Origin: Candidatus Forterrea multitransposorum CG_2015-17_Forterrea_25_41
Lineage (GTDB): Archaea; Iainarchaeota; Iainarchaeia; Iainarchaeales; CSSED10-239
Length of the DNA stretch: 64,000 nucleotides
Assembly: GCA_009392915.1 (NCBI GenBank)
Contig: CP045477.1
Location: 256,001-320,000, forward strand
Reading direction: 5' to 3'
In this document: positions 1 to 64,000 of the stretch, piece after piece
Layout: the number at the start of each line of letters is the position of its first letter
Numbering within the stretch: position 1 is the stretch's first letter
Position numbers and translations under genes: made by a program
Notes under the pieces: generated by a model
Databases searched by the model: none
What the model was told of the DNA's origin: nothing
The model's input: the letters and a program-made list of their open reading frames with translations, nothing else

Positions 1-2832
1 TCATTTGTAAGCATACCTGTTTCAGCTGAGTTAGGTGATGAAGCAAAAAGCCAAGTAGGAAATGTTTTAATTGAACAAGTATTTTTAGGTGGTGGAAAAC
101 TTCTAAATAAAGTCTTTGGACTAAACCCAATAGTTCACGGTGTCTTAGCAGGTGGTTTTTCTGCAATAAATACTTTTTCTCAACTTTCAAAAGTAGAAAT
201 TGATTTTTCCTTAGATAGAGATCAAGTAAACCTTTCTGAAGATAAAGAAGATTATTTTGAACCATATGATAATTACCTTTTAGATAATAAAATAGAACAA
301 GATGTAACTTTAAAAGACAACATGCTTTTAACTGATAAAAATATCTTAGATGCACAATTTATTGAAACAAAAAATTTATCTGAAATTGATAATGGAAGTA
401 ATTCTCCAAATTTTAGACTTGCAGATAAAACAAAACTTGTAAAAGTTTTAGATTCAAATAATCAAGCAGTATCTTTACAAAAAAGAGAAATATTATTTGA
501 AGATACAAATAAAACAATTGAAAACGAATATGAATATAGAACCTTTGTAGTTAAATATCCTAAATCAACATATACAGGAAAAGTAGATTATGATCTTGGT
601 TTTTCTGATCTTTTAGGATCATGGGCAAATCTTTTAGTTCCATTCTATAATGGTGCAAGTAATATTAAAATAAGTAAATTTTTAGATGGTTCTAATACAA
701 AACTTATAGAAAAAATAAATGAAGAAAAAAAAGAAGAAATACTTTTAGAACCTTTCAAATTAATATTTAATTCTTATGTTAGAGATTCACTTGAAAATGT
801 TGAAACAGACCAAGTTAACTGTGTTACTGAAGGTGGATTACTTTTAGGTCAAACAGGAACAGAAGCTCTTCCAAATATAGCTTTAGATTGGACTTATAAT
901 TCTTCAAATGCACAAACAATTTCAGGTATGAATGTTTCAAGACTTGATTGGTGTGATGCTGATTTAACTGGTGAAGAAAACAAAAACTCAATCTTTTGTG
1001 ATTCAACACAATTCTCAATTGAACTTTTAAATAAACTTGAAAAAATTCAAAACTTTGTAAAAGATAATAAAGCTTCATTTACATGTCCAACACCAGGTGT
1101 TACTCAAAGCTTAATTTCAGAAAATAACAATATAGGAATAACACAATTAAATTCAAGTTATGATTCTTCAATAATTTCTGTTGAATATCTACTTGAAGGA
1201 ACAATGAATTTAGATGATTTTAATATTGTTCCAGAAACATTAGGAAGTTTAGCTCTTACTCTTCTTAAAGACGGAGTAGAGGAAGATAGTAAAATAATAG
1301 AGTTTACTTTAGAAGACTTTATTGAAAATAAATTCTCAGGAACAGAAGAATTTGATGTTGGTTTTATTTTTGATGATGAAACTAATTTTAAAATAACTGC
1401 AATTTTAACTTTATCAGATCCATATAGTTCAGTTGATTCAAAATTAGATAATCTTTTAGAAAATGAATTTACTCCAAATTCAGAAACTTGTGATTTAGAA
1501 AAAACATCTCAAAATATAAATCTTTTCTCTAAGAATAAGAAAATAGATACTTCATTAGTAGAGTTTAGATCTTATTTAATGAAAGATGGATATTCTAATG
1601 ACTTTAAATCAGACTTTGATAGATATTATAGACATACAATAACAGCAGCTCCAGATATCTATAAAGATTATTATTATAAATATTTTACAACAGATAATTT
1701 TACTTTCCAATCATCCTTTGATTCAGAACCTGGAAGATTAATGCTTCAAGGTCCTGGAAGATACAATGTTTTATTAAAAGTAACATTTGATGATGAATGG
1801 AATTTATTTGATAAAACAACAGATGAAGTTACAGGAAAAGTTGAAGTTATTTTAACAAGAGAAATTGCACCTGAAAGAGATTCTCCTCTTTACTATATGC
1901 CATTTAATGGTCTTGTTGGAATTGATTCTGAAAATGCAAGACAAGGTTATGGTGTTGACTTTACAGGAGATGTTGTAACAGTTTCAAAACTTCAAACTAA
2001 TGAATATTTAAGAACAGAGCCTTTTACACAATCTAATACAGTTAACACAGTTTCTGTAAAAGAGTATGGTAAAAATCCAACTGACTTTTCTTTCTTAAAT
2101 AATGGACAAACAAGAGGAATGCTTCTTAATATTAATTTATCAAGTACAAAAACAAATCCAGAGCTTGTCTTTGTTCCATCAAGAGCAACTCCTGTTGCTT
2201 TAAAAGTTTCAAATCAAAATAATGATGCTTATGCTTTCTATAAGCTTGATATAGGAGCTCCTCAAGCTCAAGGTGGAGAACCTGCATTAACTCCTGGTAG
2301 TTTAGTTCCATGGACAGGTGTTGGAAATTGTCTTGACTTTACAGGAATTTCAATTTTAGAAACTTATAAAGGTAGACCAGACATACATGCAATTTCTTCA
2401 AAACTTGCACCTTCAACAACAAGTGACACTGTTTCATATGGTGTTGAATGGGAAGGAAGAAATATTACTAGAAGAGGAGATGTATTCTTAAGAACAGTCT
2501 TTTACACACCAAGTAATTTTAAAACAGGTGATGGTTTAAGTGTACTTACTTTAGATTCATATGATGATGCAGCAGCTTTCTATACATTAGGTCAAGAGAA
2601 TGCAAGTTCTGTTGAGCTTAGAAATGTTTTAGGAAACAATGCAGATATTAAATATATTAGTGAAATCTTTTCACTTGTAAACGAAAAGAAAGCATGTATT
2701 GATTATACAGCTAATAATTTAAAAATTTCATATAATCCAATAGCCGTATCAGAACCATTATTTGGTGGAGATTTATCTTCAGATTCTCAAAATGCTTGGG
2801 TTGAAAGTAAAGGCGGATGTATAATAAATTAA
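1..2832 (+). CDS. Giant surface protein paralog, 5'-truncated. Frame 1 is open from base 1, so the gene begins upstream of the window. It carries the shared C-terminal module (CxTxxG...AxPxIxLxW, YxMPFNG...QGYG, WTGVGxCxDFxG, LRTVFY, KxCI C-terminal tail).
   Basis: No stop codon in frame 1 between base 1 and the annotated Met at 322. Conserved motifs match ORF 2848..10248 and ORF 13134..19577 in the same order. Asn/Ser/Thr-rich extracellular-like composition. Confidence 0.8.
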   Translation, partial: SFVSIPVSAELGDEAKSQVGNVLIEQVFLGGGKLLNKVFGLNPIVHGVLAGGFSAINTFSQLSKVEIDFSLDRDQVNLSEDKEDYFEPYDNYLLDNKIEQDVTLKDNMLLTDKNILDAQFIETKNLSEIDNGSNSPNFRLADKTKLVKVLDSNNQAVSLQKREILFEDTNKTIENEYEYRTFVVKYPKSTYTGKVDYDLGFSDLLGSWANLLVPFYNGASNIKISKFLDGSNTKLIEKINEEKKEEILLEPFKLIFNSYVRDSLENVETDQVNCVTEGGLLLGQTGTEALPNIALDWTYNSSNAQTISGMNVSRLDWCDADLTGEENKNSIFCDSTQFSIELLNKLEKIQNFVKDNKASFTCPTPGVTQSLISENNNIGITQLNSSYDSSIISVEYLLEGTMNLDDFNIVPETLGSLALTLLKDGVEEDSKIIEFTLEDFIENKFSGTEEFDVGFIFDDETNFKITAILTLSDPYSSVDSKLDNLLENEFTPNSETCDLEKTSQNINLFSKNKKIDTSLVEFRSYLMKDGYSNDFKSDFDRYYRHTITAAPDIYKDYYYKYFTTDNFTFQSSFDSEPGRLMLQGPGRYNVLLKVTFDDEWNLFDKTTDEVTGKVEVILTREIAPERDSPLYYMPFNGLVGIDSENARQGYGVDFTGDVVTVSKLQTNEYLRTEPFTQSNTVNTVSVKEYGKNPTDFSFLNNGQTRGMLLNINLSSTKTNPELVFVPSRATPVALKVSNQNNDAYAFYKLDIGAPQAQGGEPALTPGSLVPWTGVGNCLDFTGISILETYKGRPDIHAISSKLAPSTTSDTVSYGVEWEGRNITRRGDVFLRTVFYTPSNFKTGDGLSVLTLDSYDDAAAFYTLGQENASSVELRNVLGNNADIKYISEIFSLVNEKKACIDYTANNLKISYNPIAVSEPLFGGDLSSDSQNAWVESKGGCIIN

Positions 2833-2847
2833 AAGAGGGATTAATTA

Positions 2848-5800
2848 ATGTCATTTAAAGATGCTTGGCAAAATTTTCTAACAAAGATAGACAACAGAAT
2901 ACCAATTAAAAAGATAACAGGCCCACTTGATAAAAAAAATCCCTTAACTTCTTTTTTTATTTTTCTTTTAATAATTTTAGTTGTTTTATACTTAATCTTT
3001 GGATCAAGTATAACACTAAATAATCAAAAACTAACTGAAGTTACAATAAGACTTGCAGATTCAGATAATAATATTTTAGATAATTTTGATTTTAAGATTA
3101 GAAATATATCTGATGGAATAACAAATAGTTATGTTACAAACTCATCAGGTTCTTTAACTTTAGAACTAGATTTAAATAAAAAATATTTATTAATTATTGA
3201 TTCTCCTAATTATGAACTTTTAGAAGAAGAAATTAATTTATCTTTAGATTCTTTAAATTTTATAGTTACTGTTTTAGATACTCCAATTAATTATTTAAAA
3301 ACAGTTTACTTTGAAGATGCATTAACTAATAGCTTAATTGAAGATTCTTTAAATGTTACAATTAGATGTGATAATGGAGAAATAATTACTCCAAATACTA
3401 TTGATACTCAATCTGGAAGTGTAGAAATTAATGTTCCTTTAGAATGTGAAAATATTTATGCATCTGTAAGAGGAGATAGGTATATTGAAGAAAATCTAGA
3501 GATGCCTATTACAGAAAGTACTTTCAAGCTTGAATCTATAACTGAAATATTAGAGAGTGGAAGAGTTTCTATTTCAGTATTTTCTGGAGAAGATATTATT
3601 CAAGATTCAATAACTATTAAAATATTTTCAGTTGATGATTCAATAACTCCAATTAATACTACACAAACAACAAATGGAATTGGTTTTTTTAATTCAATAC
3701 CAGTTGGTGAATATATTGTTAAAGCAAGTGATGTTTCAAATAGATATCTTCAAAAACAAGAACAAGTTACAATAATTAAAAACTCACTTTCTGAAATTAC
3801 ATTTGATTTAATAGATACAGATACAGACTCTCCTATAATAATTGATCCTGATACAAATCAAGAAATTGTTATAAGAGAAGTTACTGTTTTTGTAAAAGAT
3901 AAGGATTCAGGAGAAATTATAGATTCTTCTTTTGATCCTAGTGTTACTTTACTTTTAGATGGTAATGAAAATATTGAACAAAGAAACCTTAATGAAGGTT
4001 TTATTTTTAATATTTCAGAGGATAAATCATATTCTCTTAAAGCAACAGCAGAAGGTTATATTCCTGGAGAAATTATTCCAATAATTTCTGGTAAAAATAC
4101 ATATATTTTTAATTTAGAAAAAATAACAATAAGTAATGTTTCAAACCTTAATATTACTGTTCAAGATGAAGACTTAAAACCAATTGTTGGTTTAAAATCT
4201 TGGATATATGATAAAGATGGACAATATATAGATCCTAGATTTGATTTTTCAACATCTGATGAAAATGGAAATATTGTTTTTGAAAATATTCCTGATCTTA
4301 ATTTTACAATAAAAGTTAAAAATAGTTTTATTGAAGAGACTTCTTCAATGTATCATAATTCTCCACCAGAAGATACTAACATAACATTACCTGTAGAGAT
4401 TGGTACTGGTACAGTTAATTTAACTGTTAAAAATAAATTAAATGATATTGTTTCAAATGCACAAGTTACTTTTTATTCTGAAAGTTTAGAAGTTTTAGGT
4501 AGTTCTTTTGCATCTTCAAATGGAACTTTAGAAAATGATCTTAAAGCTGATAAAAGAATTTTTATAAAAATAGAAGCTGATGGTTATCTTCCTTACTTTA
4601 CAGAGCTTTTTAGAATTTATAAAAATAAAACAGTTACAAAAGAAATTATTCTTGAAAGAGAAAATTTATCAGATGATGTTTCTGTTGAGTTTTTAGGACT
4701 TTATAATTCTTTAGATACTGAAGTTGAATCTTTAAAAAACAATGAAGTATTTTATTTTAAGTTTAAAGCAATCATGCCTGTTTCAAGTCAACATTTTAAT
4801 TTTGTATTTAGAGCAGGTTCTTTTACTTCAGTAACAGAAGATATTGTTTTTATAATGCCACAAAATACTTCTTTAGGTATTCCTGTTTATTATGAAAATG
4901 AGCCATTTAATGAATCAGGGAATTATTTAGAATCTAAGTTAGTTGATATTGAATTCTTAGGATATCCTGCTTCAGTTCATGAAATTACAATTCCTATAAG
5001 AATTAAAAATGCAGCTATTAATGAAAGAGTTTCTTTCTTTTATGATTCTTCAATAAATAATATTGACTTTATGTCAAATAATTTTAATCAATTACAATAT
5101 TTTATAGAAGCTACAAGTCTTTGTGGAGAAGATTTTTGTTTTTCAGGACAATATGTTGATGTTTCTCAAGACTTAAGATATGATATTTCTTCAAATAATT
5201 TAATTTCAACAAATATTCATTCAGATTATATTTTAGAATATCAAATTACAAATTCTTCTTCAAATAGTTTTGAAGATGTAAGACTTTCTACAAGAAATTT
5301 AAATAATGATGATAATCCAGTAGCTATGATTAACATTAATAGTTATTCAATTTCTGGAGAAGCAACTTCTGTTGGTCAAACAATTGAAGGAGAAAATAAT
5401 TTTAATATTCCTTTTACTGGTGATGAAATTAATTTAGAAAAAATTAATCCTTTTTCAAGTATTAATTATACTTTAAATGTAACTCCTTTAAATCTTGGAC
5501 AATCTAAACTTACAAATAGAATTATTTCTCTTCAAGAAGAAATCTATTCTCTTCCTATAAACTTTTCAGTTTCAGAACTTGAAACTATGGAAATTGATTA
5601 TGAACCTAAAAATATTGTTCCTGGACTTCCTTTTGATTTATTAGTAACTGTAAAAGATACTCAAGGAGAATATTTAGAAGGAGTAAATATTAATATTTTA
5701 CAAAAAGTTAGAAATGAGTATATTACTGTTTCAACAGGAAAAACAACTGATCCTCAAGGAAATGTAATAATAACTTTACCATCTTTAAGACCAGGAGAGA

Positions 5801-8800
5801 CTTTTGAAATACAAGCTATAAAGTCAAAATATTTTTCTCAGAATGTTTCTTTTACAATCGGAACTGATATTTTAGATGTTTATTCTCAAGAGCAAATATT
5901 ATCTTCTGAAAGTCCACTTGAAGTATTTATTCATAAAACAAATATTAATGGTGAAACTTATTCTTTAACTTTAAAAAACAAAACAAACTATGCTTTAAAA
6001 ATTAATCAATTTAATACTGAAGATTTTTCTTTTAATAAATCTTATTTACTTAATTTAGAGCAAACTGTTAATTATCTTAATAATCAAATAACTTCTCAAG
6101 CAGAAGGTTTTGTAATTCCTGCAAATGAATCTAAAGAAATTGTAATTAAGTTTGCCCCTTCAGATTCTGCAAGAACTCATCCTGTTTCAGAAGATATTTT
6201 AGGTGCAATTACAGGAAATTATTCTTTAAATAATTATGATTATCGTTTTACAATTCCTGTTAAAGCAAAATTTTCTGTTGGAAGTGGTGTTTTATTTGAT
6301 GATTGTTTAGTTGTAACTCAAAGTCCAGGAGAATGGAATACTGTTGTTTCTACAAGTACTCAAACAACTTCTTTTACAATAAAGAATACTTGTCTTTCAA
6401 AAGAAGGAGAAGTCCCAATACCTATTAAAAATGTACAAGCAAAGATATCTTCTCAAGCAGATAGATATGGTGTTTATTTCTTAAACCTTATAGGCCCATC
6501 TTCTTCAAATCAAATACAGTTGTCTGAAAATTACTATAGAGTTGTAATTGATCAAATGGCTCCTGAAGAAGAATATAGAGTTGATTTAACATTTAATACT
6601 AATGGTACAAGATTTGCAGATGTTAAAACAAATATACATCTTAATGCTCAAGTAGAAACTGAAGATGGTTTATCTTTTGTAAATAAAGAACCTAAAGATA
6701 TTTTCTTAAAAACAAATATTTCAATAATGAATCTTAATGATTGTTTTTCATATATTGATCAAAATGGAAAAGTAATTAATTCAGGTGGTCTTTATACTTT
6801 AGAAGGTATTGAAGAAAATGAATTAACTATTAGAAACAATTGTCAAGGAAAAGCTACTTTTAAAATGAATCTTTGTGATGCTTATGATTTAGGTTGTAAT
6901 GATTTAATTATTACAAATACAGATGAAGAAAATAATATTTTAAGATTTTCACTTAACGATTCTGAAAAAACAGTATATATTAAAAAAGATTCAACAAAAG
7001 CACCTGGTGCTTATATTCTTAATAACAGAGTCTCTGTTATAAATAATTTTGAAAGAGAACTTGCATCTTCTTTTGCTCTTTTAAAAATAAATGCAAAAGA
7101 TCCTAATGGTTTATGGATGGAAGATCCTTTTATAGAGATTAATGAAGATAAAGTTTCTGAGATTAAAAGATTATATAATAATAATTTAGAAAAGACTCCT
7201 TGGGATTATGCAAGTTATTATCAAGGAGAAGAAGGTTTTGGAAAATTTATAACAAATATTTATTATACAGGAAATACTTGGAAAAAATCTTTTAATCAAC
7301 ATTGGAGTAGATGTATAGCTGGAGATGATACTTGTTTATTTAACGGGGATAATTCTTTACTTTCAATGAGATTTTTACCAGAAAATCAATTAAGTAATGT
7401 TGGTGCAGAAGGATTAAGTGCAGGTGGTGCAATTGGGATAGGAATTGGTACTGCTGCAATTGTTTCATTAGTTTTAATTATGGCAAAAGTTGCTGTATTA
7501 GGAAGTCTTTTAGGACCTGTCGGTTGGATAGTTGCTGGACTTTCAATTGTTGTTGCATCAATAGCACCATCTTTCTTTTCAGATTATGATGTAGATGTGC
7601 AACCAAGGTTTTTGGATGTTTCTGAAAATAATACTATTGATAATTTAGTTGCTTTAAAAGAAATATCTGTAGATGATTTAAGTGATCAAAAAGAATTAAT
7701 TAATGTATTTGATATTACTGGTGCAAGATATTTTAAATATTTTAATAATGTTATTTTTGCACATGGAAAACTTGCTTCTAAAAAAGAAATTAAAAGTGTA
7801 CTTCCAAAATGTAATGGTATAAATAATTTAGTGCCTGTTGATCAATTTTTAAAAGTATATAATAAACCTCCATTTTGTGATGAAATAACTATAGAAGAAA
7901 CTGAAGATTCTTATATTTATAAAACAAGTTGTAATGGACAAAAATTAAATAGACTTGAATTAAATTTATTCTATAGTGCTTATTCAATATGTAAAAGTGA
8001 TGAAACATATTGGCCAGAACAAGCAGGTATAAAACCTTTACAGTTTAATTTAACTGATGAAATATATAATTTATTAGATAATGATTCTAAAAAATATTAT
8101 TTTAAAAAATATGAATTTAATCCAACTTTAGATGATTCAAATAGCACACAAGATTTAGCTTTTGTAGATTCAGATAGTGTAGGAAATTATAGATTTGGTT
8201 TCTTTTTAACAAAACCTGAAGAAACACCAAATTATGATCTTTCATTACAAGAATGTGTAACTGATACTGGAAGAACTGGAAAAACAGGAGAAGGTGCAGT
8301 TCCAAATATTTCTCTAAATTGGAATTGGGCTGAAACTGATTGTGCACAAACATATTGTGATGCAACTCAATTAACTCAAGATGTTTTAGATAGAATTAAT
8401 GATGCTGAAAAATTAATTTCATCAAATGTTGTTCAATGTCCTATAAGTAATCAAGAACTTTATGACCAAGCATTAAATGGTTCTTATAAAGTAACTGCAG
8501 AACCATCTGATGTTATTAATGAAATACCTGTTGGAAAAGTAGGTATTAATTCTGTAAAATTAGATTCTCAAAATAATAAATTAGCAATAAAAGTAGTTTT
8601 AGAAAACAGATCTGATACACCATCTTCAGGAACTATTGTTATTAGTCTTGATGATAAACAATTAGAATCTATAAAATACAGAGATGTAGCTTCAGGAGAA
8701 TATATTGAAGAAAATATAGATTATCCTGGATCTTATTCAAAAAGTATAACTGTTCCTTCTGGTATTGATAATACTAATGAAATAATTTTTGTTTATAAAG

Positions 8801-10248
8801 AAGGAATTTATGGTGAAGACTTACCTTTAACTATTGATTATTTAGCAACAAATTCACATAGTAATATGTTTGCTTCAAGTGTTGATTTATCAAGTTATCA
8901 AGCAGAAGAAATCAATGAGTGTCAAGTTCCAGCAACAACTGCAAGATTTGATGGAACAAGTTATTTAGATATGTGGCTTAATAAAGAAATGTATCCTGAT
9001 AATGTTGTAGGTTCTGGTTGGTCTCAAACTGATATTACAAAACTTAAAGAACTTTTAGAGTTTGATGCATACTTAATAACAGATAATTATAATAGTAATT
9101 TTAAAAATGACTTTGATATGGCCTTCGGTGGTCTTGCTTCAAAAGAAGATGGAGCTGGAGCTGGAAATTATGCTATAATGTCTTCTCCAACTGTGTTTTC
9201 AAATGGTTATCTTTCTAAATTATTTAAAAACAATTTAATATTTACAAAAGAATATTCAAGTGAAGAAAATGTAAATATTAATGTTCCAGGAAAATATAAA
9301 ATTAAAATTGATTTATTATTTGAAAATGGTTCTTGGAATTTTTATGAAGGTGATGATCTAGATGTAAATGCATTTGTAACTTTTAGATTTATTTCTTCTC
9401 CAGAAACAGATAGTGTTTTCTATAGAATGCCATTTAATGGATTTGTTGGAAAAACAACTTCTGGATATGATAGACAAGGTTATGGTGTTTCTTACTTAGG
9501 AGATTCTATAAGAGTTGATAATGAAAATGTAATTACAGAAGAAGATTATGGTTCAAATTCATTAAGAACAATAACTGTTACAAAATCAAATGATCTTTCA
9601 AGAATTAATTCAAATATTGAAACAAGAGGTAATCTATTAAGTATTAAATATAATCAAACAGACAATGTAGATTTAATATTTACTCCAAGCACACCAATTC
9701 CTTTACTTATGAGTATTGATAAGAGTAATAATAGCCCTCTTAATGTGATTTATAGACTTAAAGATAAGAGTGGTAATGCTATTAGTTCAACTTCTTTATT
9801 AAGATGGACAGGTGTTGGTTCTGGTTGTGACTTTTCTGGTAATTCTATATATAATATGACTTATTATGATAGATATGCTGGAGATGAAGGTGCAGTTTCT
9901 GCATATGTAGTTGATTGGCCACAAGTCTTAAGAACAGGAAAAATATATTTAAGAACTGTTTTCTATAGTCCTGAAAGAGAGTCTTATTCTTTAGAGAATA
10001 GATCTGATCAAGGTGTTATGGTTAAGTTTTCAAAGAATGGAACTAATTATTCTTCTTCAGTTTCTTTAGGTGAAGATGATTTAACAGGCATTAAATCTAT
10101 TTCAGATGTATTTAATTTAATTAAAGATAATAAAGTATGTGTTGTAAATTCATATGATGGAAAAACTTCTGATTTCTTTTATAATCCTTCAGAAATTTTT
10201 ACAGAGAAGTTTACAAAACAACCTTCTGATTCTTTAGAATGTAGTTAA
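2848..10248 (+). CDS. Giant (2466 aa) membrane-anchored surface protein. It has an N-terminal signal-anchor TM, multiple carboxypeptidase-regulatory-like or transthyretin-like beta-sandwich repeats, an internal two-helix TM hairpin (aa ~1520-1575), and the conserved Cys-containing C-terminal module.
   Basis: Long uninterrupted ORF 15 nt after the previous gene, with an AGAGGG RBS-like motif. Hydrophobic segment LTSFFIFLLIILVVLYLIFG. Repeated ...GYxPxxxEL/... beta-sandwich-like units. Gly/Ala-rich hydrophobic hairpin AGGAIGIGIGTAAIVSLVLIMAKVAVLGSLLGPVGWIVAGLSIVVASIAPSFF. C-terminal motifs ECVTDTGRTGKTGEGAVPNISLNW, FYRMPFNGFVGK...RQGYGV, LLRWTGVGSGCDFSG, IYLRTVFYSP, NKVCVVNSYDG. Confidence 0.85.
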   Translation: MSFKDAWQNFLTKIDNRIPIKKITGPLDKKNPLTSFFIFLLIILVVLYLIFGSSITLNNQKLTEVTIRLADSDNNILDNFDFKIRNISDGITNSYVTNSSGSLTLELDLNKKYLLIIDSPNYELLEEEINLSLDSLNFIVTVLDTPINYLKTVYFEDALTNSLIEDSLNVTIRCDNGEIITPNTIDTQSGSVEINVPLECENIYASVRGDRYIEENLEMPITESTFKLESITEILESGRVSISVFSGEDIIQDSITIKIFSVDDSITPINTTQTTNGIGFFNSIPVGEYIVKASDVSNRYLQKQEQVTIIKNSLSEITFDLIDTDTDSPIIIDPDTNQEIVIREVTVFVKDKDSGEIIDSSFDPSVTLLLDGNENIEQRNLNEGFIFNISEDKSYSLKATAEGYIPGEIIPIISGKNTYIFNLEKITISNVSNLNITVQDEDLKPIVGLKSWIYDKDGQYIDPRFDFSTSDENGNIVFENIPDLNFTIKVKNSFIEETSSMYHNSPPEDTNITLPVEIGTGTVNLTVKNKLNDIVSNAQVTFYSESLEVLGSSFASSNGTLENDLKADKRIFIKIEADGYLPYFTELFRIYKNKTVTKEIILERENLSDDVSVEFLGLYNSLDTEVESLKNNEVFYFKFKAIMPVSSQHFNFVFRAGSFTSVTEDIVFIMPQNTSLGIPVYYENEPFNESGNYLESKLVDIEFLGYPASVHEITIPIRIKNAAINERVSFFYDSSINNIDFMSNNFNQLQYFIEATSLCGEDFCFSGQYVDVSQDLRYDISSNNLISTNIHSDYILEYQITNSSSNSFEDVRLSTRNLNNDDNPVAMININSYSISGEATSVGQTIEGENNFNIPFTGDEINLEKINPFSSINYTLNVTPLNLGQSKLTNRIISLQEEIYSLPINFSVSELETMEIDYEPKNIVPGLPFDLLVTVKDTQGEYLEGVNINILQKVRNEYITVSTGKTTDPQGNVIITLPSLRPGETFEIQAIKSKYFSQNVSFTIGTDILDVYSQEQILSSESPLEVFIHKTNINGETYSLTLKNKTNYALKINQFNTEDFSFNKSYLLNLEQTVNYLNNQITSQAEGFVIPANESKEIVIKFAPSDSARTHPVSEDILGAITGNYSLNNYDYRFTIPVKAKFSVGSGVLFDDCLVVTQSPGEWNTVVSTSTQTTSFTIKNTCLSKEGEVPIPIKNVQAKISSQADRYGVYFLNLIGPSSSNQIQLSENYYRVVIDQMAPEEEYRVDLTFNTNGTRFADVKTNIHLNAQVETEDGLSFVNKEPKDIFLKTNISIMNLNDCFSYIDQNGKVINSGGLYTLEGIEENELTIRNNCQGKATFKMNLCDAYDLGCNDLIITNTDEENNILRFSLNDSEKTVYIKKDSTKAPGAYILNNRVSVINNFERELASSFALLKINAKDPNGLWMEDPFIEINEDKVSEIKRLYNNNLEKTPWDYASYYQGEEGFGKFITNIYYTGNTWKKSFNQHWSRCIAGDDTCLFNGDNSLLSMRFLPENQLSNVGAEGLSAGGAIGIGIGTAAIVSLVLIMAKVAVLGSLLGPVGWIVAGLSIVVASIAPSFFSDYDVDVQPRFLDVSENNTIDNLVALKEISVDDLSDQKELINVFDITGARYFKYFNNVIFAHGKLASKKEIKSVLPKCNGINNLVPVDQFLKVYNKPPFCDEITIEETEDSYIYKTSCNGQKLNRLELNLFYSAYSICKSDETYWPEQAGIKPLQFNLTDEIYNLLDNDSKKYYFKKYEFNPTLDDSNSTQDLAFVDSDSVGNYRFGFFLTKPEETPNYDLSLQECVTDTGRTGKTGEGAVPNISLNWNWAETDCAQTYCDATQLTQDVLDRINDAEKLISSNVVQCPISNQELYDQALNGSYKVTAEPSDVINEIPVGKVGINSVKLDSQNNKLAIKVVLENRSDTPSSGTIVISLDDKQLESIKYRDVASGEYIEENIDYPGSYSKSITVPSGIDNTNEIIFVYKEGIYGEDLPLTIDYLATNSHSNMFASSVDLSSYQAEEINECQVPATTARFDGTSYLDMWLNKEMYPDNVVGSGWSQTDITKLKELLEFDAYLITDNYNSNFKNDFDMAFGGLASKEDGAGAGNYAIMSSPTVFSNGYLSKLFKNNLIFTKEYSSEENVNINVPGKYKIKIDLLFENGSWNFYEGDDLDVNAFVTFRFISSPETDSVFYRMPFNGFVGKTTSGYDRQGYGVSYLGDSIRVDNENVITEEDYGSNSLRTITVTKSNDLSRINSNIETRGNLLSIKYNQTDNVDLIFTPSTPIPLLMSIDKSNNSPLNVIYRLKDKSGNAISSTSLLRWTGVGSGCDFSGNSIYNMTYYDRYAGDEGAVSAYVVDWPQVLRTGKIYLRTVFYSPERESYSLENRSDQGVMVKFSKNGTNYSSSVSLGEDDLTGIKSISDVFNLIKDNKVCVVNSYDGKTSDFFYNPSEIFTEKFTKQPSDSLECS

Positions 10249-10321
10249 AAGTAATATATATAAATATATTGCTTAACTATATTTTATAGGTTTAATATAT
10301 ATATATTAGGTTAGTATAATT

Positions 10322-10684
10322 ATGAGAAGATACATTTATTTATTTTTAATCGTTTTCTTAGTTTTTCCATTTATTTCTGCACTTAGTTATGATAATGAAA
10401 TCTATGTAAACCCTTTTGTTTTTGGTGTAATTAGAGGGGATGATGGGGAAGTTATTTCAAATATTTCTGATGATGAAATAATAGATCCTGAAATGCAAGT
10501 TTCAAGTGCAAATGGGTTTACTAAAAAATCAGATCTTGATTTAACCATAAGAGAGAATCTTTTGATTTTTAAACTTCCTTCTTATCAAAAAACAAATAAT
10601 AATTCTTTAAATAAATATACTTTTATTTATAATACCTTTGATTATCCTTCAAAGAATGTAAATATTTTATTTAAATTAAATTGA
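10322..10684 (+). CDS. Small secreted protein (120 aa) with an N-terminal signal peptide. Function unknown.
   Basis: N-terminal segment MRRYIYLFLIVFLVFPFISALS followed by a hydrophilic mature part. Stop overlaps the start of the next ORF (ATGA-type coupling). Confidence 0.55.
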   Translation: MRRYIYLFLIVFLVFPFISALSYDNEIYVNPFVFGVIRGDDGEVISNISDDEIIDPEMQVSSANGFTKKSDLDLTIRENLLIFKLPSYQKTNNNSLNKYTFIYNTFDYPSKNVNILFKLN

Positions 10685-13110
10685 GAAAATATATGAGATA
10701 TTTAAAAAAAATTATTTTAACAGTAATATTAATTACTTTTATTTTACTAGTTCAATCATATGTGTTTTCAGCAAGTTGTAATTTAACTCCAAATCAAACT
10801 TCTCTTAGAACTCTTTCTTTAGGTTGTAGTGGTGATGCTTGTGATTTTGTTTTAATTAAAAGTGAAGATGTATCTTCTCAATATAATTCTTGTATTGATT
10901 CTTGTGATCCTGATAATTATCCTGAAAATTACAAAACTTGTATGACTGATTGTTATGATTCTTCAATTAATTCTACAACTGATATTTCATTAAACAGTTC
11001 TTTAAGTTTTTCAAAATCTTCTGAATGCTCTGATAAAGAAATAAATGTTTCTTTAGCAGCAGATATTAATTTTGAAATGTTAAATGAAACAACTTCTCTT
11101 TCAATTTCAGGTATTGATTCTTTAAATACTAATGGAAAAGATATTATAATTTTTGTAAACAATAATGATAAACTTGGAGATGCAACTTTTAGGTTTGATT
11201 TTAGTGATTTAATAATTTCTGATACTTCTAAAATAATTATGACAACAAAAGAAAGAACTTCAATTACAGATTCTATTAATGGTGGGTGGGATGATTGGAA
11301 AAGAGATGGTATTAAACTTTATTTTAATAATTTAGAAATATTAGAAAATGCATCACTTGATTTAAATATGTATATTCCTAAAAATATTTTTAATGTAATT
11401 GATGAAATAGATATGCCTAGAACTTCACTTGCAGGTGGTGAATTAACTTTTGATGGAAACTTAATAGTTAATAATGGTAATTTAAATATTTATCTAAAAG
11501 CACAAGATAGTCAAGATGGTAGAAATTATATAGATTCTGGAAATTGTTTTGATGATCCAGCTTCACAAGGTGGAACTGTTAAAGAGGCAGGGCACATATT
11601 TTTTAACTTAAATTATTTAGAGAATAATGGTTTACTTTTTTCTAAAATGTTATCTGGAAATGGTGGTATTGGAGGTAATGGATCAAAAGCTCAGGATGGA
11701 TGTCGTGGAGATCCTCCAGGTCATGGTGGTAGAGGGGGAAATGCAGGAGATATTTTTTTATATATTAATAATATAGATAATACTAGTAATATTGATTTTA
11801 ATTTAATTGCAGGAAATGCTGGTCCTGGTGGAGATACAGGTTTTGATGGTGGAAATTCTCGTGAAAATTTTGCTATTGGAGGTTCTGGTGGTAATGGAGG
11901 AAATATTTATTTTTGTAAACCAATTTGGAATTCTGGCTTTAGTTGTTTGATAAATAATTATAATTCATTAATAAATAAAGGTAATTTTAATTTAGTTGCA
12001 AATACTGGTTTTGGAAATAATGGTGGAAATAAGAATAATCATCCTGATGAAGGTAGAGCAGGAGATGGAGGAGATGGTGGTTCTTATTTATCAAGTTTAA
12101 CGTTTGATTTTATAAGAAACTCTGGAAATTTAAATATTGCTCTTGAAACAGGTTATGGTGGTTTTAAAGGAACTACTGATGGTGGTGAAGATGGTGTTGG
12201 TGGAAGAACTCCTAATTTTTTTATTAATTTCTTAGAAAATTCTTCTGAAAATTTAAATATATTTTTAAACAGTAAACATGAAATTGGTAATCTTGAATCA
12301 GATGTTATTATTGATAAATTACAAAATGGTAGTTATCTACCAAGTATGATATATACTGTTTTTACTGATTGGACTTTTACACCTAGTGAAGAGTGTGCAA
12401 TTAGTTGTCAATCTAAATTTGATTCTTGTTATCATTTGCCTTCAGCTTGTAATAGATTTTTAGATATGTGTTTATATACTTGTGATAAAACTACAGAAGA
12501 TCTTGAAACTGTTACACAAAATAGAAAAATAAAAATTAATGATGCATGTTATGTTAAACAACCATCAAGTGCTTTAGATTATATGACTGGATTTATATAT
12601 GTTAATTCTGCAAATAAAGATGTTTTTGAAAATCTTCTTCCAGAAAATGTTTCTTCTAATCTTACTAATAACTCAGAATGTGTAATCTGTGATTATTATG
12701 ATTTTGAAAATTTAAATGAAATATTTCCAACAGGTTCTGGAAATAAATTCTTTAAAAACTATACTTTATATTCTACAGTTCAAGGAAAAATTAATGCAGG
12801 AGATTTAGAAATACATTATGCTAAAAATGATCTATCTTTTACAAAAATAAATAAGCTTTATAATCCTTTTACAAAAGAAAATAATCTCCCACTTTATTCT
12901 AATAAACAAGATATAACAAGTAGTCAAGAACCTAATTCTCTAGGTTTGTATGAATATAATATAGATGCAAGTAATCTTGAATGGTATTATGATAAAGAAA
13001 TGGACTTATCAGAAAAAGATTTATATTGTTATAATCAAAATTATAGAATTGAAGGAAAAATAGGAACTAAGATTTTTAACTTCCCATTTACTCCATTATT
13101 TAAAAATTAA
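10681..13110 (+). CDS. Secreted Cys-rich, Gly-rich repeat protein (809 aa). It carries about 6 copies of an xNLNIxLxxG beta-strand-like motif, each followed by a GGxGG-type glycine stretch. The N- and C-terminal regions are Cys-rich.
   Basis: Signal-peptide-like N-terminus (ILTVILITFILLVQSYVFSASC). Internal repeats NGNLNIYLKAQD, NTSNIDFNLIAGNAGPGG, NKGNFNLVANTGFGNNGG, NSGNLNIALETGYGG, SSENLNIFLNS, separated by GGIGGNGS / GHGGRGGNAGD / GGSGGNGGN / GDGGDGG / GGEDGVGG stretches. Many Cys before aa 100 and after aa 550. Confidence 0.7.
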   Translation: MRKYMRYLKKIILTVILITFILLVQSYVFSASCNLTPNQTSLRTLSLGCSGDACDFVLIKSEDVSSQYNSCIDSCDPDNYPENYKTCMTDCYDSSINSTTDISLNSSLSFSKSSECSDKEINVSLAADINFEMLNETTSLSISGIDSLNTNGKDIIIFVNNNDKLGDATFRFDFSDLIISDTSKIIMTTKERTSITDSINGGWDDWKRDGIKLYFNNLEILENASLDLNMYIPKNIFNVIDEIDMPRTSLAGGELTFDGNLIVNNGNLNIYLKAQDSQDGRNYIDSGNCFDDPASQGGTVKEAGHIFFNLNYLENNGLLFSKMLSGNGGIGGNGSKAQDGCRGDPPGHGGRGGNAGDIFLYINNIDNTSNIDFNLIAGNAGPGGDTGFDGGNSRENFAIGGSGGNGGNIYFCKPIWNSGFSCLINNYNSLINKGNFNLVANTGFGNNGGNKNNHPDEGRAGDGGDGGSYLSSLTFDFIRNSGNLNIALETGYGGFKGTTDGGEDGVGGRTPNFFINFLENSSENLNIFLNSKHEIGNLESDVIIDKLQNGSYLPSMIYTVFTDWTFTPSEECAISCQSKFDSCYHLPSACNRFLDMCLYTCDKTTEDLETVTQNRKIKINDACYVKQPSSALDYMTGFIYVNSANKDVFENLLPENVSSNLTNNSECVICDYYDFENLNEIFPTGSGNKFFKNYTLYSTVQGKINAGDLEIHYAKNDLSFTKINKLYNPFTKENNLPLYSNKQDITSSQEPNSLGLYEYNIDASNLEWYYDKEMDLSEKDLYCYNQNYRIEGKIGTKIFNFPFTPLFKN

Positions 13111-13133
13111 TTTAAAAAAAGAGAAGAAAGAAT

Positions 13134-16100
13134 ATGTCAATATTTAAAAAATCAAGAGACAAAATAGAAGCAGAAAAGCTATATGCTCTTTTATCAGACA
13201 AAACTACAAACTATACTCTAGAGGATATTAAAGAGACTATTAAAAAACAAGGTTATTCTGATAAAGTTTCTTCAATTGTTGTAAAGATGATTACAGATAA
13301 TAAACTTCCTTTAAAAGATTCAGTTAATAAAACAAAAACAAAAGAAGAAGTCTTAAAAGAATTATCAGCTTCTGTTGATAAAAACTTCTCTAAACAAAAT
13401 CCAAAAGATTCTTCAAAAGATTCAAAAAAAGAAGATAAAAATAATCAAAAAGAAAATACAAAAAAACAAGAAGATATTAAAAAAGAAGATTCTAAAAAAC
13501 AAAAAGAAGATCTTAAAAAAACAAAAGAAACAAATTTAAAAAATATTAATAAAGTTCCTTTCTTTACAAAAGTAAAAACTTTCTTTAAAAGAATATATTT
13601 CTTTTTTGAAGATAATTACTATAAGATGGTTGATGGTGTAAGTAAAGTTATACCTCTAAACAAATTAACAGACAAAATAGATAAAGTTTTCCCAAGTTTC
13701 ATATTATTCTTATTAATCTTAGCTTTATTGATATATTTAATACTTTCAGGAAGTTTATCTTTCTCTAAAACTTGGACAGTTGCTGTAGAGGTTTATGACC
13801 CATCTTCTGTACCCTTAAAAGATGTTTCTGTAACTTTAATGCTTAAAGATGAAAATTTTTCAACTTTAAAAACAGATATTTTTGGTGAAGTTATTTTTAG
13901 TGATTTTAAATCTAGAAAACAAAATATTAATTTAATAGCTTCTAAAGATAATTATGATACAGTTGAACATTCCTTTAAATTAAGTAAAAGTAATTTAAGA
14001 CAAAAGTTATATCTTCCAACAGATGTAAATTCTAAGATTGATCCTTCAGAAGAAGAAGTAAGAGAAATTTCTTTTGTTGAAAATAATACTGTTTTAATAA
14101 CAGATTCTGTATTAACTACAAATTTTTCTTGTACTAATGCAGATGTAGAACCTAATCCTACAAGAAAAGTTATTTCTTCAGGAAAGGTAACAGTTACAAC
14201 TTATTCTGGTTGTGGTGCTTTAAGAGTTTCTGTAACTTCAGATGATTTTTCTTCAATTACAAATCAAGTTATAAATTCTTCAAATAAAGTAAATCTTACA
14301 AGAATTAATCTTGATAGAGGTAATTTAGGTTTCTCTGTTAAAAACATATCTGGAAGTTCAATTCCTGGAACAGAAGTTAAAGTTTATAGTTCTTCAAACA
14401 CTACTTTTCCTCATGATACAACCACAACTGATCTTTATGGTTTAGGTGAGTTTAGTTTAGAACCTAAAAGTTATTTTTTAACTTTCTCAAAAGAAGGTTA
14501 TCTAACAAATCCTTTAAAAGGTCCTTTAACTGTTATTAAAAATGATTCTGTAAACACAGATGTAGTTTTATTTACTTTAGATGATCTTTTAGAATTTGAT
14601 TGTTCTGATGATAAATATTCACAATTTTGTATTGCTGATGAAATTGATTGTTTTAATCCAAACTTAAAACCATTTTTAATAAATAATGCTGATGGTTCTT
14701 GTACAATTGGAAGACCAGGTTATATTTCTGTAACTTTAAAAGATGTTAATTCTGGAGAACCTGTATATGCAGATATAACTTTAGATTCAAAATTAAAAGA
14801 ATCTGATCAAAACTTTTCTCTTGGTGAACATATTGCAAGGGATACTAATTTCTATACTTTTAATGTTATTGATTTCTATAATTATAGAGTAAGAGTTTTA
14901 AATACAGAAGAGAGTGGTTATCTTCAACCAGATCCAGTCACTGTAAACGGTATTGATCAAAATATAACAGTTAATTTAGAATATTCTTCTTCCCTTAACT
15001 CAGGAGATATTTCAGTAAATGTTAAGAGTGCAGATATGCCTATCTCAAATGCAAGAGTTTATTTATATAAAGAGTTTGAAGATGATTTTGTTTTAGTAAA
15101 TTCTGATCCATTATTTACAAATCAAAATGGAGATGTTAATTTTTATTCTCAAAGAGCAAATAGAGATTATTATGCTTATGCTTTACATAATGTTTTAGAT
15201 AAACAAGGAACTTCACAAACAGATGATTTAGATGTTAACTCAATACTTGATTTATCAATAGATCTTGAAGATATTCCAAAGATATTAAATCTAAAGGTAA
15301 GTCCAAGTATTTCTTATGATATTAATTTTTATAATTCTTCAGATAATCTTGTAACTGAATATGTAAGAACAGATCTTGAAGATGGAAATTCTCTTTATTA
15401 TTTTACAGGTTCTATAAATAAAGTTTATGCAGTTGTTTCTTCTTCAGGTTATACTACCTATCAAACAGATTATATTACTTTAATACCTGATCAAGAAGTT
15501 TATAAAACAGTTAATCTTTCTACACTTTCTTCTTGTGAAGACTCTAAGTTAGAAATTTTAGGTCTTTATGATGGTTCTGGAGTTTTAGAAATTGATAATA
15601 TTGATTTTGTTGAAAATGATTTAGATAAAGAATACAGATTAAAGTTTAAATATATTTCATGTACAGAAGATGAAGAATACAATCAAGCTACTTTAAGACT
15701 TGGAAGACAAGGTTTAATAGATGATGAATATTTATTCTTTGTTTCAGATCAATTTACTTCTCAAGATATAGATGTTACAAGAGGTTATAAATTTTCACAA
15801 GAACATATACCTGACTTTAATTTTGATCTTTTCAATCTTAATTATTCTCAAGATAGATCTTATGATTATTCTGGTGAAGGTTATAAATGGATTGAAATTG
15901 ATTTTGAAAAATTAAATTCTGATATCTTAGAGTTTTCAACTAACTTTAAGTTCAGAGAAGATTCAATTGTTCCTTTTGAAAACTATGTTTTAAATTATAA
16001 ATCATTTGCAAGTATTTATGATGAACTTTATTCTTTTGATCCTGTTTTAAATGAATCTTGGACAGAGATACCAATCTATCCTAATGGTTATTTTTATGCA

Positions 16101-19100
16101 GAAACAAACAAATATTTAATACCTTTTGAAAATACAGATTATATTTATTCTGTAAAATTAAAAGACTGGAATCAAAATCTTTTAGAAGAATATGCTGGTG
16201 GTTATCCTGTATCTATTAATAATTTTTATAAATATGATCTAAGTTATTTATATTTAAATCAAACAGAAAGAAACGGTAGTGTTTTACAATCTTCTCAATA
16301 TACAAATAATAATTTAGATTATTTAAGTTATGGTTATACTTCATCTTTAGGTAACTCAAGTTCAGGAGATACTCAAAATGCTACAAATAACATGACTTCA
16401 TTTTTAATACTTCCAGATTATAATACTCTTCCAGGTTCAACAGATACTACTATAAATCAAGAAATCTATTATCATATTAATGTTGATGATTATAATTATT
16501 CTTTAGATGATATTAATGCAGAGATTGGTTATTATTTAAATACTTATACTCTTTTAGAGCCAAAAGGTTTTTTTGAAAATACTAATTTTTCAGATTCAAG
16601 TATTATTTCTGATGTTTTAGATGAGTACCCTTTAGTTAATACAAGTATTTATTCTTATTTATCTGATGAAAATTTTATATTTAATATTTCAACTAACTTT
16701 TCAGGAAACAGAATAATTATTGGTGAAAATAATTTAGGTTTTAAAGTTTTAGATAATTATGGTTCTCCAGTTTCAAATGTTTTAATAAAGTATAAAGTTG
16801 ATGGTGATGAGCTTATAACTTTAGGGTCTACAAATGAACAAGGTATGCTTAGTGATCAAAATATTTTTATAAATCTTTCAGATATTGGAAAAAATATTAA
16901 TTTTGTATTTTTGTTTTCTCCAGAGTTTGGTTTCCTTGCAAACACAGTTGTAAGAAACAAAGAAATCTATTCTGGATTTTCAATAGTTCCAGAAGATATT
17001 AATTTATCTGCAAGTTATTATATTTTAAATGATCAAGTTATAATTGATCAAGTTTCTACAAATAATTATAATCTTTTAAAAGAAACAAATTATTCAAGCA
17101 CTTTAGAAGAAATTGATTTTGTTGGAGAATCAAGTTTGTTTAATCTTGATTCTATTAAAAATAAAATGATTGAAGATAATAATCTTGTAAAAGATTTATT
17201 AGAAGGAGAAAATGAAATTATTACAAGTCTTTTCTTAAACAATAATATTTCTCAATCAACAAATCTTTTAGGTTATTATAGAAATGAAATTGATATTAAT
17301 AATTCTTTAACACAATTATTAGATATTAATTCAAATGTTGAAATTATTAATCTAGGTTCAATTAACTATGATTTTAATCTTGAAAAACATTTTATGAAAG
17401 GACTATTAATTGAAAACAATAATGTTTCTCTTGAGCTTATAAAAGAAATAAACGAATTAATTACTTTAGATTTAAATCTTTTATCAGATAACTCTCAAGC
17501 AACATTTGATAGTATTTCTGTAGAGCTTCCTGAATTTTTAGATCTTGAAGAATTTAATGAAGGTTATTCTTCTTTAGTTGGAGAGTCTTTAACTTCTGAT
17601 GGTTTAATAATTCCTCTTAACTTTAAGATTAATAACTCCTATTCAGGTTCTCTTCCAACTCCAAAGGAAGATATTAATTTAACTTTTAATGTTTATCTTG
17701 ATGATAAATTAGTTTCTTTTAATAAAATAATTTCAATAAAAGTATATTCTAAAGATGACATCTTTTTAATAGAGTCTGAAGGAGACTTACAGATCTATTG
17801 TACTGTTGAAAATTGTTCTCAAAAAAAATCTTTTACTTTTAAAAAATTAGTTAATAATTATATATTAAATCTAAATAAAGAAATTGAAATCAATGAGATG
17901 GATTTAATTGAAGTTTCAAATCTTTTAAGTAATATTAATTTTATTGACCTTTCTGAAAAGAACAGAGCTTTATCTTTTAGTGCCCTATATAATTCTGTTA
18001 ACGAAGAAAATAAACAAGGTAATTTTGATTTAATTTTTAATATTAATATTTTAAATGATTCTTTTAATATAGAAATACCTATTGATTATTTAATTATAAA
18101 ATATTTAGAAGAAGAAACCATAAGTGAAATTACTTTTAATTCCTGTATTGGTGTTGGTGGTCAAGAAAGCAGTAGTGATTTATTTATTTTAGGTTATTGT
18201 CAAGATACCCAAGATACTTGTAAAACAGGAGAATCTGCTGTTCCAAAAGTATTTTTTAATTGGGCAGAATCTGACCTTTCAACAGATTATGACGGAAAAA
18301 CCTGGAATAATGTCTGTATTGGTAATAGCCAAGATACAATGTCAAGTAAATATGCTTGTGATTCCTTACAAATGTTAATTTCAATTTTTAATAAAATTGA
18401 TAATGGTGTAGAAGAATCATTCTATATTAAACTTTTAAATGATGGAATTTCTGATGCTCTTTTAAAAGATTTTATAAATTATAATACACTTTACTTAGGT
18501 TATGATAAACCTAGTGAAGAGATCTTTTCAGAAGATGCAGTTGATGATGGTTTATTTAAAATAACAATTAATAATTCTCCAGAAATTAAAATTTTCCAAC
18601 CTGGTATCTATAAAGTTTTAGTATATGGTGATGATTCAGGAAATGCATATATGGGAAGAGAAGAAGATCAAATGATAGATATACGTCTAGAAAAGGTAAG
18701 TGATCTTCCTGCATCAGAGATAAGTGTATTCCACTATATGCCATTTAATGGTAATTTAGGTTTAGATGGTACAAGAGAGGGTTACGGTATTAAAAATCAA
18801 GATAGTGATGTTGCTCAATTAACTCAAGATGTTGATATTAATTATATTGATGTTATAGATGAAATAATTCAACTATCTTTAACTAATAATAATCTAGAAA
18901 CTTCTCACTTAACACAAACATTAAAGTCTGAAGGAAAAATACTTGAATTAAATAAATATGATAGTGTTGTTGAAATGATTTATTCTCCTTCATATCCAGT
19001 ACCAATATATTCTCATGTAGCATGTATTGATAAAGATGATTTTAGTTATAATCTTTATGAAAATAATAATGCTTTAGATAATATTATAGGTGGATCATTT

Positions 19101-19577
19101 ATTGATTGGAATTTTAATAATACCATAAGATCAGATGTTAAAACAACAGTAACAGGAGATGTTACTAGATACGTATTTAACAATAATAATTTAGAAGGTT
19201 CTTTAAACCTTAATTCAATGTTATATCTTCCTGTAAAATTAAATATTGATTCTTTAAAACTTAAAACCACAGAGTTTGCAAATAATAAAAATACAACTTT
19301 ATTTACAAAGAATAATTTTACAGGTGTAAATCAAGCAGATTTAGTTTTCTCTGAAGATGATTATGTTCTTGGAAATGATTTAATAAACCTTAATACTATT
19401 AAAGGTTTATTTAATTTTATAAGTCAAGAAAAAGCATGTATTGAAAAATCTATTGATAACACAACTATTAAATGGATTGATGAAAAAGTTAATTTTACAG
19501 AACAAGAATTACTTGATATAAATAGTAATATTCCTTCTGATTATTCTTGTCTTGAAGGAGAGGTAATCATAGATTAA
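13134..19577 (+). CDS. Giant (2147 aa) membrane-anchored surface protein. A ~185-aa Lys/Glu-rich N-terminal region precedes a single TM; beta-sandwich repeats and the shared C-terminal module follow.
   Basis: ORF begins 23 nt after the previous gene. KE-rich low-complexity N-terminus. TM segment FPSFILFLLILALLIYLILSG. Repeats of the ...KEGYLTNP / ...DxxGxVxF type. C-terminal motifs GYCQDTQDTCKTGESAVPKVFFNW, FHYMPFNGNLGLDGTREGYGI, EKACIEKSIDN. The true start could instead be the internal Met just before the TM (MVDGVSKV...). Confidence 0.8.
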   Translation: MSIFKKSRDKIEAEKLYALLSDKTTNYTLEDIKETIKKQGYSDKVSSIVVKMITDNKLPLKDSVNKTKTKEEVLKELSASVDKNFSKQNPKDSSKDSKKEDKNNQKENTKKQEDIKKEDSKKQKEDLKKTKETNLKNINKVPFFTKVKTFFKRIYFFFEDNYYKMVDGVSKVIPLNKLTDKIDKVFPSFILFLLILALLIYLILSGSLSFSKTWTVAVEVYDPSSVPLKDVSVTLMLKDENFSTLKTDIFGEVIFSDFKSRKQNINLIASKDNYDTVEHSFKLSKSNLRQKLYLPTDVNSKIDPSEEEVREISFVENNTVLITDSVLTTNFSCTNADVEPNPTRKVISSGKVTVTTYSGCGALRVSVTSDDFSSITNQVINSSNKVNLTRINLDRGNLGFSVKNISGSSIPGTEVKVYSSSNTTFPHDTTTTDLYGLGEFSLEPKSYFLTFSKEGYLTNPLKGPLTVIKNDSVNTDVVLFTLDDLLEFDCSDDKYSQFCIADEIDCFNPNLKPFLINNADGSCTIGRPGYISVTLKDVNSGEPVYADITLDSKLKESDQNFSLGEHIARDTNFYTFNVIDFYNYRVRVLNTEESGYLQPDPVTVNGIDQNITVNLEYSSSLNSGDISVNVKSADMPISNARVYLYKEFEDDFVLVNSDPLFTNQNGDVNFYSQRANRDYYAYALHNVLDKQGTSQTDDLDVNSILDLSIDLEDIPKILNLKVSPSISYDINFYNSSDNLVTEYVRTDLEDGNSLYYFTGSINKVYAVVSSSGYTTYQTDYITLIPDQEVYKTVNLSTLSSCEDSKLEILGLYDGSGVLEIDNIDFVENDLDKEYRLKFKYISCTEDEEYNQATLRLGRQGLIDDEYLFFVSDQFTSQDIDVTRGYKFSQEHIPDFNFDLFNLNYSQDRSYDYSGEGYKWIEIDFEKLNSDILEFSTNFKFREDSIVPFENYVLNYKSFASIYDELYSFDPVLNESWTEIPIYPNGYFYAETNKYLIPFENTDYIYSVKLKDWNQNLLEEYAGGYPVSINNFYKYDLSYLYLNQTERNGSVLQSSQYTNNNLDYLSYGYTSSLGNSSSGDTQNATNNMTSFLILPDYNTLPGSTDTTINQEIYYHINVDDYNYSLDDINAEIGYYLNTYTLLEPKGFFENTNFSDSSIISDVLDEYPLVNTSIYSYLSDENFIFNISTNFSGNRIIIGENNLGFKVLDNYGSPVSNVLIKYKVDGDELITLGSTNEQGMLSDQNIFINLSDIGKNINFVFLFSPEFGFLANTVVRNKEIYSGFSIVPEDINLSASYYILNDQVIIDQVSTNNYNLLKETNYSSTLEEIDFVGESSLFNLDSIKNKMIEDNNLVKDLLEGENEIITSLFLNNNISQSTNLLGYYRNEIDINNSLTQLLDINSNVEIINLGSINYDFNLEKHFMKGLLIENNNVSLELIKEINELITLDLNLLSDNSQATFDSISVELPEFLDLEEFNEGYSSLVGESLTSDGLIIPLNFKINNSYSGSLPTPKEDINLTFNVYLDDKLVSFNKIISIKVYSKDDIFLIESEGDLQIYCTVENCSQKKSFTFKKLVNNYILNLNKEIEINEMDLIEVSNLLSNINFIDLSEKNRALSFSALYNSVNEENKQGNFDLIFNINILNDSFNIEIPIDYLIIKYLEEETISEITFNSCIGVGGQESSSDLFILGYCQDTQDTCKTGESAVPKVFFNWAESDLSTDYDGKTWNNVCIGNSQDTMSSKYACDSLQMLISIFNKIDNGVEESFYIKLLNDGISDALLKDFINYNTLYLGYDKPSEEIFSEDAVDDGLFKITINNSPEIKIFQPGIYKVLVYGDDSGNAYMGREEDQMIDIRLEKVSDLPASEISVFHYMPFNGNLGLDGTREGYGIKNQDSDVAQLTQDVDINYIDVIDEIIQLSLTNNNLETSHLTQTLKSEGKILELNKYDSVVEMIYSPSYPVPIYSHVACIDKDDFSYNLYENNNALDNIIGGSFIDWNFNNTIRSDVKTTVTGDVTRYVFNNNNLEGSLNLNSMLYLPVKLNIDSLKLKTTEFANNKNTTLFTKNNFTGVNQADLVFSEDDYVLGNDLINLNTIKGLFNFISQEKACIEKSIDNTTIKWIDEKVNFTEQELLDINSNIPSDYSCLEGEVIID

Positions 19578-19579
19578 AT

Positions 19580-19951
19580 ATGAGTAATATTTTTTTAAAT
19601 TTTTTAAATGATTTTGATTTAATCTTACAGTTATTTTTAATTCTTACAATCATTGCATTTATCAGAAGAAGAGTAACTCACAATACATTAGCTCTTTTTT
19701 TAATAAGTGTAACAGTTATTGCTATGATCTTTTTATTCTGGCCTGTCTTTAAAATTGGATATATTTTCTATATTCTTTTGTCAGTTGGAGTTGCAGGAAT
19801 ATTTGTTGATTTCTTCTTTATTAGTGCTGGTGGTTCTGCAGAAGAGATGATGGGTAAAAAAATGGAGACTCATGGAACTCCTGGAGCAACTGAACATGCT
19901 GCAAGAAATCAATTAGTTAAAAAAATGGGTGGAAGACCTCCTGGAAGATGA
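19580..19951 (+). CDS. Small polytopic membrane protein (123 aa, about 3 TM) with a basic soluble C-terminus.
   Basis: Starts 3 nt after the giant ORF stop. Hydrophobic helices LILQLFLILTIIAFI, LALFLISVTVIAMIFLFWPVF, IGYIFYILLSVGVAGIFVDFFFI. Confidence 0.5.
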   Translation: MSNIFLNFLNDFDLILQLFLILTIIAFIRRRVTHNTLALFLISVTVIAMIFLFWPVFKIGYIFYILLSVGVAGIFVDFFFISAGGSAEEMMGKKMETHGTPGATEHAARNQLVKKMGGRPPGR

Positions 19952-20306
19952 ATTAAAAATGAATAGTAATAAAGGTTTTTTTGGTGGTATTCCTTTAATT
20001 GCAAAGATATTAGTAGTGTCTGTTATTGCAATTTTGATTGTTCCTGGGGCAATGGCAATTTTTCCTTGGGTTAAGTATGTTATAATGGGTTTAATTGTTT
20101 TTTTTATTTATGAAAACGCAGCACAGGCTTTTGGTGAAAAAAATATTCTTACCTTTATTGTGACTGGTATTTTAGCTTATTTTTTAGTTTATAAATATTT
20201 ATTTCTTACAAGTGCTATAATGATGGCATATTTATTTTTAGGCTTTGGTTTAGTTTCTGTTTTCTTTTGGGGAACTTCTACTCTTTCCAGAAAAGGCAAA
20301 AAATAA
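19929..20306 (+). CDS. Small polytopic membrane protein (125 aa, about 3-4 TM).
   Basis: Overlaps the previous ORF by 23 nt in another frame. Hydrophobic helices IAKILVVSVIAILIVPGAMAIFPW, VIMGLIVFFIY, ILTFIVTGILAYFLVY, MMAYLFLGFGLVSVFFWG. Lys-rich C-terminus. Confidence 0.5.
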   Translation: MEDLLEDELKMNSNKGFFGGIPLIAKILVVSVIAILIVPGAMAIFPWVKYVIMGLIVFFIYENAAQAFGEKNILTFIVTGILAYFLVYKYLFLTSAIMMAYLFLGFGLVSVFFWGTSTLSRKGKK

Positions 20307-20314
20307 TTTTAATA

Positions 20315-20388
20315 GGATCTATGGTGTAGCCTGGATAGCACGTAGGCTTGCGGAGCCTAAAACTTGGGTTCAAATCCCAATAGATCCG
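20315..20388 (+). tRNA. tRNA-Arg (anticodon GCG), 74 nt, no encoded CCA.
   Basis: Hand-folded cloverleaf. Acceptor GGATCTA/TAGATCC with discriminator G. D-stem GTGT/GCAC. Anticodon stem TAGGC/GCCTA with loop TTGCGGA. T-arm TTGGG-TTCAAAT-CCCAA. Confidence 0.7.
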
Positions 20389-20507
20389 TCTTTATTCTTC
20401 TCTAAATGCCCATAAAATAAGGTTTTTAACACATCTATTTAAAAAGCTTTGGTATTATTAATTAATTAAAACATATAACTTTTATTACATAAAAGGGGGA
20501 ATTAAAA

Positions 20508-20777
20508 ATGAATAAAAGTACTTTAATAGAAGCTGTTGTTAAGAAAACAGATTTATCAAAAGCAAAAGCTGAAGAGTTTATTAATACAACTTTAGAAGCT
20601 ATGAAAGTAATTGTAAAAAAAGAAGGTAAATTACAATTAGTTGGTTTTGGTACATTCAAAGTTAAAAAAAGAGCTGCTAGAATGGGTAGAAATCCACAAA
20701 CAGGAAAATCTATGAAAATAGCTGCTAGTAAAACAGTTTCATTCAAAGTTGGTAAAGAATTTAAAGAGAGATTATAA
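20508..20777 (+). CDS. Bacterial-type DNA-binding protein HU (DNABII family), 89 aa.
   Basis: Protein MNKSTLIEAVVKKTDLSKAKAEEFINTTLEAMKVIVKKEGKLQLVGFGTFKVKKRAARMGRNPQTGKSMKIAASKTVSFKVGKEFKERL shows the HU signature (GFGTF, RxxRxGRNPxTG, beta-arm). Strong SD-like AAGGGGG sits 7 nt upstream of the ATG. Confidence 0.85.
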   Translation: MNKSTLIEAVVKKTDLSKAKAEEFINTTLEAMKVIVKKEGKLQLVGFGTFKVKKRAARMGRNPQTGKSMKIAASKTVSFKVGKEFKERL

Positions 20778-20815
20778 ATCTCTTTTTTTTTCTTTTTCTT
20801 TTTTTTATAATTTTT
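20765..20815 (+). terminator. Hairpin plus oligo-T terminator immediately after the HU gene.
   Basis: AGAGAGAT-TATAA-ATCTCT stem-loop overlaps the stop codon, followed by TTTTTTTTTCTTTTTCTTTTTTTT. Confidence 0.55.
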
Positions 20816-20912
20816 TAAAAAATCTATTTTTTAATAATCCCACTACTTCTTTTAAAACCTTTGTATCATAATTATGTTATACAATTAATATAAAAAAGGA
20901 GCAAAGATATAT

Positions 20913-21189
20913 ATGTTATCAAAAATAGATGATAGACAAAGATTTACAATTTCAAAAAATCTTTTAAAAGAAAATAAATATTTCTTAGATTTCAATTTAG
21001 AAAACTCAACTGTACTTTTAAGTCCATTCTCTACTGCTCCCCATCATCACTAATTCTAAAATAATTGTTTCTTCTGACAAGAAAAACAGATTTCTAATAC
21101 CTACAAGTATAAGAAAGTCTTTTGGCGTCTATAGTTTTGTAGAGGTCACTTTAAAGGAAGATTCTAAACTTTTATTGAAGTTTATTTAA
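20913..21189 (+). pseudogene. Tandem AbrB/MazE/SpoVT-like (swapped-hairpin) domain gene, interrupted. Frame 0 (20913..21053) encodes MLSKIDDRQRFTISKNLLKENKYFLDFNLENSTVLLSP... and stops. Frame +1 (open 21022..21189) encodes ...NRFLIPTSIRKSFGVYSFVEVTLKEDSKLLLKFI with no start codon.
   Basis: AAGGAG RBS 11 nt before the ATG at 20913. Two consecutive segments each resemble the RxxIPxxxR / ...VEVxLxxD...L AbrB-type hairpin and lie in different frames, with an in-frame stop between them. Confidence 0.4.
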
Positions 21190-21198
21190 ACTTATAAT

Positions 21199-21271
21199 GG
21201 TCATAATAGTGTAGTGGTTAGCATAGGAGTCTGTGGAGCTTCTGGCCCGGGTTCAAATCCCGGTTATGACC
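21199..21271 (+). tRNA. tRNA-His (anticodon GTG) with a genome-encoded G-1 pairing to discriminator C73. No encoded CCA.
   Basis: G(-1)+GTCATAA acceptor pairs with TTATGAC+C. D-stem GTGT/GCAT. Anticodon loop CTGTGGA. T-arm CCGGG-TTCAAAT-CCCGG. Confidence 0.75.
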
Positions 21272-21453
21272 CTTTTTAACCTTCCTTTTAAGAAAAGAAA
21301 CGTTAACGAAAGAAAAGTAAACTTTCTTTTAGGTAAAGAAACGGTATAACAAAAGAAAAGTAAAAAGAGATGTTAAAATGAAAAAAAAAATAAAAACATT
21401 TACTTTTTATATGTTTTTGTAATTAAAATATAATATAGAAAAAAAGATTAAAT

Positions 21454-22770
21454 ATGAATGATAAAATAATACTTGAAACCGCAAAAGGTTTTAGAGACTT
21501 TTCTCCTGAAGAAAAGATATTAAGAGATAAAGTTATTTTTAAAATAAAAAACATTTTTGAAAATTATGGTTTTTCTCCTCTAGAGACCCCAACTGTTGAA
21601 AAATTAGAAATTTTAGAAGCAAAGTTTGGAGCTGGAGAAGCTTCAGATGCAGTTTCTGAAATCTATAGGTTTAAAGATCAAGGTGATAGAGACTTAGGTC
21701 TAAGATATGAGTTTACTTTTGCCTTAGCAAGATACATTGGAATGAATCCTCAAACAAGACTTCCTTTTAAAAGATACCAAATAGGTCCAGTTTTTAGAGA
21801 TGGTCCTATTAAAGCAGGAAGATATAGAGAGTTTTATCAATGTGATGTTGATATTATAGGTGTTAATTCTCAAGAAGCTGATGCTGAAATAATTTCTTTA
21901 CTTGATTATGTTTTTAAAGAACTTAATCTAGAGGTTAACATAGAAATTAACGATAGACGTCTTTTAGAAGAAATCTTAGATTTTCTAAAAGTTACAAAAG
22001 AAAAACAAACTTCAGTAATTATAACTATTGATAAGCTTAAGAAAACAGGTAAGGAAGGGGTTAAAAATGAGCTTTTATCTAAAGGTTTAGATGAAAATAC
22101 CTGTGATTCACTGTTAAATATACTTCTTATCTCTAAAACAAACCAAGAAGCTTTAGAAGACCTATCTAAAACAATAGGAGAAACAGAAGGTATTGTTTCT
22201 TTAAGAAATTTATTTAGTTTTTTAGAGTATTATAATGTTAATTATATTTTCCTACCTTCTCTTGCAAGAGGGCTTGGTTACTATACAGGTCCAATCTTTG
22301 AAGTTTTTTTAAAAGATGAAACTATAATGTCTTCTTCAATTGCTGGTGGAGGAAGATGGGATAAAATGATAGGAAAATACTTGCAAGATGAAAATAGAAA
22401 TTATCCTGCTGTGGGTGTTGCTTTTGGTCTTGAACCAATCATGGAAATTATAAAAAAAAGAGATGGTATGGATAAAAAAACAACTGCTGATCTTTTTATA
22501 ATACCAATTGGTGATAAAAATATAAAAAAAGCTATTAGAATAACTCAAGAGATTAGAAAACAAAAAGTTAATACTTCAATTGATCTTTTAAAAAGAAATA
22601 TTGGAAAAAATATAGATTATGCAGATAAACTTGGTATAACATATGTTGGTTTTTTAGGAGAAAATGAAATTTTAGAAAATAAAATAAAAATTAAAAATAT
22701 AAAAACTGGAGAAGAATCTTTAATTGATGTTAAAGATGTTAAAAAACATTTAGTTGTAGAAGGTAATTAG
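21454..22770 (+). CDS. hisS: Histidyl-tRNA synthetase (class II).
   Basis: Class II motifs GFRDFSPEE, LRYEFTFALARY, FKRYQIGPVFRDGP, YREFYQCDVDIIG. GLGYYTGPIFE motif 3 region. C-terminal anticodon-binding domain. Confidence 0.9.
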   Translation: MNDKIILETAKGFRDFSPEEKILRDKVIFKIKNIFENYGFSPLETPTVEKLEILEAKFGAGEASDAVSEIYRFKDQGDRDLGLRYEFTFALARYIGMNPQTRLPFKRYQIGPVFRDGPIKAGRYREFYQCDVDIIGVNSQEADAEIISLLDYVFKELNLEVNIEINDRRLLEEILDFLKVTKEKQTSVIITIDKLKKTGKEGVKNELLSKGLDENTCDSLLNILLISKTNQEALEDLSKTIGETEGIVSLRNLFSFLEYYNVNYIFLPSLARGLGYYTGPIFEVFLKDETIMSSSIAGGGRWDKMIGKYLQDENRNYPAVGVAFGLEPIMEIIKKRDGMDKKTTADLFIIPIGDKNIKKAIRITQEIRKQKVNTSIDLLKRNIGKNIDYADKLGITYVGFLGENEILENKIKIKNIKTGEESLIDVKDVKKHLVVEGN

Positions 22771-22772
22771 AT

Positions 22773-23399
22773 ATGGTTAAAGGCGCTATAAAACCAATTA
22801 AATTAGAAAATATAACTTACTCTACAGGCAAGGGTTTAAAAAAATATGTTCCTAAAAATATTAGAAGTACTTTAAAGATAGAATACTTAGAAAAAAATAC
22901 AACTATTAGTAGAGCTTTTAAAAATAAATTAGAAAAAAATGTATCTGAATTCTATACTAAAAAAGCAACTACTAAAGAAGAATATTTTTCAAAAAAACAT
23001 TCTCAAATCTTAAAAGAATTTAATAGTCTTAGTTTGAAAACTGACCTTCTATCTTTAAATGAAAAACTAAAAGATATTAATGTTTCTTTTAATTATTTAA
23101 TTTCAAGATTACAACAATCAAAATCAAAAGAAACTACTTATCAAAGAAGGGTTTTTACTGCCTTTTTTAAAAAAGAAAAAGAAACAGTAAAAAGTCTTGT
23201 AGATAATTTAAATCAAATAAATAAAATTGATCTTAAAATATTTAAGCTTAGCTCTGATCCTGCTTTTAAAGAAAATATATCTTCTTTAGGACATGAAAGA
23301 ACATTGTTAACTGAAAAAACATTAGAAAAGTATACTGAACTAAAAATGAATTTAGATCTTTTTACTTCAAGTAATATGCTTGAAGCATTTAGTCTTTAA
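22773..23399 (+). CDS. Hypothetical Lys-rich, coiled-coil-like protein (208 aa), apparently co-transcribed with hisS.
   Basis: Begins 3 nt after the hisS stop. Low-complexity K/E/N-rich sequence with no recognisable motif. Confidence 0.4.
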   Translation: MVKGAIKPIKLENITYSTGKGLKKYVPKNIRSTLKIEYLEKNTTISRAFKNKLEKNVSEFYTKKATTKEEYFSKKHSQILKEFNSLSLKTDLLSLNEKLKDINVSFNYLISRLQQSKSKETTYQRRVFTAFFKKEKETVKSLVDNLNQINKIDLKIFKLSSDPAFKENISSLGHERTLLTEKTLEKYTELKMNLDLFTSSNMLEAFSL

Positions 23400-23436
23400 A
23401 ATAATTTAACAAAAGCAATACAAATAATGATCAAAA

Positions 23437-24375
23437 ATGGCAATAAACAATTTAATATTTAATGAAATTATAAAAAGAGGATATTCCCTTGAAGGAAACA
23501 CAAGAGTATGGGATTTATCAGATTCTAAACTTTGGTATATTACTCCTAAACAGTCTCAAGGTTTTTTAAATGTTGAAGAAGATGCAGAATATAAAAAATC
23601 TTTAACTGAAGTTGAAATTAGTTTAATTAAAAATAATCTTAACTTTATTCTCTCACAATTAAAAGCAAAATCATATAATATAGTTGATATTGGTTGTGGA
23701 AATGGTAAAAAAGCTTCTTTATTTATTGGACAACTTTCAAAACATCTCTCTATTAGATATTGCCCAATTGATATTAGTTCTTACATGGTAAATACAGCTT
23801 CTGAAACTATTAGAAGATTAAACATAGGTGATGTTTTAGAGTTTAGTTGGAATATTTCTGATTTTGAAAATCTAGATAATGTTACAGCTCTTTTTAGAAA
23901 TCAAAGTTATAAACATCATTTTATGTTATTTCTAGGAAACACTATGGGTAATTTTAGCCAAAATAACATCTTAGCAACTATTAAGAAAAGTATGAAGAAA
24001 GGAGATTATCTTTTAATTGGAAATGGTATTATTGATAAAGTTACTCCTGAACTTATTAAAAGTTATTATAATAAAGCAATGATTGATTTTTTAGTTCAAC
24101 CATTAAAGCTTATAGGCTTTAAAAAAAATGAACTAAATTATAGTTCTAGGTTTGTAAATTCAAGAATGGAAATGTATTTTACTGTTTTAAAAGATAAAAC
24201 AATTAAAAGTATGGATAAAGTTATTAATTTCAAGAAAGGAGATCAGATAACAGTTGGTATATCTTATAAATATAAAAAGACAGATTTTAAAAAGATTTTA
24301 GGTAAATTTTTTAGAAAAGTTAAAATTATAACAAATAAAGAAGAAACTTATGCTCTTGCTTTTTGTAATGTTTAG
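23437..24375 (+). CDS. SAM-dependent methyltransferase, EgtD-like (Methyltransf_33) pattern.
   Basis: Motif I IVDIGCGNGKK. The downstream pattern YCPIDIS...FLGNTMGNFSQ...GDYLLIGNGI resembles the histidine N-alpha-methyltransferase family. Family assignment is from memory. Confidence 0.5.
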   Translation: MAINNLIFNEIIKRGYSLEGNTRVWDLSDSKLWYITPKQSQGFLNVEEDAEYKKSLTEVEISLIKNNLNFILSQLKAKSYNIVDIGCGNGKKASLFIGQLSKHLSIRYCPIDISSYMVNTASETIRRLNIGDVLEFSWNISDFENLDNVTALFRNQSYKHHFMLFLGNTMGNFSQNNILATIKKSMKKGDYLLIGNGIIDKVTPELIKSYYNKAMIDFLVQPLKLIGFKKNELNYSSRFVNSRMEMYFTVLKDKTIKSMDKVINFKKGDQITVGISYKYKKTDFKKILGKFFRKVKIITNKEETYALAFCNV

Positions 24376-24497
24376 TTTTTTAATTAATTAAAAGAATTAT
24401 TCTGAAATAAACTAGTTTTAAAATAAAAAATAACTTTTAAAAACAATGCATACAATAATATATAAGTTATTTATAGATATATTTATGTGATTTTTGT

Positions 24498-27167
24498 ATG
24501 GCTGAAACAGAACTTAAAAAACAAGTAAGACCAATGTTTGAAAAAAACTGGAAAGAACATTATCAAGTAGATGCTCTTGAAAAACTTGGTTATGAAAGAA
24601 AAGTTTGCAGGAAATGTAATAAACCTTTCTGGACAAACACAAACAGAGATACTTGTGCTGAATCTACTTGTGAAGAAAGAAGTTTTATTGGAAAAAAAAC
24701 AAAAGAATTTTCATATACACAGACCTGGAAAGAAATTGAAAAATTCTTTGAAAGTAAAGGACATACTTCAATACCAAGATACCCTGTTATACCAAGATGG
24801 AGAAATGATCTTTATTTTACAAATGCATCAATCATTGATTTTCAACCATATGTTGTTAATGGAGAAGTTAAACCTCCAGCAGACCCTTTAATAGTTCCAC
24901 AAACTTCAATAAGGTTTGGAGATATTACAAATGTTGGTGTTACTGGAACACATTATACAACTTTTGTAATGTTTGGTCAACATGCTTTTAATACAGATCC
25001 TAAAAAACCATACTGGAAAAACGAAGCTTTATCTCTAGATTTTGAATATTTAACAAAAGTTATTGGTGTTAAAGAAAAAGATTTAGTCTTCTTTGAAGAT
25101 GTTTGGGAAGGTGGAGGTTATTTTGGACCTTCAATGGAATATTATGCACATGGTGTTGAACTTGGTAATTGTGTTTTTATGCAATTTCAAGATCTTGGAA
25201 ATAAACAATATGATCAATTAAAAAGACCAATTATAGATATGGGTGCTGGTTTTGAAAGACTTGCATGGTATACAAATGGTACACCTACAAGTTATGATGT
25301 AACTTTTAAAGATTTATTAGATTATTTAAAAAAATATACAAAAGTTAAATTTGACGGAAAACTTTTAGAAAGATTTTATAAACTTTCAGGAGAATTAAAT
25401 ATTGATGAAATTTCAGATGTTGATAAAAAATATAATGAGATTTCAGAAAAACTAGGTTTTGATAAAAAAGAACTTCTAGAAAAACTTTCTCCTGTTCATG
25501 CTCTTTATGCTATATGTGATCATACTAAAACATTACTTTATACTTCAACTGATGGTTTATTACCTTCAAATTCAGGAGGAGGATATAATTTAAGGATATT
25601 AGCAAGAAGAGTTTTAGATTTAAATAAAGAATTTAATTTTAATTTAGATTTTGAAAAAATATTTGAAATACATGTAACTTCTTTAAAAGATTTTGATCCA
25701 ACTTTAAGAAATGGTTTAAAGACTGTTATTGATGTTTTTAGAGAAGAAGAAAAAAAATATATTGCAAGTAAAGAAAAAGCTGTTCAAAAAATAAATGCTT
25801 TTTCATCTTCTAAAAAACAATTAACAACAGAAGATCTTGTAACTTTATATAAAAGTGATGGAATTACAGCTGAACAAATAAAAGAAGTTTACAAAGATAT
25901 TGAAATTCCAACAGATTATTTTACAAAAATAACTTTAGATAATGCTCAAGAAAAAGCAAAACAAGAAAACTTCTTAGATAAGCTTTTAGAAAATGAAAAT
26001 AAAGAAATTATTAAAGCTTTAAAAAATACAGAAAAATTATACTATCAAGGAATTACAGAAGTTACTGCAAAAGTAATTTTTTCTTCTAAAAAATTTGTTA
26101 TTCTTGACAAAAGTGTTTTCTATCCTCAAGGTGGAGGACAAAACTATGATCATGGAACCATAAATGGTCTTTATGATGTTTCTGAAGTTTATAATTATGA
26201 AGGAAAAATATTAGTTGTTTTAGATAATTCTCAAAAAGAGTTAAATATTGGACAAAATGTAATCTGTTTAGTTGACAGAGAAAGACAAATACAACTTAGA
26301 TCTCAACATTCTTCAACACATCTTCTAAATGCTGCTGCAAGAAAAGTTTTAGGGAATCATATCTGGCAAGCAGGTGCTTTTAAAGACGTTTCTCAAGCTC
26401 ATTTAGATGTAACTCATTATAGAGCAATTACTGATGAAGAGATAAATGAAATTGAAAATCAAGTTAATGAATGGATTCTTGAAGGAATACCAATAAATAA
26501 TTATGAACTTTCAAAAGATGAAGCTGAGAAAAAATATGGCTTTAGACTTTACCAAGGTGGTGCAATTCCTGGGAATGTTTTAAGAATATTAGAGATTCAA
26601 GGAATAGATGTACAAGCATGTGCAGGTCTTCATTTAACAAACACATCTCAAGCTGGTATCTTTAAGATTATTAAAAGAACTTCTGTTCAAGATGGTGTTG
26701 AGAGAATAATTTTTACAACTTATAAATCTGCTTTAAAATATATTAAAGAAAATGAAAATATTTTAAATAACTCTTCTCAAGTTCTTTCAGTTTCAAGAGT
26801 TGAACTTGAAAAAACCATTAAAAATTTCTTTAAGGAATGGAAAGAACAAAGAAAAGAAATTGATTCTTTAAGAGAAAGAATTGCTGAATATGAAACCAAT
26901 AATGTTATTGAAACTTCTGAAAAGAAAGTAATTGCAAAGTTTAATTTAGATTCTATTGAAATTTTAAAAATCTTTAAAAAAGTTGGAAATGTTGAAAAAG
27001 CAAAAGATAAAACAATTGCTATATATAATAATAATGGTAATGTTTTTATCTATAAAGGACCAGATTCAAAAATTTCAATTGAAGAAGTAAAAACTGAACT
27101 TGAAGAAAAAATGAAAAGAAAAATAAAAGGAGGAGGAAATATCCTCTTCCAAGGTAAATTTATATAA
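24498..27167 (+). CDS. alaS: Alanyl-tRNA synthetase, archaeal type.
   Basis: N-terminal archaeal AlaRS Cys-containing region (CRKCNKPFW...CAESTCEE). Catalytic-core motifs (RWRNDLYFTNASI). Editing-domain HxxxH (HSSTHLLNAAARK...H). Length 889 aa. Confidence 0.9.
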   Translation: MAETELKKQVRPMFEKNWKEHYQVDALEKLGYERKVCRKCNKPFWTNTNRDTCAESTCEERSFIGKKTKEFSYTQTWKEIEKFFESKGHTSIPRYPVIPRWRNDLYFTNASIIDFQPYVVNGEVKPPADPLIVPQTSIRFGDITNVGVTGTHYTTFVMFGQHAFNTDPKKPYWKNEALSLDFEYLTKVIGVKEKDLVFFEDVWEGGGYFGPSMEYYAHGVELGNCVFMQFQDLGNKQYDQLKRPIIDMGAGFERLAWYTNGTPTSYDVTFKDLLDYLKKYTKVKFDGKLLERFYKLSGELNIDEISDVDKKYNEISEKLGFDKKELLEKLSPVHALYAICDHTKTLLYTSTDGLLPSNSGGGYNLRILARRVLDLNKEFNFNLDFEKIFEIHVTSLKDFDPTLRNGLKTVIDVFREEEKKYIASKEKAVQKINAFSSSKKQLTTEDLVTLYKSDGITAEQIKEVYKDIEIPTDYFTKITLDNAQEKAKQENFLDKLLENENKEIIKALKNTEKLYYQGITEVTAKVIFSSKKFVILDKSVFYPQGGGQNYDHGTINGLYDVSEVYNYEGKILVVLDNSQKELNIGQNVICLVDRERQIQLRSQHSSTHLLNAAARKVLGNHIWQAGAFKDVSQAHLDVTHYRAITDEEINEIENQVNEWILEGIPINNYELSKDEAEKKYGFRLYQGGAIPGNVLRILEIQGIDVQACAGLHLTNTSQAGIFKIIKRTSVQDGVERIIFTTYKSALKYIKENENILNNSSQVLSVSRVELEKTIKNFFKEWKEQRKEIDSLRERIAEYETNNVIETSEKKVIAKFNLDSIEILKIFKKVGNVEKAKDKTIAIYNNNGNVFIYKGPDSKISIEEVKTELEEKMKRKIKGGGNILFQGKFI

Positions 27168-27179
27168 AGTGAATAAAAA

Positions 27180-28307
27180 ATGAATTTTTTAAAAATAATC
27201 TCTTTTGTCTTAATTGGTTTAGTTGTTTTTTTAGTGGCATCTTCATATCTTGCAAATGATTCTTTTCAAGATGTAAAATCAGATACTTCTGATAAAATAG
27301 ATTCAACTATTGAAGATGTTAAAGATAATAATCTTTTTTCAAAACCAAAAGATGCATATGATTCTATAAAAAATAAAATTACCTTTGGTTCTTTTGATAG
27401 AAATATTTCAACTGAAGTATTTTTTTGTCCTGAAGAAGATTGTTTAACAGAACTTTTAGAGTTGATTTCTTCTTCTAAAAAAACAATTGATTGTGCGGTA
27501 TATGATGTTTCTCTTGAAACTGTAACTGATGCTTTAATTGAAAAATCAAATCAAGGTCTAGAAATAAGGTTTATTTCAGATTATGGAACTTCTCAAAATA
27601 AATCTTCAAATTTAGGATTATTAAAAGATTCAAATGTTACAGTTCTTACAAACTCTTCAGAATCTTCTTACATGCATAATAAATTTTGTGTTTTTGATGA
27701 AAAAATTGTTTTTGTAGGTTCAATGAATTTTACATTAAATGGAAATTATAAAAATAATAATAATGTTTTAATAATTGAAGATAAAGAAATTGCAAAAGAA
27801 TATACTAACAAAATAGATTCTTTTTTTAAAGGAGAATTTTCTCCAAAACCTAAAGAAGTTTATAATGTTAATAATTATGGTAATCTAGAAAATTATTTTT
27901 GTCCTGAAGATGATTGTTTATATCATCTTTTAAGATTTGCAAATGATGCTAATTATTCTATTGAATGTATGCTTTTTAGTTATACTTTAGATGATTTCTT
28001 TCAAGAAGTTGTTGATAAAAATATAGATCAGAGATATATTTTAGAGTCAAGAGGAATTAGTCAATATTCTAAATATAATGATCTTAAGAATAATTCCATT
28101 CCTGTTATTTTAGATCAAAACCCAAATAGTATGCATAATAAATTTTGTATTATTGATGATTATATTGTTTTAACTGGTTCTATGAACTATTCAAATAATG
28201 GTACTAAAAATAATGATGAAAGTTTTTTAGTAATACATGATTTTGAGATTGCTCAAGAATATAAAGATTATTTTAATGACTATTGGACATCTTGGAGTAA
28301 TAATTAA
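27180..28307 (+). CDS. Phospholipase D-superfamily protein with two HKD motifs and an N-terminal signal/TM anchor. Secreted or membrane-bound PLD-like nuclease or phospholipase.
   Basis: N-terminal IISFVLIGLVVFLVASSYLA. Two HxKxxxxD(x6)GSxN motifs: HNKFCVFDEKIVFVGSMNFT and HNKFCIIDDYIVLTGSMNYS. Confidence 0.8.
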   Translation: MNFLKIISFVLIGLVVFLVASSYLANDSFQDVKSDTSDKIDSTIEDVKDNNLFSKPKDAYDSIKNKITFGSFDRNISTEVFFCPEEDCLTELLELISSSKKTIDCAVYDVSLETVTDALIEKSNQGLEIRFISDYGTSQNKSSNLGLLKDSNVTVLTNSSESSYMHNKFCVFDEKIVFVGSMNFTLNGNYKNNNNVLIIEDKEIAKEYTNKIDSFFKGEFSPKPKEVYNVNNYGNLENYFCPEDDCLYHLLRFANDANYSIECMLFSYTLDDFFQEVVDKNIDQRYILESRGISQYSKYNDLKNNSIPVILDQNPNSMHNKFCIIDDYIVLTGSMNYSNNGTKNNDESFLVIHDFEIAQEYKDYFNDYWTSWSNN

Positions 28308-28379
28308 AAATTTCTTTAAATTAATAATAAAAGAAATTTGTTTATAAACTTATTGCTTCTATATATATATTGTAGTAAA

Positions 28380-28453
28380 GGGGCTGTGGTGTAGCCTGGT
28401 TAGCATTTAAGCTTTGGGAGCTTACGACCCCCGTTCAAATCGGGGCAGTCCCA
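28380..28453 (+). tRNA. tRNA-Pro (anticodon TGG), 74 nt, no encoded CCA.
   Basis: Acceptor GGGGCTG/CAGTCCC (one G-U pair) with discriminator A. Anticodon stem TAAGC/GCTTA with loop TTTGGGA (G37). T-arm CCCCG-TTCAAAT-CGGGG. Confidence 0.7.
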
Positions 28454-28484
28454 CTCTTTTACTAAACTTCTTTAATAGATTATT

Positions 28485-29447
28485 ATGGCTAAATCAAATT
28501 CTTTATCTAAAAATTTTTTAGTTGAAAATTTTAATCCAAGGTATAAAGAAAAGAAACCTACTTTTTCTTCAAGAACAATAAGCATATTATCTGAAGTTAA
28601 ATCTGAACAATTATTTTTAAGAAACTTTAAGCAAGCTAAAGAAGAATATTCAAAAATTAAAAAAGAATTAAATCCTGTTTTTGAAAAAAGAAAAAAAGAA
28701 AATCTTGCAAAATTTAATGATTATTTATCTCTTGAAAGAACTTCTGTAAAAAATCTTTTAGATTTTTTAAGTAATAATGATCAAAAGATTAGAAGAATAA
28801 AAAATATGATTGAAAGTAGAACTAAATATTCTTCTGATATTAAATTAAATAAAGCTCAACAATTTTATTTAAAATATTTAAATCTAATGTTAAGAAAAAG
28901 CGATCAATTACTTTATTATTTAAAAGAAATGAAAGCAATTCACAATCTTCCAAAAAGTAAAGAACTTCCTAAAAGATATTCTGATAAAATAGATGAACTT
29001 AAACTAAGATTAAAAAAAATGTCTCATAGAAAAAGATATTTATTAGAAGAAAAAGATTATTCTTTAAATTTTTTAAGTAATAATTTACCAAATCTTAAAT
29101 CTGATTATAAACTTAAAGCAGCTGGTGAAGGGAAAGAAATTATTAATGCTGAAAATCATCATGAATCACAAATTAAAAATATTGATTCACAATTAAGTGA
29201 TATTGAAACTAATACTTTAAGACTAAAAAAAAGAATTGAAGAATTAACAAAGCAAGGCCATGAAGAAAATCTTAGATCTTTTATTTCTCAAGAAAAAAAG
29301 AAGATTCCAGTTCTTAAAAAAAAATTTAAAGAAAAATTTCCTGATTTTATAACTCTTTATCAAATTTTCATGGAAGAAAGAAATAGTATTGAAGAAAAAT
29401 TTTATATTGACCTTTATCTTAATGGTAAGTTAAGTAATATTAAATAA
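28485..29447 (+). CDS. Hypothetical Lys-rich coiled-coil protein (320 aa).
   Basis: Long K/E/L-rich heptad-like sequence with no catalytic motif recognised. Confidence 0.4.
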   Translation: MAKSNSLSKNFLVENFNPRYKEKKPTFSSRTISILSEVKSEQLFLRNFKQAKEEYSKIKKELNPVFEKRKKENLAKFNDYLSLERTSVKNLLDFLSNNDQKIRRIKNMIESRTKYSSDIKLNKAQQFYLKYLNLMLRKSDQLLYYLKEMKAIHNLPKSKELPKRYSDKIDELKLRLKKMSHRKRYLLEEKDYSLNFLSNNLPNLKSDYKLKAAGEGKEIINAENHHESQIKNIDSQLSDIETNTLRLKKRIEELTKQGHEENLRSFISQEKKKIPVLKKKFKEKFPDFITLYQIFMEERNSIEEKFYIDLYLNGKLSNIK

Positions 29448-29526
29448 ATTTTAATTTTATATTATATAGTTTCTTTTTTAAATATATTGCCTTATATAAT
29501 ATATTACTTAAAATATGTGATTATAT

Positions 29527-30990
29527 ATGCCTTCAGATGAAAAATATAAAATAAAAGATTTAAACGAATGGTTTAATGATATTATCTTTAAAGCAGAACT
29601 TATTGATGTAAGATATAACTTAAAAGGTTTTACTGTATTTAGACCAAGATCTGTTTTTTCAATAAGTAAAATGTTTAGAATATATGAAGATAAGTTTAAT
29701 GAAACTGGTCATCAACAAGTAATGATGCCTGCATTAATACCTGAAGAAAATTTTTTAAAAGAATCAGATCATATTGAAGGCTTTACTCCTGAAGTTTTCT
29801 GGGTAACTAAACATGGAGATGAAGATTTTGAACAAAAGTATGCATTAAGACCAACTTCTGAAACTGCATTTTATTATATGTTTAAATATTGGGTACAAAG
29901 TTATAGAGACTTACCTTTAAAAACATATCAAAGAGCAAATGTTTTTAGATTTGATTCAAAAGCTACAAAACCATTTATTAGAGGTAGAGAATTTTACTGG
30001 TATGAATCTCATAATATTTTTGAAACTTTACAAGAAGCAGTAAATCAAGTTTATGAAGATATGCAAATAACAGAAGATATGCTTCATGAAGAATTTGGTA
30101 TACCATTTATTTTCTTTAAAAGACCACAATGGGATAAATTTCCAGGAGCTGTAGATACTTTTGCAGCAGATACTATTTTAGATAATGGAAGAATATTACA
30201 ACTTCCTTCAACACATCTTTTAGGAACTAAGTTTACTGAAACTTTTGATGTTAAGTTTAAAGATAAAGATGATGAAATGAAATATCCTTTTGGTACTTGT
30301 TATGGTCCTGCAATTTCAAGAATATATGGTGGAATGATTTGTGTTCATGGAGATTCTCTTGGTTTAAGAATACCTTTTGATTTAGCTCCTGTTCAAATAA
30401 TTTTAGTTCCTTTATATTTTAGTGATTTTGATAATACTAAATTAGAAGCATTTTGTTTAGATATAGCACAAGATTTAGATAAACTTGGATATAGAGTAAA
30501 AATAGATGATCAGACTTCAAAAACTCCAAAAGAAAGATTTTCAGAATATGAAATGAAAGGAATCCCTATAAGAATAGAAATTGGTCCAAAAGATATTTTT
30601 TCAGGAACAGTTGTAATCTTTAGAAGAGATTTAAATGAAAAGAAAAAAGTTGATGTTGCAGATATTTTTGATGAAATAAAACTTATTGAATCTGAGTTTA
30701 TAAATAATTTAAGATCTCAAGCAGATGAAGTTTTTGAAGAAAAAATTATAACTGTTAACAACATGGATGATTTAAAAGAAGTTATAGATGATAACCTTGT
30801 TGCAAGAGTACCATTTTGTTCAATAGATATGGATGGTAAAAATTGTTTTGAAGAACTTAAAGCAGAAACAAAAGGTGGAGACATTAGAGGAGTAAGGATG
30901 GATGTTAAAGAAGTTCCTGAAGAAAATGATGTTTGTGTTGTTTGTAAAAAGAAAGCTCAATCTATTGTGTATGTAGGTAAAAGTTATTAA
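29527..30990 (+). CDS. proS: Prolyl-tRNA synthetase, archaeal/eukaryotic type, with a C-terminal zinc-binding domain.
   Basis: Class II motifs (FRPRSVF, RPTSETAFYYMF...YRDLPLKTYQRANVFRFD). Anticodon-binding domain. C-terminal CVVCKK...YVGKSY. Confidence 0.9.
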   Translation: MPSDEKYKIKDLNEWFNDIIFKAELIDVRYNLKGFTVFRPRSVFSISKMFRIYEDKFNETGHQQVMMPALIPEENFLKESDHIEGFTPEVFWVTKHGDEDFEQKYALRPTSETAFYYMFKYWVQSYRDLPLKTYQRANVFRFDSKATKPFIRGREFYWYESHNIFETLQEAVNQVYEDMQITEDMLHEEFGIPFIFFKRPQWDKFPGAVDTFAADTILDNGRILQLPSTHLLGTKFTETFDVKFKDKDDEMKYPFGTCYGPAISRIYGGMICVHGDSLGLRIPFDLAPVQIILVPLYFSDFDNTKLEAFCLDIAQDLDKLGYRVKIDDQTSKTPKERFSEYEMKGIPIRIEIGPKDIFSGTVVIFRRDLNEKKKVDVADIFDEIKLIESEFINNLRSQADEVFEEKIITVNNMDDLKEVIDDNLVARVPFCSIDMDGKNCFEELKAETKGGDIRGVRMDVKEVPEENDVCVVCKKKAQSIVYVGKSY

Positions 30991-31031
30991 TTTCTTTTAA
31001 AAAAGCTTTAATAATTAAAAGGTAAAATAAA

Positions 31032-32783
31032 ATGGAATTTAGTTTAGTATCTAAATATTTTCAAAGACTTGAAAAAACTTCAAGTCGTCTTGAAATGAGA
31101 AATATATTGTCAGAATTATTTTCTATTTGTTCTCTTGATCAAATATCTAAACTAATTTATTTTTGTCAAGGAAAGATTGGTCCAAAATATAAAGGTAAAG
31201 AAATAAATATTGGACAATCTACACTTATTGTAATTTTATCAAGATATCTTGGACATACTGTAAGCACAATTTCAGATAAATTTAAAGAACTTGGAGATTT
31301 AGGTTTAGTTGTTGAGAGCTTATCTTCAGGAAAAAAACAAGAAACTCTTTTTTTAAAAAAACAATCTTTTCTGCAAGTTTACTCTTCTTTTGAAAAAATG
31401 ACAGAGATTGATGGAAAGGGTGCAATTGATACAAAAATAAAAATATTTGAATCTATTCTTTATAATGCAGATAATCTTTCTGCTAAATATATAATAAGGT
31501 TTCCAATTTCCTTAAGATTAGGTTTTTCAGACTCAACAATTATTGATGCTTTATCCTTATTGGAAGAAGATGAAGAAAAACAAAAAGAAGCAAGAGATTT
31601 AATTTTAGAAAAATACAATTTAGTTTCTGATCTAGGACTTATTGCAAAACAATTTAAAGAAAATAAAACTCAAGGTATTAAAGAATTATCTGTTCAACCA
31701 TTAATTCCTTTAAAACCAGCTCTTTGTGAAAGATCAAAAGACTTAAATGAAATTTTTGAAAGACTTGGTAAAGATGGAGATTTTTTAATTGATTCAAAGA
31801 TTGATGGTTTTAGAATGCAAGTACATAAGCTTAATGATACAATTAAAATATATTCTAGAAATGAAGAAGATATAACTTCTATGTTTCCAGATATAACTTC
31901 TAATATTTTAAAAATCAAACATAATTTTATAATTGATTGTGAAGCAATAGGTTATGATCCTATTAATAAAAAATATCATGATTTTCAAGTAACAATGCAA
32001 AGAAAAAGAAAATATGATATTTCAGAAAAATCAAAAGAACTTCCTTTACATTTAAAAGTTTTTGATATTATTTATTTTGATGAAAAAAAGATTTATCTTT
32101 TACCTTTTAAAGAAAGAAGAGAGCTTTTAGAGAAATATTTTAATATTCCTCCAGTAATCTCTCCAACAAAAATATTAATTACAAACAATCTCTTAAATTT
32201 AGAAGATTTCTTTCTTGAAATGAAAGATTCAGGTTTTGAAGGTTTAATTGCAAAAGACCTTAATTCTCCTTATAGTGCAGGATCAAGAGGCTTTAATTGG
32301 ATTAAATACAAAAAATCTTATGATAAAGAAAATTTAGATACAATTGATGCTGTTATTATTGGTGGTTTTTTTGGACAAGGTAAAAGAACAGTTACTGGTC
32401 TAGGTGCAATTTTAGTTGCTTTATATGATGAAACAAAAGATTGTTATTTTTCTCTTGCAAAAGTTGGAAGTGGACTTAAGGATGAAATTTTAGTTGAGCT
32501 TTCTGAAAAGTTAAAAAAAATAACAATTCCAAAAAAACAAGATAATATAGTTTCAAACATTGAGCCTGATTTTTATGTTCTTCCAAAAATAGTTGTTGAA
32601 GTTAATTATGATGATATTACAGTTAGTTCTGTTCATACAGTTCCATTACTTAACAGAAATGAAACTCTAGCACTTAGATTTCCAAGATTTATAAAATACA
32701 GAACAGATAGAACAGAAAAAGATACAACCTCTCTTAAAGAGATTGCAAGACTTTTTTCTCTTCAAGAAAAATCATTTTCTTAA
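31032..32783 (+). CDS. lig: ATP-dependent DNA ligase.
   Basis: Adenylation motif I with catalytic Lys (FLIDSKIDGFRMQVH). OB-fold region. Motif VI-like C-terminus. Length 583 aa. Confidence 0.85.
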   Translation: MEFSLVSKYFQRLEKTSSRLEMRNILSELFSICSLDQISKLIYFCQGKIGPKYKGKEINIGQSTLIVILSRYLGHTVSTISDKFKELGDLGLVVESLSSGKKQETLFLKKQSFLQVYSSFEKMTEIDGKGAIDTKIKIFESILYNADNLSAKYIIRFPISLRLGFSDSTIIDALSLLEEDEEKQKEARDLILEKYNLVSDLGLIAKQFKENKTQGIKELSVQPLIPLKPALCERSKDLNEIFERLGKDGDFLIDSKIDGFRMQVHKLNDTIKIYSRNEEDITSMFPDITSNILKIKHNFIIDCEAIGYDPINKKYHDFQVTMQRKRKYDISEKSKELPLHLKVFDIIYFDEKKIYLLPFKERRELLEKYFNIPPVISPTKILITNNLLNLEDFFLEMKDSGFEGLIAKDLNSPYSAGSRGFNWIKYKKSYDKENLDTIDAVIIGGFFGQGKRTVTGLGAILVALYDETKDCYFSLAKVGSGLKDEILVELSEKLKKITIPKKQDNIVSNIEPDFYVLPKIVVEVNYDDITVSSVHTVPLLNRNETLALRFPRFIKYRTDRTEKDTTSLKEIARLFSLQEKSFS

Positions 32784-33341
32784 AAATTTATTTACTTTCT
32801 TTTCAGTAAATTTTTGTATATTTAGTTTATCTTTTTCTATGTTTAAAGCACTACCAAATATATAAGAACTTGAGGCAATACCACAAAAACTTAAGATGTT
32901 TTTTGTAAGACCTTTTGTAAATTTATTACAAGTAAATAAATTATATATTTTTGGAGCTCCTGAAGTTGTTAAAACTAGTGCTTTTTTATTTTTTAAAAGT
33001 CCTCTTGGAATAGAATTTACATATTTATAAGCAAAACCAGGAGTAAATACTCTATCACAAAATCCTTTTAAAATTGCAGGCATTGTTCCCCACCAAATAG
33101 GGTAGATAAATATTAGTTTATTGCTTTCTTTTATTTTTTCTTGAATTTTTTTAATTTCATTTGAAGTTTCTCTATTAAGTTCTTCTTTTCCTAAAATAGG
33201 ATTAAATTTCATTTTATAAAGATCTAATACTTGATAGTCTATTTTTTGTTTTTTTAAAATTTCTGTTGTTTTTGTAAGTATCTCTTTATTATAGCTTTCT
33301 TTATCTGGATGTGAATACACTATTAATATTTTTGATTTCAT
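32772..33341 (-). CDS. Flavodoxin-like fold NAD(P)H:quinone oxidoreductase family protein (Flavodoxin_2/MdaB-like).
   Basis: N-terminus KILIVYSHPDKESYNKEIL...IDYQVLDLYKMKFNP is typical of the FMN-dependent NAD(P)H dehydrogenase (quinone) family. Convergent with lig, overlapping it by 12 nt. Confidence 0.6.
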   Translation of the reverse strand: MKSKILIVYSHPDKESYNKEILTKTTEILKKQKIDYQVLDLYKMKFNPILGKEELNRETSNEIKKIQEKIKESNKLIFIYPIWWGTMPAILKGFCDRVFTPGFAYKYVNSIPRGLLKNKKALVLTTSGAPKIYNLFTCNKFTKGLTKNILSFCGIASSSYIFGSALNIEKDKLNIQKFTEKKVNKFLRK

Positions 33342-33421
33342 TTTTTAAAACCTCTTTTTTTCTTCTAAAAATAAAAATAGAAAAGAAGACTTTATTTTAA
33401 AAATCTTCTTTTATTAACGAT

Positions 33422-34132
33422 TTAATATTGTTTAATTGATGACCACATAATTTCATCATGTGGATTAATTTCAATTCCTTTTGGTGTTATAAACAAAGGA
33501 TGTACTTTTTGATCATGTTTAGTTCCTCTTAGTTTTCTAATGAAAATTGATCTGTGAGGTGGTATAAAGTAAAGCATAAAAATTCCATCTACAACAAATT
33601 CTTCAACACCAAATGCAGAAAAGTCATGTGGTCCTCCAGAAGTTTCAGCTGTTAGCATAGTTGTACAATCTAAATCTTTTAAATAATCTGAAAATCTAAA
33701 AAGAAGATTTCTTAATTTTCCAGGATCAGTTATCCATGCAGAAAAAGCTGTTGTTGAGTCAATTGTAAGTCTTTTTGCACCAATATCTTTAACCATAGAT
33801 GTTATAATATCAAGTTCTTTATCTATTTGTGGTTCTATTGGTTTTCTTGGGTCAATATGCATTCTGTATATTTTCATTAAATCTCTTTGTTCAAGTGATT
33901 TAATATCCCATCCAAAGTTTTCCATGTTCCAGACAATATTTTTAAGATTGTCTTCAACAGTTACAAAAAGACCTGGTTCTCCGTATTTTTTAGCCCCTTC
34001 ATAAATAAAAGTGGTTGCAAAAATAGTTTTTGCAGAACCTGCACCTCCTGATACTAAGACAGACGCTCCTCTAGGGATTCCTCCATCTATAAGTTCATCA
34101 AAGCCAATAACACCAGTTGGTACTCTATCCAT
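33422..34132 (-). CDS. KaiC/RadB-like RecA-superfamily ATPase (236 aa).
   Basis: MDRVPTGVIGFDELIDGGIPRGASVLVSGGAGSAKT... matches KaiC-domain/COG0467 architecture. The P-loop reads GGAGSAKT (Ala in place of the usual Gly before Lys). Confidence 0.7.
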   Translation of the reverse strand: MDRVPTGVIGFDELIDGGIPRGASVLVSGGAGSAKTIFATTFIYEGAKKYGEPGLFVTVEDNLKNIVWNMENFGWDIKSLEQRDLMKIYRMHIDPRKPIEPQIDKELDIITSMVKDIGAKRLTIDSTTAFSAWITDPGKLRNLLFRFSDYLKDLDCTTMLTAETSGGPHDFSAFGVEEFVVDGIFMLYFIPPHRSIFIRKLRGTKHDQKVHPLFITPKGIEINPHDEIMWSSIKQY

Positions 34133-34463
34133 TTTTAATACACCTTTTTTTAAATATTTGCTTATATATATTAAATATAAACATATAATATAATGTAAGG
34201 TAAGTTATTTAAAAGTTTACTTTATTTTAAACTAATTTTAATAATATTTATAATACATAAAAAACTCTTAAAAAGCTGTTTTTTGAAGTAAAAAACACAT
34301 CTATTTAAAAAGTTTTTGTATGTAAATTACTTTATGCTCTTATTATCATCTCTCTATTTATCTATACCGACGAATTTTACAAAATATATATATTTATCAC
34401 TATTTAAATTTAGAGCAAAAGAGTTTATGAGATTATATTTATAAGTATAGCTTTTTTAAGAAG

Positions 34464-34823
34464 GTGTTTATTTTGGATCAAGAAGATTTTATAATGGAAG
34501 AAGAAAATTTAGAAGAAAAAGATTCTTCAGAAGATGAAGAAAAAGTTTCAAAAGTTAGAAAATTAAGTAAGAACAGAAGACAAAGAAGACTTAAGGATGA
34601 AATTGTACATAATTTTATACCTCTTCACACTATTGCTGATGAAAAAGATTTAGCAGAGCTTTCTTTAAAGAATATATTTGTTGAAAAACTTCCTTTAATT
34701 TTAATTACTGATTCTGCTTTAAGACATTTAGAAGTTAAAGTAGGCGATGTCATTAAAATAAAAAGAAAAAATGAAATCATTGGGGATGTTTATTATTATA
34801 GAAGGGTTGTAGCTGATGAATAA
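34464..34823 (+). CDS. rpoH: DNA-directed RNA polymerase subunit H (Rpb5 homolog) with a ~45-aa charged N-terminal extension. The start may be the GTG at 34464 or the ATG at 34494.
   Basis: C-terminal 75 aa (HNFIPLHTIADEKDLAELSLKNIFVEKLPLILITDSALRHLEVKVGDVIKIKRKNEIIGDVYYYRRVV) match the RpoH fold signature. Sits immediately upstream of rpoB2, as in archaeal RNAP operons. Confidence 0.8.
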   Translation: MFILDQEDFIMEEENLEEKDSSEDEEKVSKVRKLSKNRRQRRLKDEIVHNFIPLHTIADEKDLAELSLKNIFVEKLPLILITDSALRHLEVKVGDVIKIKRKNEIIGDVYYYRRVVADE

Positions 34824-34885
34824 ATCATTCTTTTTAAGCAACCTTTTTTTTAAATTTTTTAAAAAAAATATAAATGTGATTGTAA

Positions 34886-36340
34886 ATGGATAATTGGCCA
34901 TTAATTGAATCTTATTATAAAACTGCAGGACCTATAGATCAAATTTTAAAATCTTTTGATCAATTTATTGAGGAGAAAATTCCTGAAATTGTTGAAGAAT
35001 ATTCAGATGTTGAATGTAATAACAATGTTAGAATTAAACTTGAAAATGTAGAAATTTTTAAACCTGAAATTGTTGAAGCAGACAGAAGTGCAAGATTAAG
35101 ACTTACACCAATGGAAGCAAGACAAAGAAATATTAATTATGCAGGTGCTATTTATTTAGATATTAAACTTTACAGAAAAGATGTTTTAATTGATGAAAAA
35201 AGAACATATGTTGGTGAAGTTCCTATTTTAGTAAAATCAAAATACTGTAACCTTAATGGTCTTTCAGAAGAAGATTTAATTGAGCAAGGAGAAGATCCTT
35301 TAGATTTTGGTGGTTATTTTATAATTAATGGTTCTGAGAAAGCTTTAATTACTCAAGAAGTTTTAGCACTTGATAGAATTTTAATTAGTGAAACTTCAGG
35401 TGTTGTTAAAGCACAAGTAATCTCTGTTAAAGGAGCTTTTAAAGGTAAAGTTAAAGTTGAAAGAAATTTAGAAGGATTAATGTATATTTCTTTTCCATCT
35501 TCTCCAAGAAAATTAGCTCTTGTTGAACTTTTAAATGCCTTAGGTATTATAAAAGAAAAAGATATTGTTGATCTTTTCTCTGATGAAAAAGTTATAAATA
35601 ATGAAATATTATTAAATATTGATAAAATTGGATGTACAACAGAGCAAGAAGCTTTAGATAAAATTGGAAAAGCAGTTGCTCCTTCTCAAACACAATCCTA
35701 TAGATTAAGAAGAGCACAAGAAGTTATTGATTCTTTCCTTTTACCACACATTGGTCAAGATAAAAAAGATAGAGCTGCAAAGGCTTTCTATTTAGTAACA
35801 ATGACAACAAAAATCATTGAAAAAGTCTATAAGTTAAGAGAAGACGAAGATAAAGATCACTACTCAAACAAAAGACTTGAACTTTCTGGAAAATTAATGG
35901 AAAATTTATTTAGATATTCTTTTAAACATTTTGTAAATGATTTAAAATTCCAGATTGATAGAACAATTTCAAGACATAGAAAATTAAATATTACAACAGT
36001 AATTAGACCAGATGCAATTTCTGATAGAATCAGATTTGCTGTAAGTACAGGAACTTGGGTTGCAAATGTTACTGGTGTTTGTACTTTCATGGATAGAATG
36101 AATTTTATAGCTCCATTAACTAACCTTAGAAAAGTTAAATCAACTCTTGATTCTCAAAGAGAGCTTTATGAAGCAAGAGATGTACATGGAACTCACTGGG
36201 GAAGATTATGTCCAGTTGAAACTCCTGATGGTCCTAATTGTGGTTTATCTAAAAACCTTTCTATTCTTTCAAGAATTACAACTGATGTAAGAAGTGAAAG
36301 TATATTAAAAACAATAGATATTGAAGAAATTAAATTGTGA
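34886..36340 (+). CDS. rpoB2: DNA-directed RNA polymerase subunit B'' (N-terminal half of the split B subunit).
   Basis: Rpb2 N-terminal homology (protrusion and lobe region). Followed 6 nt later by the B' half. Confidence 0.9.
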   Translation: MDNWPLIESYYKTAGPIDQILKSFDQFIEEKIPEIVEEYSDVECNNNVRIKLENVEIFKPEIVEADRSARLRLTPMEARQRNINYAGAIYLDIKLYRKDVLIDEKRTYVGEVPILVKSKYCNLNGLSEEDLIEQGEDPLDFGGYFIINGSEKALITQEVLALDRILISETSGVVKAQVISVKGAFKGKVKVERNLEGLMYISFPSSPRKLALVELLNALGIIKEKDIVDLFSDEKVINNEILLNIDKIGCTTEQEALDKIGKAVAPSQTQSYRLRRAQEVIDSFLLPHIGQDKKDRAAKAFYLVTMTTKIIEKVYKLREDEDKDHYSNKRLELSGKLMENLFRYSFKHFVNDLKFQIDRTISRHRKLNITTVIRPDAISDRIRFAVSTGTWVANVTGVCTFMDRMNFIAPLTNLRKVKSTLDSQRELYEARDVHGTHWGRLCPVETPDGPNCGLSKNLSILSRITTDVRSESILKTIDIEEIKL

Positions 36341-36346
36341 AGACTT

Positions 36347-38164
36347 ATGCCTATTAATAAAAGTAAAATATATATAAATGGAAGTTTAGTTGGATTTCAT
36401 AACAATCCACTAAAATTAAAGCAAGAGCTTTTAAAAAAGAGAAGAAAAGGAGAAGTTGATGACCAAGTAAACATTGCTTTTAATCAAGAGACAAATGAAA
36501 TCTACATCAGTACTGATAGTGGAAGAGTTCAAAGGCCTTTGATTATTGTTGAAAATGGAAAATCAAAATTATCTGCTGATCTTGTAAAAGATATAAAAGA
36601 CCAAAAAATAGTTTGGGATGATCTTGTAAAAGATGGTGTTTTAGAGTATTTAGATGCTGAAGAAGAAGAAAATGCATTAGTTGCTTTAGATGAAAAAGAA
36701 TTAACTCCAGATCATACTCACTTAGAGATTTCTGGAACTGCTATTTTTAGTGTTATTTCATCAATGATTCCATTTATAAATCACAACATGGCTGGTAAAG
36801 CTATTCACGGTGCTAAAGTTTTCAAACAAGGTGTTGGTATTCCTTCTGCAAATTACAGAAATAGATTTGATACTGAAATGCATGTTCTTTATTATCCTCA
36901 AAGAACATTAGTAACTACAAGAACAGAAGAAATGATTCAATCTTATAGAAGACCAATGTCTCAAAATGCAGTTGTTGCTATTATGCCTTTTAAAGGATAT
37001 AATATGACTGATGCTTTAATAATTAATAAAGGTGCAATTGAAAGAGGAGTTGGAAGATCTTCATACTATAGAACTTATTCTGCTCAAGAAAACAGATATC
37101 CTTCAGGACAAGCAGATGAATTTATTGTCCCTGATGAAACAATTGTTGGATATAGAGGAGATGAAGTTTATAAAAATTTAGGTGCAGATGGAATTGCAAA
37201 TGTTGAATCTTATGTTGAAGAAGGTGGAGTTGTTATTGGTATGTCTTCCCCTCCAAGATTTGTTGAAGAAATCTCTGAGTATGGTGTTGTTTCTGAAGAA
37301 AGAAGAGAATCTTCTGTAACTTCTAGAAGACACTTAAAAGGTTATATTGACAAAGTTATGTTAACTCAAACTGTTGGTGGTGTTAAAATTTGTAAAATTA
37401 AAGTTAGATCAGACTTTATCCCACAGACAGGAGATAAATTTTGTTCAAATCACGGACAAAAAGGTGTTATTGGTGCTGTTATAAACGAAGAAGATATGCC
37501 TTTTACATCAAATGGTATGAAACCTGATTTTTTATTAAACCCTCACTCAATTCCTTCAAGAATGACTATTGGTCACTTACTTGAAACTATTGGTGGAAAA
37601 GTTGCTTCTTTAAAAGGAGAAATTATAGATGGTACTCCTTTCTATATTGATAAAGATAATCTTTTAGAAACTTTAAAAGCATATGGTTTTAGAGAAGATG
37701 GTAAAGAAACATTTTATGATGGAACTACTGGAGAAAAAATGGAAATGCCAATTTTTGTAGGTCCAGTTTCATTTAAAAGATTATATCACGTTGTTACAAA
37801 TAAAATACAATCAAGAGATACAGGTTCTATACAATTATTAACCAGACAACCAACCGAAGGTAAAGAAAAAGGTGGTGGACTAAGATTTGGTGAAATGGAA
37901 GGAGATGCTTTAATTGGTCATGGATCAGCTATGCTTTTACATGAAAAATTAATTGATTCTGCTGATGAACTTGAAGTCCATGTATGTTCTGATTGTGGAA
38001 TGATTGCAATTGATGATAAAATTAGAAATAGAAAATATTGTCCTATTTGTACAAATGGTACAATTGAAAAAATAAAAATTAGTTATGGTTTTAAGCTTCT
38101 TTTAGATGAACTTAAAGCTTTAGGTGTGTATCCAAAACTTGAAATTGGAGACAAAATAAATTAA
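36347..38164 (+). CDS. rpoB1: DNA-directed RNA polymerase subunit B' (C-terminal half of the split B subunit).
   Basis: Rpb2 C-terminal motifs (GEMEGDALIGHGSAMLL). C-terminal Zn ribbon CSDCGM...CPICTN. Confidence 0.9.
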   Translation: MPINKSKIYINGSLVGFHNNPLKLKQELLKKRRKGEVDDQVNIAFNQETNEIYISTDSGRVQRPLIIVENGKSKLSADLVKDIKDQKIVWDDLVKDGVLEYLDAEEEENALVALDEKELTPDHTHLEISGTAIFSVISSMIPFINHNMAGKAIHGAKVFKQGVGIPSANYRNRFDTEMHVLYYPQRTLVTTRTEEMIQSYRRPMSQNAVVAIMPFKGYNMTDALIINKGAIERGVGRSSYYRTYSAQENRYPSGQADEFIVPDETIVGYRGDEVYKNLGADGIANVESYVEEGGVVIGMSSPPRFVEEISEYGVVSEERRESSVTSRRHLKGYIDKVMLTQTVGGVKICKIKVRSDFIPQTGDKFCSNHGQKGVIGAVINEEDMPFTSNGMKPDFLLNPHSIPSRMTIGHLLETIGGKVASLKGEIIDGTPFYIDKDNLLETLKAYGFREDGKETFYDGTTGEKMEMPIFVGPVSFKRLYHVVTNKIQSRDTGSIQLLTRQPTEGKEKGGGLRFGEMEGDALIGHGSAMLLHEKLIDSADELEVHVCSDCGMIAIDDKIRNRKYCPICTNGTIEKIKISYGFKLLLDELKALGVYPKLEIGDKIN

Positions 38165-38187
38165 AAACTTTATAAAAAGGATTAATT

Positions 38188-40776
38188 ATGAGTGGTGTTA
38201 AAAAAATAAAATCAATTGAGTTTAATATATTAAGCCCAGAAGTTATTAGAAAGATGTCTGGTGTAGAAATTTCTAGATCAGATACTTATGATAAAGATGG
38301 ATATCCAATAGAAAGAGGGGTAATGGATCTTCACTTAGGAGTAATTTCTCCAGGTTTAAGATGTAAGACTTGTGGTCATGGTATGAAAGATTGTCCTGGT
38401 CACTTTGGACATATTGAACTTACAAGACCTGTAATGCATCCTAAGTTTACTGAAAAAATATATCCTATACTTCAATCTAGTTGTAAAGAATGTGGTAAAC
38501 TTTTAATTGAAGATGAAAATAGAACTGAGCTTATGAGATATGCTCAAGATCCTGACAAACTTGCAAAATTCATAATTGATACTTCAAAAACTTTAAAAAA
38601 ATGTCCTCATTGTCAAGCAGAAATTTCAAAAGTTTCTTTAGATAAACCAACTAATTTCTTTGTAGATGGTGAAAGATTATATCCTTCTGATATTTTAGAT
38701 TGGATTTTAAAAATAGAAGATAAAGATTTATTTTTATTTGGATATTCTGAAAAATTAAAACCACAATGGTTTATTTTAAATGTTCTTCCAGTTCCTCCAG
38801 TTTCAATGAGACCTTCTCTTTCTCTTGAAAATGTTGTTACTGCTGAAAATGATTTAACTCACATGCTTTTAAACATTGTAAGAATTAATTCAAGACTTCA
38901 TGAAAACATGAATGCTGGTGCTCCACAAATAATTATTGAAGACTTGTGGGATCTTTTACAATACAATGTTACAACTTATTTTGATAATAATACAGCAGGT
39001 GTACCTCCTGCAAAACACAGATCTGGAAGAGCATTAAATACTTTAGCTCAAAGATTAAAAGGTAAAAAAGGAAGATTTAGATATAACTTAATTGGAAAAA
39101 GAGTTAATTCTGCATCAAGATCTACAATATCACCTTCTACAGAAGTTGCAATTGATGAACTTGGAATTCCTCAAGAAGTTGCAGATACTTTAACAGTTTC
39201 TGAAAGAGTAACTTCTTGGAATATTTCAAAGATTAAAGATTTTATTATGCAAGATAAAGTAAAATATTTAATATCTAAGAATAATAGAAAAAGAATGATT
39301 ACAGAATCAAACAGACAAGAAATAATAGATGCTTTAGAAGAAGGAACTATTGCTAAAAGAAAAATGGTTGATGGAGATTTAGTAATTTTTAACAGACAAC
39401 CAACACTTCATAGATCTTCAATTATGGGACACAAAGTAAAAGTTTTACCTGGTAAAACCTTTAGACTAAATCCAATTTCATGTGCTCCTTACAATGCGGA
39501 CTTTGATGGTGATGAAATGCAAATTCACGCTCCACAAAGTGAATCTTCTATTGCTGAGATTAAAAATCTTTTAATGGTTAATAATCATGTTTTAAGTATT
39601 AGACATGGTAAACCAATTATTACACCTACAGAAGACTTAATTTCTGGTGGATTTTTACTTACAAAACAAGATACTGAATTTACTAAAAAAGAAGCCATGG
39701 AAATGCTTTATTCAATAGGTGTTACAGAACTTCCTGCAGCTGATAGAGGAAGAGGACTTTATTCTGGTAAGTTAATTTTTAGTCAAATCTTACCAAATGA
39801 TCTTAATTTAGAATATGAAAATAAAATGTATACTATTATTAAGAAAATAAAAGGAAAAGTTACTAAAAAAGATATTGAAAAATACGATTGTTACTTTAAA
39901 ATTGAAAAAGGAAAATTAGTTTCTGGAGTCTTTGATGAAAGAGCAACTTCTCCTAAAAACTTAATTGATGTTATTGTAAGACATTATCCTACAGATTTTA
40001 TTTCTGAGTTTTATTATAAATTATCTAAATTAGTTTTTTATGCTTTATCAAAGAAAGGTTTAACTATTGCTTTAGATGAATATAAAACAACTAAAGAATT
40101 ACAAGTTGAAATTGATCAAAAAATAAAAGAATTAATTGTAAGTACAAATGCAATTGTTAAAAAATATGAAAATAAAACATTACCTTTAGTATCTGGTAAA
40201 AATCTAGATGAAACTTTTGAAATTGAAATGATGACAGCAGCATCTAATGTTAAGGATTATATTTCTGACAAAATACTTCTTGAAAAATTCAACGATATGT
40301 ATGATGATAGAAAAGTTTCAAACAATAACACAACTATGCTTTCAAGTGTAGGTGGGTCTAGAGGAAAAGTTTTAAATGTTGTAAACATTATTGGTCTTTG
40401 GGGACAAGTAACTGTTAGAACAGGAAGAGCTAAAAATGGTTTTAAAAATAGACTTTTAAGTTCTAATGTTTTAGGTTCAAATGCATTAATGGATTATGGT
40501 TTTGTTAAAAATAATTTCTATAATGGTATGACCCCTAAAGAATATTTCATCCACTCAATTGGTGGAAGACAAGGTGAAATTGACACTGGTGTTTCTACAA
40601 AAGTATCTGGATATCTTTATAGAAGACTTTCAAATGCTTTAAAAGATCTTGTTGTACAAGATGATTTATCTGTAAAGACAGCAGATGGACAAGTAATACA
40701 ATTTACTTATGGTGATGATGGTCTTTCCCCTGATAAAGCTTATCTTGGAAAGAATATTAATTTCTTCCACGAGTAG
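38188..40776 (+). CDS. rpoA1: DNA-directed RNA polymerase subunit A'.
   Basis: N-terminal Zn-binding site CKTCGHGMKDCPGHFGHIEL. Catalytic NADFDGDEMQIH motif. Confidence 0.95.
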   Translation: MSGVKKIKSIEFNILSPEVIRKMSGVEISRSDTYDKDGYPIERGVMDLHLGVISPGLRCKTCGHGMKDCPGHFGHIELTRPVMHPKFTEKIYPILQSSCKECGKLLIEDENRTELMRYAQDPDKLAKFIIDTSKTLKKCPHCQAEISKVSLDKPTNFFVDGERLYPSDILDWILKIEDKDLFLFGYSEKLKPQWFILNVLPVPPVSMRPSLSLENVVTAENDLTHMLLNIVRINSRLHENMNAGAPQIIIEDLWDLLQYNVTTYFDNNTAGVPPAKHRSGRALNTLAQRLKGKKGRFRYNLIGKRVNSASRSTISPSTEVAIDELGIPQEVADTLTVSERVTSWNISKIKDFIMQDKVKYLISKNNRKRMITESNRQEIIDALEEGTIAKRKMVDGDLVIFNRQPTLHRSSIMGHKVKVLPGKTFRLNPISCAPYNADFDGDEMQIHAPQSESSIAEIKNLLMVNNHVLSIRHGKPIITPTEDLISGGFLLTKQDTEFTKKEAMEMLYSIGVTELPAADRGRGLYSGKLIFSQILPNDLNLEYENKMYTIIKKIKGKVTKKDIEKYDCYFKIEKGKLVSGVFDERATSPKNLIDVIVRHYPTDFISEFYYKLSKLVFYALSKKGLTIALDEYKTTKELQVEIDQKIKELIVSTNAIVKKYENKTLPLVSGKNLDETFEIEMMTAASNVKDYISDKILLEKFNDMYDDRKVSNNNTTMLSSVGGSRGKVLNVVNIIGLWGQVTVRTGRAKNGFKNRLLSSNVLGSNALMDYGFVKNNFYNGMTPKEYFIHSIGGRQGEIDTGVSTKVSGYLYRRLSNALKDLVVQDDLSVKTADGQVIQFTYGDDGLSPDKAYLGKNINFFHE

Positions 40777-40823
40777 AAATGTTATGTTTGTTGGACAATT
40801 TAAAATATTAAATGTGAAATATT

Positions 40824-41990
40824 ATGAGAGAACTTCCAAAATTAGTTTTAGAGAGAATTGAAAATTATTCTAAAAAGAAAAGTTTTAGTGATGCAAAACA
40901 AAAAAAATTAGTTGAAATTGTAACTAGAAAATACAATGATTCTTTAGTAACTCCTGGAGATGCTATGGGTCTTATTGCTGCTCAATCAATAGGTGAACCT
41001 GGAACACAGTTAACTTTAAGAACAAAGCACTATGCTGGATCTTTAGAAGTATCTGTTGGTCAAGGAATTCAAAGAGTAATTGAAATTGTTGATGGAAGAT
41101 TATCTTCAAAGTTTCCTTCTATGAAGCTTTATTTAAAGAAAGATGTTTTTAATACTGATAAAAAAATAAATAAATTTGCAAAAAGTTTAATAGATATTAA
41201 AGTTGGAGCAATTGGAGAATTCCAAGAAGATTTTTTAAACAGAACTGTTTCTTTTGTCCTAGATCATGAAAAAATTAATGAACTTGATATTGATAAAGAA
41301 GAAGTTATGACACTTATCTATGATAAGATAATTGATGTTTATGTTTCAAAAAGATTTACTCCAAATAAAAATGGTATAAATTTTACTTTTGATAAAGATA
41401 CACCTCTCTTCAATATTAGAAAAGCTATTATTAAATGGAATAAAATACCTTTATTTGGTATAAAAAATATAGAATTAACTGTTGTTTCAGAAGAGAATGG
41501 AGAAAAAGTAATTATTACTAAAGGTTCTAATCTTTCTGAAATTTTAAAAGTTGAAGAACTTGATACTCAAAGAAGTTACACAAATGATATTTTAGAAGTA
41601 AATAAAGTTTTTGGTATTGAAGCTGCAAGAGAATCAATAATAAGAGAACTTTATAATACTTTTGATAGTAATGGAATTGATATTAACAAAAGACATATTG
41701 CAATTTTAGCAGATCTTATGTGCTTTAATGGAAAAGTTAAAGGAATTGTAAGAACTGGAATTACAGGAGAAAAATCAAGTCCATTTGCAAGAGCTTCTTT
41801 TGAAGAAACTGTTAAACATATTCTTTCAGCTGCATTTGATGGTGAGAGAGAAAACTTCAAAGGAATTATTGAAAACCTTATTGTAGGACAACCAATACTT
41901 GCAGGAACTGGTAGAGTAAAACTTACTCTTGATCCTAAAAATCTTAAAAAAATGATAAAAAAACAAGAGAGTTTAATTGAAGATAAATAA
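40824..41990 (+). CDS. rpoA2: DNA-directed RNA polymerase subunit A''.
   Basis: Homology to the C-terminal third of the Rpb1 trigger-loop region (GDAMGLIAAQSIGEPGTQLTLRTKH). Follows rpoA1. Confidence 0.9.
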   Translation: MRELPKLVLERIENYSKKKSFSDAKQKKLVEIVTRKYNDSLVTPGDAMGLIAAQSIGEPGTQLTLRTKHYAGSLEVSVGQGIQRVIEIVDGRLSSKFPSMKLYLKKDVFNTDKKINKFAKSLIDIKVGAIGEFQEDFLNRTVSFVLDHEKINELDIDKEEVMTLIYDKIIDVYVSKRFTPNKNGINFTFDKDTPLFNIRKAIIKWNKIPLFGIKNIELTVVSEENGEKVIITKGSNLSEILKVEELDTQRSYTNDILEVNKVFGIEAARESIIRELYNTFDSNGIDINKRHIAILADLMCFNGKVKGIVRTGITGEKSSPFARASFEETVKHILSAAFDGERENFKGIIENLIVGQPILAGTGRVKLTLDPKNLKKMIKKQESLIEDK

Positions 41991-42072
41991 ATAAAAAAAG
42001 AGATTCCTTTTTTAAATGTTGTGAAGCATAATTATATATTATATTAAAGGATTTTTTTTAAAAAAAATATAA

Positions 42073-42576
42073 GTGATTAATATGGATTGGAATAGATTTA
42101 ATACACAATTAAGAAGTGCAGTTGATACAGGAAAAGTAATTTATGGAACTAAAGAGACTTTAAGAGAATGTCTTGTTGGTGAACCTAAATTAGTTGTTGT
42201 TTCAAAGAATATAAAAAACATTACAAAAAAAGAAATTGAACATTTCTCAAACAAACTTAAGATTCATTTTATTGAATATCCAGAAAATGGTTTTGAATTA
42301 GGTTCTGTTTGTGGAAAACCTTTTAATATTTCTTCACTTGTAATTAAAGATTTAGGTCAATCATCAATTGTTGATGTTATTAACTTAAAAGAAGTTGTTG
42401 AAGAAAAAATGACTAAGTCTAAAATTAAAGCTGAAAAAAGACAAGTTAAAGAAGAAAAGAAAGCTGAAAAATCTAAAGCAAAGAAATTAAAAGAAATACA
42501 AAAAGAAGAAGATGATGAAAAGTCTATTAAAGAAGACGCAGCTTTAAAAGGAATTTTAAAAATTAAAAAGAAATAA
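42073..42576 (+). CDS. rpl30e: Ribosomal protein L30e with a ~60-aa Lys/Glu-rich C-terminal extension.
   Basis: L30e core sequence KVIYGTKETLRECLVGEPKLVVVSKNIKNITKKEIEHFSNKLKIHFIEYPENGFELGSVCGKPFNISSLVIKDLG. Sits at its canonical position after rpoA2. Confidence 0.85.
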   Translation: MINMDWNRFNTQLRSAVDTGKVIYGTKETLRECLVGEPKLVVVSKNIKNITKKEIEHFSNKLKIHFIEYPENGFELGSVCGKPFNISSLVIKDLGQSSIVDVINLKEVVEEKMTKSKIKAEKRQVKEEKKAEKSKAKKLKEIQKEEDDEKSIKEDAALKGILKIKKK

Positions 42577-42580
42577 TTAA

Positions 42581-42841
42581 ATGGCTAGAAAAAATATAAA
42601 TAATTTTAACAGGAAAAAAAAAGTTGTAAAAGAAGCTATACCAGTTTCTGAGCAAAAAGTTAAAAAAATAAAACCTGGTAAAATTACTGCTGAAATTTCT
42701 ACTTTAATGAGTTTTGGTATTTATGTTAATAATCCAAAGAAAGCAGAAATGCTTTTAGCGGAAATATTTAAGGAAGCAAAAATAAGCGGCGAATCTATAT
42801 CTCTTGTTGCTAAGAGATTTAGAAATAAATTAAAAAAATAA
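42581..42841 (+). CDS. Hypothetical 86-aa basic protein occupying the position where nusA normally sits in archaeal rpo operons. No KH-domain GxxG motif was recognised.
   Basis: ORF sits between rpl30e and rps12. Sequence MARKNINNFNRKKKVVKEAIPVSEQKVKKIKPGKITAEISTLMSFGIYVNNPKKAEMLLAEIFKEAKISGESISLVAKRFRNKLKK. Confidence 0.4.
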   Translation: MARKNINNFNRKKKVVKEAIPVSEQKVKKIKPGKITAEISTLMSFGIYVNNPKKAEMLLAEIFKEAKISGESISLVAKRFRNKLKK

Positions 42842-42868
42842 AAACTTAAAAAATAAAGGTGAATTTAT

Positions 42869-43294
42869 ATGGCAAACGGAGAATTTGCAGCAAAAAAGAA
42901 TATCAAAGATAGAAAAAAATGGAATAAAAAAGATCCTAGAGAAAAAAGAAGCATTAAAGTTAAAGCTAAGAAAGGACTTTTAAGAGGTGCTCCTCAAGCA
43001 AAAGGTATAGTTCTTGAGAAAAAAGGAATTACTGCAAGACAGCCAAACTCTGGTATTAGAAAATGTGTTAGAGTTAAGCTTATTAAAAATGGTAAGGAAT
43101 TAACTGCTCTTGCACCTAAAGATAAAGCTATTAAATTTATTGAGATACACGACCAAGTAACTGTTGAAGGTATTGGTGGACGTAAAGGAGGTCCAGTTGG
43201 TGATCTTTGGGGTGTAAAATACAAAGTTATCAAAGTTAATGGACAATCTCTTGAAATGCTTAGAACAGGTAAAAAAGAGAAATCTAAAAAATAG
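42869..43294 (+). CDS. rps12: Ribosomal protein S12 (uS12).
   Basis: Core sequence [46 protein letters not shown]...[22 protein letters not shown]. Confidence 0.9.
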
Positions 43295-43308
43295 GTAAAA
43301 TTTAAAAA

Positions 43309-43920
43309 TTGGTGTTAAATATGATGATTTTAGGTAAATGGGCAACAAATGATGTTGTTTGTAAAGATTTAGGTATTGCAAGATATGTAAGTTTTAAAGA
43401 AAAAGAAATTCCTCATACTTTTGGAGTTGCTAAAAGTACTCCTACAGATAAAGCAAAAGTTAATGTTGTTGAAAGACTTATCAATAAAATGATGAGATCT
43501 GGTCAAGGTAAAAAGAAATTATCTGGAAAGTTTATTAGAGGAAAAAATGCTTGTGGTAAAAAAGATCAAATGATAAGAGTTGTTGATGAAGCTTTTGATC
43601 AAGTAAATAAAATTACAAAGCAAAACCCAATACAAGTTTTAGTTGAAGCTATTGAAAATTCTGCTCCTAGAGAAGATATTATCAAACTTCAAAGAGGAGG
43701 AATTAATTATAATCAAGCAGTTGATATTGCTCCTATACAAAGACTTGATGAAGCTTTAAAGAATTTAGCTCTTGCACCTTTCAAGGCAACTTTTAAAACT
43801 AAAAAAGACATGGCTTCAGCTCTTGCAGAAGAACTTATGGCAGCAGCTAAGAATGATCAAAAGAGTTATGGTGTAAAAAGAAAAGATGAAATTGAAAGAA
43901 TTGCACAAGGTTCTAGATAG
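43309..43920 (+). CDS. rps7: Ribosomal protein S7 (uS7).
   Basis: uS7 family pattern (LINKMMRSGQGKKK..., ILVEAIENSAPREDI, NYNQAVDIAP). Follows rps12. Confidence 0.85.
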   Translation: MVLNMMILGKWATNDVVCKDLGIARYVSFKEKEIPHTFGVAKSTPTDKAKVNVVERLINKMMRSGQGKKKLSGKFIRGKNACGKKDQMIRVVDEAFDQVNKITKQNPIQVLVEAIENSAPREDIIKLQRGGINYNQAVDIAPIQRLDEALKNLALAPFKATFKTKKDMASALAEELMAAAKNDQKSYGVKRKDEIERIAQGSR

Positions 43921-43938
43921 TTTTATTATTTTTGTTTT

Positions 43939-43976
43939 CTCTCTTTTTTTAAAAAAAGAGAGGAATTTCTATTTTT
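43939..43976 (+). terminator. Perfect 24-bp palindrome (CTCTCTTTTTTT|AAAAAAAGAGAG) followed by a T-rich tract after rps7. Candidate end of the rpo/r-protein operon.
   Basis: Read directly in the sequence. Followed by AATTTCTATTTTTT. Confidence 0.5.
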
Positions 43977-44031
43977 TAAAAAAAAAATTCTTTTTTAAAC
44001 TTATTGATTTATTTATATTATTGTATCATTT

Positions 44032-44787
44032 ATGACTAGATTTAAAAATACTTTAAAAAAGTTATTACCAGATAGACTTAGATATGGAAAAGGCTATGTT
44101 CTTGAAAATAAAATGTCTAAAGTTTCAACTTCTTATAATATTAAAGAATATAATATAAATTATTTAAAAGAAGTTAATAATTTTTATAAAACATTTAGAC
44201 TAGATTCTAAAAAATATTCTCTTTCTAAAACTAATTTTAAAGCTTTAAGAAATAAAGACTCAAGAGAGCTTGTTGTTAGAGGAGTTTATTCTCTTTTTAA
44301 ATCTTTTAATGTTTCTGATGAATTAATTTTAAAAAGATTTCCAAATAAAACAAAAAAAGAAAGAGAGCTTATTAAAAATAAGTTATATAATCAGAAATAT
44401 CCTAAACTTGCAAGTGAAGTTATTGAAAGTATTAATTTATTTTTAAAAACTAGAAAACAAGAAATGCAACCAAGATACTTAGAAAAATTTGCAGAAATTT
44501 TTTATGAACTTAATCTTTTAAAAGAAAAAGAAAATTTAAGAATTGAAGGAAATAAATTTTTTTTAGAAGTTTTTAATAAACTTAATGAAATCACAAAACA
44601 AGAAAATAATTCTCAAAAAATAAACAATTCAACTCCTGCTTATGATTATTTATCTTCAATTTCTGGAGATTTTATTGAATTTGTAATTAGAAGTAGAAGT
44701 AATAATAAAAATAAATATGTAACTGTTAAAGAATTTAAAAAAGAACAATTTTCTTTAGATAGAATTAAAAAATATAGTGTTAGGTAA
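44032..44787 (+). CDS. Hypothetical protein (251 aa) inserted between rps7 and fusA.
   Basis: ORF with K/N-rich composition and no recognised motif. Confidence 0.4.
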   Translation: MTRFKNTLKKLLPDRLRYGKGYVLENKMSKVSTSYNIKEYNINYLKEVNNFYKTFRLDSKKYSLSKTNFKALRNKDSRELVVRGVYSLFKSFNVSDELILKRFPNKTKKERELIKNKLYNQKYPKLASEVIESINLFLKTRKQEMQPRYLEKFAEIFYELNLLKEKENLRIEGNKFFLEVFNKLNEITKQENNSQKINNSTPAYDYLSSISGDFIEFVIRSRSNNKNKYVTVKEFKKEQFSLDRIKKYSVR

Positions 44788-44821
44788 ATTTTATAATAAT
44801 TTTTAAAAGAAAAGAAAAATC

Positions 44822-45451
44822 ATGCAAAAAGATAATAACTGGGATAATATTTATTCTTCTGTAAAGAATCTTAAAAAACTTCCTTGGGTAAGAACCACAA
44901 TACCAGAGTGGTTTAAACTAATAATTAATTCTAAATGGATAGCCCCTTGTAAAACATTAGATGTTGGGTGTGGAAATGGTTATTTTTCATATTATCTTTC
45001 AAAAAAAGGCTTTAAAGTTACAGGTATTGATGTTTCAAAAGAAATTATTATTTATGCAAAAAAATCTTATCCTCAAAGTAATAATCTAAAATTTATTGTG
45101 TCTAATTTTTTTAATAAAGAAACTCTTTCTGAAAAATATAATTTTATTTTAGATATTGGACTTTTCCATAATATCTTACCAGAGAAAAGAAAAGAATTTT
45201 CAAAAAGACTTTCAGAGCTTCTTTTTGATAAAGGTAAGGTTTTAATCTTTTGTTTTGATAAAAGAGAAGGTACTTTTGAGAATAAAGAAATATACTTTAA
45301 TTCATTAATTAACATGTATTCATATCCTCTTTCAAAAGAAGAAATAATTAAAACTTTTAGTAAAGATTTTATTATTGAAAAAATAGAAGAAATAAGACAT
45401 GGTACAAATAATTATAAAAGACGTTATCTTTGTTTTTTAATTAAAAAATAA
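44822..45451 (+). CDS. Class I SAM-dependent methyltransferase (TPMT/TehB-like, small).
   Basis: Motif I LDVGCGNGYFSYYLSKKGFKVTGIDVS. Motif II/post-I region FILDIGLFHNI. N-terminal Trp-containing segment typical of TPMT-like enzymes. Confidence 0.65.
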   Translation: MQKDNNWDNIYSSVKNLKKLPWVRTTIPEWFKLIINSKWIAPCKTLDVGCGNGYFSYYLSKKGFKVTGIDVSKEIIIYAKKSYPQSNNLKFIVSNFFNKETLSEKYNFILDIGLFHNILPEKRKEFSKRLSELLFDKGKVLIFCFDKREGTFENKEIYFNSLINMYSYPLSKEEIIKTFSKDFIIEKIEEIRHGTNNYKRRYLCFLIKK

Positions 45452-45644
45452 GTGATTTTAAGTAAAATATATGATTTTTTTAAAATAAGAAAAGGTATTT
45501 AAATAAATCTCTACCTATATTATATATAGTATACTATTTTTAGTATTATCCTAAAGAAAAGGTAGTATAGCAAATATTAATATTTTTTTAAAATCATATT
45601 ATAAAAAAATACATTCTAAAAATAACTATAAAGGTGAAAGTAAA

Positions 45645-47843
45645 ATGGGAAGAAAAGAACAAGTTGCTGAGCTTGCAGAAAAGCTTATGGCAAATACAAA
45701 AAATATTAGAAATATTGCAATTATTGCACACATTGATCATGGAAAATCTACTTTAACAGACAATTTAGTTGCAACTGCTGGTTTAATTTCAAAAGATTTA
45801 GCAGGAGAACAAAGATTCATGGATTCATATGTTTTAGAACAAGAAAGAGGAATTACAATTAATTCTGCAAACGTTTCTGTTCCATGTGATATTGATGGTG
45901 AAAAATTTTTAATAAATATTATTGATACACCAGGTCACGTTGATTTCACTGGTGATGTTATAAGAGCGATGAGAGCTGTTGATGGTGCTGTTTTAGTTGT
46001 TGATGCTGTTGAAGGTGTTATGCCACAAACAGAAACTGTATTAAGACAAGCTTTAAGAGAAAAAGTAAAACCTGTACTTTTTATTAATAAAGTTGATAGA
46101 TTAATTACAGAAATGCATGTAACTCCAGAAGATATGCAAAAGAAATTTGTTAAAGTTGTAATGGATATTAATAATTTAATTGCAAAAAATGCTCCTGAAG
46201 AATTCAGAAAAGATTGGTTAGTAAATATTGCAGATGGTTCTGTATGTTTTGGTTCTGGTTTCCATAATTGGTCTCTTTCAGTTCCTGCTATGAAAAAATA
46301 TAATGTAACTTTTAAAGATGTTATTGAGTATGCAGAAAATGAAAAACAAAAAGAACTTGCAGATAAAATTCCAATTTCAGAAGTTTTCTTAGGAATGGTT
46401 GCAAAACATCTTCCTGATCCAAAGACTTCTCAAAAATATAGAATCCCAACTATTTGGAAAGGAGATCCTGAATCCCCAGAAGGAAAAGCAATGTCTGAAT
46501 GTAATACTACATCAGAAGAAGTTTCAATGATGGTAACTGATATTGTTTTAGATAAACATGCAGGAGATATTGCTTCTGGAAGAATTTATTCTGGATCAAT
46601 TAAAAAAGGAATGGATTTAAAAGTTTTAGGAACAGATAGAACAACTAAAGTTCAATATGTTGGTATTTATTTAGGTCCTGAAAGAGTTATTTTAGATGAA
46701 GTAAAATCTGGAAATATTGCTGCAATTATTGGACTTAAAGAAGTTTATGCTGGTCAAACAATTGCAAGTCACGATATTGTTCCATTTGAAGATTTCATGT
46801 CAGATGTTGAACCAGTAATGACTGTTTCTGTTGAAGCTAAAAATTCAAAAGATCTTCCAAGATTAATTCAAGTTATTCATAATATAACTAAAGAAGATCC
46901 AAACATAAAAGCTGAATTAAATCAAGATACAGGAGAACATCTTTTATCAGGTATGGGTGAACTTCACTTAGAAATTACACAATACAAGATTGAAAAAGAT
47001 AATAATATTCCAATAACTGTTTCACCACCAATTGTTGTTTACTATGAAACAACAACACAAGAATCTCCAGTTGTTGAAGGAAAGACTCCAAACAAACACA
47101 ATAAATTTAAAGTTAGAGTTGAACCAATCTCTTCAGAAATGCTTGAAAAAATTAGAAAAATTAAGTTTACTGGAAAGATAAGACCTAACAAAGATTTAGA
47201 TATTATTAAAAAATTACAAGAAGCAGGATTTGATGTTGACGAATCAAAGAATGTTTGGGCAATCAATAATCATTCAATTTTAATTAATAGAACAAAAGGA
47301 ATACAAAACTTAAATGAAGTTAGAGAACTTATAATTGAAGGATTTACAGATGCTACAAATGAAGGTCCTGTTGCTAAAGAAAAAGTATCTGGAATTATTG
47401 TTTCTCTTGAAGATGCAACATTACACGAAGATGCAATCCACAGAGGTCCTGCACAAGTTCTTCCTGCAATAACAAGAGCAATATATGCTGGTGTACTTGC
47501 TGGTAACTATGTTCTTTTAGAACCAAAACAAAGTTTAACTGTTTCAGTTCCTCAAGATTTTATGGGTTCTGTTTCTAAAGTTTTATCTTCAAGAAGAGCA
47601 CAAATTGAAGATATTAAAACAGAAGGAGATTCTTCAATTTTTATTAGTAAGATTCCTGTAAAATCAATGATTGGTTTCTCACAAGAGATGAGAGGAGAAA
47701 CACAAGGTAGAGCTGTTTGGACTGCTGAATATTTTGGTTATGAACAACTTCCAAAAAGTATGCTTAAAGACACAATCATAGATATTAGAAAAAGAAAAGG
47801 TATGGATCCTGAACCAAAACCTGCTGAGTTTTTCATGGATTAA
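45645..47843 (+). CDS. fusA: Translation elongation factor 2 (aEF-2).
   Basis: G-domain motifs AHIDHGKST, DTPGHVDF, NKVDR. Domain IV diphthamide-site His in AIHRGPAQ. SD-like AAAGGTGAAAG upstream. Confidence 0.95.
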   Translation: MGRKEQVAELAEKLMANTKNIRNIAIIAHIDHGKSTLTDNLVATAGLISKDLAGEQRFMDSYVLEQERGITINSANVSVPCDIDGEKFLINIIDTPGHVDFTGDVIRAMRAVDGAVLVVDAVEGVMPQTETVLRQALREKVKPVLFINKVDRLITEMHVTPEDMQKKFVKVVMDINNLIAKNAPEEFRKDWLVNIADGSVCFGSGFHNWSLSVPAMKKYNVTFKDVIEYAENEKQKELADKIPISEVFLGMVAKHLPDPKTSQKYRIPTIWKGDPESPEGKAMSECNTTSEEVSMMVTDIVLDKHAGDIASGRIYSGSIKKGMDLKVLGTDRTTKVQYVGIYLGPERVILDEVKSGNIAAIIGLKEVYAGQTIASHDIVPFEDFMSDVEPVMTVSVEAKNSKDLPRLIQVIHNITKEDPNIKAELNQDTGEHLLSGMGELHLEITQYKIEKDNNIPITVSPPIVVYYETTTQESPVVEGKTPNKHNKFKVRVEPISSEMLEKIRKIKFTGKIRPNKDLDIIKKLQEAGFDVDESKNVWAINNHSILINRTKGIQNLNEVRELIIEGFTDATNEGPVAKEKVSGIIVSLEDATLHEDAIHRGPAQVLPAITRAIYAGVLAGNYVLLEPKQSLTVSVPQDFMGSVSKVLSSRRAQIEDIKTEGDSSIFISKIPVKSMIGFSQEMRGETQGRAVWTAEYFGYEQLPKSMLKDTIIDIRKRKGMDPEPKPAEFFMD

Positions 47844-47872
47844 TTTTTCTTTTTCTTTTTTCTTTTATTTTT

Positions 47873-47925
47873 TTGTCCTTCTTTATATCTAGGACAAAGC
47901 TTCTTTTTTTCTTTTCTTTTTCTTT
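47873..47925 (+). terminator. Hairpin TTGTCCT-N11-AGGACAA followed by a T-rich run after fusA.
   Basis: Read directly. AGCTTCTTTTTTTCTTTTCTTTTTC follows the stem. Confidence 0.5.
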
Positions 47926-48106
47926 AAAACTATTTGTTTTATAATATTCTTCAAACTTTTTCTTGTTTTATTATTTGGACAGTTTATTTTTTTTATTAAA
48001 AATAATTATTTTTAAAAAATATATAACATTTATAAATGTTTACATCTACAGTATATAATATATTTTATTATTCTGCTTTTGCAGAAAAATTGGAGGGAGA
48101 AAAAAA

Positions 48107-48346
48107 ATGGCTGTAAAAAAGAAAGTAGTTGCAAAAAAAGCACCTGCTAAAAAAGCTGTTGTTAAGAAAAAAGCACCTGTTAAAAAAGTAGTTGCTAAAA
48201 AAGCACCAGCTAAAAAAGTAGTTGCAAAAAAAGCACCTGCTAAAAAAGCTGTTGTTAAAAAAGCACCTGCTAAAAAAGTAGTTGCTAAAAAAGCACCAGC
48301 TAAAAAAGTAGTTAAAAAGAAAGCACCTGCTAAAAAGAAAAAATAG
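48107..48346 (+). CDS. Lys/Ala-rich tandem-repeat basic protein (79 aa), with about 6 copies of the KKAPAKKVVA repeat. Histone-H1-tail-like or Hc1-like candidate nucleoid protein.
   Basis: Strong SD GGAGGGAG 8 nt upstream. Protein consists almost entirely of AKKAPAKK(A/V)VV units. 30-nt periodicity at the DNA level. Confidence 0.7.
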   Translation: MAVKKKVVAKKAPAKKAVVKKKAPVKKVVAKKAPAKKVVAKKAPAKKAVVKKAPAKKVVAKKAPAKKVVKKKAPAKKKK

Positions 48347-48476
48347 GTGTCATCTTTATTTAATAACTATTTTATTTTAATAAGTCTTTTTTTATAAAAG
48401 GCTTATTTTTTCTATTTTTTTAATATTTTCTTTTAAAAAATATATTTAAATACCTTAATATCTATCTATATATATC

Positions 48477-49604
48477 ATGATTAAAAATATAACTTTATTA
48501 GGTTCAAATAATGATATTGGTATTAAGACAATTGAGTTTTTAAAAAACAATACTAATAAGTTTAAAATCTATTCTCTTTCTTATGACTCTAAGGTAGATA
48601 ATCTTGATTTTTTTATATCTCAAATAAAAGATGTTTCTCCAAAGAAAGTTTTTATACCTTTAGAAAAAGATGCTGAATATATAGAATCTAAAACTAAGGT
48701 TGAGATAATTACAGGTACTGAAAATTTTCCTGAGTTTATAAAATCAAATGAAATTGATCAAGTAATTTCTTCTTTATCAGGACTTTCAAGTGTTAAAAAA
48801 ATATTATCAACTATTTATGAGTTTAAAGATATTACTTTACTTAATACATCTCCTTTTCTATATTGTGGAAGAATAATTACAAATGAAGTTAAATCAAAAG
48901 GAGTAAATTTTAATATTTTTTCATATCCAGTTTATTCTTTAGATTTTATTTTAAAATCTTCAAATATTAATTTTATTAAAAATATTAATTTATTTACAAA
49001 ACAAAAAAACAAAAAAGAAAAAATAACTATTAATGATTATAAAGATTTTGGAAGTTATCTTAAAGCATATTATTCTGAAAATAATATAAGACTTGTAAAT
49101 GATATGTTTATTATTTATTATTTATATAATATTCCAATAGATAATTTTAATTTTTATGAACAATCAGAAAGAATAATAAATATTGAAATAAAATTTTTAA
49201 ATGGTACAAGTGTTTTCTTTAAAGCAAATCTAGATATAGATAGTATTTTTAATTATTATTTTTTAGATAATGAAAAAATAGTTGAAAATAAAGAAAAAGA
49301 TCTTGATAAAATATCTTTTTCATATAAAAAAATAGATCCAACTAAAGAAAAGTTTTTAAGTTTAGGTATAGAAACTTTAAAAAAAGGTGGTTCTTTTCCA
49401 ATAATCTATTATATAACAATTGAAACATTACTTTATTATATTTATAAAAGAAAAATTAAAGAAAACATAGATATTTATAAAATTGTTAAAGAATTTTTAG
49501 AAGACAAAACACTTTATGATAAATTCCCTGATTTAAGTTCTGTTTATGCTATTGATAATAAGATAAATGAAAAAATCAAAAATAAATTTAATATTAAAAA
49601 CTAA
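48477..49604 (+). CDS. Dxr (1-deoxy-D-xylulose-5-phosphate reductoisomerase)-fold homolog with degenerate NADPH-binding and catalytic residues. Probable non-catalytic or repurposed Dxr-like protein.
   Basis: N-terminal 160 aa are colinear with bacterial Dxr. ITLLGSNNDIG matches ILGSTGSIG. DQVISSLSGLSSVKKILSTI matches DxVxAIVGAAGLxPTLAAI. KDITLLNTSPFLYCGRII matches KTILLANKESLVTCGRLF. IFSYPVYSLDFIL matches LLPVDSEHNAIFQSL. Spacing is conserved (LLNTSP at aa 121-126). The comparison is from memory of E. coli Dxr, not a database search. Confidence 0.5.
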   Translation: MIKNITLLGSNNDIGIKTIEFLKNNTNKFKIYSLSYDSKVDNLDFFISQIKDVSPKKVFIPLEKDAEYIESKTKVEIITGTENFPEFIKSNEIDQVISSLSGLSSVKKILSTIYEFKDITLLNTSPFLYCGRIITNEVKSKGVNFNIFSYPVYSLDFILKSSNINFIKNINLFTKQKNKKEKITINDYKDFGSYLKAYYSENNIRLVNDMFIIYYLYNIPIDNFNFYEQSERIINIEIKFLNGTSVFFKANLDIDSIFNYYFLDNEKIVENKEKDLDKISFSYKKIDPTKEKFLSLGIETLKKGGSFPIIYYITIETLLYYIYKRKIKENIDIYKIVKEFLEDKTLYDKFPDLSSVYAIDNKINEKIKNKFNIKN

Positions 49605-50380
49605 ATTGATTCTTCATAAATTATAATTCCAGCATTACTTTTTTCTTTAGCTTCTTTTAAAAGATTTTTATTTTCTTCAATATATTTAACACCATAGTTT
49701 GCAACTACATGCCCAAAACAGTATTTATTATTTATATTAAAGGTAAGTCTATTAAATCTTGTACAATAATGACTTCCTCCAACACCAACAGCTTCAATCC
49801 ATTGATTTTTATTTTTAATTTCTTCTTTGTTATAATCTTTAATATTTTCTATTAAGATTTTAATCATATATTTTGAAACTAATTTATTTGTCCAATCATT
49901 TTCACAAGATCCTATTTCATAAAATAAAGTTGGTTCTTCAAGATATGGTCCATGATGCGTTGCTTCTTGTTTAATTTCATATTCTTTTATTTCTTTAGGT
50001 TTATTTTTTTTTAATTCTATTAAAAGTAATCTCATTAATATTGGGTCAGCTTTTACAACTGCATGATCTTTTCCACCTAATTCTGCAATTCCCCAATTAC
50101 CGATTGCATGTACTGTCATACATTTAGGTTTATTTTCAGAAAGAGTAGAATGTCTTGACAAAAAGATAATTTGATCATATTTTTTTTCTCCAACAATATT
50201 TTTTTCTGAAGAATAAATATGTGTTTCTGATATTTCTTTGAAGAATATTTCGTTTTTACTTTCAATATTTATTTTATAGATTTTATCATCTATTTTTTCT
50301 AAAGAATAATAATTAAACAATTCTTCCTTAAGATTAATTGAAGCTAAATCTTCTTTTGAAGTAATTATTAAAATTTTCAT
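49601..50380 (-). CDS. dtdA: D-aminoacyl-tRNA deacylase, archaeal DTD2/DtdA-type.
   Basis: N-terminus MKILIITSKEDLASINLKEEL plus internal SRHS, TVHAIGNW...GG, ATHHGP and GVGGSHY motifs match the tRNA_deacylase (PF04414) pattern as recalled. Convergent with the upstream gene, overlapping by 4 nt. Confidence 0.55.
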   Translation of the reverse strand: MKILIITSKEDLASINLKEELFNYYSLEKIDDKIYKINIESKNEIFFKEISETHIYSSEKNIVGEKKYDQIIFLSRHSTLSENKPKCMTVHAIGNWGIAELGGKDHAVVKADPILMRLLLIELKKNKPKEIKEYEIKQEATHHGPYLEEPTLFYEIGSCENDWTNKLVSKYMIKILIENIKDYNKEEIKNKNQWIEAVGVGGSHYCTRFNRLTFNINNKYCFGHVVANYGVKYIEENKNLLKEAKEKSNAGIIIYEESI

Positions 50381-50491
50381 AAAATTTACACCTTTTTTTC
50401 CAAAAGTTATTTAAATATATTTAAGTATATATATATAATAGACATAAATAATTATAAATTGTTTAGTATATTTAAAAGAAGGTGAATTTAA

Positions 50492-50845
50492 ATGATAAAT
50501 ATTACAAACTCTCTATTTCCGTTTAGATTAAACATTAATGAAAAAAACCCAATAGAATTAACTTTAAAAATAAAAAATATGGGTGTTGAAGATAAATTTA
50601 TAAGTTATGATGTAATTTTAGAAAGAACTCTTTCTTTTGATAAAAGTGGTCTTAAAAAATCAGTTTCAATAAGACACGGAACTTTAAAACCAGATGAAAC
50701 TATATCTGAAAAATTAGACATTTTTCCTTTCCAAGGTATTAAAGCAGGAGACCATAGAGTTTTAGTTATTGTTAACGAACATTATTTAGATTATACTTCT
50801 TTAAAACAAAAAACAGAGAAAGTAATTATCATTAGATCCTTCTAA
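50492..50845 (+). CDS. Hypothetical protein (117 aa).
   Basis: ORF with an upstream AAGGTGAA RBS-like motif. No motif recognised. Confidence 0.4.
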   Translation: MINITNSLFPFRLNINEKNPIELTLKIKNMGVEDKFISYDVILERTLSFDKSGLKKSVSIRHGTLKPDETISEKLDIFPFQGIKAGDHRVLVIVNEHYLDYTSLKQKTEKVIIIRSF

Positions 50846-50899
50846 TTTTTTTATTATTTTTTATTTTAAATAAAATCAATATAAAAAACTGAATAAAAT

Positions 50900-52078
50900 A
50901 TGTCCTTTATATATACTTGTCTTGAAAAATTATCTATTTTTCAAAAAAAATATAAATATTTAATTTTATTAATAACTATACTTATAACTATTTTCTTTAT
51001 ATTAGGTGTTCCAAAAATACAAATGGAAACTGATTTTTCAAAAATGTCTCCTTCAGAACTTGATATCTTTAAATTAAATGAAAAAATAACAGATAAGTTT
51101 GGAGGTTCTGATGTTGTTGTAATTATTTTAAAATATAATGATTCTTTTAATTCAAGTTTTAAAGAATATGATATCAGAAATATTGATGTTATAAATTATT
51201 TAGAAGAACTAGAAACTGAATTTAGAAAAGAAAGTCAAGTTAACACAGTAATTTCTGCATCAACTTATCTTTCTATGTTTTCTTTAAACTCAAATGAAGA
51301 TGTAATTAATTCTATTGATTTACTGCCAGGAATATCAGATTTTTTTAGTAAAGATTATAAAACAACAATTTTGTATTTAACTTCTGATTTATCTGGAAGT
51401 CAAGATAAAACAATTGCTTTTACTGAAATGATTAATGAAAAAATAAATCTTGTAAACAAACCAACTGGTATTGATGTTATGGTTACAGGAACAGCTCCTG
51501 TAGGTGTTACAGTTTTAGATATTTTAGGTAAAGATGCTGTTAAAACATTAATTTATGCGATTATTATTATATTATTTTTATTATTTATTACAGAAGCTTC
51601 TTTTTCAAGAGGTTTTTTAGTATTTTCTCCAATATTTTTAGGTGTTATTTGGACTATTGGAACAATGGGTTGGCTTTCAATTAAACTTTCAGTTGCAACT
51701 GTTGGAATTGGTGCAATGATTTTAGGTTTAGGTGTAGAGTATGGAGTTTTTATGACTTCAAGATACAGAGAAGAAAGAAATAAAGGAAAAACACAAGAAG
51801 AATCCTTAAAAGTTACTGTTCCTTCAATAGGTTCTTCAATTTTAGGTTCTGGCCTTACAACTATTGTTGGTTTCTTAGCATTAACTTTTTCAATTATGCC
51901 AGTTTTAAAAGATCTTGGTAATTCTCTTGCAATTGGAATTGGTTTTAGTTTATTTATTGCAATTTTTATTTCTCCAAGTCTTATAATTCTCTTTGAAGAC
52001 TTTACTTTTTGGTTCTCTAAAAAGATGCATGATACTTATAAAAATATCACTGATAAACAAGGAAGGTTGATAAAATGA
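50900..52078 (+). CDS. RND-superfamily (MMPL/SecDF-like) half-size membrane protein: 1 TM, a large extracytoplasmic loop, then 5 TM.
   Basis: N-terminal TM LILLITILITIFFILG. C-terminal TM bundle GLGVEYGVFMTSRYREE...LTTIVGFLALTFS is typical of the RND/MMPL/SecDF transmembrane domain. Confidence 0.65.
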   Translation: MSFIYTCLEKLSIFQKKYKYLILLITILITIFFILGVPKIQMETDFSKMSPSELDIFKLNEKITDKFGGSDVVVIILKYNDSFNSSFKEYDIRNIDVINYLEELETEFRKESQVNTVISASTYLSMFSLNSNEDVINSIDLLPGISDFFSKDYKTTILYLTSDLSGSQDKTIAFTEMINEKINLVNKPTGIDVMVTGTAPVGVTVLDILGKDAVKTLIYAIIIILFLLFITEASFSRGFLVFSPIFLGVIWTIGTMGWLSIKLSVATVGIGAMILGLGVEYGVFMTSRYREERNKGKTQEESLKVTVPSIGSSILGSGLTTIVGFLALTFSIMPVLKDLGNSLAIGIGFSLFIAIFISPSLIILFEDFTFWFSKKMHDTYKNITDKQGRLIK

Positions 52079-53301
52079 GTTGGTATGATAAACCTTTGAG
52101 CAGGTATTCTTATTTTGTATCTCATAGACCTTATCTTGTAATACTAATTGTTATTATACTTATTATTTTTGCAATGTATTTTTCATCAAAAGTAGAATAT
52201 GTTAATTTTAGTAATTCTGATATGGTTCCTGATAATTATGAAGTTGTAAAAGCATTTAATCTTTTAGAAGATACTTTTGGAAATCCATCAAGTATTTTAA
52301 TTGCAATTGAACTTGATGATTCTTTTCAAGGTTATAATAAAGTAAATGATCTTAGAGATTATAAAGTTATTGAATATATTGATGTAATTTCTCAATATAT
52401 TGAAAACACAGATTATATTTTGGAAGTTTCAAGTATTTCAACAGCTGTAAAAGAAGTTAATAATGGAATAATTCCTAAATCTAATCTAGAAATTAATAAA
52501 CTTATTAGTAATAATTTTATTTTTGAAAATATAATTAGTAAAGATTATTCAATGACATTAATTAGAATTTCTTTAACTGATGATTTCAGTGAAGAAGATA
52601 ATGCTGAAGAAGTTGTTTTTAATCTTGAAAAAATAATTTCATCAATAGATGACCCTAATATAGGTCTTAATGTTAATGTAGCAGGAGAAATTTCAGCAGG
52701 ACCAATTGTTGAAAGAGAAATTGGACCTGATATGCAAAAGACAAGTAGTTATTCTATATATGGAATAATTATTTTATTAATATTTATATTTGTAGTTGGA
52801 GAAGTAATTTCTTCATTTAATAAAAAACAATCAAAAAAAATAAAAATTTTAACAGTTCTTGGTTCAATAAGGTTTGGACTTATTCCTCTTTCAACAATAT
52901 TAATTGGAGTAATTTGGACTTTTGGATATCTTGGACTTGTTAAAATGGGTCTTTCTTCAATTACTTCAGGAGTAATTTCAATGATTATGGGTATTGGAAT
53001 TGATTTTGGTATCCAGACAGTTATGAGATTTAAACAAGAAATAAAAGATAAAACTCCTGAAAAAGCAATGGAAGAAACCATGAAAAATGTTTTTATTCCA
53101 ATGGCAACAACAACTATTGCTGCATTAATTGGTTTTAAAGCAATGTCAATGGGAGAATTAACTTTACTTCAAGATTTAGGGAAAATGATGAGTTATGGAG
53201 TTACTGCTTGTTTTTTTGCAGCAATAACATTTGTTCCAGCAATTTTAGTTGTTTTGGAAAAATGGATTTTATCTTTAAAAGTAAAATTTAAAAAGAAATG
53301 A
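52075..53301 (+). CDS. RND-superfamily (MMPL/SecDF-like) half-size membrane protein, second of an adjacent pair (ATGA overlap).
   Basis: N-terminal TM LVILIVIILIIFAMYF. C-terminal 5-TM region with GIGIDFGIQTVMRFKQE...ATTTIAALIGF. Confidence 0.65.
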   Translation: MSWYDKPLSRYSYFVSHRPYLVILIVIILIIFAMYFSSKVEYVNFSNSDMVPDNYEVVKAFNLLEDTFGNPSSILIAIELDDSFQGYNKVNDLRDYKVIEYIDVISQYIENTDYILEVSSISTAVKEVNNGIIPKSNLEINKLISNNFIFENIISKDYSMTLIRISLTDDFSEEDNAEEVVFNLEKIISSIDDPNIGLNVNVAGEISAGPIVEREIGPDMQKTSSYSIYGIIILLIFIFVVGEVISSFNKKQSKKIKILTVLGSIRFGLIPLSTILIGVIWTFGYLGLVKMGLSSITSGVISMIMGIGIDFGIQTVMRFKQEIKDKTPEKAMEETMKNVFIPMATTTIAALIGFKAMSMGELTLLQDLGKMMSYGVTACFFAAITFVPAILVVLEKWILSLKVKFKKK

Positions 53302-53332
53302 AATATTTTTAAAAAAAAAGGTGTGATTAAAT

Positions 53333-54583
53333 ATGAATAAAAAATATATGCTTATAGTTTTGGTTTTATTAACAATGATTTTAATAAAGCCAATTTATGC
53401 AAATGATTTAGATGTAGTTAAATTATCTGCAAATTTGCAAAATCAAGATCCAGATCCTGCAGTTCCTGGAGAATACTTAGAACTAAGATTTAATGTTTAT
53501 AAAACAGGTAATAATTCTGCAGAAAATATTCAATTTTACTTAGATGTTGAACATCCTTTATCATTTGATTTATCAGATACTCCTGATAGAAATATTTCTT
53601 TATGGAAAGGTCAATCAGGAGATGATTGGTATTATACTCTTTACTATAAAGTTTTAGTTGATTCTTTAGCTTTAGAAGGAGATTATGAAATTTCATTAAG
53701 ATATAAATATAATGATATAGATGTATGGAATATTGAAAAATTTAATATTAGAGTTGATAATAAAGAAGTCCCTAATTTTGTTTTTGGAAATTTATTAACA
53801 ACTCCTAGAAAACTTTTAAGTGGTCAAGAAGAAGCAAAAATAGATATTGATTTATTAAATATTGGAAAAGGGGATGCAGAAAATGTAATTCTAGAAGTAA
53901 ATCTTCCAGAAGGGTTTAATCCTACATATGCATATTCAGATAGAATTAATTTAGGGAATATTGATGCTTCTCAAAATAAAACTGGATCAATATATCTTGA
54001 TATTGATGATGAAATCAAATCAGGAATATATCAAGCTAAAGTTAAGGTAAAATATATTGAAGAAAGCGATTCTAAAAAAGAATTAAAAGAAAAAGAAATG
54101 ATTTTAGAAATTCCTGTTAAAGCAAAACCATATCTTAAAGTTACAAGTCAAGAAGTTTTAAATGAAACAAAAACTATATTTCCTGGACAAACTATTGACA
54201 TTAAGATAAATGTTAAAAACTTTGGAGATAAAGATGCAGAATCAGTTTCTTTAAGAGTTTTAAAAGATTCTTCTCATCCTTTTGATTTAGTTGAAAAATC
54301 TGATTTTATAGGTAATTTAGAATCTTTGCAAGAAGGTGAGGCTGTAATATCTATAGAAGTTGATCCTAATGCAAATTTAAAAGAATATAAATTAAATGTA
54401 GAAATTAGATCTATATCTGAAAATACAGTATTTATTGATGATGATTCAATTATTTTAAAAGTTGTTTCTGAAGATAAAAATAAAAATAATTTATTGATTC
54501 CTATTTTAGTAGTCTTATTTTTATTAGCTGGTTTGATTTATTATATATCAATTAAGAAAAAAAATAAAAAAGGAAAAAAATAA
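53333..54583 (+). CDS. Secreted surface protein with 3-4 CARDB-like repeats and a C-terminal TM anchor plus Lys-rich tail.
   Basis: Signal-peptide-like MLIVLVLLTMILIKPIYA. Repeats NxGxxxAENVxLxVxLP (YKTGNNSAENIQFYLDV, NIGKGDAENVILEVNLPEGF, NFGDKDAESVSLRVL). C-terminal LLIPILVVLFLLAGLIYYISIKKKNKKGKK. Confidence 0.6.
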   Translation: MNKKYMLIVLVLLTMILIKPIYANDLDVVKLSANLQNQDPDPAVPGEYLELRFNVYKTGNNSAENIQFYLDVEHPLSFDLSDTPDRNISLWKGQSGDDWYYTLYYKVLVDSLALEGDYEISLRYKYNDIDVWNIEKFNIRVDNKEVPNFVFGNLLTTPRKLLSGQEEAKIDIDLLNIGKGDAENVILEVNLPEGFNPTYAYSDRINLGNIDASQNKTGSIYLDIDDEIKSGIYQAKVKVKYIEESDSKKELKEKEMILEIPVKAKPYLKVTSQEVLNETKTIFPGQTIDIKINVKNFGDKDAESVSLRVLKDSSHPFDLVEKSDFIGNLESLQEGEAVISIEVDPNANLKEYKLNVEIRSISENTVFIDDDSIILKVVSEDKNKNNLLIPILVVLFLLAGLIYYISIKKKNKKGKK

Positions 54584-54593
54584 GTGATATTAT

Positions 54594-54920
54594 ATGTTTT
54601 CACATCAATTAAAAATAACTAAGAGTAGATTATATTTTGCTCTTACTTTTATTTTTGTTCTTCTTTTAATTGGTACTTTATTATTTAGTAATATAGAAGA
54701 ATGGTCTTTTGTAGATTCTTTTTATTTCTCTACAGCAACTTTAACAACTGTTGGGTATGGAGATTTAGTTCCTACTCATAATTTAAGTAAGATATTAACT
54801 TCAATATATACTCTTTTAGGTGTAGGTACATTCTTGTATTCTATAGGTATAGTTGCAGAATTTTATTTCTATAAGAGATTTACAATACTAAATAAAAAAA
54901 TAGAAAAAAGAAAGAAGTAG
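54594..54920 (+). CDS. Minimal two-TM potassium channel (108 aa) with a TVGYGD selectivity filter.
   Basis: TM1 LYFALTFIFVLLLIGTLLF. Pore helix plus filter FYFSTATLTTVGYGDLVP. TM2 ILTSIYTLLGVGTFLYSIGIVAEFYF. Confidence 0.8.
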   Translation: MFSHQLKITKSRLYFALTFIFVLLLIGTLLFSNIEEWSFVDSFYFSTATLTTVGYGDLVPTHNLSKILTSIYTLLGVGTFLYSIGIVAEFYFYKRFTILNKKIEKRKK

Positions 54921-54923
54921 AAT

Positions 54924-55613
54924 TTACTTCTTTTTAACTTCTTTTCTTTTTGTAATATAGGTTTCCATAAGTTTACTTGAATAATTCTTTACAGATCCAC
55001 TTAAACCTATACCAATTGCAATTGCGAAAGCTAAAACTACTCCACCTAATATTATTAGAAGTATAGCTTCAATAAATTGTATTTGTACACCTATTTGTCT
55101 TAAAGCAATATTTAAAATTAATATTATGATGATTGCTTGAACAATTTCTGATATTATTTTTGAAAATTTGTGATCTTTTGAAACATGTATACTTCTTGCA
55201 ACAATTTCTGAAAGAACAAGTCCTACAATTGTTAATATTATTGCAAATATTAAATGTGGTATCCACATTGCAAATTTTGTTAATAAATCAGTTAAAACAT
55301 TTATTTTTATTAAACTTGCAGCTGGAGCTAAGAATACTATGAATATACCCCATAAAATTAATTGTTTAATAATTTTTGAAAGTTTAATATGTAATAATAC
55401 GTTTGAAAAATCATTTTTTTTTACCCAATTATCAATTTTCCATTTAGTGATAATTTTGTAAACTATGTGAGCAACTAAAAGACCTATTAGATAACCTATA
55501 ATTATTACAACCAATGCTCCAATAATTCCAGGAATATTTTGAACAATAGATTGCCAAATTGCTTCTAATGGGTTTAATGTAGCTTGCCCAACTTCAACTA
55601 GTGTGCTAACCAT
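54924..55613 (-). CDS. Polytopic membrane protein (229 aa), possibly related to the conserved TM-helix family linked to mechanosensitive channels.
   Basis: At least 5 hydrophobic helices. N-terminal pattern ...NIPGIIGALVVIIIGYLIGLLVAHIVYKII resembles the conserved TM_helix repeat of MscS-like proteins (weak match). Confidence 0.4.
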   Translation of the reverse strand: MVSTLVEVGQATLNPLEAIWQSIVQNIPGIIGALVVIIIGYLIGLLVAHIVYKIITKWKIDNWVKKNDFSNVLLHIKLSKIIKQLILWGIFIVFLAPAASLIKINVLTDLLTKFAMWIPHLIFAIILTIVGLVLSEIVARSIHVSKDHKFSKIISEIVQAIIIILILNIALRQIGVQIQFIEAILLIILGGVVLAFAIAIGIGLSGSVKNYSSKLMETYITKRKEVKKK

Positions 55614-55731
55614 TTTTTAAAACCTCCTTGTAAGTTTAAAAATAATACATATATATTTAAAGAATATGTTTAAAAATACATTTATTTACTATATTTTTTA
55701 AATATTAACATTATTTTTATTTTGATTAGCT

Positions 55732-56727
55732 ATGAAAAAAGAAAATAAAACAATTATTTCTATTAAAGGTTTAAAAAAAACATTTAAAACAAAAGTTACA
55801 AAACCTGGCATGAGTGGTATTTTTAGAAATATATTTTCTCCAGATTATAAATATATAAAAGCTGTTGATAATATTTCTTTAGATATTAAAAAAGGAGAGC
55901 TTGTTTCTTTTATTGGTCCAAATGGTGCTGGTAAATCAACTACTTTAAAGATGCTTTCAGGTATTCTTTTTCCTGATTCTGGAAAAATAAAGATTCTAGG
56001 TAAAGATCCTTCAAAAAAAAGAAAAGAACTTTCTTATGATATTGGAACTATTTTTGGACAGAAACCACAGTTATGGTTTCATCTTCCACCAATAGATAGT
56101 TTTAATTTATTTGCAAAAATTTACGATATTGATCAAACAATCTATAAAGAAAGACTTGATAATTTAATAAATCTTTTTGAAATATCTGATATTATTAATC
56201 AACCTGTAAGAAAATTATCTCTAGGTCAAAGAATGAGGTGTGAGTTTGTTTTAGCTTTACTTCATAATCCAAAAATATTATTTCTAGATGAACCAACTAT
56301 AGGTATGGATATTATTGTTAAAAAAACAATGAGAGAATTGATTAAAAAGATTAATGAAAAGGAAAAAACAACAATTATTTTAACAAGTCATGATATAGGA
56401 GATATTGAAAATATATCAACAAGGCTTGTTATCATTAATCATGGTGAGATTGTTTATGATGGGGATTTTAAAAATATTAAACAAAAATATCTTTCAAAAA
56501 AGTTATTAAAGATTACAACTGAAGATAAGATTGATGAAAAAGATTTTAAAGATTTAACTGTTATAAAAAAATCAAAGTACTATATTGAGTTTGAAATTGA
56601 AACACATAAATTTCCTTTAAAGAAAGTAATTGATTTTTTGTTTACTAAATATAAGATAACAGATATTGGCATAAATGAAATGCCTATTGAAGATGTTATT
56701 GAAGAGATTTATAGAGATCAAAGATGA
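55732..56727 (+). CDS. ABC transporter ATP-binding protein (ABC-2 type).
   Basis: Walker A GPNGAGKST. Signature LSLGQRMR. Walker B LFLDEPTIGMD. H-loop TSHD. Confidence 0.9.
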   Translation: MKKENKTIISIKGLKKTFKTKVTKPGMSGIFRNIFSPDYKYIKAVDNISLDIKKGELVSFIGPNGAGKSTTLKMLSGILFPDSGKIKILGKDPSKKRKELSYDIGTIFGQKPQLWFHLPPIDSFNLFAKIYDIDQTIYKERLDNLINLFEISDIINQPVRKLSLGQRMRCEFVLALLHNPKILFLDEPTIGMDIIVKKTMRELIKKINEKEKTTIILTSHDIGDIENISTRLVIINHGEIVYDGDFKNIKQKYLSKKLLKITTEDKIDEKDFKDLTVIKKSKYYIEFEIETHKFPLKKVIDFLFTKYKITDIGINEMPIEDVIEEIYRDQR

Positions 56728-57524
56728 GCTCACAGTTAAATAAATATTTGTCTATTTCTTTTATTAATATAAAAGAAAGTTTGACATATATCTGGGACAT
56801 AATATTTGGAAAAGTTATATTTATAGCTTTAATTATTTTTGTTTTTGCAAACCTTTGGACAGTTGTTTTTGCATCAAAAGGAGAAGTTATACCTGGTTTT
56901 ACTCTTGCAATGATGGTCTGGTATTTAGTTTTTGGTGAAGCCATAATTACTTCTATTGGAAGATTTGTAAAAGAGGTTGGAGATGATATTAAGAGCGGAG
57001 AGATTGCAAATTATTTAACAAAGCCATACAACTATATAGTTTACAAAATGTTTGTCTCTTTTGGAAAAGGTTTAATTAATTTTACTTTAATACTTATCTT
57101 TGGTGGACTTGTTGCTTATCTTATGGTTGGTGGTGTTGAAATATCTTTAATCTCAATACCTTTTCTATTAATTGTAGCTTTACTTGCAATGCTGCTTAAT
57201 TTAGTAATTGCATCTGTTATAAGTCTTTTTGCTTTCTGGATAGAGGATGCAAGTTCTCTAAATTATATTTATTCAAAGTTTACTTTTATTTTTGGTGGAA
57301 TGATTGTTCCTTTAGAGGTATATCCTCCTTTAGTTGAAAAAATAGCATCATTCTTACCTTTTAGTTATTCTGCATACCATCCTTCAAAATTAGCTTTAAT
57401 TTTTAGTTTTGAATCTTTTTTTAAAGTTTTTCTTGTTCAAATAGCATGGATAAGTTTTTTTATAATAATTTTAATTTTCTTTTATAAATATATAATTAAA
57501 AAAGTGAGTGTTAATGGCGGTTAG
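56724..57524 (+). CDS. ABC-2 family transporter permease.
   Basis: 6-TM hydrophobic protein translationally coupled (ATGA overlap) to the ABC ATPase. Confidence 0.7.
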   Translation: MSSQLNKYLSISFINIKESLTYIWDIIFGKVIFIALIIFVFANLWTVVFASKGEVIPGFTLAMMVWYLVFGEAIITSIGRFVKEVGDDIKSGEIANYLTKPYNYIVYKMFVSFGKGLINFTLILIFGGLVAYLMVGGVEISLISIPFLLIVALLAMLLNLVIASVISLFAFWIEDASSLNYIYSKFTFIFGGMIVPLEVYPPLVEKIASFLPFSYSAYHPSKLALIFSFESFFKVFLVQIAWISFFIIILIFFYKYIIKKVSVNGG

Positions 57525-58308
57525 AGAAATTATTTCAAATTTTAAATTATTTATAGAGTATCAAAAGATTTTCTTAAAGTCAGCCATAGAATACAGGGCT
57601 AATTTTTTACTGTCCACTTTTTTCATGTTTTTAAATGATGTTATTTGGTTATTTTTTTGGTATCTTTTATATTATAAATTAGGAGATATTAATGGATGGG
57701 TCTTTCAAGATTTAATATACATTTATGTTTTTGCAACAATTTCTTTTGGTATTGCAGGTTATTTCTTTGGAAATCATAAAGAAATTGCAGAGCTTGTTGT
57801 TAAAGGAAAATTAGATTTTTATTTAACACTTCCAAAGAAAGATTTAACACATATACTAATATCTAAGAATAGTTGGTTTGATTTAGGAGATCTTTTATTT
57901 GGAATTTTATTACTTATATTTATGGTTTCAGTTACAAAGGTTCCTTTAATATTATTAATGATAATTCCTGGTGTATTAATATTAATTGGTTTTGGTATAC
58001 TTGTAGGTAGTTTATCTTTTTATCTTCAGTCATCAGAGAGCTTTGGTTCAACTCTTTATGAATCACTTATATCTATATCTCTTTACCCTGGTTCAATCTT
58101 TACAGGAGCTACAAAGTTTATAACATTATTTATTCTTCCAGCAGGTTTTATAACAGCTGTTCCTGTTCAGTTACTACATTCTTTTGATTTAACTTGGTTT
58201 ATTTTACTTTTCTTATTCTCAATAGCTTTATTTTTACTTGCTATCTATGTTTTTTATAAGGGATTAAAGAGATATGAGAGTGGAAATCTTCTTTATGTAA
58301 GAATGTAA
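57508..58308 (+). CDS. ABC-2 family transporter permease (second subunit), with a GTG start.
   Basis: 6-TM hydrophobic protein overlapping the previous permease gene by 17 nt. Confidence 0.65.
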   Translation: MLMAVREIISNFKLFIEYQKIFLKSAIEYRANFLLSTFFMFLNDVIWLFFWYLLYYKLGDINGWVFQDLIYIYVFATISFGIAGYFFGNHKEIAELVVKGKLDFYLTLPKKDLTHILISKNSWFDLGDLLFGILLLIFMVSVTKVPLILLMIIPGVLILIGFGILVGSLSFYLQSSESFGSTLYESLISISLYPGSIFTGATKFITLFILPAGFITAVPVQLLHSFDLTWFILLFLFSIALFLLAIYVFYKGLKRYESGNLLYVRM

Positions 58309-58410
58309 TTTAACTTTTTTAATAATTTTTTAACCTGTGAGATATATCTAACATATTTAAAAACATTTTGGTGTTATATATATCTAACAAGTACAATTGG
58401 AGGAAAAATT

Positions 58411-58809
58411 ATGATAAATAAAAATTATTCAAAAAAATTTAAAATTTCTTTAATATTTGGTGTTATTATTTTATTATTAGGTATTCTTTTAACTGCTTTA
58501 AATGTATTAACTGAAAGTTTTTCAAGTGTTTTAATATCTGTAGGTTTAGTTTTAATAATAGTTAGTTATGTTAGAATGATTAAATATAAAGATGGTCCTG
58601 CAAAAGATGAACTTACAAGGAAAATTGCAGATAGGGCGGCAGCATATAGTTGGTTTTATACTTTAATTGTTCTTTTTATTATTTTTTGGATAGATTATTT
58701 TAAATTAATAGTTTTAACAGTAGAGGGTGTTATTAGTATATTATATATTGTAATGATCTTTACAATGATATTCTATCAACAATGGTTCTGGAAAAAAGGT
58801 GATGTATAG
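58411..58809 (+). CDS. Small membrane protein (132 aa, 3-4 TM).
   Basis: Hydrophobic helices IFGVIILLLGILLTALNVL, LISVGLVLIIVSYV, WFYTLIVLFIIFWIDYF, VISILYIVMIFTMIFY. Confidence 0.45.
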   Translation: MINKNYSKKFKISLIFGVIILLLGILLTALNVLTESFSSVLISVGLVLIIVSYVRMIKYKDGPAKDELTRKIADRAAAYSWFYTLIVLFIIFWIDYFKLIVLTVEGVISILYIVMIFTMIFYQQWFWKKGDV

Positions 58810-59019
58810 TTGAAAACAATAATTAAAGCACTAAGACAAAAATATAATTTAACACAAGAAGACCTTGCTTTAAAGGTAGGGGTTAGAAGAGAAACAATTG
58901 TCTTTATTGAGAAAGGATCTTACAATCCTTCTTTAAAACTTGCAAAAAAGATCTCCTTAGTTTTAAAAGAAAAAATAGATAATATCTTTATATTTAGTAA
59001 AGGAGATTTAGATTTTTAA
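58810..59019 (+). CDS. XRE-family (Cro/C1-type) helix-turn-helix transcriptional regulator, 69 aa, with a TTG start.
   Basis: [45 protein letters not shown] matches the HTH_3 signature. Starts immediately after the stop of the upstream membrane-protein gene. Confidence 0.75.
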
Positions 59020-60033
59020 TATCTTTCTAAAACTTTCTATTTTTTTATCAATATATCCTTTATCATAAAGATATTTATAATTTTTTAAAATATCTTTAAT
59101 TATTTTCTTTCTATCATATAAATTATATTTAGTTTCTTCAAAGATTAAATGTAAATAATATTCAGAACTTGTAACAAGCCAAAAATATACTTGTAAATCT
59201 TTAAAAAAGAAATATTTTTTAGAAACATTTTTTATTTTTTTAAAATTTTTTATATATTCTTTAAGAAATAATTTTTCAAATGTTTTAAATTTATTAGAGT
59301 GAGATAATTTTGCAATATCAAGTATAGGATTACCTACTTTCAAATATTCCCAATCAATAAAATTTATTTTTTTATTATTTTCAATAATATTTTTTGAATT
59401 TAAATCTCCATGTGTTAAATAATTATCTTTATTTATATCATTTGGTTTATTTACTTCAATATTTTTTCTTATTCTTTTATACATTTTTGAAACATCTAAA
59501 CATCTATGACTAATATACGTCTCTTTAATTTTAAATTCTGATATAAGTTTATTATAATTTTGTTTATCAATATTTATTTTTTCTAAAAATGATAATTTTG
59601 TATTATTTGATTTTGCTAATTTTTTAGCAATAATTGAAATATTTTTTTTATTTAAAACTATATTTTTTCCTTTAACGTATGTAATTATTATATATGAATA
59701 AGAACAAAATCTACCTTTTTTTGAAAAATAGATTTTTTTTGTATCTGATAAATTATATTTTTCAACAATTTTTAGTTTATTATACTCTTTTTTTGATTTT
59801 TTATAAGAATCATTATTTAATCCTTTGATATTTATTCTAAAAATATATTCTTTTTTATTTATTTTAAAATAAATGTTTATATTTTTTCTATTAATTTTAA
59901 GAAATTTAATATTTTTCACTTGTATTTTTTCATTAATACCAAATATATCTGAAGATAAATTTTCAATTTCTTTTTTAACATCGACAAGCTTTATTTCCAT
60001 AATTATTTTATAATTAATTAAGTTTTTAAACAT
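59008..60033 (-). CDS. Protein-kinase-like phosphotransferase (APH/choline-kinase/CotS family).
   Basis: Catalytic loop [10 protein letters not shown] and IDWEY...GNPILDIA motifs. Confidence 0.65.
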
Positions 60034-60123
60034 AATTATTTAATATTTATATTAAATAATTTATTTAAAATAAGAAAAGAGTTTATATAAGTATCTATCT
60101 TATATATTAATTATTAAAATACA

Positions 60124-61521
60124 ATGAAGGTCTTTTTAATGAATGAAATTGAATTTGATTATGAAAATAAAGAATTTAATGAAATAATTTATAAAATAAT
60201 GTTACATACTATAGAAATATCTGATTTTGATAATTATTTTACTAAAGGTCTTACAAATGAAGATAAAGAAAAAGTATTGACTGAAATAAAAAATTTAGAT
60301 TTTAGTATTATAGCAATTAATGAAGTTATTGTAGAAACTAAAAACTTTTTTAAAAAATATTTAGAATCAGATTTTACAGAATATTTAATTGATTATTTGA
60401 TAGGTTATAAAGAATTAGCACCGATCATGAAAAGTGATGATTATGAAGAAATAATGGTTAATGATTATAATAAAGTATTTGTAATTTCAAGAAAAAATAT
60501 ATATTATAAAACAAATATCGTTTTTGATAGAAGAAGTTTTAATGTTTTTTTAGAATATATTAAAAAAACAATTAATGGTGACTTTAATAAAAGAAAATTT
60601 ATTGATGGTGTACTACCTGATAACTCAAGAATAAATATTGTTTCTAAAGAGATTGCAAGATTTAATGTTATAACTATTAGAAAATTTTTAAGTAAACCAT
60701 TAACAATAGTTGATTTAATTAATAATAATACTTTTAATTATGAAGTTGCAGCTTATTTATGGACTGTAATTGAAGGATTTAATTTAAAACCAGCAAATCT
60801 TTTTATTTGTGGTGGAACAAGTACAGGTAAGACAACTCTTTTAAATATTTTACTTAACTTTGTACATCCAAAAGAAAGAGTTATTTGTGTTGAAGATACT
60901 AAAGAAATAAATACAACTATCTTTGATAATTCTGTAAGTCTTATTAGTGATATTTCTGATCCAGATAGTCTTTATAATATTACTTTAAACATATTAAGAA
61001 TGAGACCAGATAGAATAGTTATTGGTGAAACTAGAGGTAAAGAAGCTAAAGCTTTATTTATGGCAATGGATACAGGGCACCAAGGTTGTATATCTACAAT
61101 TCATGCAAATAATAGTGGAGATTTAATTAATAAATTATTATCTGAACCAATGAATATAGAAGAAAGTTACATTAAATTATTAGACATAATAATTACTTTT
61201 GATAAAAAATATATTGGTAATAAAATGTATAGATATGTTTCTCAAATTTCAGAAATTAGTAGACTTGGAAATATTACATTAAATCACATTTATTCCAATG
61301 ATAATATGGAATTTAGTTCTTCAGTTAATTTTATGAGTTCTCAATTTTTAGAAAAATTATGTAATTATATAAGTATTTCAAAAATAGAACTTCAAATTGT
61401 AATTGATAATAGAATTAAAATACTTAAAAGTATGGTTGATAGAAATATTAAAGATTCTGAAGAAATTAGAAATTTACTTATTGATCCAAGATTTGGTTAT
61501 AAAGAATTATTAAATAAATAA
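60124..61521 (+). CDS. Type II/IV secretion-system family ATPase (VirB11/FlaI/TadA-like).
   Basis: Walker A LFICGGTSTGKTTLLN. Asp box and Walker B region DRIVIGETRGKEA. His box GHQGCISTIHANN. Confidence 0.8.
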   Translation: MKVFLMNEIEFDYENKEFNEIIYKIMLHTIEISDFDNYFTKGLTNEDKEKVLTEIKNLDFSIIAINEVIVETKNFFKKYLESDFTEYLIDYLIGYKELAPIMKSDDYEEIMVNDYNKVFVISRKNIYYKTNIVFDRRSFNVFLEYIKKTINGDFNKRKFIDGVLPDNSRINIVSKEIARFNVITIRKFLSKPLTIVDLINNNTFNYEVAAYLWTVIEGFNLKPANLFICGGTSTGKTTLLNILLNFVHPKERVICVEDTKEINTTIFDNSVSLISDISDPDSLYNITLNILRMRPDRIVIGETRGKEAKALFMAMDTGHQGCISTIHANNSGDLINKLLSEPMNIEESYIKLLDIIITFDKKYIGNKMYRYVSQISEISRLGNITLNHIYSNDNMEFSSSVNFMSSQFLEKLCNYISISKIELQIVIDNRIKILKSMVDRNIKDSEEIRNLLIDPRFGYKELLNK

Positions 61522-61559
61522 AAAAGAAAGGTTTATAAATAAATTGAATAACAATATAA

Positions 61560-61850
61560 ATGATTATTATGGATATTACAATGATTTATGCTTTATTTAT
61601 AATAGCTTATGCAGTTTTAATATTTTTAGGTTCTACATATCTTGAAGAATCTAATTTATTAAGAAATAAAGGTAAAAGAAAGAAAGTTGATCAAGCAAAG
61701 AAATGGTTTAGTTTTTTTATATTTAGTTTCTTATATGCTGTATTAATATATGCAAGTTTTTATGTGCATTATTTAATAGTAATTTCTCTTCTTTTATATG
61801 CTACCTTATTATTTTTCATAGCGTATTCTATTAGAAGACACTTAAAATAA
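61560..61850 (+). CDS. Small membrane protein (96 aa, 3 TM) downstream of the secretion ATPase.
   Basis: Helices IYALFIIAYAVLIFLGSTYL, FSFFIFSFLYAVLIYASFYV, LIVISLLLYATLLFFIAYSI. Confidence 0.45.
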   Translation: MIIMDITMIYALFIIAYAVLIFLGSTYLEESNLLRNKGKRKKVDQAKKWFSFFIFSFLYAVLIYASFYVHYLIVISLLLYATLLFFIAYSIRRHLK

Positions 61851-61870
61851 ATGTTTTATTTTTAGGACAT

Positions 61871-62455
61871 TTATTTTATAATTTTTCTTTTTTTTGTATA
61901 ACTATATTTATTATTTTTTTTAATTATTTCAAATAAGTATATAAAATTATTATTAAAACTAGAAATATCTTTATTATATTCTTTATTAGTAATGTATGAT
62001 ATTATTGCTCTTCCTATACCATTGTGACAAGTAATTAATATTGTTTTTTCTTTATAATTTTTATATAAATAGTCTATAAAATTTTTAGCTCTTTTTAAAA
62101 ATTTTTTATTTTTTTCTCCTTCTTTATTTTCATATATAACAAAATAATAACTTTTTAGTGACCAATTAAATTCTTTTTTAGTTTTTCCTGTAAGTTCTCC
62201 TAAATCTTTTTCTCTTAATTTTTCTGTGTAAATTAAAGGTTTAGATTTATGATATTTGTATATTTCTTTAATAGTGTCTTTGGCTCTTTTAAGATCACTT
62301 GAAAAGAAAAAGTCTATTTTTTCATTTTTTAAAGTAATTGCTATTTTTTTTGCTTGTTCTATACCTTTTTTTGTAAGTTTACCTGGTAGATGTCCTTGCA
62401 TTATACCTTTTGTGTTTTCTATTGTTTCTCCATGTCTTGTTATTATTAGTTTCAT
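61871..62455 (-). CDS. Histidine phosphatase superfamily protein (phosphoglycerate-mutase-like branch).
   Basis: N-terminal catalytic motif LIITRHGETIEN. Downstream TCHNGIGRAII with the second catalytic His. Confidence 0.7.
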   Translation of the reverse strand: MKLIITRHGETIENTKGIMQGHLPGKLTKKGIEQAKKIAITLKNEKIDFFFSSDLKRAKDTIKEIYKYHKSKPLIYTEKLREKDLGELTGKTKKEFNWSLKSYYFVIYENKEGEKNKKFLKRAKNFIDYLYKNYKEKTILITCHNGIGRAIISYITNKEYNKDISSFNNNFIYLFEIIKKNNKYSYTKKRKIIK

Positions 62456-62564
62456 ATATTTTTCACATTTTTAAATATTTATAATGTAGACTATATTAAA
62501 AATAGTCTTTTTAATTAGTATAATTTTTTTGTAGTAATTTCTTTTTCTTAAGTATACTATAATT

Positions 62565-63479
62565 TTATTTTATATTTTTAAAATAGATATACTCATTTTC
62601 TATATTTAGATCAAATACTTTTATGAAAAAATTTTTTGCATTAAATTCATTTTTATCATCAAAATTATCTTTATTACCTATAGTATTAAACATTTTTTGA
62701 AAAGCTTCTTTATATGAAATATTTTCTTTTTCAGAAATTTTTTTTAATAAATAATCCATAAATTTACCTGCTGATTGATAATATCTATTTTTAGTTATAT
62801 TACGCTTGTCATAGTCAAAAACATTAATTCTTTCTAAAAATAATTCTTTTGCTGTAATTAATTCTTCATTGAAATCTTTTGAGATTTGATTTGCACATAT
62901 TACTGTTAATCCTTCATTAAATAATAATGGTAATGAATTTAATTTCCCATTTTTTTTTAAATTATATTTGTGAAAAAATATGTGTAACAATTCATGAGCA
63001 TCTCCTAGTATTGATTCTTTAGAATGTACATTTCTTTTTGCATTATCTAAAAGAAATGTTTGAAGATAAATTAAAGTTGTACTAGATACTCTTCCTTTTG
63101 CATTTGATGGTAAATTCATTTTTGTAGTGCGTCCAATTGAACAAAATTCATCAAAGTCTTTAGCCAAAAATATATTAATTGAATAGCATTCTGAATAGAA
63201 TATTTTTTCTGGAGAATAAAAAAATGAAATTAGATGGTCTTTTGCTTTTAAAAATCTTTCTTTAACATATATAAATACATTAGCCTTTTTATAAGTTCCT
63301 TTTAAAATCTCATCTAAATTTTTTTGGAATTCATTAATTAAAGAAGTATAATAAAAATTAAAAGGAATTTCTCCATCTATATTTACTTTGAAAATAGATT
63401 TTTCTTTTGAAATTACAAAATTTTTACATAAATTTTCTTTTTCTTTATCTTTAACTTCATAAAATTTTATTTTAAGCAT
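62565..63479 (-). CDS. Hypothetical protein with an HExxH motif (putative zinc metallopeptidase-like).
   Basis: ILGDAHELLHIFFHKY (HELLH) and a downstream NEG segment. No other family signature recognised. Confidence 0.35.
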   Translation of the reverse strand: MLKIKFYEVKDKEKENLCKNFVISKEKSIFKVNIDGEIPFNFYYTSLINEFQKNLDEILKGTYKKANVFIYVKERFLKAKDHLISFFYSPEKIFYSECYSINIFLAKDFDEFCSIGRTTKMNLPSNAKGRVSSTTLIYLQTFLLDNAKRNVHSKESILGDAHELLHIFFHKYNLKKNGKLNSLPLLFNEGLTVICANQISKDFNEELITAKELFLERINVFDYDKRNITKNRYYQSAGKFMDYLLKKISEKENISYKEAFQKMFNTIGNKDNFDDKNEFNAKNFFIKVFDLNIENEYIYFKNIK

Positions 63480-64000
63480 GGTATTCTATTTTAGTATTTT
63501 TTAATTATTTTTAATTATAAATATAATCACATATAATATATTTAAAGCTTTTGATTTAATTTTTATTGATATATTTTTCTCGGCCAGGTAGCCTCTCCTT
63601 GAAAACAGATATATTTTTGTCTTTACACTATATTATTATAATTTATAAAAGGAGGTAATAGATGGTTGTGATAAAATGAACTTTAAACTACATAATATTT
63701 TAGATTATTTGTTTCGGCAAATTTAATATAGATAAAAAGTAAGTAAGTTATGTATAGTTTATAAGATATTAAAAATTAAAAAATTGTTATGTCTTTGGGA
63801 AGTAAATTATTTTATAAAAAATTATTTTTGTGAGAGATGATGATAAGAAATACTTTTTTACAATTATTATTTTTTATAATCTAATTTACTATACATAACA
63901 ATATAATTTTAAAAAATATTTTTTTCTAGAAAGTGTCAAAAAATTAAATTTTCAGCTTCATTCTTCGGTCGGCATAATATCTCTTATGCCGAAAAATAGC

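What the first reader, a model, noticed from the sequence alone, without database searches (positions are those of the whole stretch)
1..20306. 20-kb same-strand locus of three paralogous giant surface proteins plus secreted and membrane accessory proteins: candidate cell-surface/host-interaction system
Seven genes lie on the + strand with minimal spacing (15, 73, -4, 23, 2 and -23 nt), consistent with one transcription unit. Three paralogous giant proteins (partial >940 aa, 2466 aa, 2147 aa) are N/S/T-rich and membrane-anchored, and are made of transthyretin- or carboxypeptidase-regulatory-like beta-sandwich repeats. All three end in a shared Cys-containing module. Between and after them sit a small signal-peptide protein, a Cys/Gly-rich repeat protein, and two tiny overlapping polytopic membrane proteins. 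In a streamlined AT-rich archaeon that otherwise spends its coding capacity on core machinery, devoting about 20 kb to this is remarkable. Giant surface proteins in DPANN-type archaea are suspected of mediating attachment to host cells, but this combination (three paralogs, a GNLNI/Gly-rich protein, and a small membrane-protein pair) is not a described system to my knowledge.
Basis: partly seen in the sequence, partly recalled or inferred. Interest (0 to 1): 0.85.

Follow-up and report, generated by a model that had tools for sequence, protein, structure and literature searches.

The report
Iainarchaeal giant surface-protein gene cluster
The window holds the last 20 kb of a roughly 44-kb, phylum-wide conserved gene cluster of a tiny DPANN archaeon (Iainarchaeota) that encodes several giant membrane-anchored surface proteins, a strain-variable beta-helix protein and small membrane proteins. 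It is most likely a cell-surface contact or envelope apparatus built from protein families that nobody has described.

Summary
The seven ORFs are real, lie on the same strand and are tightly spaced. The finding needs four corrections. (1) g1 is a 964-aa secreted protein, not a giant. (2) The two gene overlaps disappear if ATG starts are used. (3) The locus continues about 24 kb upstream of the window: a wHTH protein, a small membrane protein, a 2681-aa giant, a pilin-like 558-aa protein, and giants of 2323 and 1867 aa. (4) g3 and g4 occur only in the window's sub-clade.

g1, g2 and g5 share a C-terminal module of about 410 aa with no Pfam, PDB-sequence or convincing fold match. An exhaustive HMM search found it in 614 protein clusters. 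Every genome hit is an Iainarchaeota-type MAG or SAG, apart from one bin labelled Thaumarchaeota (not checked), and none is viral.

Strains that are 97–99% identical elsewhere differ by swapped cassettes in the g2 mid-region, the g4 helix and a stretch of g5.

Best reading: a multi-component extracellular adhesion or envelope apparatus. Host attachment is unproven. It is a new variant of a known kind.

The parts
1..2832 (+). g1: the last 943 codons of a 964-aa secreted protein. The signal peptide MEKIKKNIKFLGIFLIMALMLSFVSIPVSA lies partly upstream of the window. Layout: Cys-rich neck, Ig/CARDB-like sandwich, C-terminal module.
   Evidence: AF2 model mec0b9aac2e0f, pLDDT 73.6, confident from residue 270 to 943
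1543..2829 (+). C-terminal module (C-mod) of g1, about 410–430 aa
   Evidence: alignment A3; family of 614 clusters
2848..10248 (+). g2: 2466-aa giant. Layout: N-terminal cytoplasmic anchor motif, TM (aa 33–51), Ig-like/CarboxypepD_reg array, internal hydrophobic hairpin, Cys neck, C-mod.
6988..8997 (+). g2 strain-variable mid cassette (aa 1381–2050). It includes the internal Gly-rich hydrophobic hairpin (aa 1537–1572, nt 7456–7563) and the neck motif TGKTGEGAVPNISLNW.
   Evidence: 57–87% nt identity to L067/L068 against about 99% in the flanks. dN 0.43 and dS 0.39–0.46, against dN 0.008 and dS 0.056 in the Ig array. Hydrophobic segment.
9040..10245 (+). C-mod of g2
10322..10684 (+). g3: 120-aa secreted protein with a Sec signal peptide and a conserved YVNPFVFGVI(R/K)GDDG motif. 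It is restricted to the window's sub-clade.
10693..13110 (+). g4: 805-aa secreted Cys- and Gly-rich protein (a TTG at 10681 is an unlikely alternative start). Layout: N-terminal Cys-rich domain, right-handed beta-helix, Cys-rich spacer, conserved C-terminal domain.
11293..12492 (+). g4 beta-helix region (aa 201–600), a strain-variable cassette
   Evidence: 70–82% nt identity against 97–99% in the flanks; dN 0.25 and dS 0.40–0.58
13134..19577 (+). g5: 2147-aa giant. Layout: Lys-rich cytoplasmic N-terminus (aa 1–184), anchor motif and TM (aa 185–203), Ig-like array, short neck, C-mod (nt 18366–19574).
17484..18233 (+). g5 variable stretch before the neck (aa 1451–1700)
   Evidence: about 90% nt identity in all three strains; dN 0.07 and dS 0.17
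19580..19951 (+). g6: 123-aa small membrane protein, type A. It has a 3-TM core and a basic C-terminal tail.
19959..20306 (+). g7: 115-aa small membrane protein, type B. It is a paralog of g6 with an extra N-terminal TM preceded by a conserved [KR]G. The GTG start at 19929 is unlikely.
20315..20388 (+). tRNA-Arg(GCG). It marks the 3' boundary of the locus and is followed by the HU gene (20508–20777), tRNA-His and HisRS.

Best explanation
The region is the 3' part of a chromosomal operon-like locus of about 44 kb. It is vertically inherited and specifies a multi-protein extracellular apparatus on the surface of Iainarchaeota cells.

Shown. Four or five paralogous giants (v0, u1, u2, g2, g5) are type-II signal-anchored proteins. 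Each has a conserved short cytoplasmic N-terminal motif followed by one TM helix, then a long stalk of Ig-like/transthyretin-like sandwiches outside the cell. Four proteins (u1, g1, g2, g5) end in the same Cys-stabilised neck plus a ~410-aa head module that has no known relatives. g1 is a free, secreted copy of the neck and head alone. g4 is a secreted right-handed beta-helix. g6 and g7 are paralogous small polytopic membrane proteins that co-occur with the giants in several clades. Specific segments (the g2 mid-region, the g4 helix and a pre-neck stretch of g5) are exchanged between otherwise near-identical strains.

Inferred. The giants stand on the membrane as long stalks. Their heads associate with each other and with secreted g1 through the shared module, forming a hetero-oligomeric distal layer or fibril tip. 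g4, and perhaps g3, docks there as the variable ligand-binding (adhesin or glycan-binding) element. g6 and g7 form a membrane platform that holds or inserts the conserved N-terminal anchors. The variable cassettes are the parts that touch other cells, surfaces or viruses, and they are kept diverse by recombination. The function is contact and adhesion, and possibly also the main cell coat.
For: - Topology and composition.
- Ig-like repeats.
- Shared head module. The family has 614 clusters, 276 of them with E<1e-30, and in the 150 best hits listed the module sits at the C-terminal end.
- Taxonomic range: 55 genome loci, all from Iainarchaeota/Diapherotrites-type MAGs or the Ca. Iainarchaeum andersonii SAG apart from one bin labelled Thaumarchaeota (L046, not checked). 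None is in IMG/VR.
- Conserved gene order and flanking HU/tRNA/HisRS genes down to 33% g4 identity, with HisRS or AlaRS still adjacent in distant clades.
- The g1-, g2- and g5-type heads form separate orthologous clades, so the duplications are old and each paralog has been retained.
- Upstream giants and a pilin-like gene.
- g4 beta-helix fold.
- g6/g7 paralogy and conservation.
- Cassette mosaicism with both dN and dS elevated.
- The invariant residues of the head are almost all G, P, aromatic or Cys, so there is no obvious catalytic set.
Against: There are no expression, localisation or interaction data. Every assembly step is inferred.

g6/g7 are absent next to the giants in 24 of 39 evaluable loci. 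g3 and g4 are absent outside one sub-clade. A fixed seven-part machine is therefore not supported.

Sequon density is no higher than composition predicts. The internal hydrophobic hairpin of g2 could mean a different topology from the one assumed. Whether Iainarchaeota have hosts at all is unknown.
Confidence: 0.55

Rival explanations
1. The giants are simply the S-layer or cell-coat proteins of Iainarchaeota. In this reading they are a structural canopy anchored by N-terminal TM helices, with g1 as a secreted lattice partner. The variable cassettes reflect escape from viruses that use the coat as receptor, not any host interaction.
For: The family is phylum-wide, vertically inherited and housekeeping-like in location. 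Composition is acidic and N/S/T-rich with Ig-like domains, as in many archaeal S-layer proteins. Ig-like S-layer proteins are described as extremely divergent between phyla (bioRxiv 10.1101/2024.05.28.596244). No other S-layer candidate is seen in the 64-kb window.
Against: There is no homology to any known S-layer family. Four to six different paralogs of 2000–2700 aa are far more than the one or two proteins usual for S-layers. The anchor is N-terminal rather than a C-terminal TM or a stalk partner. The other DPANN phyla named in that preprint use MSTP-like sandwich S-layer proteins. The rest of the genome was not searched, so a conventional S-layer gene may exist elsewhere.
Confidence: 0.25
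2. A host-attachment and membrane-penetration device of an episymbiont. The stalks reach a host cell. The internal Gly-rich hydrophobic hairpin together with the head inserts into or bridges the host membrane. This would be functionally analogous to the role proposed for nanohaloarchaeal giant proteins.
For: An internal hydrophobic segment recurs 720–1000 aa before the C-terminus in about 36 of 82 family members across clades, although its sequence is hypervariable. Giant Cys-rich surface proteins are proposed host-interaction factors in other DPANN (PMC6792436; PMC10266531). The genome is small, with contigs of 0.66–0.84 Mb.
Against: There is no ATPase, VirB4/TraG, protease or pore-forming domain in any member. 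The hairpin region is low-confidence in the model and may only be a second anchor in the cell's own membrane. No host is known. Nothing here tests membrane insertion.
Confidence: 0.12
3. An integrated mobile element or provirus next to tRNA-Arg whose large genes encode tail-fibre-like or tailspike-like proteins.
For: The locus ends 8 nt before a tRNA gene. g4 has a tailspike-like beta-helix. There are strain-variable cassettes.
Against: GC content and strand bias match the rest of the window. There is no integrase, capsid, terminase or PHROG hit. There is no relative in IMG/VR or in INPHARED phages. The same genes sit at the same chromosomal site, next to HU, tRNA and HisRS, in relatives as distant as 33% identity, and the paralog tree shows old orthologous groups.
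Confidence: 0.03

Closest known systems
Giant membrane-anchored surface proteins of Nanohaloarchaeota (the 'SPEARE' proteins; SVXNc_0300, BNXNv_0298)
   Same: They are DPANN archaea with tiny genomes that spend a large share of their coding capacity on membrane-anchored extracellular proteins with tandem Ig-like/fibronectin-like domains. A role in contact with other cells has been proposed (PMC10266531).
   Different: Those are single proteins of 8,900–9,400 aa with a VirB4/TraG-like ATPase domain and a neighbouring AAA+ ATPase. Here there are four to six separate paralogs of 1,900–2,700 aa with no ATPase domain. This locus also has a family-specific C-terminal module and N-terminal anchor motif. 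No sequence homology was detected.
Large Cys-rich surface proteins of Ca. Huberarchaeum crystalense
   Same: They are large, extracellular, membrane-anchored, Cys-containing proteins of a groundwater DPANN archaeon and are suggested to mediate host interaction (PMC6792436).
   Different: The C-mod family was recovered only from Iainarchaeota-type genomes.
Bacterial giant repeat adhesins with an Ig-like extender (RTX adhesins such as LapA, SiiE, MpIBP); comparison from my own knowledge
   Same: They work in a similar way. One end is fixed at the cell, a long chain of Ig-like beta-sandwiches acts as an extender, and ligand-binding modules sit at the distal C-terminal end.
   Different: Those are exported by a type I secretion system and retained in the outer membrane. 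They carry RTX repeats and a T1SS signal. None of these features is present here, and the organism is an archaeon with a single membrane and an N-terminal signal anchor.
Beta-helix adhesins, curli and tailspikes (EtpA, HMW1, UpaB, CsgA; phage tailspikes; PL6 lyases), compared with g4 only
   Different: There is no sequence similarity and no TPS or autotransporter domain. The long Gly-rich loops (GNGGxGGxG) are unusual. No catalytic residues were assessed.
Archaeal S-layer proteins (SlaA/SlaB, halobacterial Ig-like S-layer proteins, MSTP/DUF1608)
   Same: They are extracellular, acidic, N/S/T-rich and rich in beta-sandwiches, and they are encoded as core chromosomal genes.
   Different: There is no homology. 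This locus has many large paralogs instead of one or two proteins, and an N-terminal rather than a C-terminal anchor.

Membership tests
Pfam PF13620 CarboxypepD_reg (transthyretin-like sandwich) repeats | Score above Pfam's gathering cut-off (32.3 bits) | tested here: met
   g2 scores 53.5 bits and g5 38.1 bits. u1 scores 71.2 and u2 62.8. g1 has no hit.
Known archaeal S-layer protein families | Sequence or profile homology to a described S-layer family (e.g. DUF1608/MSTP, SlaA, halobacterial S-layer proteins) | tested here: not met
   There are no such Pfam or NCBIfam hits and no PDB sequence hit with a family profile.
Known archaeal S-layer protein families | The protein forms the 2D lattice and is among the most abundant proteins | not testable with these tools
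   This needs proteomics or cryo-ET.
Nanohaloarchaeal SPEARE-type giant proteins | VirB4/TraG-like ATPase domain within the giant, and an adjacent AAA+ ATPase | tested here: not met
   No ATPase domain was found in any of v0, u1, u2, g1, g2 or g5, or in adjacent genes. The defining feature is taken from PMC10266531.
Nanohaloarchaeal SPEARE-type giant proteins | Membrane anchor plus tandem Ig-like domains | tested here: met
Right-handed beta-helix (pectin-lyase-like) fold, for g4 | Structural superposition on solved beta-helix proteins | tested here: met
Two-partner-secretion or autotransporter adhesins, for g4 | TPS domain or autotransporter barrel, and an outer-membrane partner | tested here: not met
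   No Pfam hit and no PDB sequence hit. The organism is an archaeon.
Type IV pilin-like (class III signal peptide) proteins, for upstream v1 and possibly g7 | A short basic leader ending in [KR]G, followed directly by a hydrophobic helix | tested here: met
   By inspection, v1 has KKG|F(N/T)LFTALISLxLLSITLVxIFNM in 19 of 22 homologs; two others are N-terminally truncated and one (P0187) reads PRAFNLFTAL without the Gly. All 12 g7-type sequences have [KR]G before TM1. No dedicated predictor was available.
Type IV pilin-like (class III signal peptide) proteins, for upstream v1 and possibly g7 | Processing by a prepilin peptidase and assembly by a PilB/PilC-type machine | not tested
   A T2SSE-family ATPase is encoded at window 60124–61521. 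No peptidase or platform gene was identified, and no link to the locus is shown.
Diversity-generating retroelement targets | A template/variable repeat pair and a nearby reverse transcriptase | tested here: not met
   No such repeat occurs in window 1–21000. No RT was found among the window ORFs that were scanned; not every ORF was scanned. The variable tracts are 0.5–2 kb with high dS, which points to recombination.
Integrated virus or mobile element | Integrase or structural virus genes; variable presence; relatives on viral contigs | tested here: not met
   conserved synteny

The most novel reading that the evidence does not exclude
The giants could be a previously unknown kind of archaeal cell–cell contact machine. 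A long Ig-like arm would carry a module made of a hypervariable hydrophobic hairpin plus a conserved disulfide-bonded head. That module would insert into, or bridge to, the membrane of another cell. g1 would be a free copy, the small g6/g7 proteins the base, and a pilin-like protein (v1) and a variable beta-helix (g4) the specificity elements. This would be an ATPase-less counterpart of the conduits suspected in other DPANN, and would imply that Iainarchaeota are episymbionts.
Probability: 0.1. Interest if true: 0.9.

Novelty: new variant of a known kind. Interest (0 to 1): 0.55.

Why it matters
Iainarchaeota are uncultured, and it is debated whether they live freely or on hosts. This locus takes up roughly 5–6% of a 0.66–0.84 Mb genome and is conserved across the phylum, yet it consists almost entirely of protein families with no annotation. 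Those families are the ~410-aa C-terminal head, the N-terminal anchor motif, the g6/g7 membrane proteins, g3, g4 and v1.

The locus defines concrete targets for metaproteomics, cryo-ET and antibody or FISH work to see what the surface of these cells looks like and what it touches. The recombining cassettes provide a ready-made marker of strain-level interaction specificity, whether towards viruses or hosts. Several new domain families could be deposited, for example in Pfam.

Tried and rejected
- **Family libraries.** Pfam, NCBIfam, PHROGs and PADLOC gave nothing for g1, g3, g4, g6, g7, v1 and p111.
- **PDB sequence searches.** Profile searches with the g1 family, g4 and g6/g7 gave nothing meaningful. 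The weak Obg hits to g4 only reflect Gly-rich repeats.
- **Word-index homology search.** The search with the g2 C-terminus found only one protein and missed even its own cluster. The exhaustive HMM search was needed.
- **Large alignment.** An alignment of 66 full-length giants failed.
- **Look-up of a protein from a fetched locus.** The upstream walk was done through g2, a metagenome scan and v1 homologs instead.
- **DGR hypothesis for the variable tracts.** Rejected.
- **Provirus or mobile-element hypothesis.** Rejected.
- **Polymorphic-toxin reading.** Rejected, because the C-terminus is the conserved part rather than the variable part.
- **p111 as a relative of g6/g7.** Rejected.
- **N-glycosylation sequons.** No enrichment beyond what composition predicts.
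- **Literature.** The Youssef et al. 2015 Diapherotrites paper is not held. Other searches found no description of this locus.

Full report
**1. What is in the sequence**

ORF listing confirms seven + strand ORFs:
- g1, 1–2832, open at the window edge
- g2, 2848–10248, 2466 aa
- g3, 10322–10684
- g4, 10681–13110
- g5, 13134–19577, 2147 aa
- g6, 19580–19951
- g7, 19929–20306

A tRNA-Arg follows 8 nt after g7. Next come a bacterial-type HU gene, tRNA-His, HisRS and further housekeeping genes. A split RpoB and an ATP-dependent DNA ligase show that the organism is an archaeon. GC is about 25% throughout.

g4 is 100% identical to NCBI protein GW835_02495 from an unclassified 'archaeon' MAG and occurs on contigs up to 840 kb. 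All seven products are deposited as 'hypothetical protein'.

**2. The window shows only part of the locus**

The identical genome is held as a 664-kb JGI contig. Window position 1 corresponds to L064 position 7154, with 0 mismatches over 20,248 nt.

On that contig g1 is a complete 964-aa protein with a Sec-type signal peptide, so it is not a giant. Upstream of it lie u2 (1867 aa) and u1 (2323 aa).

Close relatives extend the picture further upstream:
- v1 (558 aa). Its N-terminus, KKG|F(N/T)LFTALISL..., is a type-IV-pilin-like class III signal. It is seen in 19 of the 22 homologs found; two more are N-terminally truncated and one lacks the Gly.
- v0 (2681–2696 aa).
- A 111-aa membrane protein.
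- A 154-aa protein with weak winged-helix matches.

The full array is p154–p111–v0–v1–u1–u2–g1–g2–g3–g4–g5–g6–g7. It spans about 44 kb, all on one strand. That is roughly 5–6% of a genome whose largest contigs are 0.66–0.84 Mb.

**3. Anatomy of the giants**

v0, u1, u2, g2 and g5 begin with a conserved cytoplasmic motif. The consensus over 66 family members is y...EdkYY.lldKi...iPi.k..dpidk..PsFilfl. This runs straight into a strongly hydrophobic TM helix and then into the first beta-sandwich. g5 has an extra 140-aa Lys-rich cytoplasmic extension.

The extracellular part carries CarboxypepD_reg/SpaA/Big_1/MG-type sandwiches above Pfam cut-offs. A home-made profile detects 3–5 repeats per giant.

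u1, g1, g2 and g5 end in two elements: a Cys-rich 'neck' (C..TG.TG..A.P...L.W ... C....YCD.TQ) and a module of about 410 aa with motifs PGxY, PFNGxxG, R(Q/E)GYG, WTGxG..DF.G and a conserved Cys near the end. u2 shares only the N-terminal two thirds (23% identity to g2 residues 157–1392) and ends in a coiled-coil or low-complexity tail.

g2-type proteins also have an internal Gly-rich hydrophobic hairpin (aa 1537–1572). A comparable segment, 720–1000 residues before the C-terminus, is found in about 36 of 82 family members from many clades. g1 corresponds to the part of g2 from that segment onward, with a signal peptide in its place.

The surface proteins are acidic (pI 4.35–4.8). They are N/S/T-rich (25–28%, against 13–19% in cytoplasmic proteins of the same window) and poor in Lys and Arg. 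Sequon density is 2–4 times higher but is explained by composition.

**4. The head module is a new, lineage-restricted family**

It has no Pfam, NCBIfam or PHROG match. A profile search of PDB sequences also found nothing.

An exhaustive HMMER search of 1.84 billion cluster representatives found 614 proteins (528 at E<1e-10, 276 at E<1e-30). Most are either about 1000 aa or 2000–3100 aa long, and in the 150 best hits listed the module sits at the C-terminal end.

In one genome per GTDB species it was confirmed at 55 loci. These are labelled Iainarchaeum, 'ainarchaeum', Diapherotrites or unclassified archaeon, and include the original Ca. Iainarchaeum andersonii SAG. One bin is labelled Thaumarchaeota; I did not check it. 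No viral contig carries the module.

The invariant residues are almost all Gly, Pro, aromatic or Cys. I therefore see a structural or binding domain rather than an enzyme.

**5. Accessory genes**

*g6 and g7.* Profile searches show that they are paralogs with a common 3-TM core. g7-type proteins have an extra N-terminal TM preceded by a conserved [KR]G. Many other clades have a third, shorter type. No family matches them.

*g3.* A small secreted protein with a conserved YVNPFVFGVI(R/K)GDDG motif.

**6. Comparative genomics**

The order g1–g2–g3–g4–g5–g6–g7–(tRNA)–HU–HisRS is kept in relatives whose g4 is 75%, 46%, 37% and 33% identical. g4 is found only in this sub-clade and its sister (L010–L014), and g3 in fewer loci.

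Across the phylum, many loci show two or three tandem giants followed by two or three g6/g7-type genes. Examples are L016, L018, L026, L027 (I. andersonii), L028, L032, L036 and L062.

Of 39 loci where the downstream region could be judged, 15 have the small membrane genes and 24 do not. These 24 include whole clades where one or two giants sit directly beside HisRS or AlaRS.

A neighbour-joining tree of head modules groups g1-, g2- and g5-type sequences into separate orthologous clades. The duplications are therefore old and each paralog has been retained. That pattern fits a hetero-oligomeric structure or divided roles better than recent expansion.

**7. Strain-level variation (a new observation)**

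Three further strains (L004, L067, L068) are 97–99.6% identical to the window over most of the locus. They drop sharply in a few tracts:
- nt 7000–9000 of g2: 57–87% in L067 and L068
- nt 11000–12500 of g4: 70–82%
- nt 17500–18000 of g5: about 90%

The dN and dS values confirm the contrast:

| Region | dN | dS |
|---|---|---|
| g2 mid cassette | 0.43 | 0.39–0.46 |
| g2 Ig array | 0.008 | 0.056 |
| g2 head | 0.004 | 0.025 |
| g4 helix | 0.25 | 0.40–0.58 |

Because dS is also high, these tracts are imported divergent alleles, that is, recombination cassettes, and not local mutation bursts. No DGR-type repeat is present.

The g5 head shows omega of 0.87–1.67, against 0.13 for its Ig array, but this rests on few substitutions. 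More distant orthologs show the same pattern: the Ig array and head are conserved, while the hairpin/neck region is poorly conserved.

**8. Interpretation**

The evidence firmly supports an extracellular, membrane-anchored, multi-protein surface structure that is ancestral to Iainarchaeota.

I favour an adhesion or contact apparatus that may double as the cell coat (0.55). In this model:
- Stalks of Ig-like domains are anchored by the conserved N-terminal motif.
- The distal heads associate with each other and with secreted g1.
- g4 acts as an exchangeable beta-helix ligand-binding element.
- g6 and g7 form a membrane base.

The main rival is that the giants are simply the phylum's unconventional S-layer (0.25). 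A host-membrane-inserting device is possible but untested (0.12). A mobile element is effectively excluded (0.03).

**9. Comparison with what is known**

The closest comparators in kind are:
- the nanohaloarchaeal giant surface proteins, which contain a VirB4-like ATPase that is absent here (PMC10266531);
- the large Cys-rich surface proteins of Huberarchaeum (PMC6792436);
- bacterial Ig-extender adhesins (from my own knowledge).

None is homologous to the proteins in this locus. I rate the finding as a new variant of a known kind. It has several undescribed protein families and is moderately high in interest.

Noticed in passing
window 60124-61521 (+): A T2SSE-family (PilB/FlaI-type) secretion ATPase lies 40 kb downstream of the locus. 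It could serve the pilin-like protein v1 encoded upstream of the window. No PilC-like or prepilin-peptidase gene was recognised next to it.
   Followed up: partly
window 19959-20306 and alignment A5: All 12 g7-type small membrane proteins carry a conserved [KR]G immediately before their first TM helix. This resembles an archaeal class III (prepilin) cleavage site, even though the proteins are polytopic.
   Followed up: partly
L004 20252-21598 and L068 20199-21545, compared with window 20778-21199: A 448-aa serpin gene sits between the HU gene and tRNA-His in two close strains. It is absent from the window's strain and from L067.
   Followed up: no
window 20508-20777 (+): A bacterial-type HU (PF00216, E 3.6e-30) is encoded in this archaeon. 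It is conserved directly downstream of the locus in the window's sub-clade, seen in L002, L004, L007, L067 and L068 (g4 identity down to 33%).
   Followed up: partly
window 48477-49604 (+): A DXP-reductoisomerase-like protein (PF02670, E 4e-15) is encoded here. This enzyme belongs to the MEP pathway, which is not expected in archaea.
   Followed up: no
window 50900-54583 (+): Two adjacent MMPL-family half-size genes are followed by a 416-aa CARDB/DUF11 protein. This may be another small envelope or export module.
   Followed up: no
window 23437-24375 (+): An EgtD-like histidine-specific SAM methyltransferase (PF10017, E 7.5e-31) lies two genes downstream of HisRS, after a 208-aa ORF with no Pfam hit. 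The same gene follows HisRS directly in L067.
   Followed up: no
window 58001-64000: GC falls to about 19–20% at the end of the window, against about 25% elsewhere.
   Followed up: no
L063 3700-14100: This locus (MAG SRP178699_co2_64) matches v1, the head module and u2. However, it has no long + strand ORFs across about 10 kb where u1 should be. The cause could be frameshifts, poor assembly or a decayed copy.
   Followed up: no
L067 12392-18743; L026 4271-11261: In L067 g5 is called as 139 + 1949 aa. In L026 a giant is split into 920 + 1385 aa. These may be frameshifts, assembly errors, or real truncations of the Lys-rich N-terminus.
   Followed up: no
window 10249-10321: The 73-nt g2–g3 spacer is extremely AT-rich with TATA-like runs, so g3–g7 may have their own promoter. 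No archaeal promoter tool was available.
   Followed up: no
(tool behaviour): The word-index homology search with the g2 C-terminal 967 aa returned a single 51% hit and not the query's own cluster, which does exist in the collection. Negative results from that tool for these low-complexity AT-rich proteins are unreliable.
   Followed up: yes

Follow-up and report, generated by a model that had tools for sequence, protein, structure and literature searches.

A Gly/Ala-rich hydrophobic hairpin within a recombining block of a giant surface protein from a DPANN archaeon

The window, by which we mean the whole 64-kb stretch of DNA that was analysed, derives from a low-GC DPANN archaeon (Iainarchaeum/Diapherotrites). 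Near its start it carries the gene for a 2466-aa giant surface protein, together with two genes for paralogous proteins. The genes and the main parts of the giant were as follows.

1..2832, + strand: paralogue upstream of the giant, truncated by the start of the window (frame-1 translation without a stop before nt 2830).
2848..10248, + strand, stop codon counted: gene of the 2466-aa giant surface protein (ORF list and translation).
2848..2952, + strand: basic cytoplasmic tail, aa 1–35, MSFKDAWQNFLTKIDNRIPIKKITGPLDKKNPLTS, near-invariant in the alignment of 14 homologues.
2953..3015, + strand: N-terminal signal anchor, aa ~36–56 (Kyte-Doolittle peak 3.03; simplified Hessa sum −5.6).
3016..7209, + strand: ectodomain 1, aa 57–1454 (Pfam Ig-like matches).
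7579..10245, + strand: ectodomain 2, a C-terminal beta-rich module, aa 1578–2466 (homology to the C-termini of the paralogues).
13134..19577, + strand: 2147-aa paralogous giant, with one TM segment at aa ~190–210 and a related C-terminal module.

The tail of the 2466-aa giant holds 7 K/R in 35 residues, which by the positive-inside rule would leave the N-terminus inside the cell, and the paralogous giants carry a juxtamembrane motif related to that of this tail. Ectodomain 1 consists of ~1400 aa of Ig-like or beta-sandwich repeats and Cys-containing beta domains. Pfam searches of the giant returned CarboxypepD_reg, SpaA, Big_1 and MG4 Ig-like domains only, all within the N-terminal 1100 aa, and an NCBIfam scan of seven proteins of the cluster gave no match. 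A sequence search of aa 1420–2466 against all PDB chains yielded nothing meaningful, and fold searches with the C-terminal module produced generic beta-sandwich or adhesin-like matches only. We recovered 13 full-length homologues of the giant (2392–2525 aa) plus one identical copy. Literature searches on the giant family, or on hairpins internal to giant proteins of DPANN archaea, returned no description.

Hydrophobic regions were called from Kyte-Doolittle averages over 19 residues that exceeded 1.6. The giant has just two of them: the N-terminal signal anchor and aa 1525–1577, where the peaks of 2.43 and 2.11 exceed the usual 1.6 threshold. The initial annotation had placed a Gly/Ala-rich transmembrane hairpin at nt 7400–7580 (aa ~1520–1575), with long extracellular-type stretches before and after it. 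The peptide that it quoted, AGGAIGIGIGTAAIVSLVLIMAKVAVLGSLLGPVGWIVAGLSIVVASIAPSFF, was found exactly at aa 1525–1577 of the 2848..10248 ORF (+ strand). Its coordinates were close enough, the exact ones being nt 7420–7578, and the extents of the flanking sequence were as claimed (1524 aa before the segment and 889 aa after it). The segment was divided as follows.

7420..7578, + strand: Gly/Ala-rich hydrophobic hairpin, 53 residues, aa 1525–1577 (hydropathy, alignment, AlphaFold2 and family statistics).
7420..7512, + strand: helix 1 region, aa 1525–1555, with the glycine-zipper part GGAIGIGIG... and K1547 within it (Hessa minimum −0.8).
7513..7527, + strand: turn G-P-V-G-W, aa 1556–1560 (alignment block).
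7525..7578, + strand: helix 2, aa 1560–1577, W-IVAGLSIVVASIAPS-FF (AlphaFold2 helix; flanking motif kept in homologues).

All 53 residues together hold one charge. Helix 2 spans 17–18 residues between the aromatic W1560 and F1576/F1577, and the acidic SDYDVD follows directly. The consensus of the turn in the close subfamily is P-x-G-W, and CPxC stands at the turn position in several distant relatives. Simplified Hessa sums were −0.8 and +2.0 for the two helices, compared with −5.6 for the N-terminal anchor; across the close subfamily, these segments ranged from −1.7 to +4.6 and the anchors from −5 to −7. An internal start at M1545 (MAK plus a hydrophobic core) serving as a signal peptide was considered and rejected, as homologues do not keep this Met. 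Nor does the segment have the features of an archaeosortase/exosortase C-terminal sorting signal (PGF-CTERM and relatives), because it is internal, with 889 aa after it, and the SDYDVD behind helix 2 is acidic and not basic.

An AlphaFold2 model was examined for aa 1420–2466. The only long helix within the segment was at model residues 140–157 (aa 1559–1576), and the helix 1 region was mostly coil with pLDDT 25–36; across most of the hydrophobic segment pLDDT was <50. The model placed the segment outside any domain core, so that the hairpin was not refuted as a buried core. Elsewhere the model was beta-rich with short helices, the sole helix of at least 20 residues being at model residues 420–440, and pLDDT was mostly 70–90 in the C-terminal module.

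The remark in the initial annotation on GxxxG-like packing motifs was borne out by reading the sequence: G1526-x3-G1530-x3-G1534, G1552-x3-G1556, G1559-x3-A1563 and S1566-x3-A1570. For the segment of the giant alone the excess was not significant (3 GxxxG observed vs 1.3 ± 1.0 shuffled). In the 73 islands of the wider family described below, GxxxG occurred 163 times vs 96.2 ± 8.3 in shuffled sequences and [GAS]xxxGxxx[GAST] 165 times vs 102.9 ± 9.0, while the N-terminal anchors showed no enrichment (15 observed vs 15.4 expected). Composition and GxxxG periodicity of the segment are under selection, and the island-specific enrichment points to helices packing via their glycine faces. Small-residue spacing of the GxxxGxxxG type on hydrophobic helices is present in the segment as well as in the family islands. 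No Pfam glycine-zipper model (PF05433, PF13488, PF13441, PF13436) matched aa 1490–1600 of the giant, even at E ≤ 10. Among distant members, the junction of P0076 scored 28.1 bits against PF13488, passing the 25-bit cut-off; that of P0134 scored 24.3 bits against PF13441 (E = 2.5e-5), under the 28.9-bit cut-off, and that of P0118 also fell under the Pfam cut-off for a glycine zipper. These matches may reflect convergence instead of homology, since the Pfam models are short and skewed in composition.

The segment is more than a chance occurrence. Of the 14 full-length homologues, 11 have a comparable island in the same place of the alignment, which speaks to the concern that it might be absent from all of them. 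Among close species-level genome representatives (L004–L011) seven of eight have it, and the more distant L012 has a weaker island. A profile search with the C-terminal module gathered a superfamily of 723 cluster representatives (clusters defined at 50% identity); those members listed were mostly 2300–2600 aa long. About 70% of the non-redundant giants (73/105) have a Gly/Ala-rich island at the same junction, between the ~1450-aa Ig-like stalk and the ~890-aa beta-rich C-terminal module. The position of the hydrophobic segment is conserved, and its sequence is not: the island is low-complexity and indel-rich, measures 0 to ~150 residues, and comprises 0, 2, 3 or 4 hydrophobic segments per homologue. 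Many distant relatives have an anchor-like last helix (Kyte-Doolittle up to 3.0, simplified Hessa down to −4). The P0004 allele consists mostly of Ala/Thr/Ser/Gly and barely exceeds a Kyte-Doolittle value of 1.5. The P0184 variant has lost the turn by a 19-aa in-frame deletion, and P0009 and P0011 differ in the presence of the hairpin despite 77% backbone identity. The flanks of the island are acidic, with a downstream net charge of −15 per 100 aa in the superfamily. The turn is poor in charges and has few basic residues, so that positive-inside analysis gave little signal. Cys residues flank the island on both sides (C-[DE]-W upstream, [ED]DPC downstream) in 23 of the 73 by a crude criterion, and such paired Cys would fit a disulfide that closes a loop on the outside.

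The paralogues bear on which side of the membrane the C-terminal module lies. The upstream paralogue, which is full-length in the sister strain (~973 aa, L001:7064–9985), has a signal peptide and a Gly-rich amphipathic stretch followed by the same C-terminal module, and it matches aa 2069–2447 of the 2466-aa giant (blastp, E = 4e-37). The 2147-aa giant lacks the internal hairpin. Because paralogues carry the module behind either a signal peptide or one N-terminal anchor, the module is, by homology, extracellular. Together with an ectodomain 1 that follows an N-in anchor, this means that the segment crosses the membrane either zero times or twice, and both flanks of the hairpin accordingly were found on the same membrane side. 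In the ~970-aa secreted paralogues, the stretch at the apparent position of helix 2 (judged by eye) is amphipathic and charged. N-glycosylation sequons were tried as a topology marker and set aside as weak: their density was 2.0 and 1.6 per 100 aa in the two flanking regions vs 0.7 in cytoplasmic proteins, and observed/expected ratios were ~1.2 in ectodomains and cytoplasmic proteins alike.

The most distinctive property of the hairpin is its location in a strain-variable, recombining block. Alignment with the sister strain locus (L001) indicated that aa 1455–2005 (nt 7211–8862) form a block exchanged between lineages by recombination. Its parts were as follows.

7211..8009, + strand: hypervariable stretch 1 (HV1), aa ~1455–1721, comprising a linker modelled with low confidence, then the hairpin, then a beta domain (nt similarity to L001 not detectable).
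8010..8552, + strand: conserved middle piece, aa ~1722–1902 (85.6% nt identity to L001; invariant residues in the homologue alignment).
8553..8862, + strand: hypervariable stretch 2 (HV2), a beta-sandwich domain, aa ~1902–2005 (no nt similarity to L001).

Ectodomain 1 was 98.2% identical to L001 at the nt level without gaps, and the flanks of the block 97–98%. The variable parts of the block are ~20% identical. The 85.6% of the middle piece, which contains the motifs WPEQAGIKP and CxTDTGxxGKTGEGAVP...YCDATQL, is intermediate between these flanks and the unalignable HV stretches. Protein identity between alleles was 17–40% in HV1 and rose to 98–100% in aa 2020–2466; the genes downstream of the giant were 97% identical to those of the sister strain. 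HV1 of our giant shared 19% identity with P0002 and 45% with P0025, despite a P0025 backbone of only 37%, and HV2 (strands at AlphaFold2 model residues 479–597) shared 25% and 41%, respectively. Helix 1 is the most variable part of the segment between near-identical alleles, and there are alleles 97% identical overall in which the hydrophobic core alone was swapped. Inside populations the hairpin is mostly stable, and it is unchanged in near-identical ones. Beyond chance matches of ≤41 nt, neither HV1 nor HV2 recurred in the 64-kb window, whether as DNA or as protein; the alleles differ by insertions and deletions. A diversity-generating retroelement or silent cassette was rejected on these three grounds, which likewise led us to reject continuous targeted hypermutation and to prefer episodic recombination. 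A compensated frameshift behind the difference between P0002 and P0018 was also rejected, as the DNA alignment showed substitutions and in-frame indels.

We consider that the segment is a glycine-zipper helical hairpin in the cell’s own membrane, giving a protein with three spans and two ectodomains, and we assign this reading a probability of roughly one half. Membrane embedding, the membrane concerned, oligomerisation and the order of insertion are here what we infer from the data above. During Sec-dependent export of the N-in anchored giant, helix 1 (aa ~1526–1555) would serve as a weak stop-transfer signal and, after the tight P-x-G-W turn, the ~18-residue helix 2 (aa 1560–1577) as a re-initiating signal anchor, such that both would enter the archaeon’s cytoplasmic membrane as a pair. 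The ~1450-aa Ig-like stalk would then be tethered at both ends, helix 2 would keep the ~890-aa C-terminal module at the membrane, and the glycine faces would pack helix 1 on helix 2 and possibly on copies in neighbouring molecules. A strongly hydrophobic helix is expected to be released by the Sec translocon into the cell’s own membrane (stop-transfer, helical-hairpin insertion), and the anchor-like last helix of many distant relatives thus supports insertion there. The same reading is favoured by the segment being the sole hydrophobic region besides the signal anchor and by its occurrence at the same junction across the family, as well as by GxxxG enrichment, the likeness of P0076 and P0134 to glycine-zipper models and the acidic flanks. 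AlphaFold2, which leaves the segment unburied and helix 2 helical, supports a hairpin.

The claim that two consecutive helices form an internal TM hairpin flanked by extracellular parts stood in part. The kept junction position, the GxxxG enrichment, the aromatic-bounded helix 2, the acidic downstream flank and the export of the C-terminal module in paralogues speak for it; the marginal hydrophobicity of the helices, the 0 to 4 hydrophobic segments of homologues and an AlphaFold2 confidence mostly <50 speak against it. Viral fusion peptides traverse translocons without integrating, and the two helices lie in the hand-calculated range of such peptides, which weakens the case for the cell’s own membrane. 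A strict spanning topology is weakened by the varying segment number, an odd number being incompatible with it. Close relatives with and without the hairpin and the turn deletion in P0184 are a further difficulty, because under the own-membrane model such a change would shift the module from close to the membrane to the tip of a long stalk. The few basic residues in the turn, the amphipathic equivalent of helix 2 in secreted paralogues, the lack of a Pfam glycine-zipper match for the segment and the pLDDT mostly <50 also count against it, and a buried element has no obvious reason to vary most between near-identical alleles.

A rival but rather unlikely reading is a deployable element. Being only marginally hydrophobic, the hairpin would here escape integration into the cell’s own membrane and be carried where stalk and module meet, protected within an oligomer or by adjacent domains. 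On contact it would insert in a partner or host membrane, there to serve as an anchor, to form a pore of the glycine-zipper type or to act as a wedge in the manner of a fusion loop. The segment is Gly/Ala-rich, as are fusion peptides and pore formers with glycine zippers, and its marginal hydrophobicity in the close subfamily (Hessa −1.7 to +4.6 vs −5 to −7) agrees with such a role. The Cys residues on both sides in many relatives recall disulfide-closed internal fusion loops, known from Ebola GP2 and ASLV Env. The hairpin lies in the strain-variable block and passes between lineages along with two beta-sandwich domains, a pattern typical of partner-recognition surfaces, and the replacement of the hydrophobic core alone between 97% identical alleles points the same way. 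That close relatives work without the hairpin is less puzzling if it is an accessory weapon or anchor than if it sets the topology, and DPANN archaea are known to form intimate cell-cell contacts (PMC11329633). Against it, the own translocon should capture the strongly hydrophobic last helix of many superfamily members, the beta-rich AlphaFold2 model has no adjacent heptad-repeat or long-helix machinery, and the hairpin is mostly stable within populations; we also know of no host for Iainarchaeum-type archaea. It is distinctly more doubtful that the hairpin forms the working part of an archaeal contact device, presented by the giant N-terminally anchored stalk and driven into another cell’s membrane to anchor, permeabilise or bridge it, with the block (the hairpin and two exchangeable beta-sandwich domains) setting partner specificity.

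Two further readings appear less probable still. The segment may never enter a bilayer and may instead be a flexible linker, or an oligomerisation core in a multimeric stalk bundle, which we regard as improbable. Such a role would suit its low-complexity, indel-rich character with island lengths of 0 to ~150 residues, the low AlphaFold2 confidence with helix 1 as coil, the P0004-type alleles (mostly Ala/Thr/Ser/Gly, Kyte-Doolittle barely >1.5), the amphipathic charged version in secreted paralogues and its dispensability in some homologues. However, a 53-residue stretch bearing one charge would be highly aggregation-prone if exposed outside the cell, the selected GxxxG periodicity speaks against an unstructured linker, and the helix 2 aromatics stand at a membrane-spanning distance, with typical TM helices in distant relatives. 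A processing site is very unlikely: the hairpin would sit in the cell’s own membrane, and an intramembrane or juxtamembrane protease would cut the helix-destabilising, Gly-rich helix 1 to give two separately anchored surface proteins, the stalk and helix 2 plus the C-terminal module. The ~970-aa proteins with their own export signal set a precedent for a free anchor-plus-module product. Typical rhomboid-type substrates are N-out helices with a Gly/Ala-rich outer half. This idea is wholly inferential; no protease gene was seen among the scanned ORFs of the 64-kb window, and no conserved cleavage motif was found in the hypervariable flanks.

Little is understood of the ways in which DPANN archaea attach to other cells or exchange material with them, and their many giant surface proteins are annotated just as ‘hypothetical’ or ‘carboxypeptidase regulatory-like domain’. 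A large family of 723 clusters is now defined, with a common architecture of a conserved cytoplasmic tail, an anchor, an Ig-like stalk, a candidate glycine-zipper hairpin and a beta-rich C-terminal module. Within one species, the hairpin block is swapped between lineages in genes that are otherwise 98% identical, and this yields testable hypotheses on topology, on oligomerisation or a channel, and on specificity. Should the hairpin be no more than a further membrane anchor, the gain is a useful annotation for an unusual topology with three spans and not a new principle; if the contact-device reading were true, the family would amount to a widespread DPANN membrane-penetration system with strain-level specificity alleles.

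Among known systems, the Pfam Gly-zipper clan (PF05433 Glycine zipper 2TM/Rick_17kDa_Anti, as in SlyB/Pcp, PF13488 Gly-zipper_Omp and PF13441 Gly-zipper_YMGG) likewise has two short Gly/Ala-rich helices, a tight turn between them and GxxxGxxxG spacing (here G1526/G1530/G1534). Pfam glycine-zipper domains occur in small bacterial outer-membrane lipoproteins and toxins, whereas this hairpin is internal to a 2466-aa archaeal protein with two large ectodomains around it, and its 30-aa helix 1 is longer than theirs and includes a Lys. The fusion peptides and loops of viral class I-type proteins (Ebola GP2, ASLV Env and HIV gp41) are similar in being Gly/Ala-rich, marginally hydrophobic and placed inside the ectodomain of an anchored protein, with Cys flanking in many relatives here; the simplified hydrophobicity sum of HIV gp41, calculated by hand, is similar to that of the segment. 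Unlike them, the segment is far longer (53 residues in two helices), and it is fully hydrophobic in distant relatives. The AlphaFold2 model of aa 1420–2466 has no class I-type heptad-repeat helices for a six-helix bundle adjoining the hairpin, and no furin-like priming site was identified near it. We found no specific structural match to class II fusogens and fusexins (HAP2, Fsx1), whose three-domain beta fold bears short fusion loops at the tip of domain II.

CdiA-type contact-dependent effectors have an internal variable receptor-binding domain, and the giant resembles them as a very long filamentous surface protein with an allele-class-defining variable region in mid-polypeptide. It differs in having no FHA or TPS domain, a conserved C-terminus and an archaeal single-membrane cell as its setting. 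As to polymorphic toxins (CdiA/Rhs-like), the giant has no toxin match in Pfam or NCBIfam, and no immunity-like variable gene lies downstream of it, where the ORFs are conserved relative to L001. A parallel for the exchanged block is the VARTIG module of the Thermococcales, in which one Ig domain of a large Ig-domain protein is hypervariable and recombines (Makarova et al. 2021, PMC8416519). Both, as far as the abstract of that study describes VARTIG, are large archaeal multi-Ig surface proteins in which a defined part is swapped between lineages and the rest is conserved. The variable part of VARTIG is given there as the C-terminal Ig domain plus downstream genes. In the present giant it is internal (aa 1455–2005), the C-terminal ~460 aa are 98–100% conserved and the downstream genes 97% identical, so that the combination of a hypervariable C-terminal Ig domain with variable downstream genes does not apply to it; the abstract also mentions no hydrophobic hairpin (PMC8416519). 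The survey, in the same summary, reports no such hypervariable Ig-type protein outside the Thermococcales (PMC8416519), and the giant described here is a further archaeal hypervariable Ig-type surface protein, from outside that group.

The giant protein is encoded in a window with a G+C content of 25%, where split B and A subunits of RNA polymerase, an ATP-dependent DNA ligase and translation genes of archaeal type indicate that the DNA comes from an archaeon. The source names attached to near-identical proteins ('Candidatus ainarchaeum sp.', 'Candidatus Iainarchaeum archaeon' and 'Candidatus Diapherotrites archaeon') pointed to a DPANN archaeon (Iainarchaeum/Diapherotrites). The peptide that the initial annotation had described as a Gly/Ala-rich transmembrane hairpin was located exactly in the translation of this protein, which was laid out as follows.

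2848..10248, + strand: open reading frame of the giant, 2466 aa (ORF list and translation)
aa ~36-56, + strand: N-terminal signal anchor (Kyte-Doolittle), preceded by a basic 35-aa tail
nt 7420-7578 (aa 1525-1577), + strand: hairpin segment
aa 1525-1555: helix 1 region, AGGAIGIGIGTAAIVSLVLIMAKVAVLGSLL
aa 1556-1560: turn, G-P-V-G-W
aa 1560-1577: helix 2, W-IVAGLSIVVASIAPS-FF
13134..19577, + strand: paralogous giant, 2147 aa, anchored once at the N-terminus and lacking an internal hydrophobic segment

The Kyte-Doolittle profile (window 19) revealed two hydrophobic regions only in the giant, the N-terminal anchor and the 53-residue segment. Pfam matches were confined to Ig-like domains (CarboxypepD_reg, SpaA, Big_1, MG4), all within the first ~1100 aa, and neither an NCBIfam scan nor a PDB sequence search of the giant gave a recognised match. 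The helix 1 region had the spacing G1526-x3-G1530-x3-G1534 and a single lysine (K1547), and helix 2 had aromatic residues at both ends, ~17 residues apart, with the acidic SDYDVD next. We computed simplified free-energy sums from the central-position apparent values of Hessa et al., summed without positional weighting. On this scale the best 19-mers of the segment scored −0.8 and +2.0, whereas the N-terminal anchor reached −5.6 and no other 19-mer of the giant fell below +8.8; the segment was thus clearly special within the protein, yet marginal in hydrophobicity. When aa 1420-2466 were modelled with AlphaFold2 from a 16-row alignment (mean pLDDT 70.5), aa 1519-1573 had pLDDT < 50, helix 1 was mostly coil, and aa 1559-1576 (helix 2) were helical and continued straight into a beta domain. 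The initial annotation had named a buried core as the alternative to a membrane hairpin, but the model did not bury the segment in a domain core.

Paralogues indicated on which side of the membrane the flanks lie. The beta-rich C-terminal module of the giant (aa ~1800-2447) was homologous to the C-termini of the 2147-aa giant and of an upstream ORF, whose 5' end lies beyond the window start and whose counterpart in L001, the syntenic locus of a sister strain (GCA_015657875.1), begins with a typical signal peptide and is 973 aa long. Because these homologous C-termini follow a signal peptide or a lone N-terminal anchor, the module is extracellular, and the number of membrane crossings made by the segment must be zero or two. 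Across the family, the flank downstream of the islands (the equivalent hydrophobic stretches in relatives) was strongly acidic (net charge −15 per 100 aa), and the outer flank of the N-terminal anchors was similarly acidic. Sequons numbered 2.0 and 1.6 per 100 aa on the two sides of the segment versus 0.7 in cytoplasmic proteins, although their observed/expected ratio was not discriminating. Stand-alone paralogues of ~970 aa (P0033, P0047, P0065, P0107, P0112 and window 1-330, frame-1 aa 1-110) consisted of a signal peptide, a conserved Gly-rich amphipathic motif VGxxPxxHGxxxGxxSGxxTY, EIDFxLxxDxVNIS and the C-terminal module, in that order. Judged by eye, the Gly-rich motif occupied the position of the giants' helix 2; it is too polar for a membrane span.

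The surface-protein genes were clustered on one strand in both window 1-20306 and L001 (27.5 kb), where the sister-strain order was 2323, 1926, 973, 2487, 120, 805 and 2148 aa, followed by a pair of small proteins with several TM segments each (123 and 115+ aa). Window 10681-13110 encoded an 809-aa signal-peptide protein (791-809 aa among strains) with a called TTG start and a 4-nt overlap with the stop of the 120-aa ORF before it; a family search gave no match. All giants of the cluster had in common a conserved cytoplasmic juxtamembrane motif directly before the N-terminal anchor, which may serve in docking or export.

Window 2848-2952: juxtamembrane motif, IPIKKITGPLDKKNPLTSFF
Window 13134-13760: juxtamembrane motif, IPLNKLTDKIDKVFPSFILF
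L001:1250-1420: juxtamembrane motif, LYKITDKIDKVMPSFILF

Elsewhere in the window, a phospholipase-D-like protein with two PLDc motifs and an N-terminal hydrophobic segment (27180-28307) was flanked by an alanyl-tRNA synthetase gene and tRNA-Pro. Pfam matches to the N-terminal and C-terminal domains of DXP reductoisomerase (48477-49604; E = 4e-15 and 2.5e-4) identified a putative MEP-pathway enzyme, unexpected in an archaeon, and adjacent ORFs of 392 and 408 aa with MMPL/SecDF-type domain matches (50900-53301) may be an RND-like pair that exports lipids or proteins.

A word-indexed search yielded 13 full-length homologues of 2392-2525 aa (alignment identity 22-86%) and one identical copy. In the alignment, a hydrophobic Gly/Ala/Ser/Thr-rich island stood at exactly the same junction in 11 of 14 proteins and was absent from P0006, P0011 and P0012. 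A profile of the C-terminal region, searched exhaustively, detected 723 cluster representatives at E <= 1e-3 (471 at E <= 1e-30); most of the members listed were 2300-2600 aa long with the module C-terminal, and a second class was ~1000 aa. Among the top matches, 73 of 105 non-redundant giants carried the island at aa ~1440-1630, just ahead of the module. Island sequences were almost unalignable among the full-length homologues, with recurring features: a P-x-G-W turn, then 14-18 hydrophobic residues, then (F/W)-x-(N/S/D)-(D/E)-(Y/F). The last helix of many distant members matched a true anchor in hydrophobicity. The 73 islands were enriched over within-sequence shuffles in GxxxG (163 observed, 96.2±8.3 shuffled) and in zipper triplets (165 versus 102.9±9.0), whereas N-terminal anchors of the same proteins showed no GxxxG enrichment (15 observed, 15.4 expected). 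The P0076 junction scored above the cut-off of the Pfam glycine zipper PF13488, those of P0134 and P0118 matched glycine-zipper models below Pfam cut-offs, and the window's own segment gave no match to these models. Several distant members (P0038, P0046, P0056, P0062, P0079, P0082, P0085, P0130) had CPxC at the hairpin turn, and in at least 23 of the giants the island was bracketed by Cys residues, in C-[DE]-W upstream and in [ED]DPC downstream; in distant members these residues suggest a loop closed by a disulfide, or else a metal site.

Comparison with L001 revealed a divergent block. Window nt 35-7210 was 98.2% identical and gapless, nt 8010-8552 (middle piece) 85.6% and nt 8863-20245 96.9%, but nt 7211-8009 (HV1) and 8553-8862 (HV2) had no detectable nucleotide similarity; protein identity was 98-100% in the flanks and 17-40% at aa ~1455-1720 and ~1875-2000. 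In the AlphaFold2 model, HV1 ran from a low-confidence linker through the hairpin into a beta domain, and HV2 was a beta-sandwich. The giant's backbone was 98% identical to homologue P0002 and 37% to P0025, whereas HV1 was 19% and 45% identical, and HV2 25% and 41%, respectively, so that P0025 was the nearest match for both variable parts; the P0002 cassettes resembled those of P0004 and P0005. The backbone and HV1/HV2 phylogenies are thus discordant, and the block (aa 1455-2005, nt 7211-8862) has been exchanged between lineages. P0009, with the hairpin, and P0011, without it, were 77% identical in backbone and 19% in HV1. P0018 and P0002 matched at 97% across the gene and at 100% in the immediate surroundings of the hairpin. 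In the hydrophobic core (~190 nt), by contrast, they differed by many substitutions and in-frame insertions/deletions, which shows a further, nested event. The hairpin was usually unchanged inside clusters of >=90% identity, and no donor copies of the variable stretches were found within the 64-kb window; the variability looks like episodic recombination rather than programmed hypermutation. P0184 (Logan contig; P0008 cluster, >=90% identical) had a 19-aa in-frame deletion at aa ~1525-1545 that removed the helix 1 end, the turn and the helix 2 start, and may represent either a natural allele with a collapsed hairpin or an error of assembly.

A hairpin in the giant is likely, and we give a probability of about 0.5 to its being a helical hairpin of glycine-zipper type, inserted into the cell's own membrane in Sec-dependent export. 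Helix 1 would weakly stop transfer and helix 2 would re-initiate it as an anchor, leaving a protein with three spans (N-in) and two ectodomains. The main points in favor of this reading are a last helix that is strongly hydrophobic in many relatives, a GxxxG periodicity under selection, the need for an even number of spans, and a helix 2 bounded by aromatic and acidic residues. Against it stand the marginal hydrophobicity in the window's subfamily, a segment number varying from 0 to 4, close relatives without the hairpin, and secreted ~970-aa paralogues that are, by eye, amphipathic rather than hydrophobic at the equivalent position; a buried element would also be an odd hotspot of allelic replacement. 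A variant in which the junction is a processing site, splitting the giant into two anchored proteins, is improbable.

The initial annotation, whose interpretation is partly supported, had also allowed for insertion into a host membrane. An element deployed into another cell's membrane would fit the variability of the block, the Cys brackets and a hydrophobicity like that of fusion peptides, but the AlphaFold2 model and fold searches gave no driving machinery or specific fold match, and we consider it rather unlikely. It is distinctly doubtful that the segment is instead a non-membrane oligomerisation core or linker.

A literature search found no paper on the giant family or its internal hairpin, and all source names of members were 'hypothetical protein' or 'carboxypeptidase regulatory-like domain-containing protein'. 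A polymorphic toxin was ruled out by the giant's conserved C-terminus, and an archaeosortase signal by the segment's internal position and acidic flank; the segment was not recognisable as a fusogen. In mode of action its closest likeness is to glycine-zipper two-helix hairpins, which occur in small bacterial outer-membrane lipoproteins and toxins, although it falls outside the Pfam glycine-zipper families. What is new here is the internal, giant-protein, archaeal setting of such a hairpin, together with an unanticipated population-genetic property, its seat in a recombining block. VARTIG of Thermococcales resembles the giant in principle in having a recombining block, and the giant's differs in its position, its conserved downstream genes and the hairpin it carries (PMC8416519).

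What the first reader, a model, noticed from the sequence alone, without database searches (positions are those of the whole stretch)
11440..12270. Novel GNLNI-x-L + poly-Gly repeat architecture in a Cys-rich secreted protein
The central part of ORF 10681..13110 alternates a short hydrophobic beta-strand-like motif (NGNLNIYL, SNIDFNLIAG, GNFNLVAN, GNLNIALE, ENLNIFLN) with Gly-dominated stretches (GGIGGNGS, GHGGRGGNAGD, GPGGDTGFDGGNS, GGSGGNGGN, GDGGDGG, GGEDGVGG). This periodic strand and Gly-turn design suggests a beta-helix or beta-roll-like solenoid. It is flanked by Cys-rich N- and C-terminal regions (CxxxC, CxxC) that likely form disulfides or bind metal. I do not recognise it as a described family.
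Basis: seen in the sequence. Interest (0 to 1): 0.6.

Follow-up and report, generated by a model that had tools for sequence, protein, structure and literature searches.

The report
Hypervariable glycine-triplet beta-solenoid surface protein
A secreted protein of a tiny DPANN archaeon carries a conserved, previously unnamed repeat (beta-strand pairs alternating with GGx glycine triplets), and this repeat is the only fast-diverging, recombining segment of a 20-kb cluster of giant cell-surface genes, so it probably determines what the cell surface binds or is recognised by.

Summary

The gene lies in a conserved Iainarchaeota cluster between giant membrane-anchored proteins. Among near-clonal strains (98% DNA identity over 20 kb) only this domain and the adjacent twin-CX3C hairpin diverge (about 71-75%; hairpin as low as 32%), and their alleles assort independently.

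Most likely it is the exposed, specificity-determining part of a surface adhesion complex. The function is inferred, not shown.

The parts
10681..13110 (+). ORF Q, 809 aa from TTG 10681. The likely real start is ATG 10693, giving 805 aa. Secreted hypothetical protein.
   Evidence: 100% match to NCBI 'hypothetical protein GW835_02495 [archaeon]' of 805 aa. All homologues start at MRYLKK.
10693..10770 (+). N-terminal signal peptide (KK, then a 17-residue hydrophobic core, then VFS/AS).
   Evidence: It is the only hydrophobic segment of the protein, residues 5-33, and is conserved in homologues. The cleavage site is inferred; no signal-peptide predictor was available.
10777..11028 (+). N-terminal Cys-rich cap. 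It contains a predicted helix pair with CX3C at residues 71 and 87 (a twin-CX3C hairpin). C33 and C116 are invariant.
   Evidence: C33 and C116 are invariant in 37 sequences.
11029..11433 (+). Plain beta-solenoid coils without glycine segments (strand pairs every ~18-45 residues). This includes the degenerate unit U0 (residues 206-251).
   Evidence: DSSP of the model. U0 resembles U1-U3 only weakly (hhalign probability 21-56%).
11434..11586 (+). Repeat unit U1 (residues 252-302).
   Evidence: hhalign probability 97% to U2 and 95% to U3.
11587..11742 (+). Repeat unit U2 (residues 303-354): strand IFFNLNYLEN, NG turn, strand LLFSKML, GNGGIGGNG, variable loop, GHGGRGGNAG.
11743..11904 (+). Repeat unit U3 (residues 355-408).
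   Evidence: hhalign U2-U3 probability 98.3%, E 2.4e-14.
11905..11946 (+). Insertion between U3 and U4 (residues 409-422) holding C412 and C422. It varies in length among homologues.
   Evidence: Alignment and the variation map.
11947..12087 (+). Repeat unit U4 (residues 423-469).
   Evidence: probability 89-96% to U1-U3.
12088..12207 (+). Repeat unit U5 (residues 470-509).
   Evidence: probability 92-93% to U2-U4.
12208..12315 (+). Degenerate closing unit U6 (residues 510-545): strands only, no glycine segments.
12388..12483 (+). Cys-rich helix pair (residues 570-601) with CX3C at 572 and 597. It is the most variable piece of the protein. The short alternative allele keeps the two CX3C motifs.
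   Evidence: DSSP. Amino-acid identity among close relatives is 24%. DNA identity is 32-74% with 3-4 alleles.
12484..13107 (+). Conserved C-terminal beta-rich domain. C623, C667, C670 and C783 are invariant, and the extreme C-terminal FPFTPLF motif is conserved.
   Evidence: 89% amino-acid identity among close relatives.
11330..12530 (+). Hypervariable, recombining segment. It covers the glycine-repeat domain plus the Cys hairpin.
   Evidence: Sliding-window DNA identity is 71-80% (hairpin 44-77%), against 93-100% in the flanks, in five related strains. It holds the only bins that fall to about 71-75% in 20 kb against L018; one G2 bin reaches 0.87. dS is 0.43-0.86 against 0.06-0.08 in the flanking domains.
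1..2832 (+). C-terminal part of a third giant paralogue. Its reading frame is open to the window edge.
   Evidence: no stop codon upstream of 322. It shares a ~400-aa C-terminal domain with the other two giants. Its counterpart in L001 and L018 is at least 964 aa.
2848..10248 (+). Giant protein G1 (2466 aa): N-terminal membrane anchor and Ig-like/CarboxypepD_reg domains.
10322..10684 (+). Small secreted protein S (120 aa), always found immediately upstream of Q.
13134..19577 (+). Giant protein G2 (2147 aa): Lys-rich N-terminus, one transmembrane segment (residues 181-212), Ig-like domains.
19580..20306 (+). Two small multi-pass membrane proteins (123 and 125 aa) that close the cluster.

Best explanation
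Q is a Sec-exported, disulfide-stapled extracellular protein of an Iainarchaeota (DPANN) archaeon. It is built as an elongated right-handed beta-solenoid.

In its central third, each of five ~50-residue coils supplies two beta-strands joined by a conserved Asn turn (an asparagine ladder). Each coil also supplies two (GGx)3 glycine-triplet segments that bracket a variable loop. These glycine segments most likely adopt polyglycine-II (polyproline-II-like) helices. They would stack into a flat, glycine-packed layer along one side of the solenoid and present the variable loops to solvent.

The conserved N- and C-terminal domains probably dock the protein onto the giant membrane-anchored Ig-domain proteins encoded on either side. 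The glycine-repeat domain and the neighbouring twin-CX3C hairpin form the exposed surface that decides what the complex binds, or what binds it: a partner or host cell, a substrate, or a virus. That surface is kept diverse by recombination between old alleles.

Status of each step:
- Shown: repeat anatomy, conservation, predicted beta-helix fold, gene-cluster conservation, localised hypervariability and mosaicism.
- Inferred: polyglycine-II geometry, docking to the giant proteins, adhesion or recognition role.
For: Repeat and conservation:
- Five homologous units.
- The glycines are the best-conserved columns, and there is one conserved Asn per unit: N264, N315, N367, N432, N480, N520.

Fold:
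- Full model pLDDT 79.4; central-domain model pLDDT 89.9, pTM 0.90.

Polyglycine-II reading:
- Gly periodicity of 3 (lag-3 z 4.6, lag-2 z -0.1).
- Conserved pattern G.GG.GG.G.
- The segments are modelled at pLDDT 90-98 yet are assigned neither helix nor strand.
- Only about 170 of 351 residues superpose on any solved beta-helix.
- The top Foldseek hits are the nine-PPII-helix springtail antifreeze protein 7jjv (E 0.012, probability 0.95) and snow-flea AFP.
- The only recurrent sequence resemblance is to the Obg N-domain, with the same strand / AGxGGxG / loop / GGxGGxGG / strand order.
- GGX triplets with 3-5 triplets per helix are the published signature of PGII sandwiches (PMC10216338).
- Phage S16 gp38 already combines PPII helices with beta-solenoid layers and variable loops (10.1101/2023.11.25.568672).

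Export: a single N-terminal hydrophobic segment and 22 Cys.

Context: the gene order giant / ~125 aa / Q / giant is kept in every locus with enough flank, and most also keep the two small membrane proteins, down to 27-29% identity.

Exposure and specificity:
- Against L018 the 20-kb cluster has median 98% identity. The only 300-nt bins that fall to 71-75% are 11499-12698; bin 11199 reads 0.87 and one G2 bin (17799) reads 0.87.
- There are five central alleles in six strains. The hairpin alleles assort independently of them.
- dS is 5-14 times higher than in the flanking domains.
- Loops vary more than strands or Gly motifs: 58% amino-acid identity against 77% and 82%.

Not catalytic: no charged residue is conserved in the central domain.
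Against: - No atomic coordinates were available to me, so phi/psi angles and the packing of the glycine segments are not verified. Foldseek E 0.012 is weak and partly driven by composition.
- The Obg resemblance is below threshold: E 0.2 against PDB, 20.5 bits against a cut-off of 27.
- Pairwise dN/dS is below 1 in every region (loops 0.64). Diversifying selection is therefore not demonstrated, only old divergent alleles plus recombination.
- No interaction, expression or localisation data exist.
- Iainarchaeota have been proposed to be free-living (PMC10936187), so a 'host' is not assured.
Confidence: 0.6

Rival explanations
1. Q is a plain beta-helix structural or spacer protein of the envelope. 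The glycine stretches are simply flexible or irregular loops with no polyglycine-II layer. The variability reflects weaker constraint on loops, not a recognition role.
Against: The glycines are the most conserved residues of the family, and loops under weak constraint would not be. They follow a strict period of 3. They are modelled at pLDDT 90-98. Synonymous divergence is also 5-14 times higher in this segment and the alleles are mosaic. That points to allele exchange, not merely relaxed constraint.
Confidence: 0.2
2. Q is a calcium-binding RTX-like beta-roll, or a Ca2+-dependent beta-helix like the Marinomonas ice-binding adhesin region IV, with the Gly/Asn/Asp stretches forming Ca2+-binding turns.
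Confidence: 0.05
3. Q is a beta-helix polysaccharide lyase, hydrolase or depolymerase acting on a partner's envelope.
Against: Across 37 relatives no Asp, Glu, Lys, Arg or His is conserved in the solenoid. The only conserved charged residue in the whole protein is D708. No glycoside hydrolase, lyase or Beta_helix Pfam model matches. The best matches of the central domain are non-enzymatic adhesins.
Confidence: 0.07
4. Q is an ice-binding or antifreeze protein that uses a flat polyglycine-II or beta-helix face.
Against: The outward-facing x positions of the triplets are Asn, Asp, Arg, His and Ser, not a regular small-residue or Thr array. A flat ice-binding face would be expected to be conserved, not hypervariable. 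The gene is embedded in a conserved cluster with giant Ig-domain proteins.
Confidence: 0.03

Closest known systems
Right-handed parallel beta-helix adhesins (Candida glabrata Awp1/Awp3b A-domains 7o9q/7o9p; EtpA 8vba; tapirins 6n2b; Hap, HMW1, FHA)
   Different: Sequence identity is only 7-17% and there is no family-level sequence match. Only about half of the central domain superposes. The ~30-residue glycine-triplet part of each coil has no counterpart in these structures. Q is archaeal and Sec-exported, not an autotransporter, two-partner-secretion or GPI-wall protein.
Glycine-rich polyproline-II/polyglycine-II helix bundles: springtail and snow-flea antifreeze proteins (7jjv, 2pne/3bog), phage S16 gp38 tail-fibre tip (6F45), PE_PGRS 'PGII sandwich', ALK/LTK glycine-rich domain
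   Same: Q has GGx triplet periodicity with about three triplets per segment, and the glycines are strictly conserved (PMC10216338). The best Foldseek hits are 7jjv and snow-flea AFP. As in gp38, conserved glycine motifs bracket variable loops and coexist with beta-solenoid layers.
   Different: In Q the glycine segments are not a self-standing bundle. They recur once per solenoid coil, two per ~50-aa unit. There is no sequence homology: Q itself has no Pfam hit at E<=1, and among 37 family members only one reaches Gly_rich_2, at E 0.077. There is no PE domain, no tail-fibre context and no viral relatives. PPII geometry is inferred, not verified.
Obg N-terminal domain (Pfam GTP1_OBG, PF01018; PDB 1lnz, 1udx, 4csu)
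   Same: It is the only recurrent sequence resemblance. The order strand / AGxGGxG / loop / GGxGGxGG / strand / turn / strand is the same over ~78 residues. 6 of 37 family members hit the Pfam model. In Obg these glycine segments are experimentally determined PPII helices.
   Different: All matches are below threshold (E 0.19-0.6 against PDB; best Pfam score 20.5 bits against a cut-off of 27). Q has no GTPase domain and is extracellular. Obg has a beta-barrel base with six PPII helices, not a repeating solenoid.
Uncharacterised bacterial surface proteins with the same strand/GGNGGxGG repeat (for example P0053, P0056, P0058, P0060, P0066; one cluster is from Oscillospiraceae/Ruminococcaceae)
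   Same: They match the central part of the family profile over 150-300 positions (E 1e-10 to 1e-3). A two-unit profile aligns element by element. They have signal peptides or lipoprotein-like N-termini and surface modules such as Flg_new, LRR_5 and MACPF.
   Different: They lack Q's N- and C-terminal domains and its gene cluster. The HMMER scores carry a large composition bias, so homology versus convergence is unresolved. None has a name or a Pfam/NCBIfam model for this region.
Hypervariable Ig-domain gene module of Thermococcales (PMC8416519)
   Same: It is an archaeal gene module centred on a large surface protein with a hypervariable part, proposed to act in conflict or self/non-self recognition (abstract seen).
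   Different: The proteins, domains and taxa are different. Here the giant Ig-domain proteins are conserved (96-100%) and the variable element is the separate glycine-repeat protein. I did not read that paper beyond its abstract.

Membership tests
RTX / HemolysinCabind beta-roll (PF00353) | Tandem nonapeptides GGxGxDxUx | tested here: not met
   There are zero GG.G.D matches and only four isolated GG.G.N. Gly spacing has period 3, not 9.
RTX / HemolysinCabind beta-roll (PF00353) | Match to the Pfam model | tested here: not met
   No Pfam family matches at E<=1. None matches in 37 relatives at E<=0.1.
RTX / HemolysinCabind beta-roll (PF00353) | Ca2+ binding by conserved Asp | tested here: not met
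   No Asp reaches 80% conservation in the central domain. Binding itself cannot be tested here.
PE_PGRS (mycobacterial PGRS domain) | N-terminal PE domain and long uninterrupted GGA/GGN triplet arrays | tested here: not met
   There is no PE Pfam hit. The triplet runs are only ~3 triplets long and are separated by beta-strand pairs. The organism is an archaeon.
Obg fold (GTP1_OBG, PF01018) | Pfam model at or above the gathering score | tested here: not met
   Q gives no hit. 6 of 37 relatives give sub-threshold hits, the best at 20.5 bits against a cut-off of 27. PDB profile E is 0.19-0.6.
Obg fold (GTP1_OBG, PF01018) | Followed by an Obg-type GTPase domain | tested here: not met
   There is no GTPase domain in Q. 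Q has a signal peptide.
Right-handed parallel beta-helix fold (pectate-lyase-like / adhesin beta-helices) | Stacked coils of parallel strands, with structural similarity to solved members | tested here: met
Right-handed parallel beta-helix fold (pectate-lyase-like / adhesin beta-helices) | Asparagine ladder at an inter-strand turn | tested here: met
   There is one Asn at >=80% conservation per unit at equivalent positions: 264, 315, 367, 432, 480, 520. The stacking itself was not inspected because no coordinates were available.
Right-handed parallel beta-helix fold (pectate-lyase-like / adhesin beta-helices) | Sequence-family membership (Pfam Beta_helix and similar) | tested here: not met
   There is no such hit in Q or in 37 relatives.
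Glycine-rich PPII/PGII helix assemblies | Gly-X-X / GGX triplet periodicity with conserved Gly | tested here: met
   Lag-3 z is 4.6. The conserved pattern is G.GG.GG.G. 37 Gly columns are conserved in the central domain.
Glycine-rich PPII/PGII helix assemblies | Backbone phi about -75, psi about +145, and inter-helix N-H..O / Ca-H..O bonding | not testable with these tools
   Model coordinates are not exposed. DSSP shows these segments as non-helix and non-strand at pLDDT 90-98.
Glycine-rich PPII/PGII helix assemblies | Structural similarity to solved bundles | tested here: inconclusive
Pfam Gly_rich (PF12810) / Gly_rich_2 (PF21722) | Match to the Pfam models | tested here: not met
   Q gives no hit. 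1 of 37 relatives reaches E 0.077. One bacterial look-alike, P0068, scores 21.3 bits against a cut-off of 24.3.
Diversity-generating retroelement target | Nearby reverse transcriptase and a template repeat matching the variable region | tested here: not met
   No repeat of 11330-12530 occurs elsewhere in the 64-kb window. No reverse-transcriptase domain is found in the ORFs scanned. The variation spans ~1.2 kb at about 25% divergence rather than a short adenine-specific tract.

The most novel reading that the evidence does not exclude
The strand-pair plus (GGx)3-hairpin unit is a new class of solenoid repeat in which every coil contributes polyglycine-II helices to a continuous PGII sheet. Iainarchaeota would use it as an exchangeable, hypervariable recognition head mounted on a giant-protein surface organelle. 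In effect this would be a cellular analogue of a phage receptor-binding tip that decides which partner cell or virus the DPANN cell engages. The same module would also be deployed in bacterial surface proteins.
Probability: 0.35. Interest if true: 0.78.

Novelty: new variant of a known kind. Interest (0 to 1): 0.62.

Why it matters
DPANN archaea are thought to live by contact with other cells, yet the molecules that set contact specificity are almost unknown. This locus offers a concrete candidate. It is a conserved seven-gene envelope cluster in which one domain of one protein is the only strongly divergent, recombining element among near-clonal strains. That makes specificity testable by allele swaps, by co-occurrence of alleles with hosts or viruses, and by localisation studies.

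For protein science, a repeat that fuses a beta-solenoid with a periodic polyglycine-II layer would add to the handful of natural PPII-bundle architectures. It would also give a name to an unannotated module that occurs in bacterial surface proteins too.

Tried and rejected
- A BLASTP self-comparison of the central region printed nothing. I replaced it with profile-profile comparison of units.
- Pfam, NCBIfam and PHROGs scans of Q and its small neighbours found nothing.
- PDB sequence searches with Q, its central domain and the three giant proteins found nothing significant.
- tblastn against phage genomes and a scan of IMG/VR viral contigs found no relatives.
- The search for homologous proteins with the shared C-terminal domain of giant G1 gave one unnamed hit.
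- The search for homologous proteins with units U2-U5 alone gave nothing. Candidates were probably swamped by glycine-rich words.
- The afdb50 Foldseek library was unavailable.
- NCBIfam scans and cluster-name look-ups of the bacterial look-alikes gave no names beyond 'hypothetical protein'.
- Literature searches for a described DPANN/Iainarchaeota giant-protein cluster found nothing matching.
- I considered and rejected the RTX beta-roll, PE_PGRS, Obg membership, a catalytic beta-helix enzyme, an antifreeze role and a DGR target. The reasons are in the membership tests and the rival explanations.
Full report
**Observation**

ORF 10681..13110 (+) translates to 809 aa. Window 11440-12270 corresponds to residues 254-530.
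- The region is 20.6% Gly and 16.6% Asn.
- Residues 252-509 contain 59 Gly in 258 residues. Eleven other proteins of this ~25%-GC window have 4.5-9.2% Gly.
- The Gly codons are almost all GGT or GGA, so the richness is paid for against the genome's composition.
- GG.GG occurs 5 times against 0.63 expected; 30 of 20000 shuffles reach that count.
- The TTG start is probably wrong. The identical NCBI protein has 805 aa and every homologue starts at the ATG at 10693, reading MRYLKK.

**Repeat anatomy**

Using an alignment of 14 family members, I cut the region at the predicted strand pairs and compared the pieces profile against profile.
- U1-U5 (residues 252-302, 303-354, 355-408, 423-469, 470-509) are mutually homologous. 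All pairs score 89-98% probability except U1-U5 (73%); E-values run from 2.4e-14 to 3e-5.
- U0 (206-251) and U6 (510-545) keep the strands but lack the glycines.
- One unit is: a strand of ~10 residues, an Asn-Gly-type turn, a strand of ~7, G.GG.GG.G, a variable loop, G.GG.GG..G, and then the next strand.
- The period is therefore about 50 residues. It is not a short strand/turn alternation.

**Conservation**

Relatives are few and all are unnamed.
- The word-indexed database gave 15 hits.
- An exhaustive profile search of 1.84 billion representatives gave 131 hits, about 45 of them full-length.
- Across 37 full-length members (25-91% identity to Q), 87 columns are at least 80% conserved. 39 of these are Gly, and 37 of those lie in the central domain.
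- Each of six units keeps one Asn at the equivalent turn position: N264, N315, N367, N432, N480, N520.
- No Asp, Glu, Lys, Arg or His is conserved in the solenoid.
- The refutation condition 'compositional drift not conserved in relatives' is therefore not met.

**Predicted structure**

- AlphaFold2 on the 14-sequence alignment gave pLDDT 79.4 and pTM 0.75.
- The central domain (residues 200-550) with 37 sequences gave pLDDT 89.9 and pTM 0.90.
- DSSP shows regular strand pairs, and stretches of ~30 residues between them that are neither helix nor strand. Within these stretches the glycine motifs reach pLDDT 90-98, while the loops between them are the less confident parts (73-87).
- Only about 170 of 351 residues superpose. 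The glycine half of each coil has no solved counterpart among beta-helices.

**What the glycine segments are**

Four indirect lines point to polyglycine-II (PPII-like) helices rather than turns or strands.
1. Gly-Gly spacing peaks at 3 and 6 residues (z 4.6 and 2.1) and not at 2. The conserved pattern is GxG-GxG-GxG. GGX triplets, 3-5 per helix, with the glycines strictly preserved, are the published signature of PGII sandwiches (PMC10216338).
2. The segments are modelled with high confidence but without regular secondary structure.
3. Foldseek's best PDB hits for the central domain are the nine-PPII-helix springtail antifreeze protein 7jjv (E 0.012, probability 0.95) and snow-flea AFP (E 1.5-3.9), ahead of any beta-helix. 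This is weak and partly compositional.
4. The only recurrent sequence resemblance is to the Obg N-terminal domain, whose glycine segments are experimentally determined PPII helices. The family profile aligns about 78 residues with the same order of strands and glycine motifs (E 0.19-0.6). 6 of 37 members hit Pfam GTP1_OBG below threshold (best 20.5 bits against a cut-off of 27).

Phage S16 gp38 shows that PPII helices, beta-solenoid layers and variable loops can coexist in one adhesin tip.

I could not read coordinates. I therefore cannot verify the PPII geometry. I also cannot tell whether the two segments of a unit form a hairpin or two further sides of a wide coil.

**Known families excluded**

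- PE_PGRS: no PE domain, the triplet runs are short and interrupted, and the organism is an archaeon.
- Obg: sub-threshold matches and no GTPase domain.
- Gly_rich and Gly_rich_2: no hit.
- Enzymatic beta-helices: no conserved charged residues.
- Viral proteins: no relatives.

**Flanking parts**

- The N-terminus has a single hydrophobic segment typical of a Sec signal.
- The four CX3C motifs sit on two predicted helix pairs: residues 66-95 and 570-601. This suggests two twin-CX3C disulfide-stapled hairpins.
- C33, C116, C623, C667, C670 and C783 are invariant in 37 sequences.
- Whether C667xxC670 forms disulfides or binds a metal is open. That stretch is poorly modelled.
- The C-terminal domain and its terminal FPFTPLF motif are the best-conserved parts.

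**Context**

The window comes from a DPANN archaeon.
- It carries split archaeal RNA polymerase subunits, aminoacyl-tRNA synthetases and EF-2.
- Relatives of Q lie in MAGs named Candidatus Iainarchaeum, ainarchaeum, Diapherotrites or simply 'archaeon'.
- Q sits in a co-directional cluster: a giant whose ORF runs off the window, giant G1 (2466 aa), a 120-aa secreted protein, Q, giant G2 (2147 aa), and two small membrane proteins.
- The three giants share a ~400-aa C-terminal domain and carry Ig-like/CarboxypepD_reg domains.
- The order giant / ~125 aa / Q / giant is kept in every related locus with enough flank, down to 27-29% identity. Most loci also keep the two small membrane proteins.
- All seven products are membrane or secreted proteins, so this is an envelope module.

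**Hypervariability (new)**

Five strains carry Q at 75-91% amino-acid identity, yet their flanking DNA is 93-100% identical to the window.
- Identity drops to 71-80% across window ~11330-12250 in four of the five strains, and to 44-77% at 12381-12530 in all five.
- Over 20 kb against L018 the median identity is 98%. The only 300-nt bins that fall to 71-75% are 11499-12698. Bin 11199 reads 0.87, and one bin in G2 (17799) also reads 0.87.
- Six strains hold five central alleles (70-86% pairwise identity).
- The hairpin has 3-4 alleles that assort independently. L014, L017 and L005 are 100% identical in the hairpin but 75-80% identical in the glycine domain. This mosaic pattern indicates recombination.
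- Synonymous divergence is 0.43-0.56 in the central classes and 0.86 in the hairpin, against 0.079 and 0.061 in the N- and C-domains. The alleles are therefore old, not merely fast-evolving.
- Within the domain, loops are 58% identical at the amino-acid level, strands 77% and Gly motifs 82%. Median dN/dS is 0.64 in loops and 0.32 in Gly motifs, always below 1.
- No template-like repeat or reverse transcriptase is present, so a DGR is unlikely.

**Interpretation**

The best-supported reading is as follows.
- Q is an exported, rigid beta-solenoid. Its conserved ends tie it to the giant proteins.
- Its glycine-repeat face and twin-CX3C hairpin are exposed and determine specificity.
- That surface faces a partner cell, a substrate or a virus, and is kept polymorphic by allele exchange.
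- Adhesin-type beta-helices are the nearest structures, and no catalytic signature exists.

I give this reading 0.6 overall. The solenoid and repeat are near-certain. The PGII geometry I put at about 0.65. The recognition or adhesion role I put at about 0.5. The rivals are a plain structural beta-helix, an RTX-like Ca2+ roll, a depolymerase and an ice-binding protein; each is scored separately.

**A wider module**

About 80 further proteins match only the central part of the profile (E 1e-10 to 1e-3).
- The ten I scanned are unnamed. Three carry Flg_new repeats, one of these also LRR_5 and another MACPF. One cluster is annotated as Oscillospiraceae/Ruminococcaceae, and the sources of the others are unnamed.
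- A two-unit profile aligns to them element by element, but with a heavy composition bias.
- The module may therefore be broader than the archaeal family. Homology versus convergence is unresolved.

**Novelty**

Beta-helix adhesins and PPII bundles are both known. The periodic fusion of the two, the unnamed family, its fixed place in an Iainarchaeota giant-protein cluster and its cassette-like hypervariability are not described in any library or paper I could search. I rate it a new variant of a known kind.

Noticed in passing
window 1-2832: ORF 322..2832 is not complete. Its frame stays open to the window's first base. It shares a ~400-aa C-terminal domain with the two giant proteins (31% identity to G1, 22% to G2). 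The cluster therefore holds three paralogous giants, and this shared domain matches no Pfam or PDB entry.
   Followed up: partly
window 13080-13107 (residues 801-809): The extreme C-terminus of Q, FPFTPLF, is conserved across the whole family (F803 invariant, P802 and P805 in more than 80% of 37 sequences). No transmembrane segment follows it. It could be a docking strand or a sorting signal.
   Followed up: no
window 12388-12483: The hypervariable Cys hairpin exists as a long allele (window, L015) and a short allele (L014, L017, L005; ~20 aa shorter). Both keep two CX3C motifs, so the disulfide scaffold is retained while everything else changes.
   Followed up: partly
window 17799-18098 (in giant G2) and 13431-13580: Two lesser variable spots. 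A G2 bin is 87% identical to L018 against a 98% background. The Lys-rich, 21-nt-repeat region at the G2 N-terminus is 73% identical in L014.
   Followed up: no
window 21200-22770 and 28380-30990: tRNA-His(GTG) lies directly upstream of histidyl-tRNA synthetase. tRNA-Pro(TGG) lies about 1 kb upstream of prolyl-tRNA synthetase. An EgtD-like histidine methyltransferase (23437-24375) follows HisRS after one unassigned ORF (22773-23399).
   Followed up: no
window 48477-49604: There is a DXP reductoisomerase-like gene (Pfam DXP_reductoisom, E 4e-15) in an archaeon. One survey found the mevalonate rather than the MEP pathway in its Iainarchaeota MAGs (PMC10936187).
   Followed up: no
window 48097-48366: A tandem array of eleven 15-nt-spaced copies encodes a Lys/Ala/Pro/Val-rich peptide repeat (KKAPAKKVVA-like) just upstream of the Dxr-like gene.
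   Followed up: no
L018 20127-21969 versus window 20806-20827: The related strain L018 carries a ~1.8-kb insertion with a serpin gene (448 aa, PF00079) beyond the HU gene and upstream of the stretch that corresponds to the window's tRNA-His. The window lacks this insertion.
   Followed up: no
window 50900-61521: More envelope or transport genes lie downstream: a split MMPL/SecDF-like pair, a CARDB/DUF11 surface protein (53333-54583), an ABC-2 transporter and a T2SSE/type IV pilus-type ATPase (60124-61521). GC falls to 19-20% beyond 58 kb.
   Followed up: no
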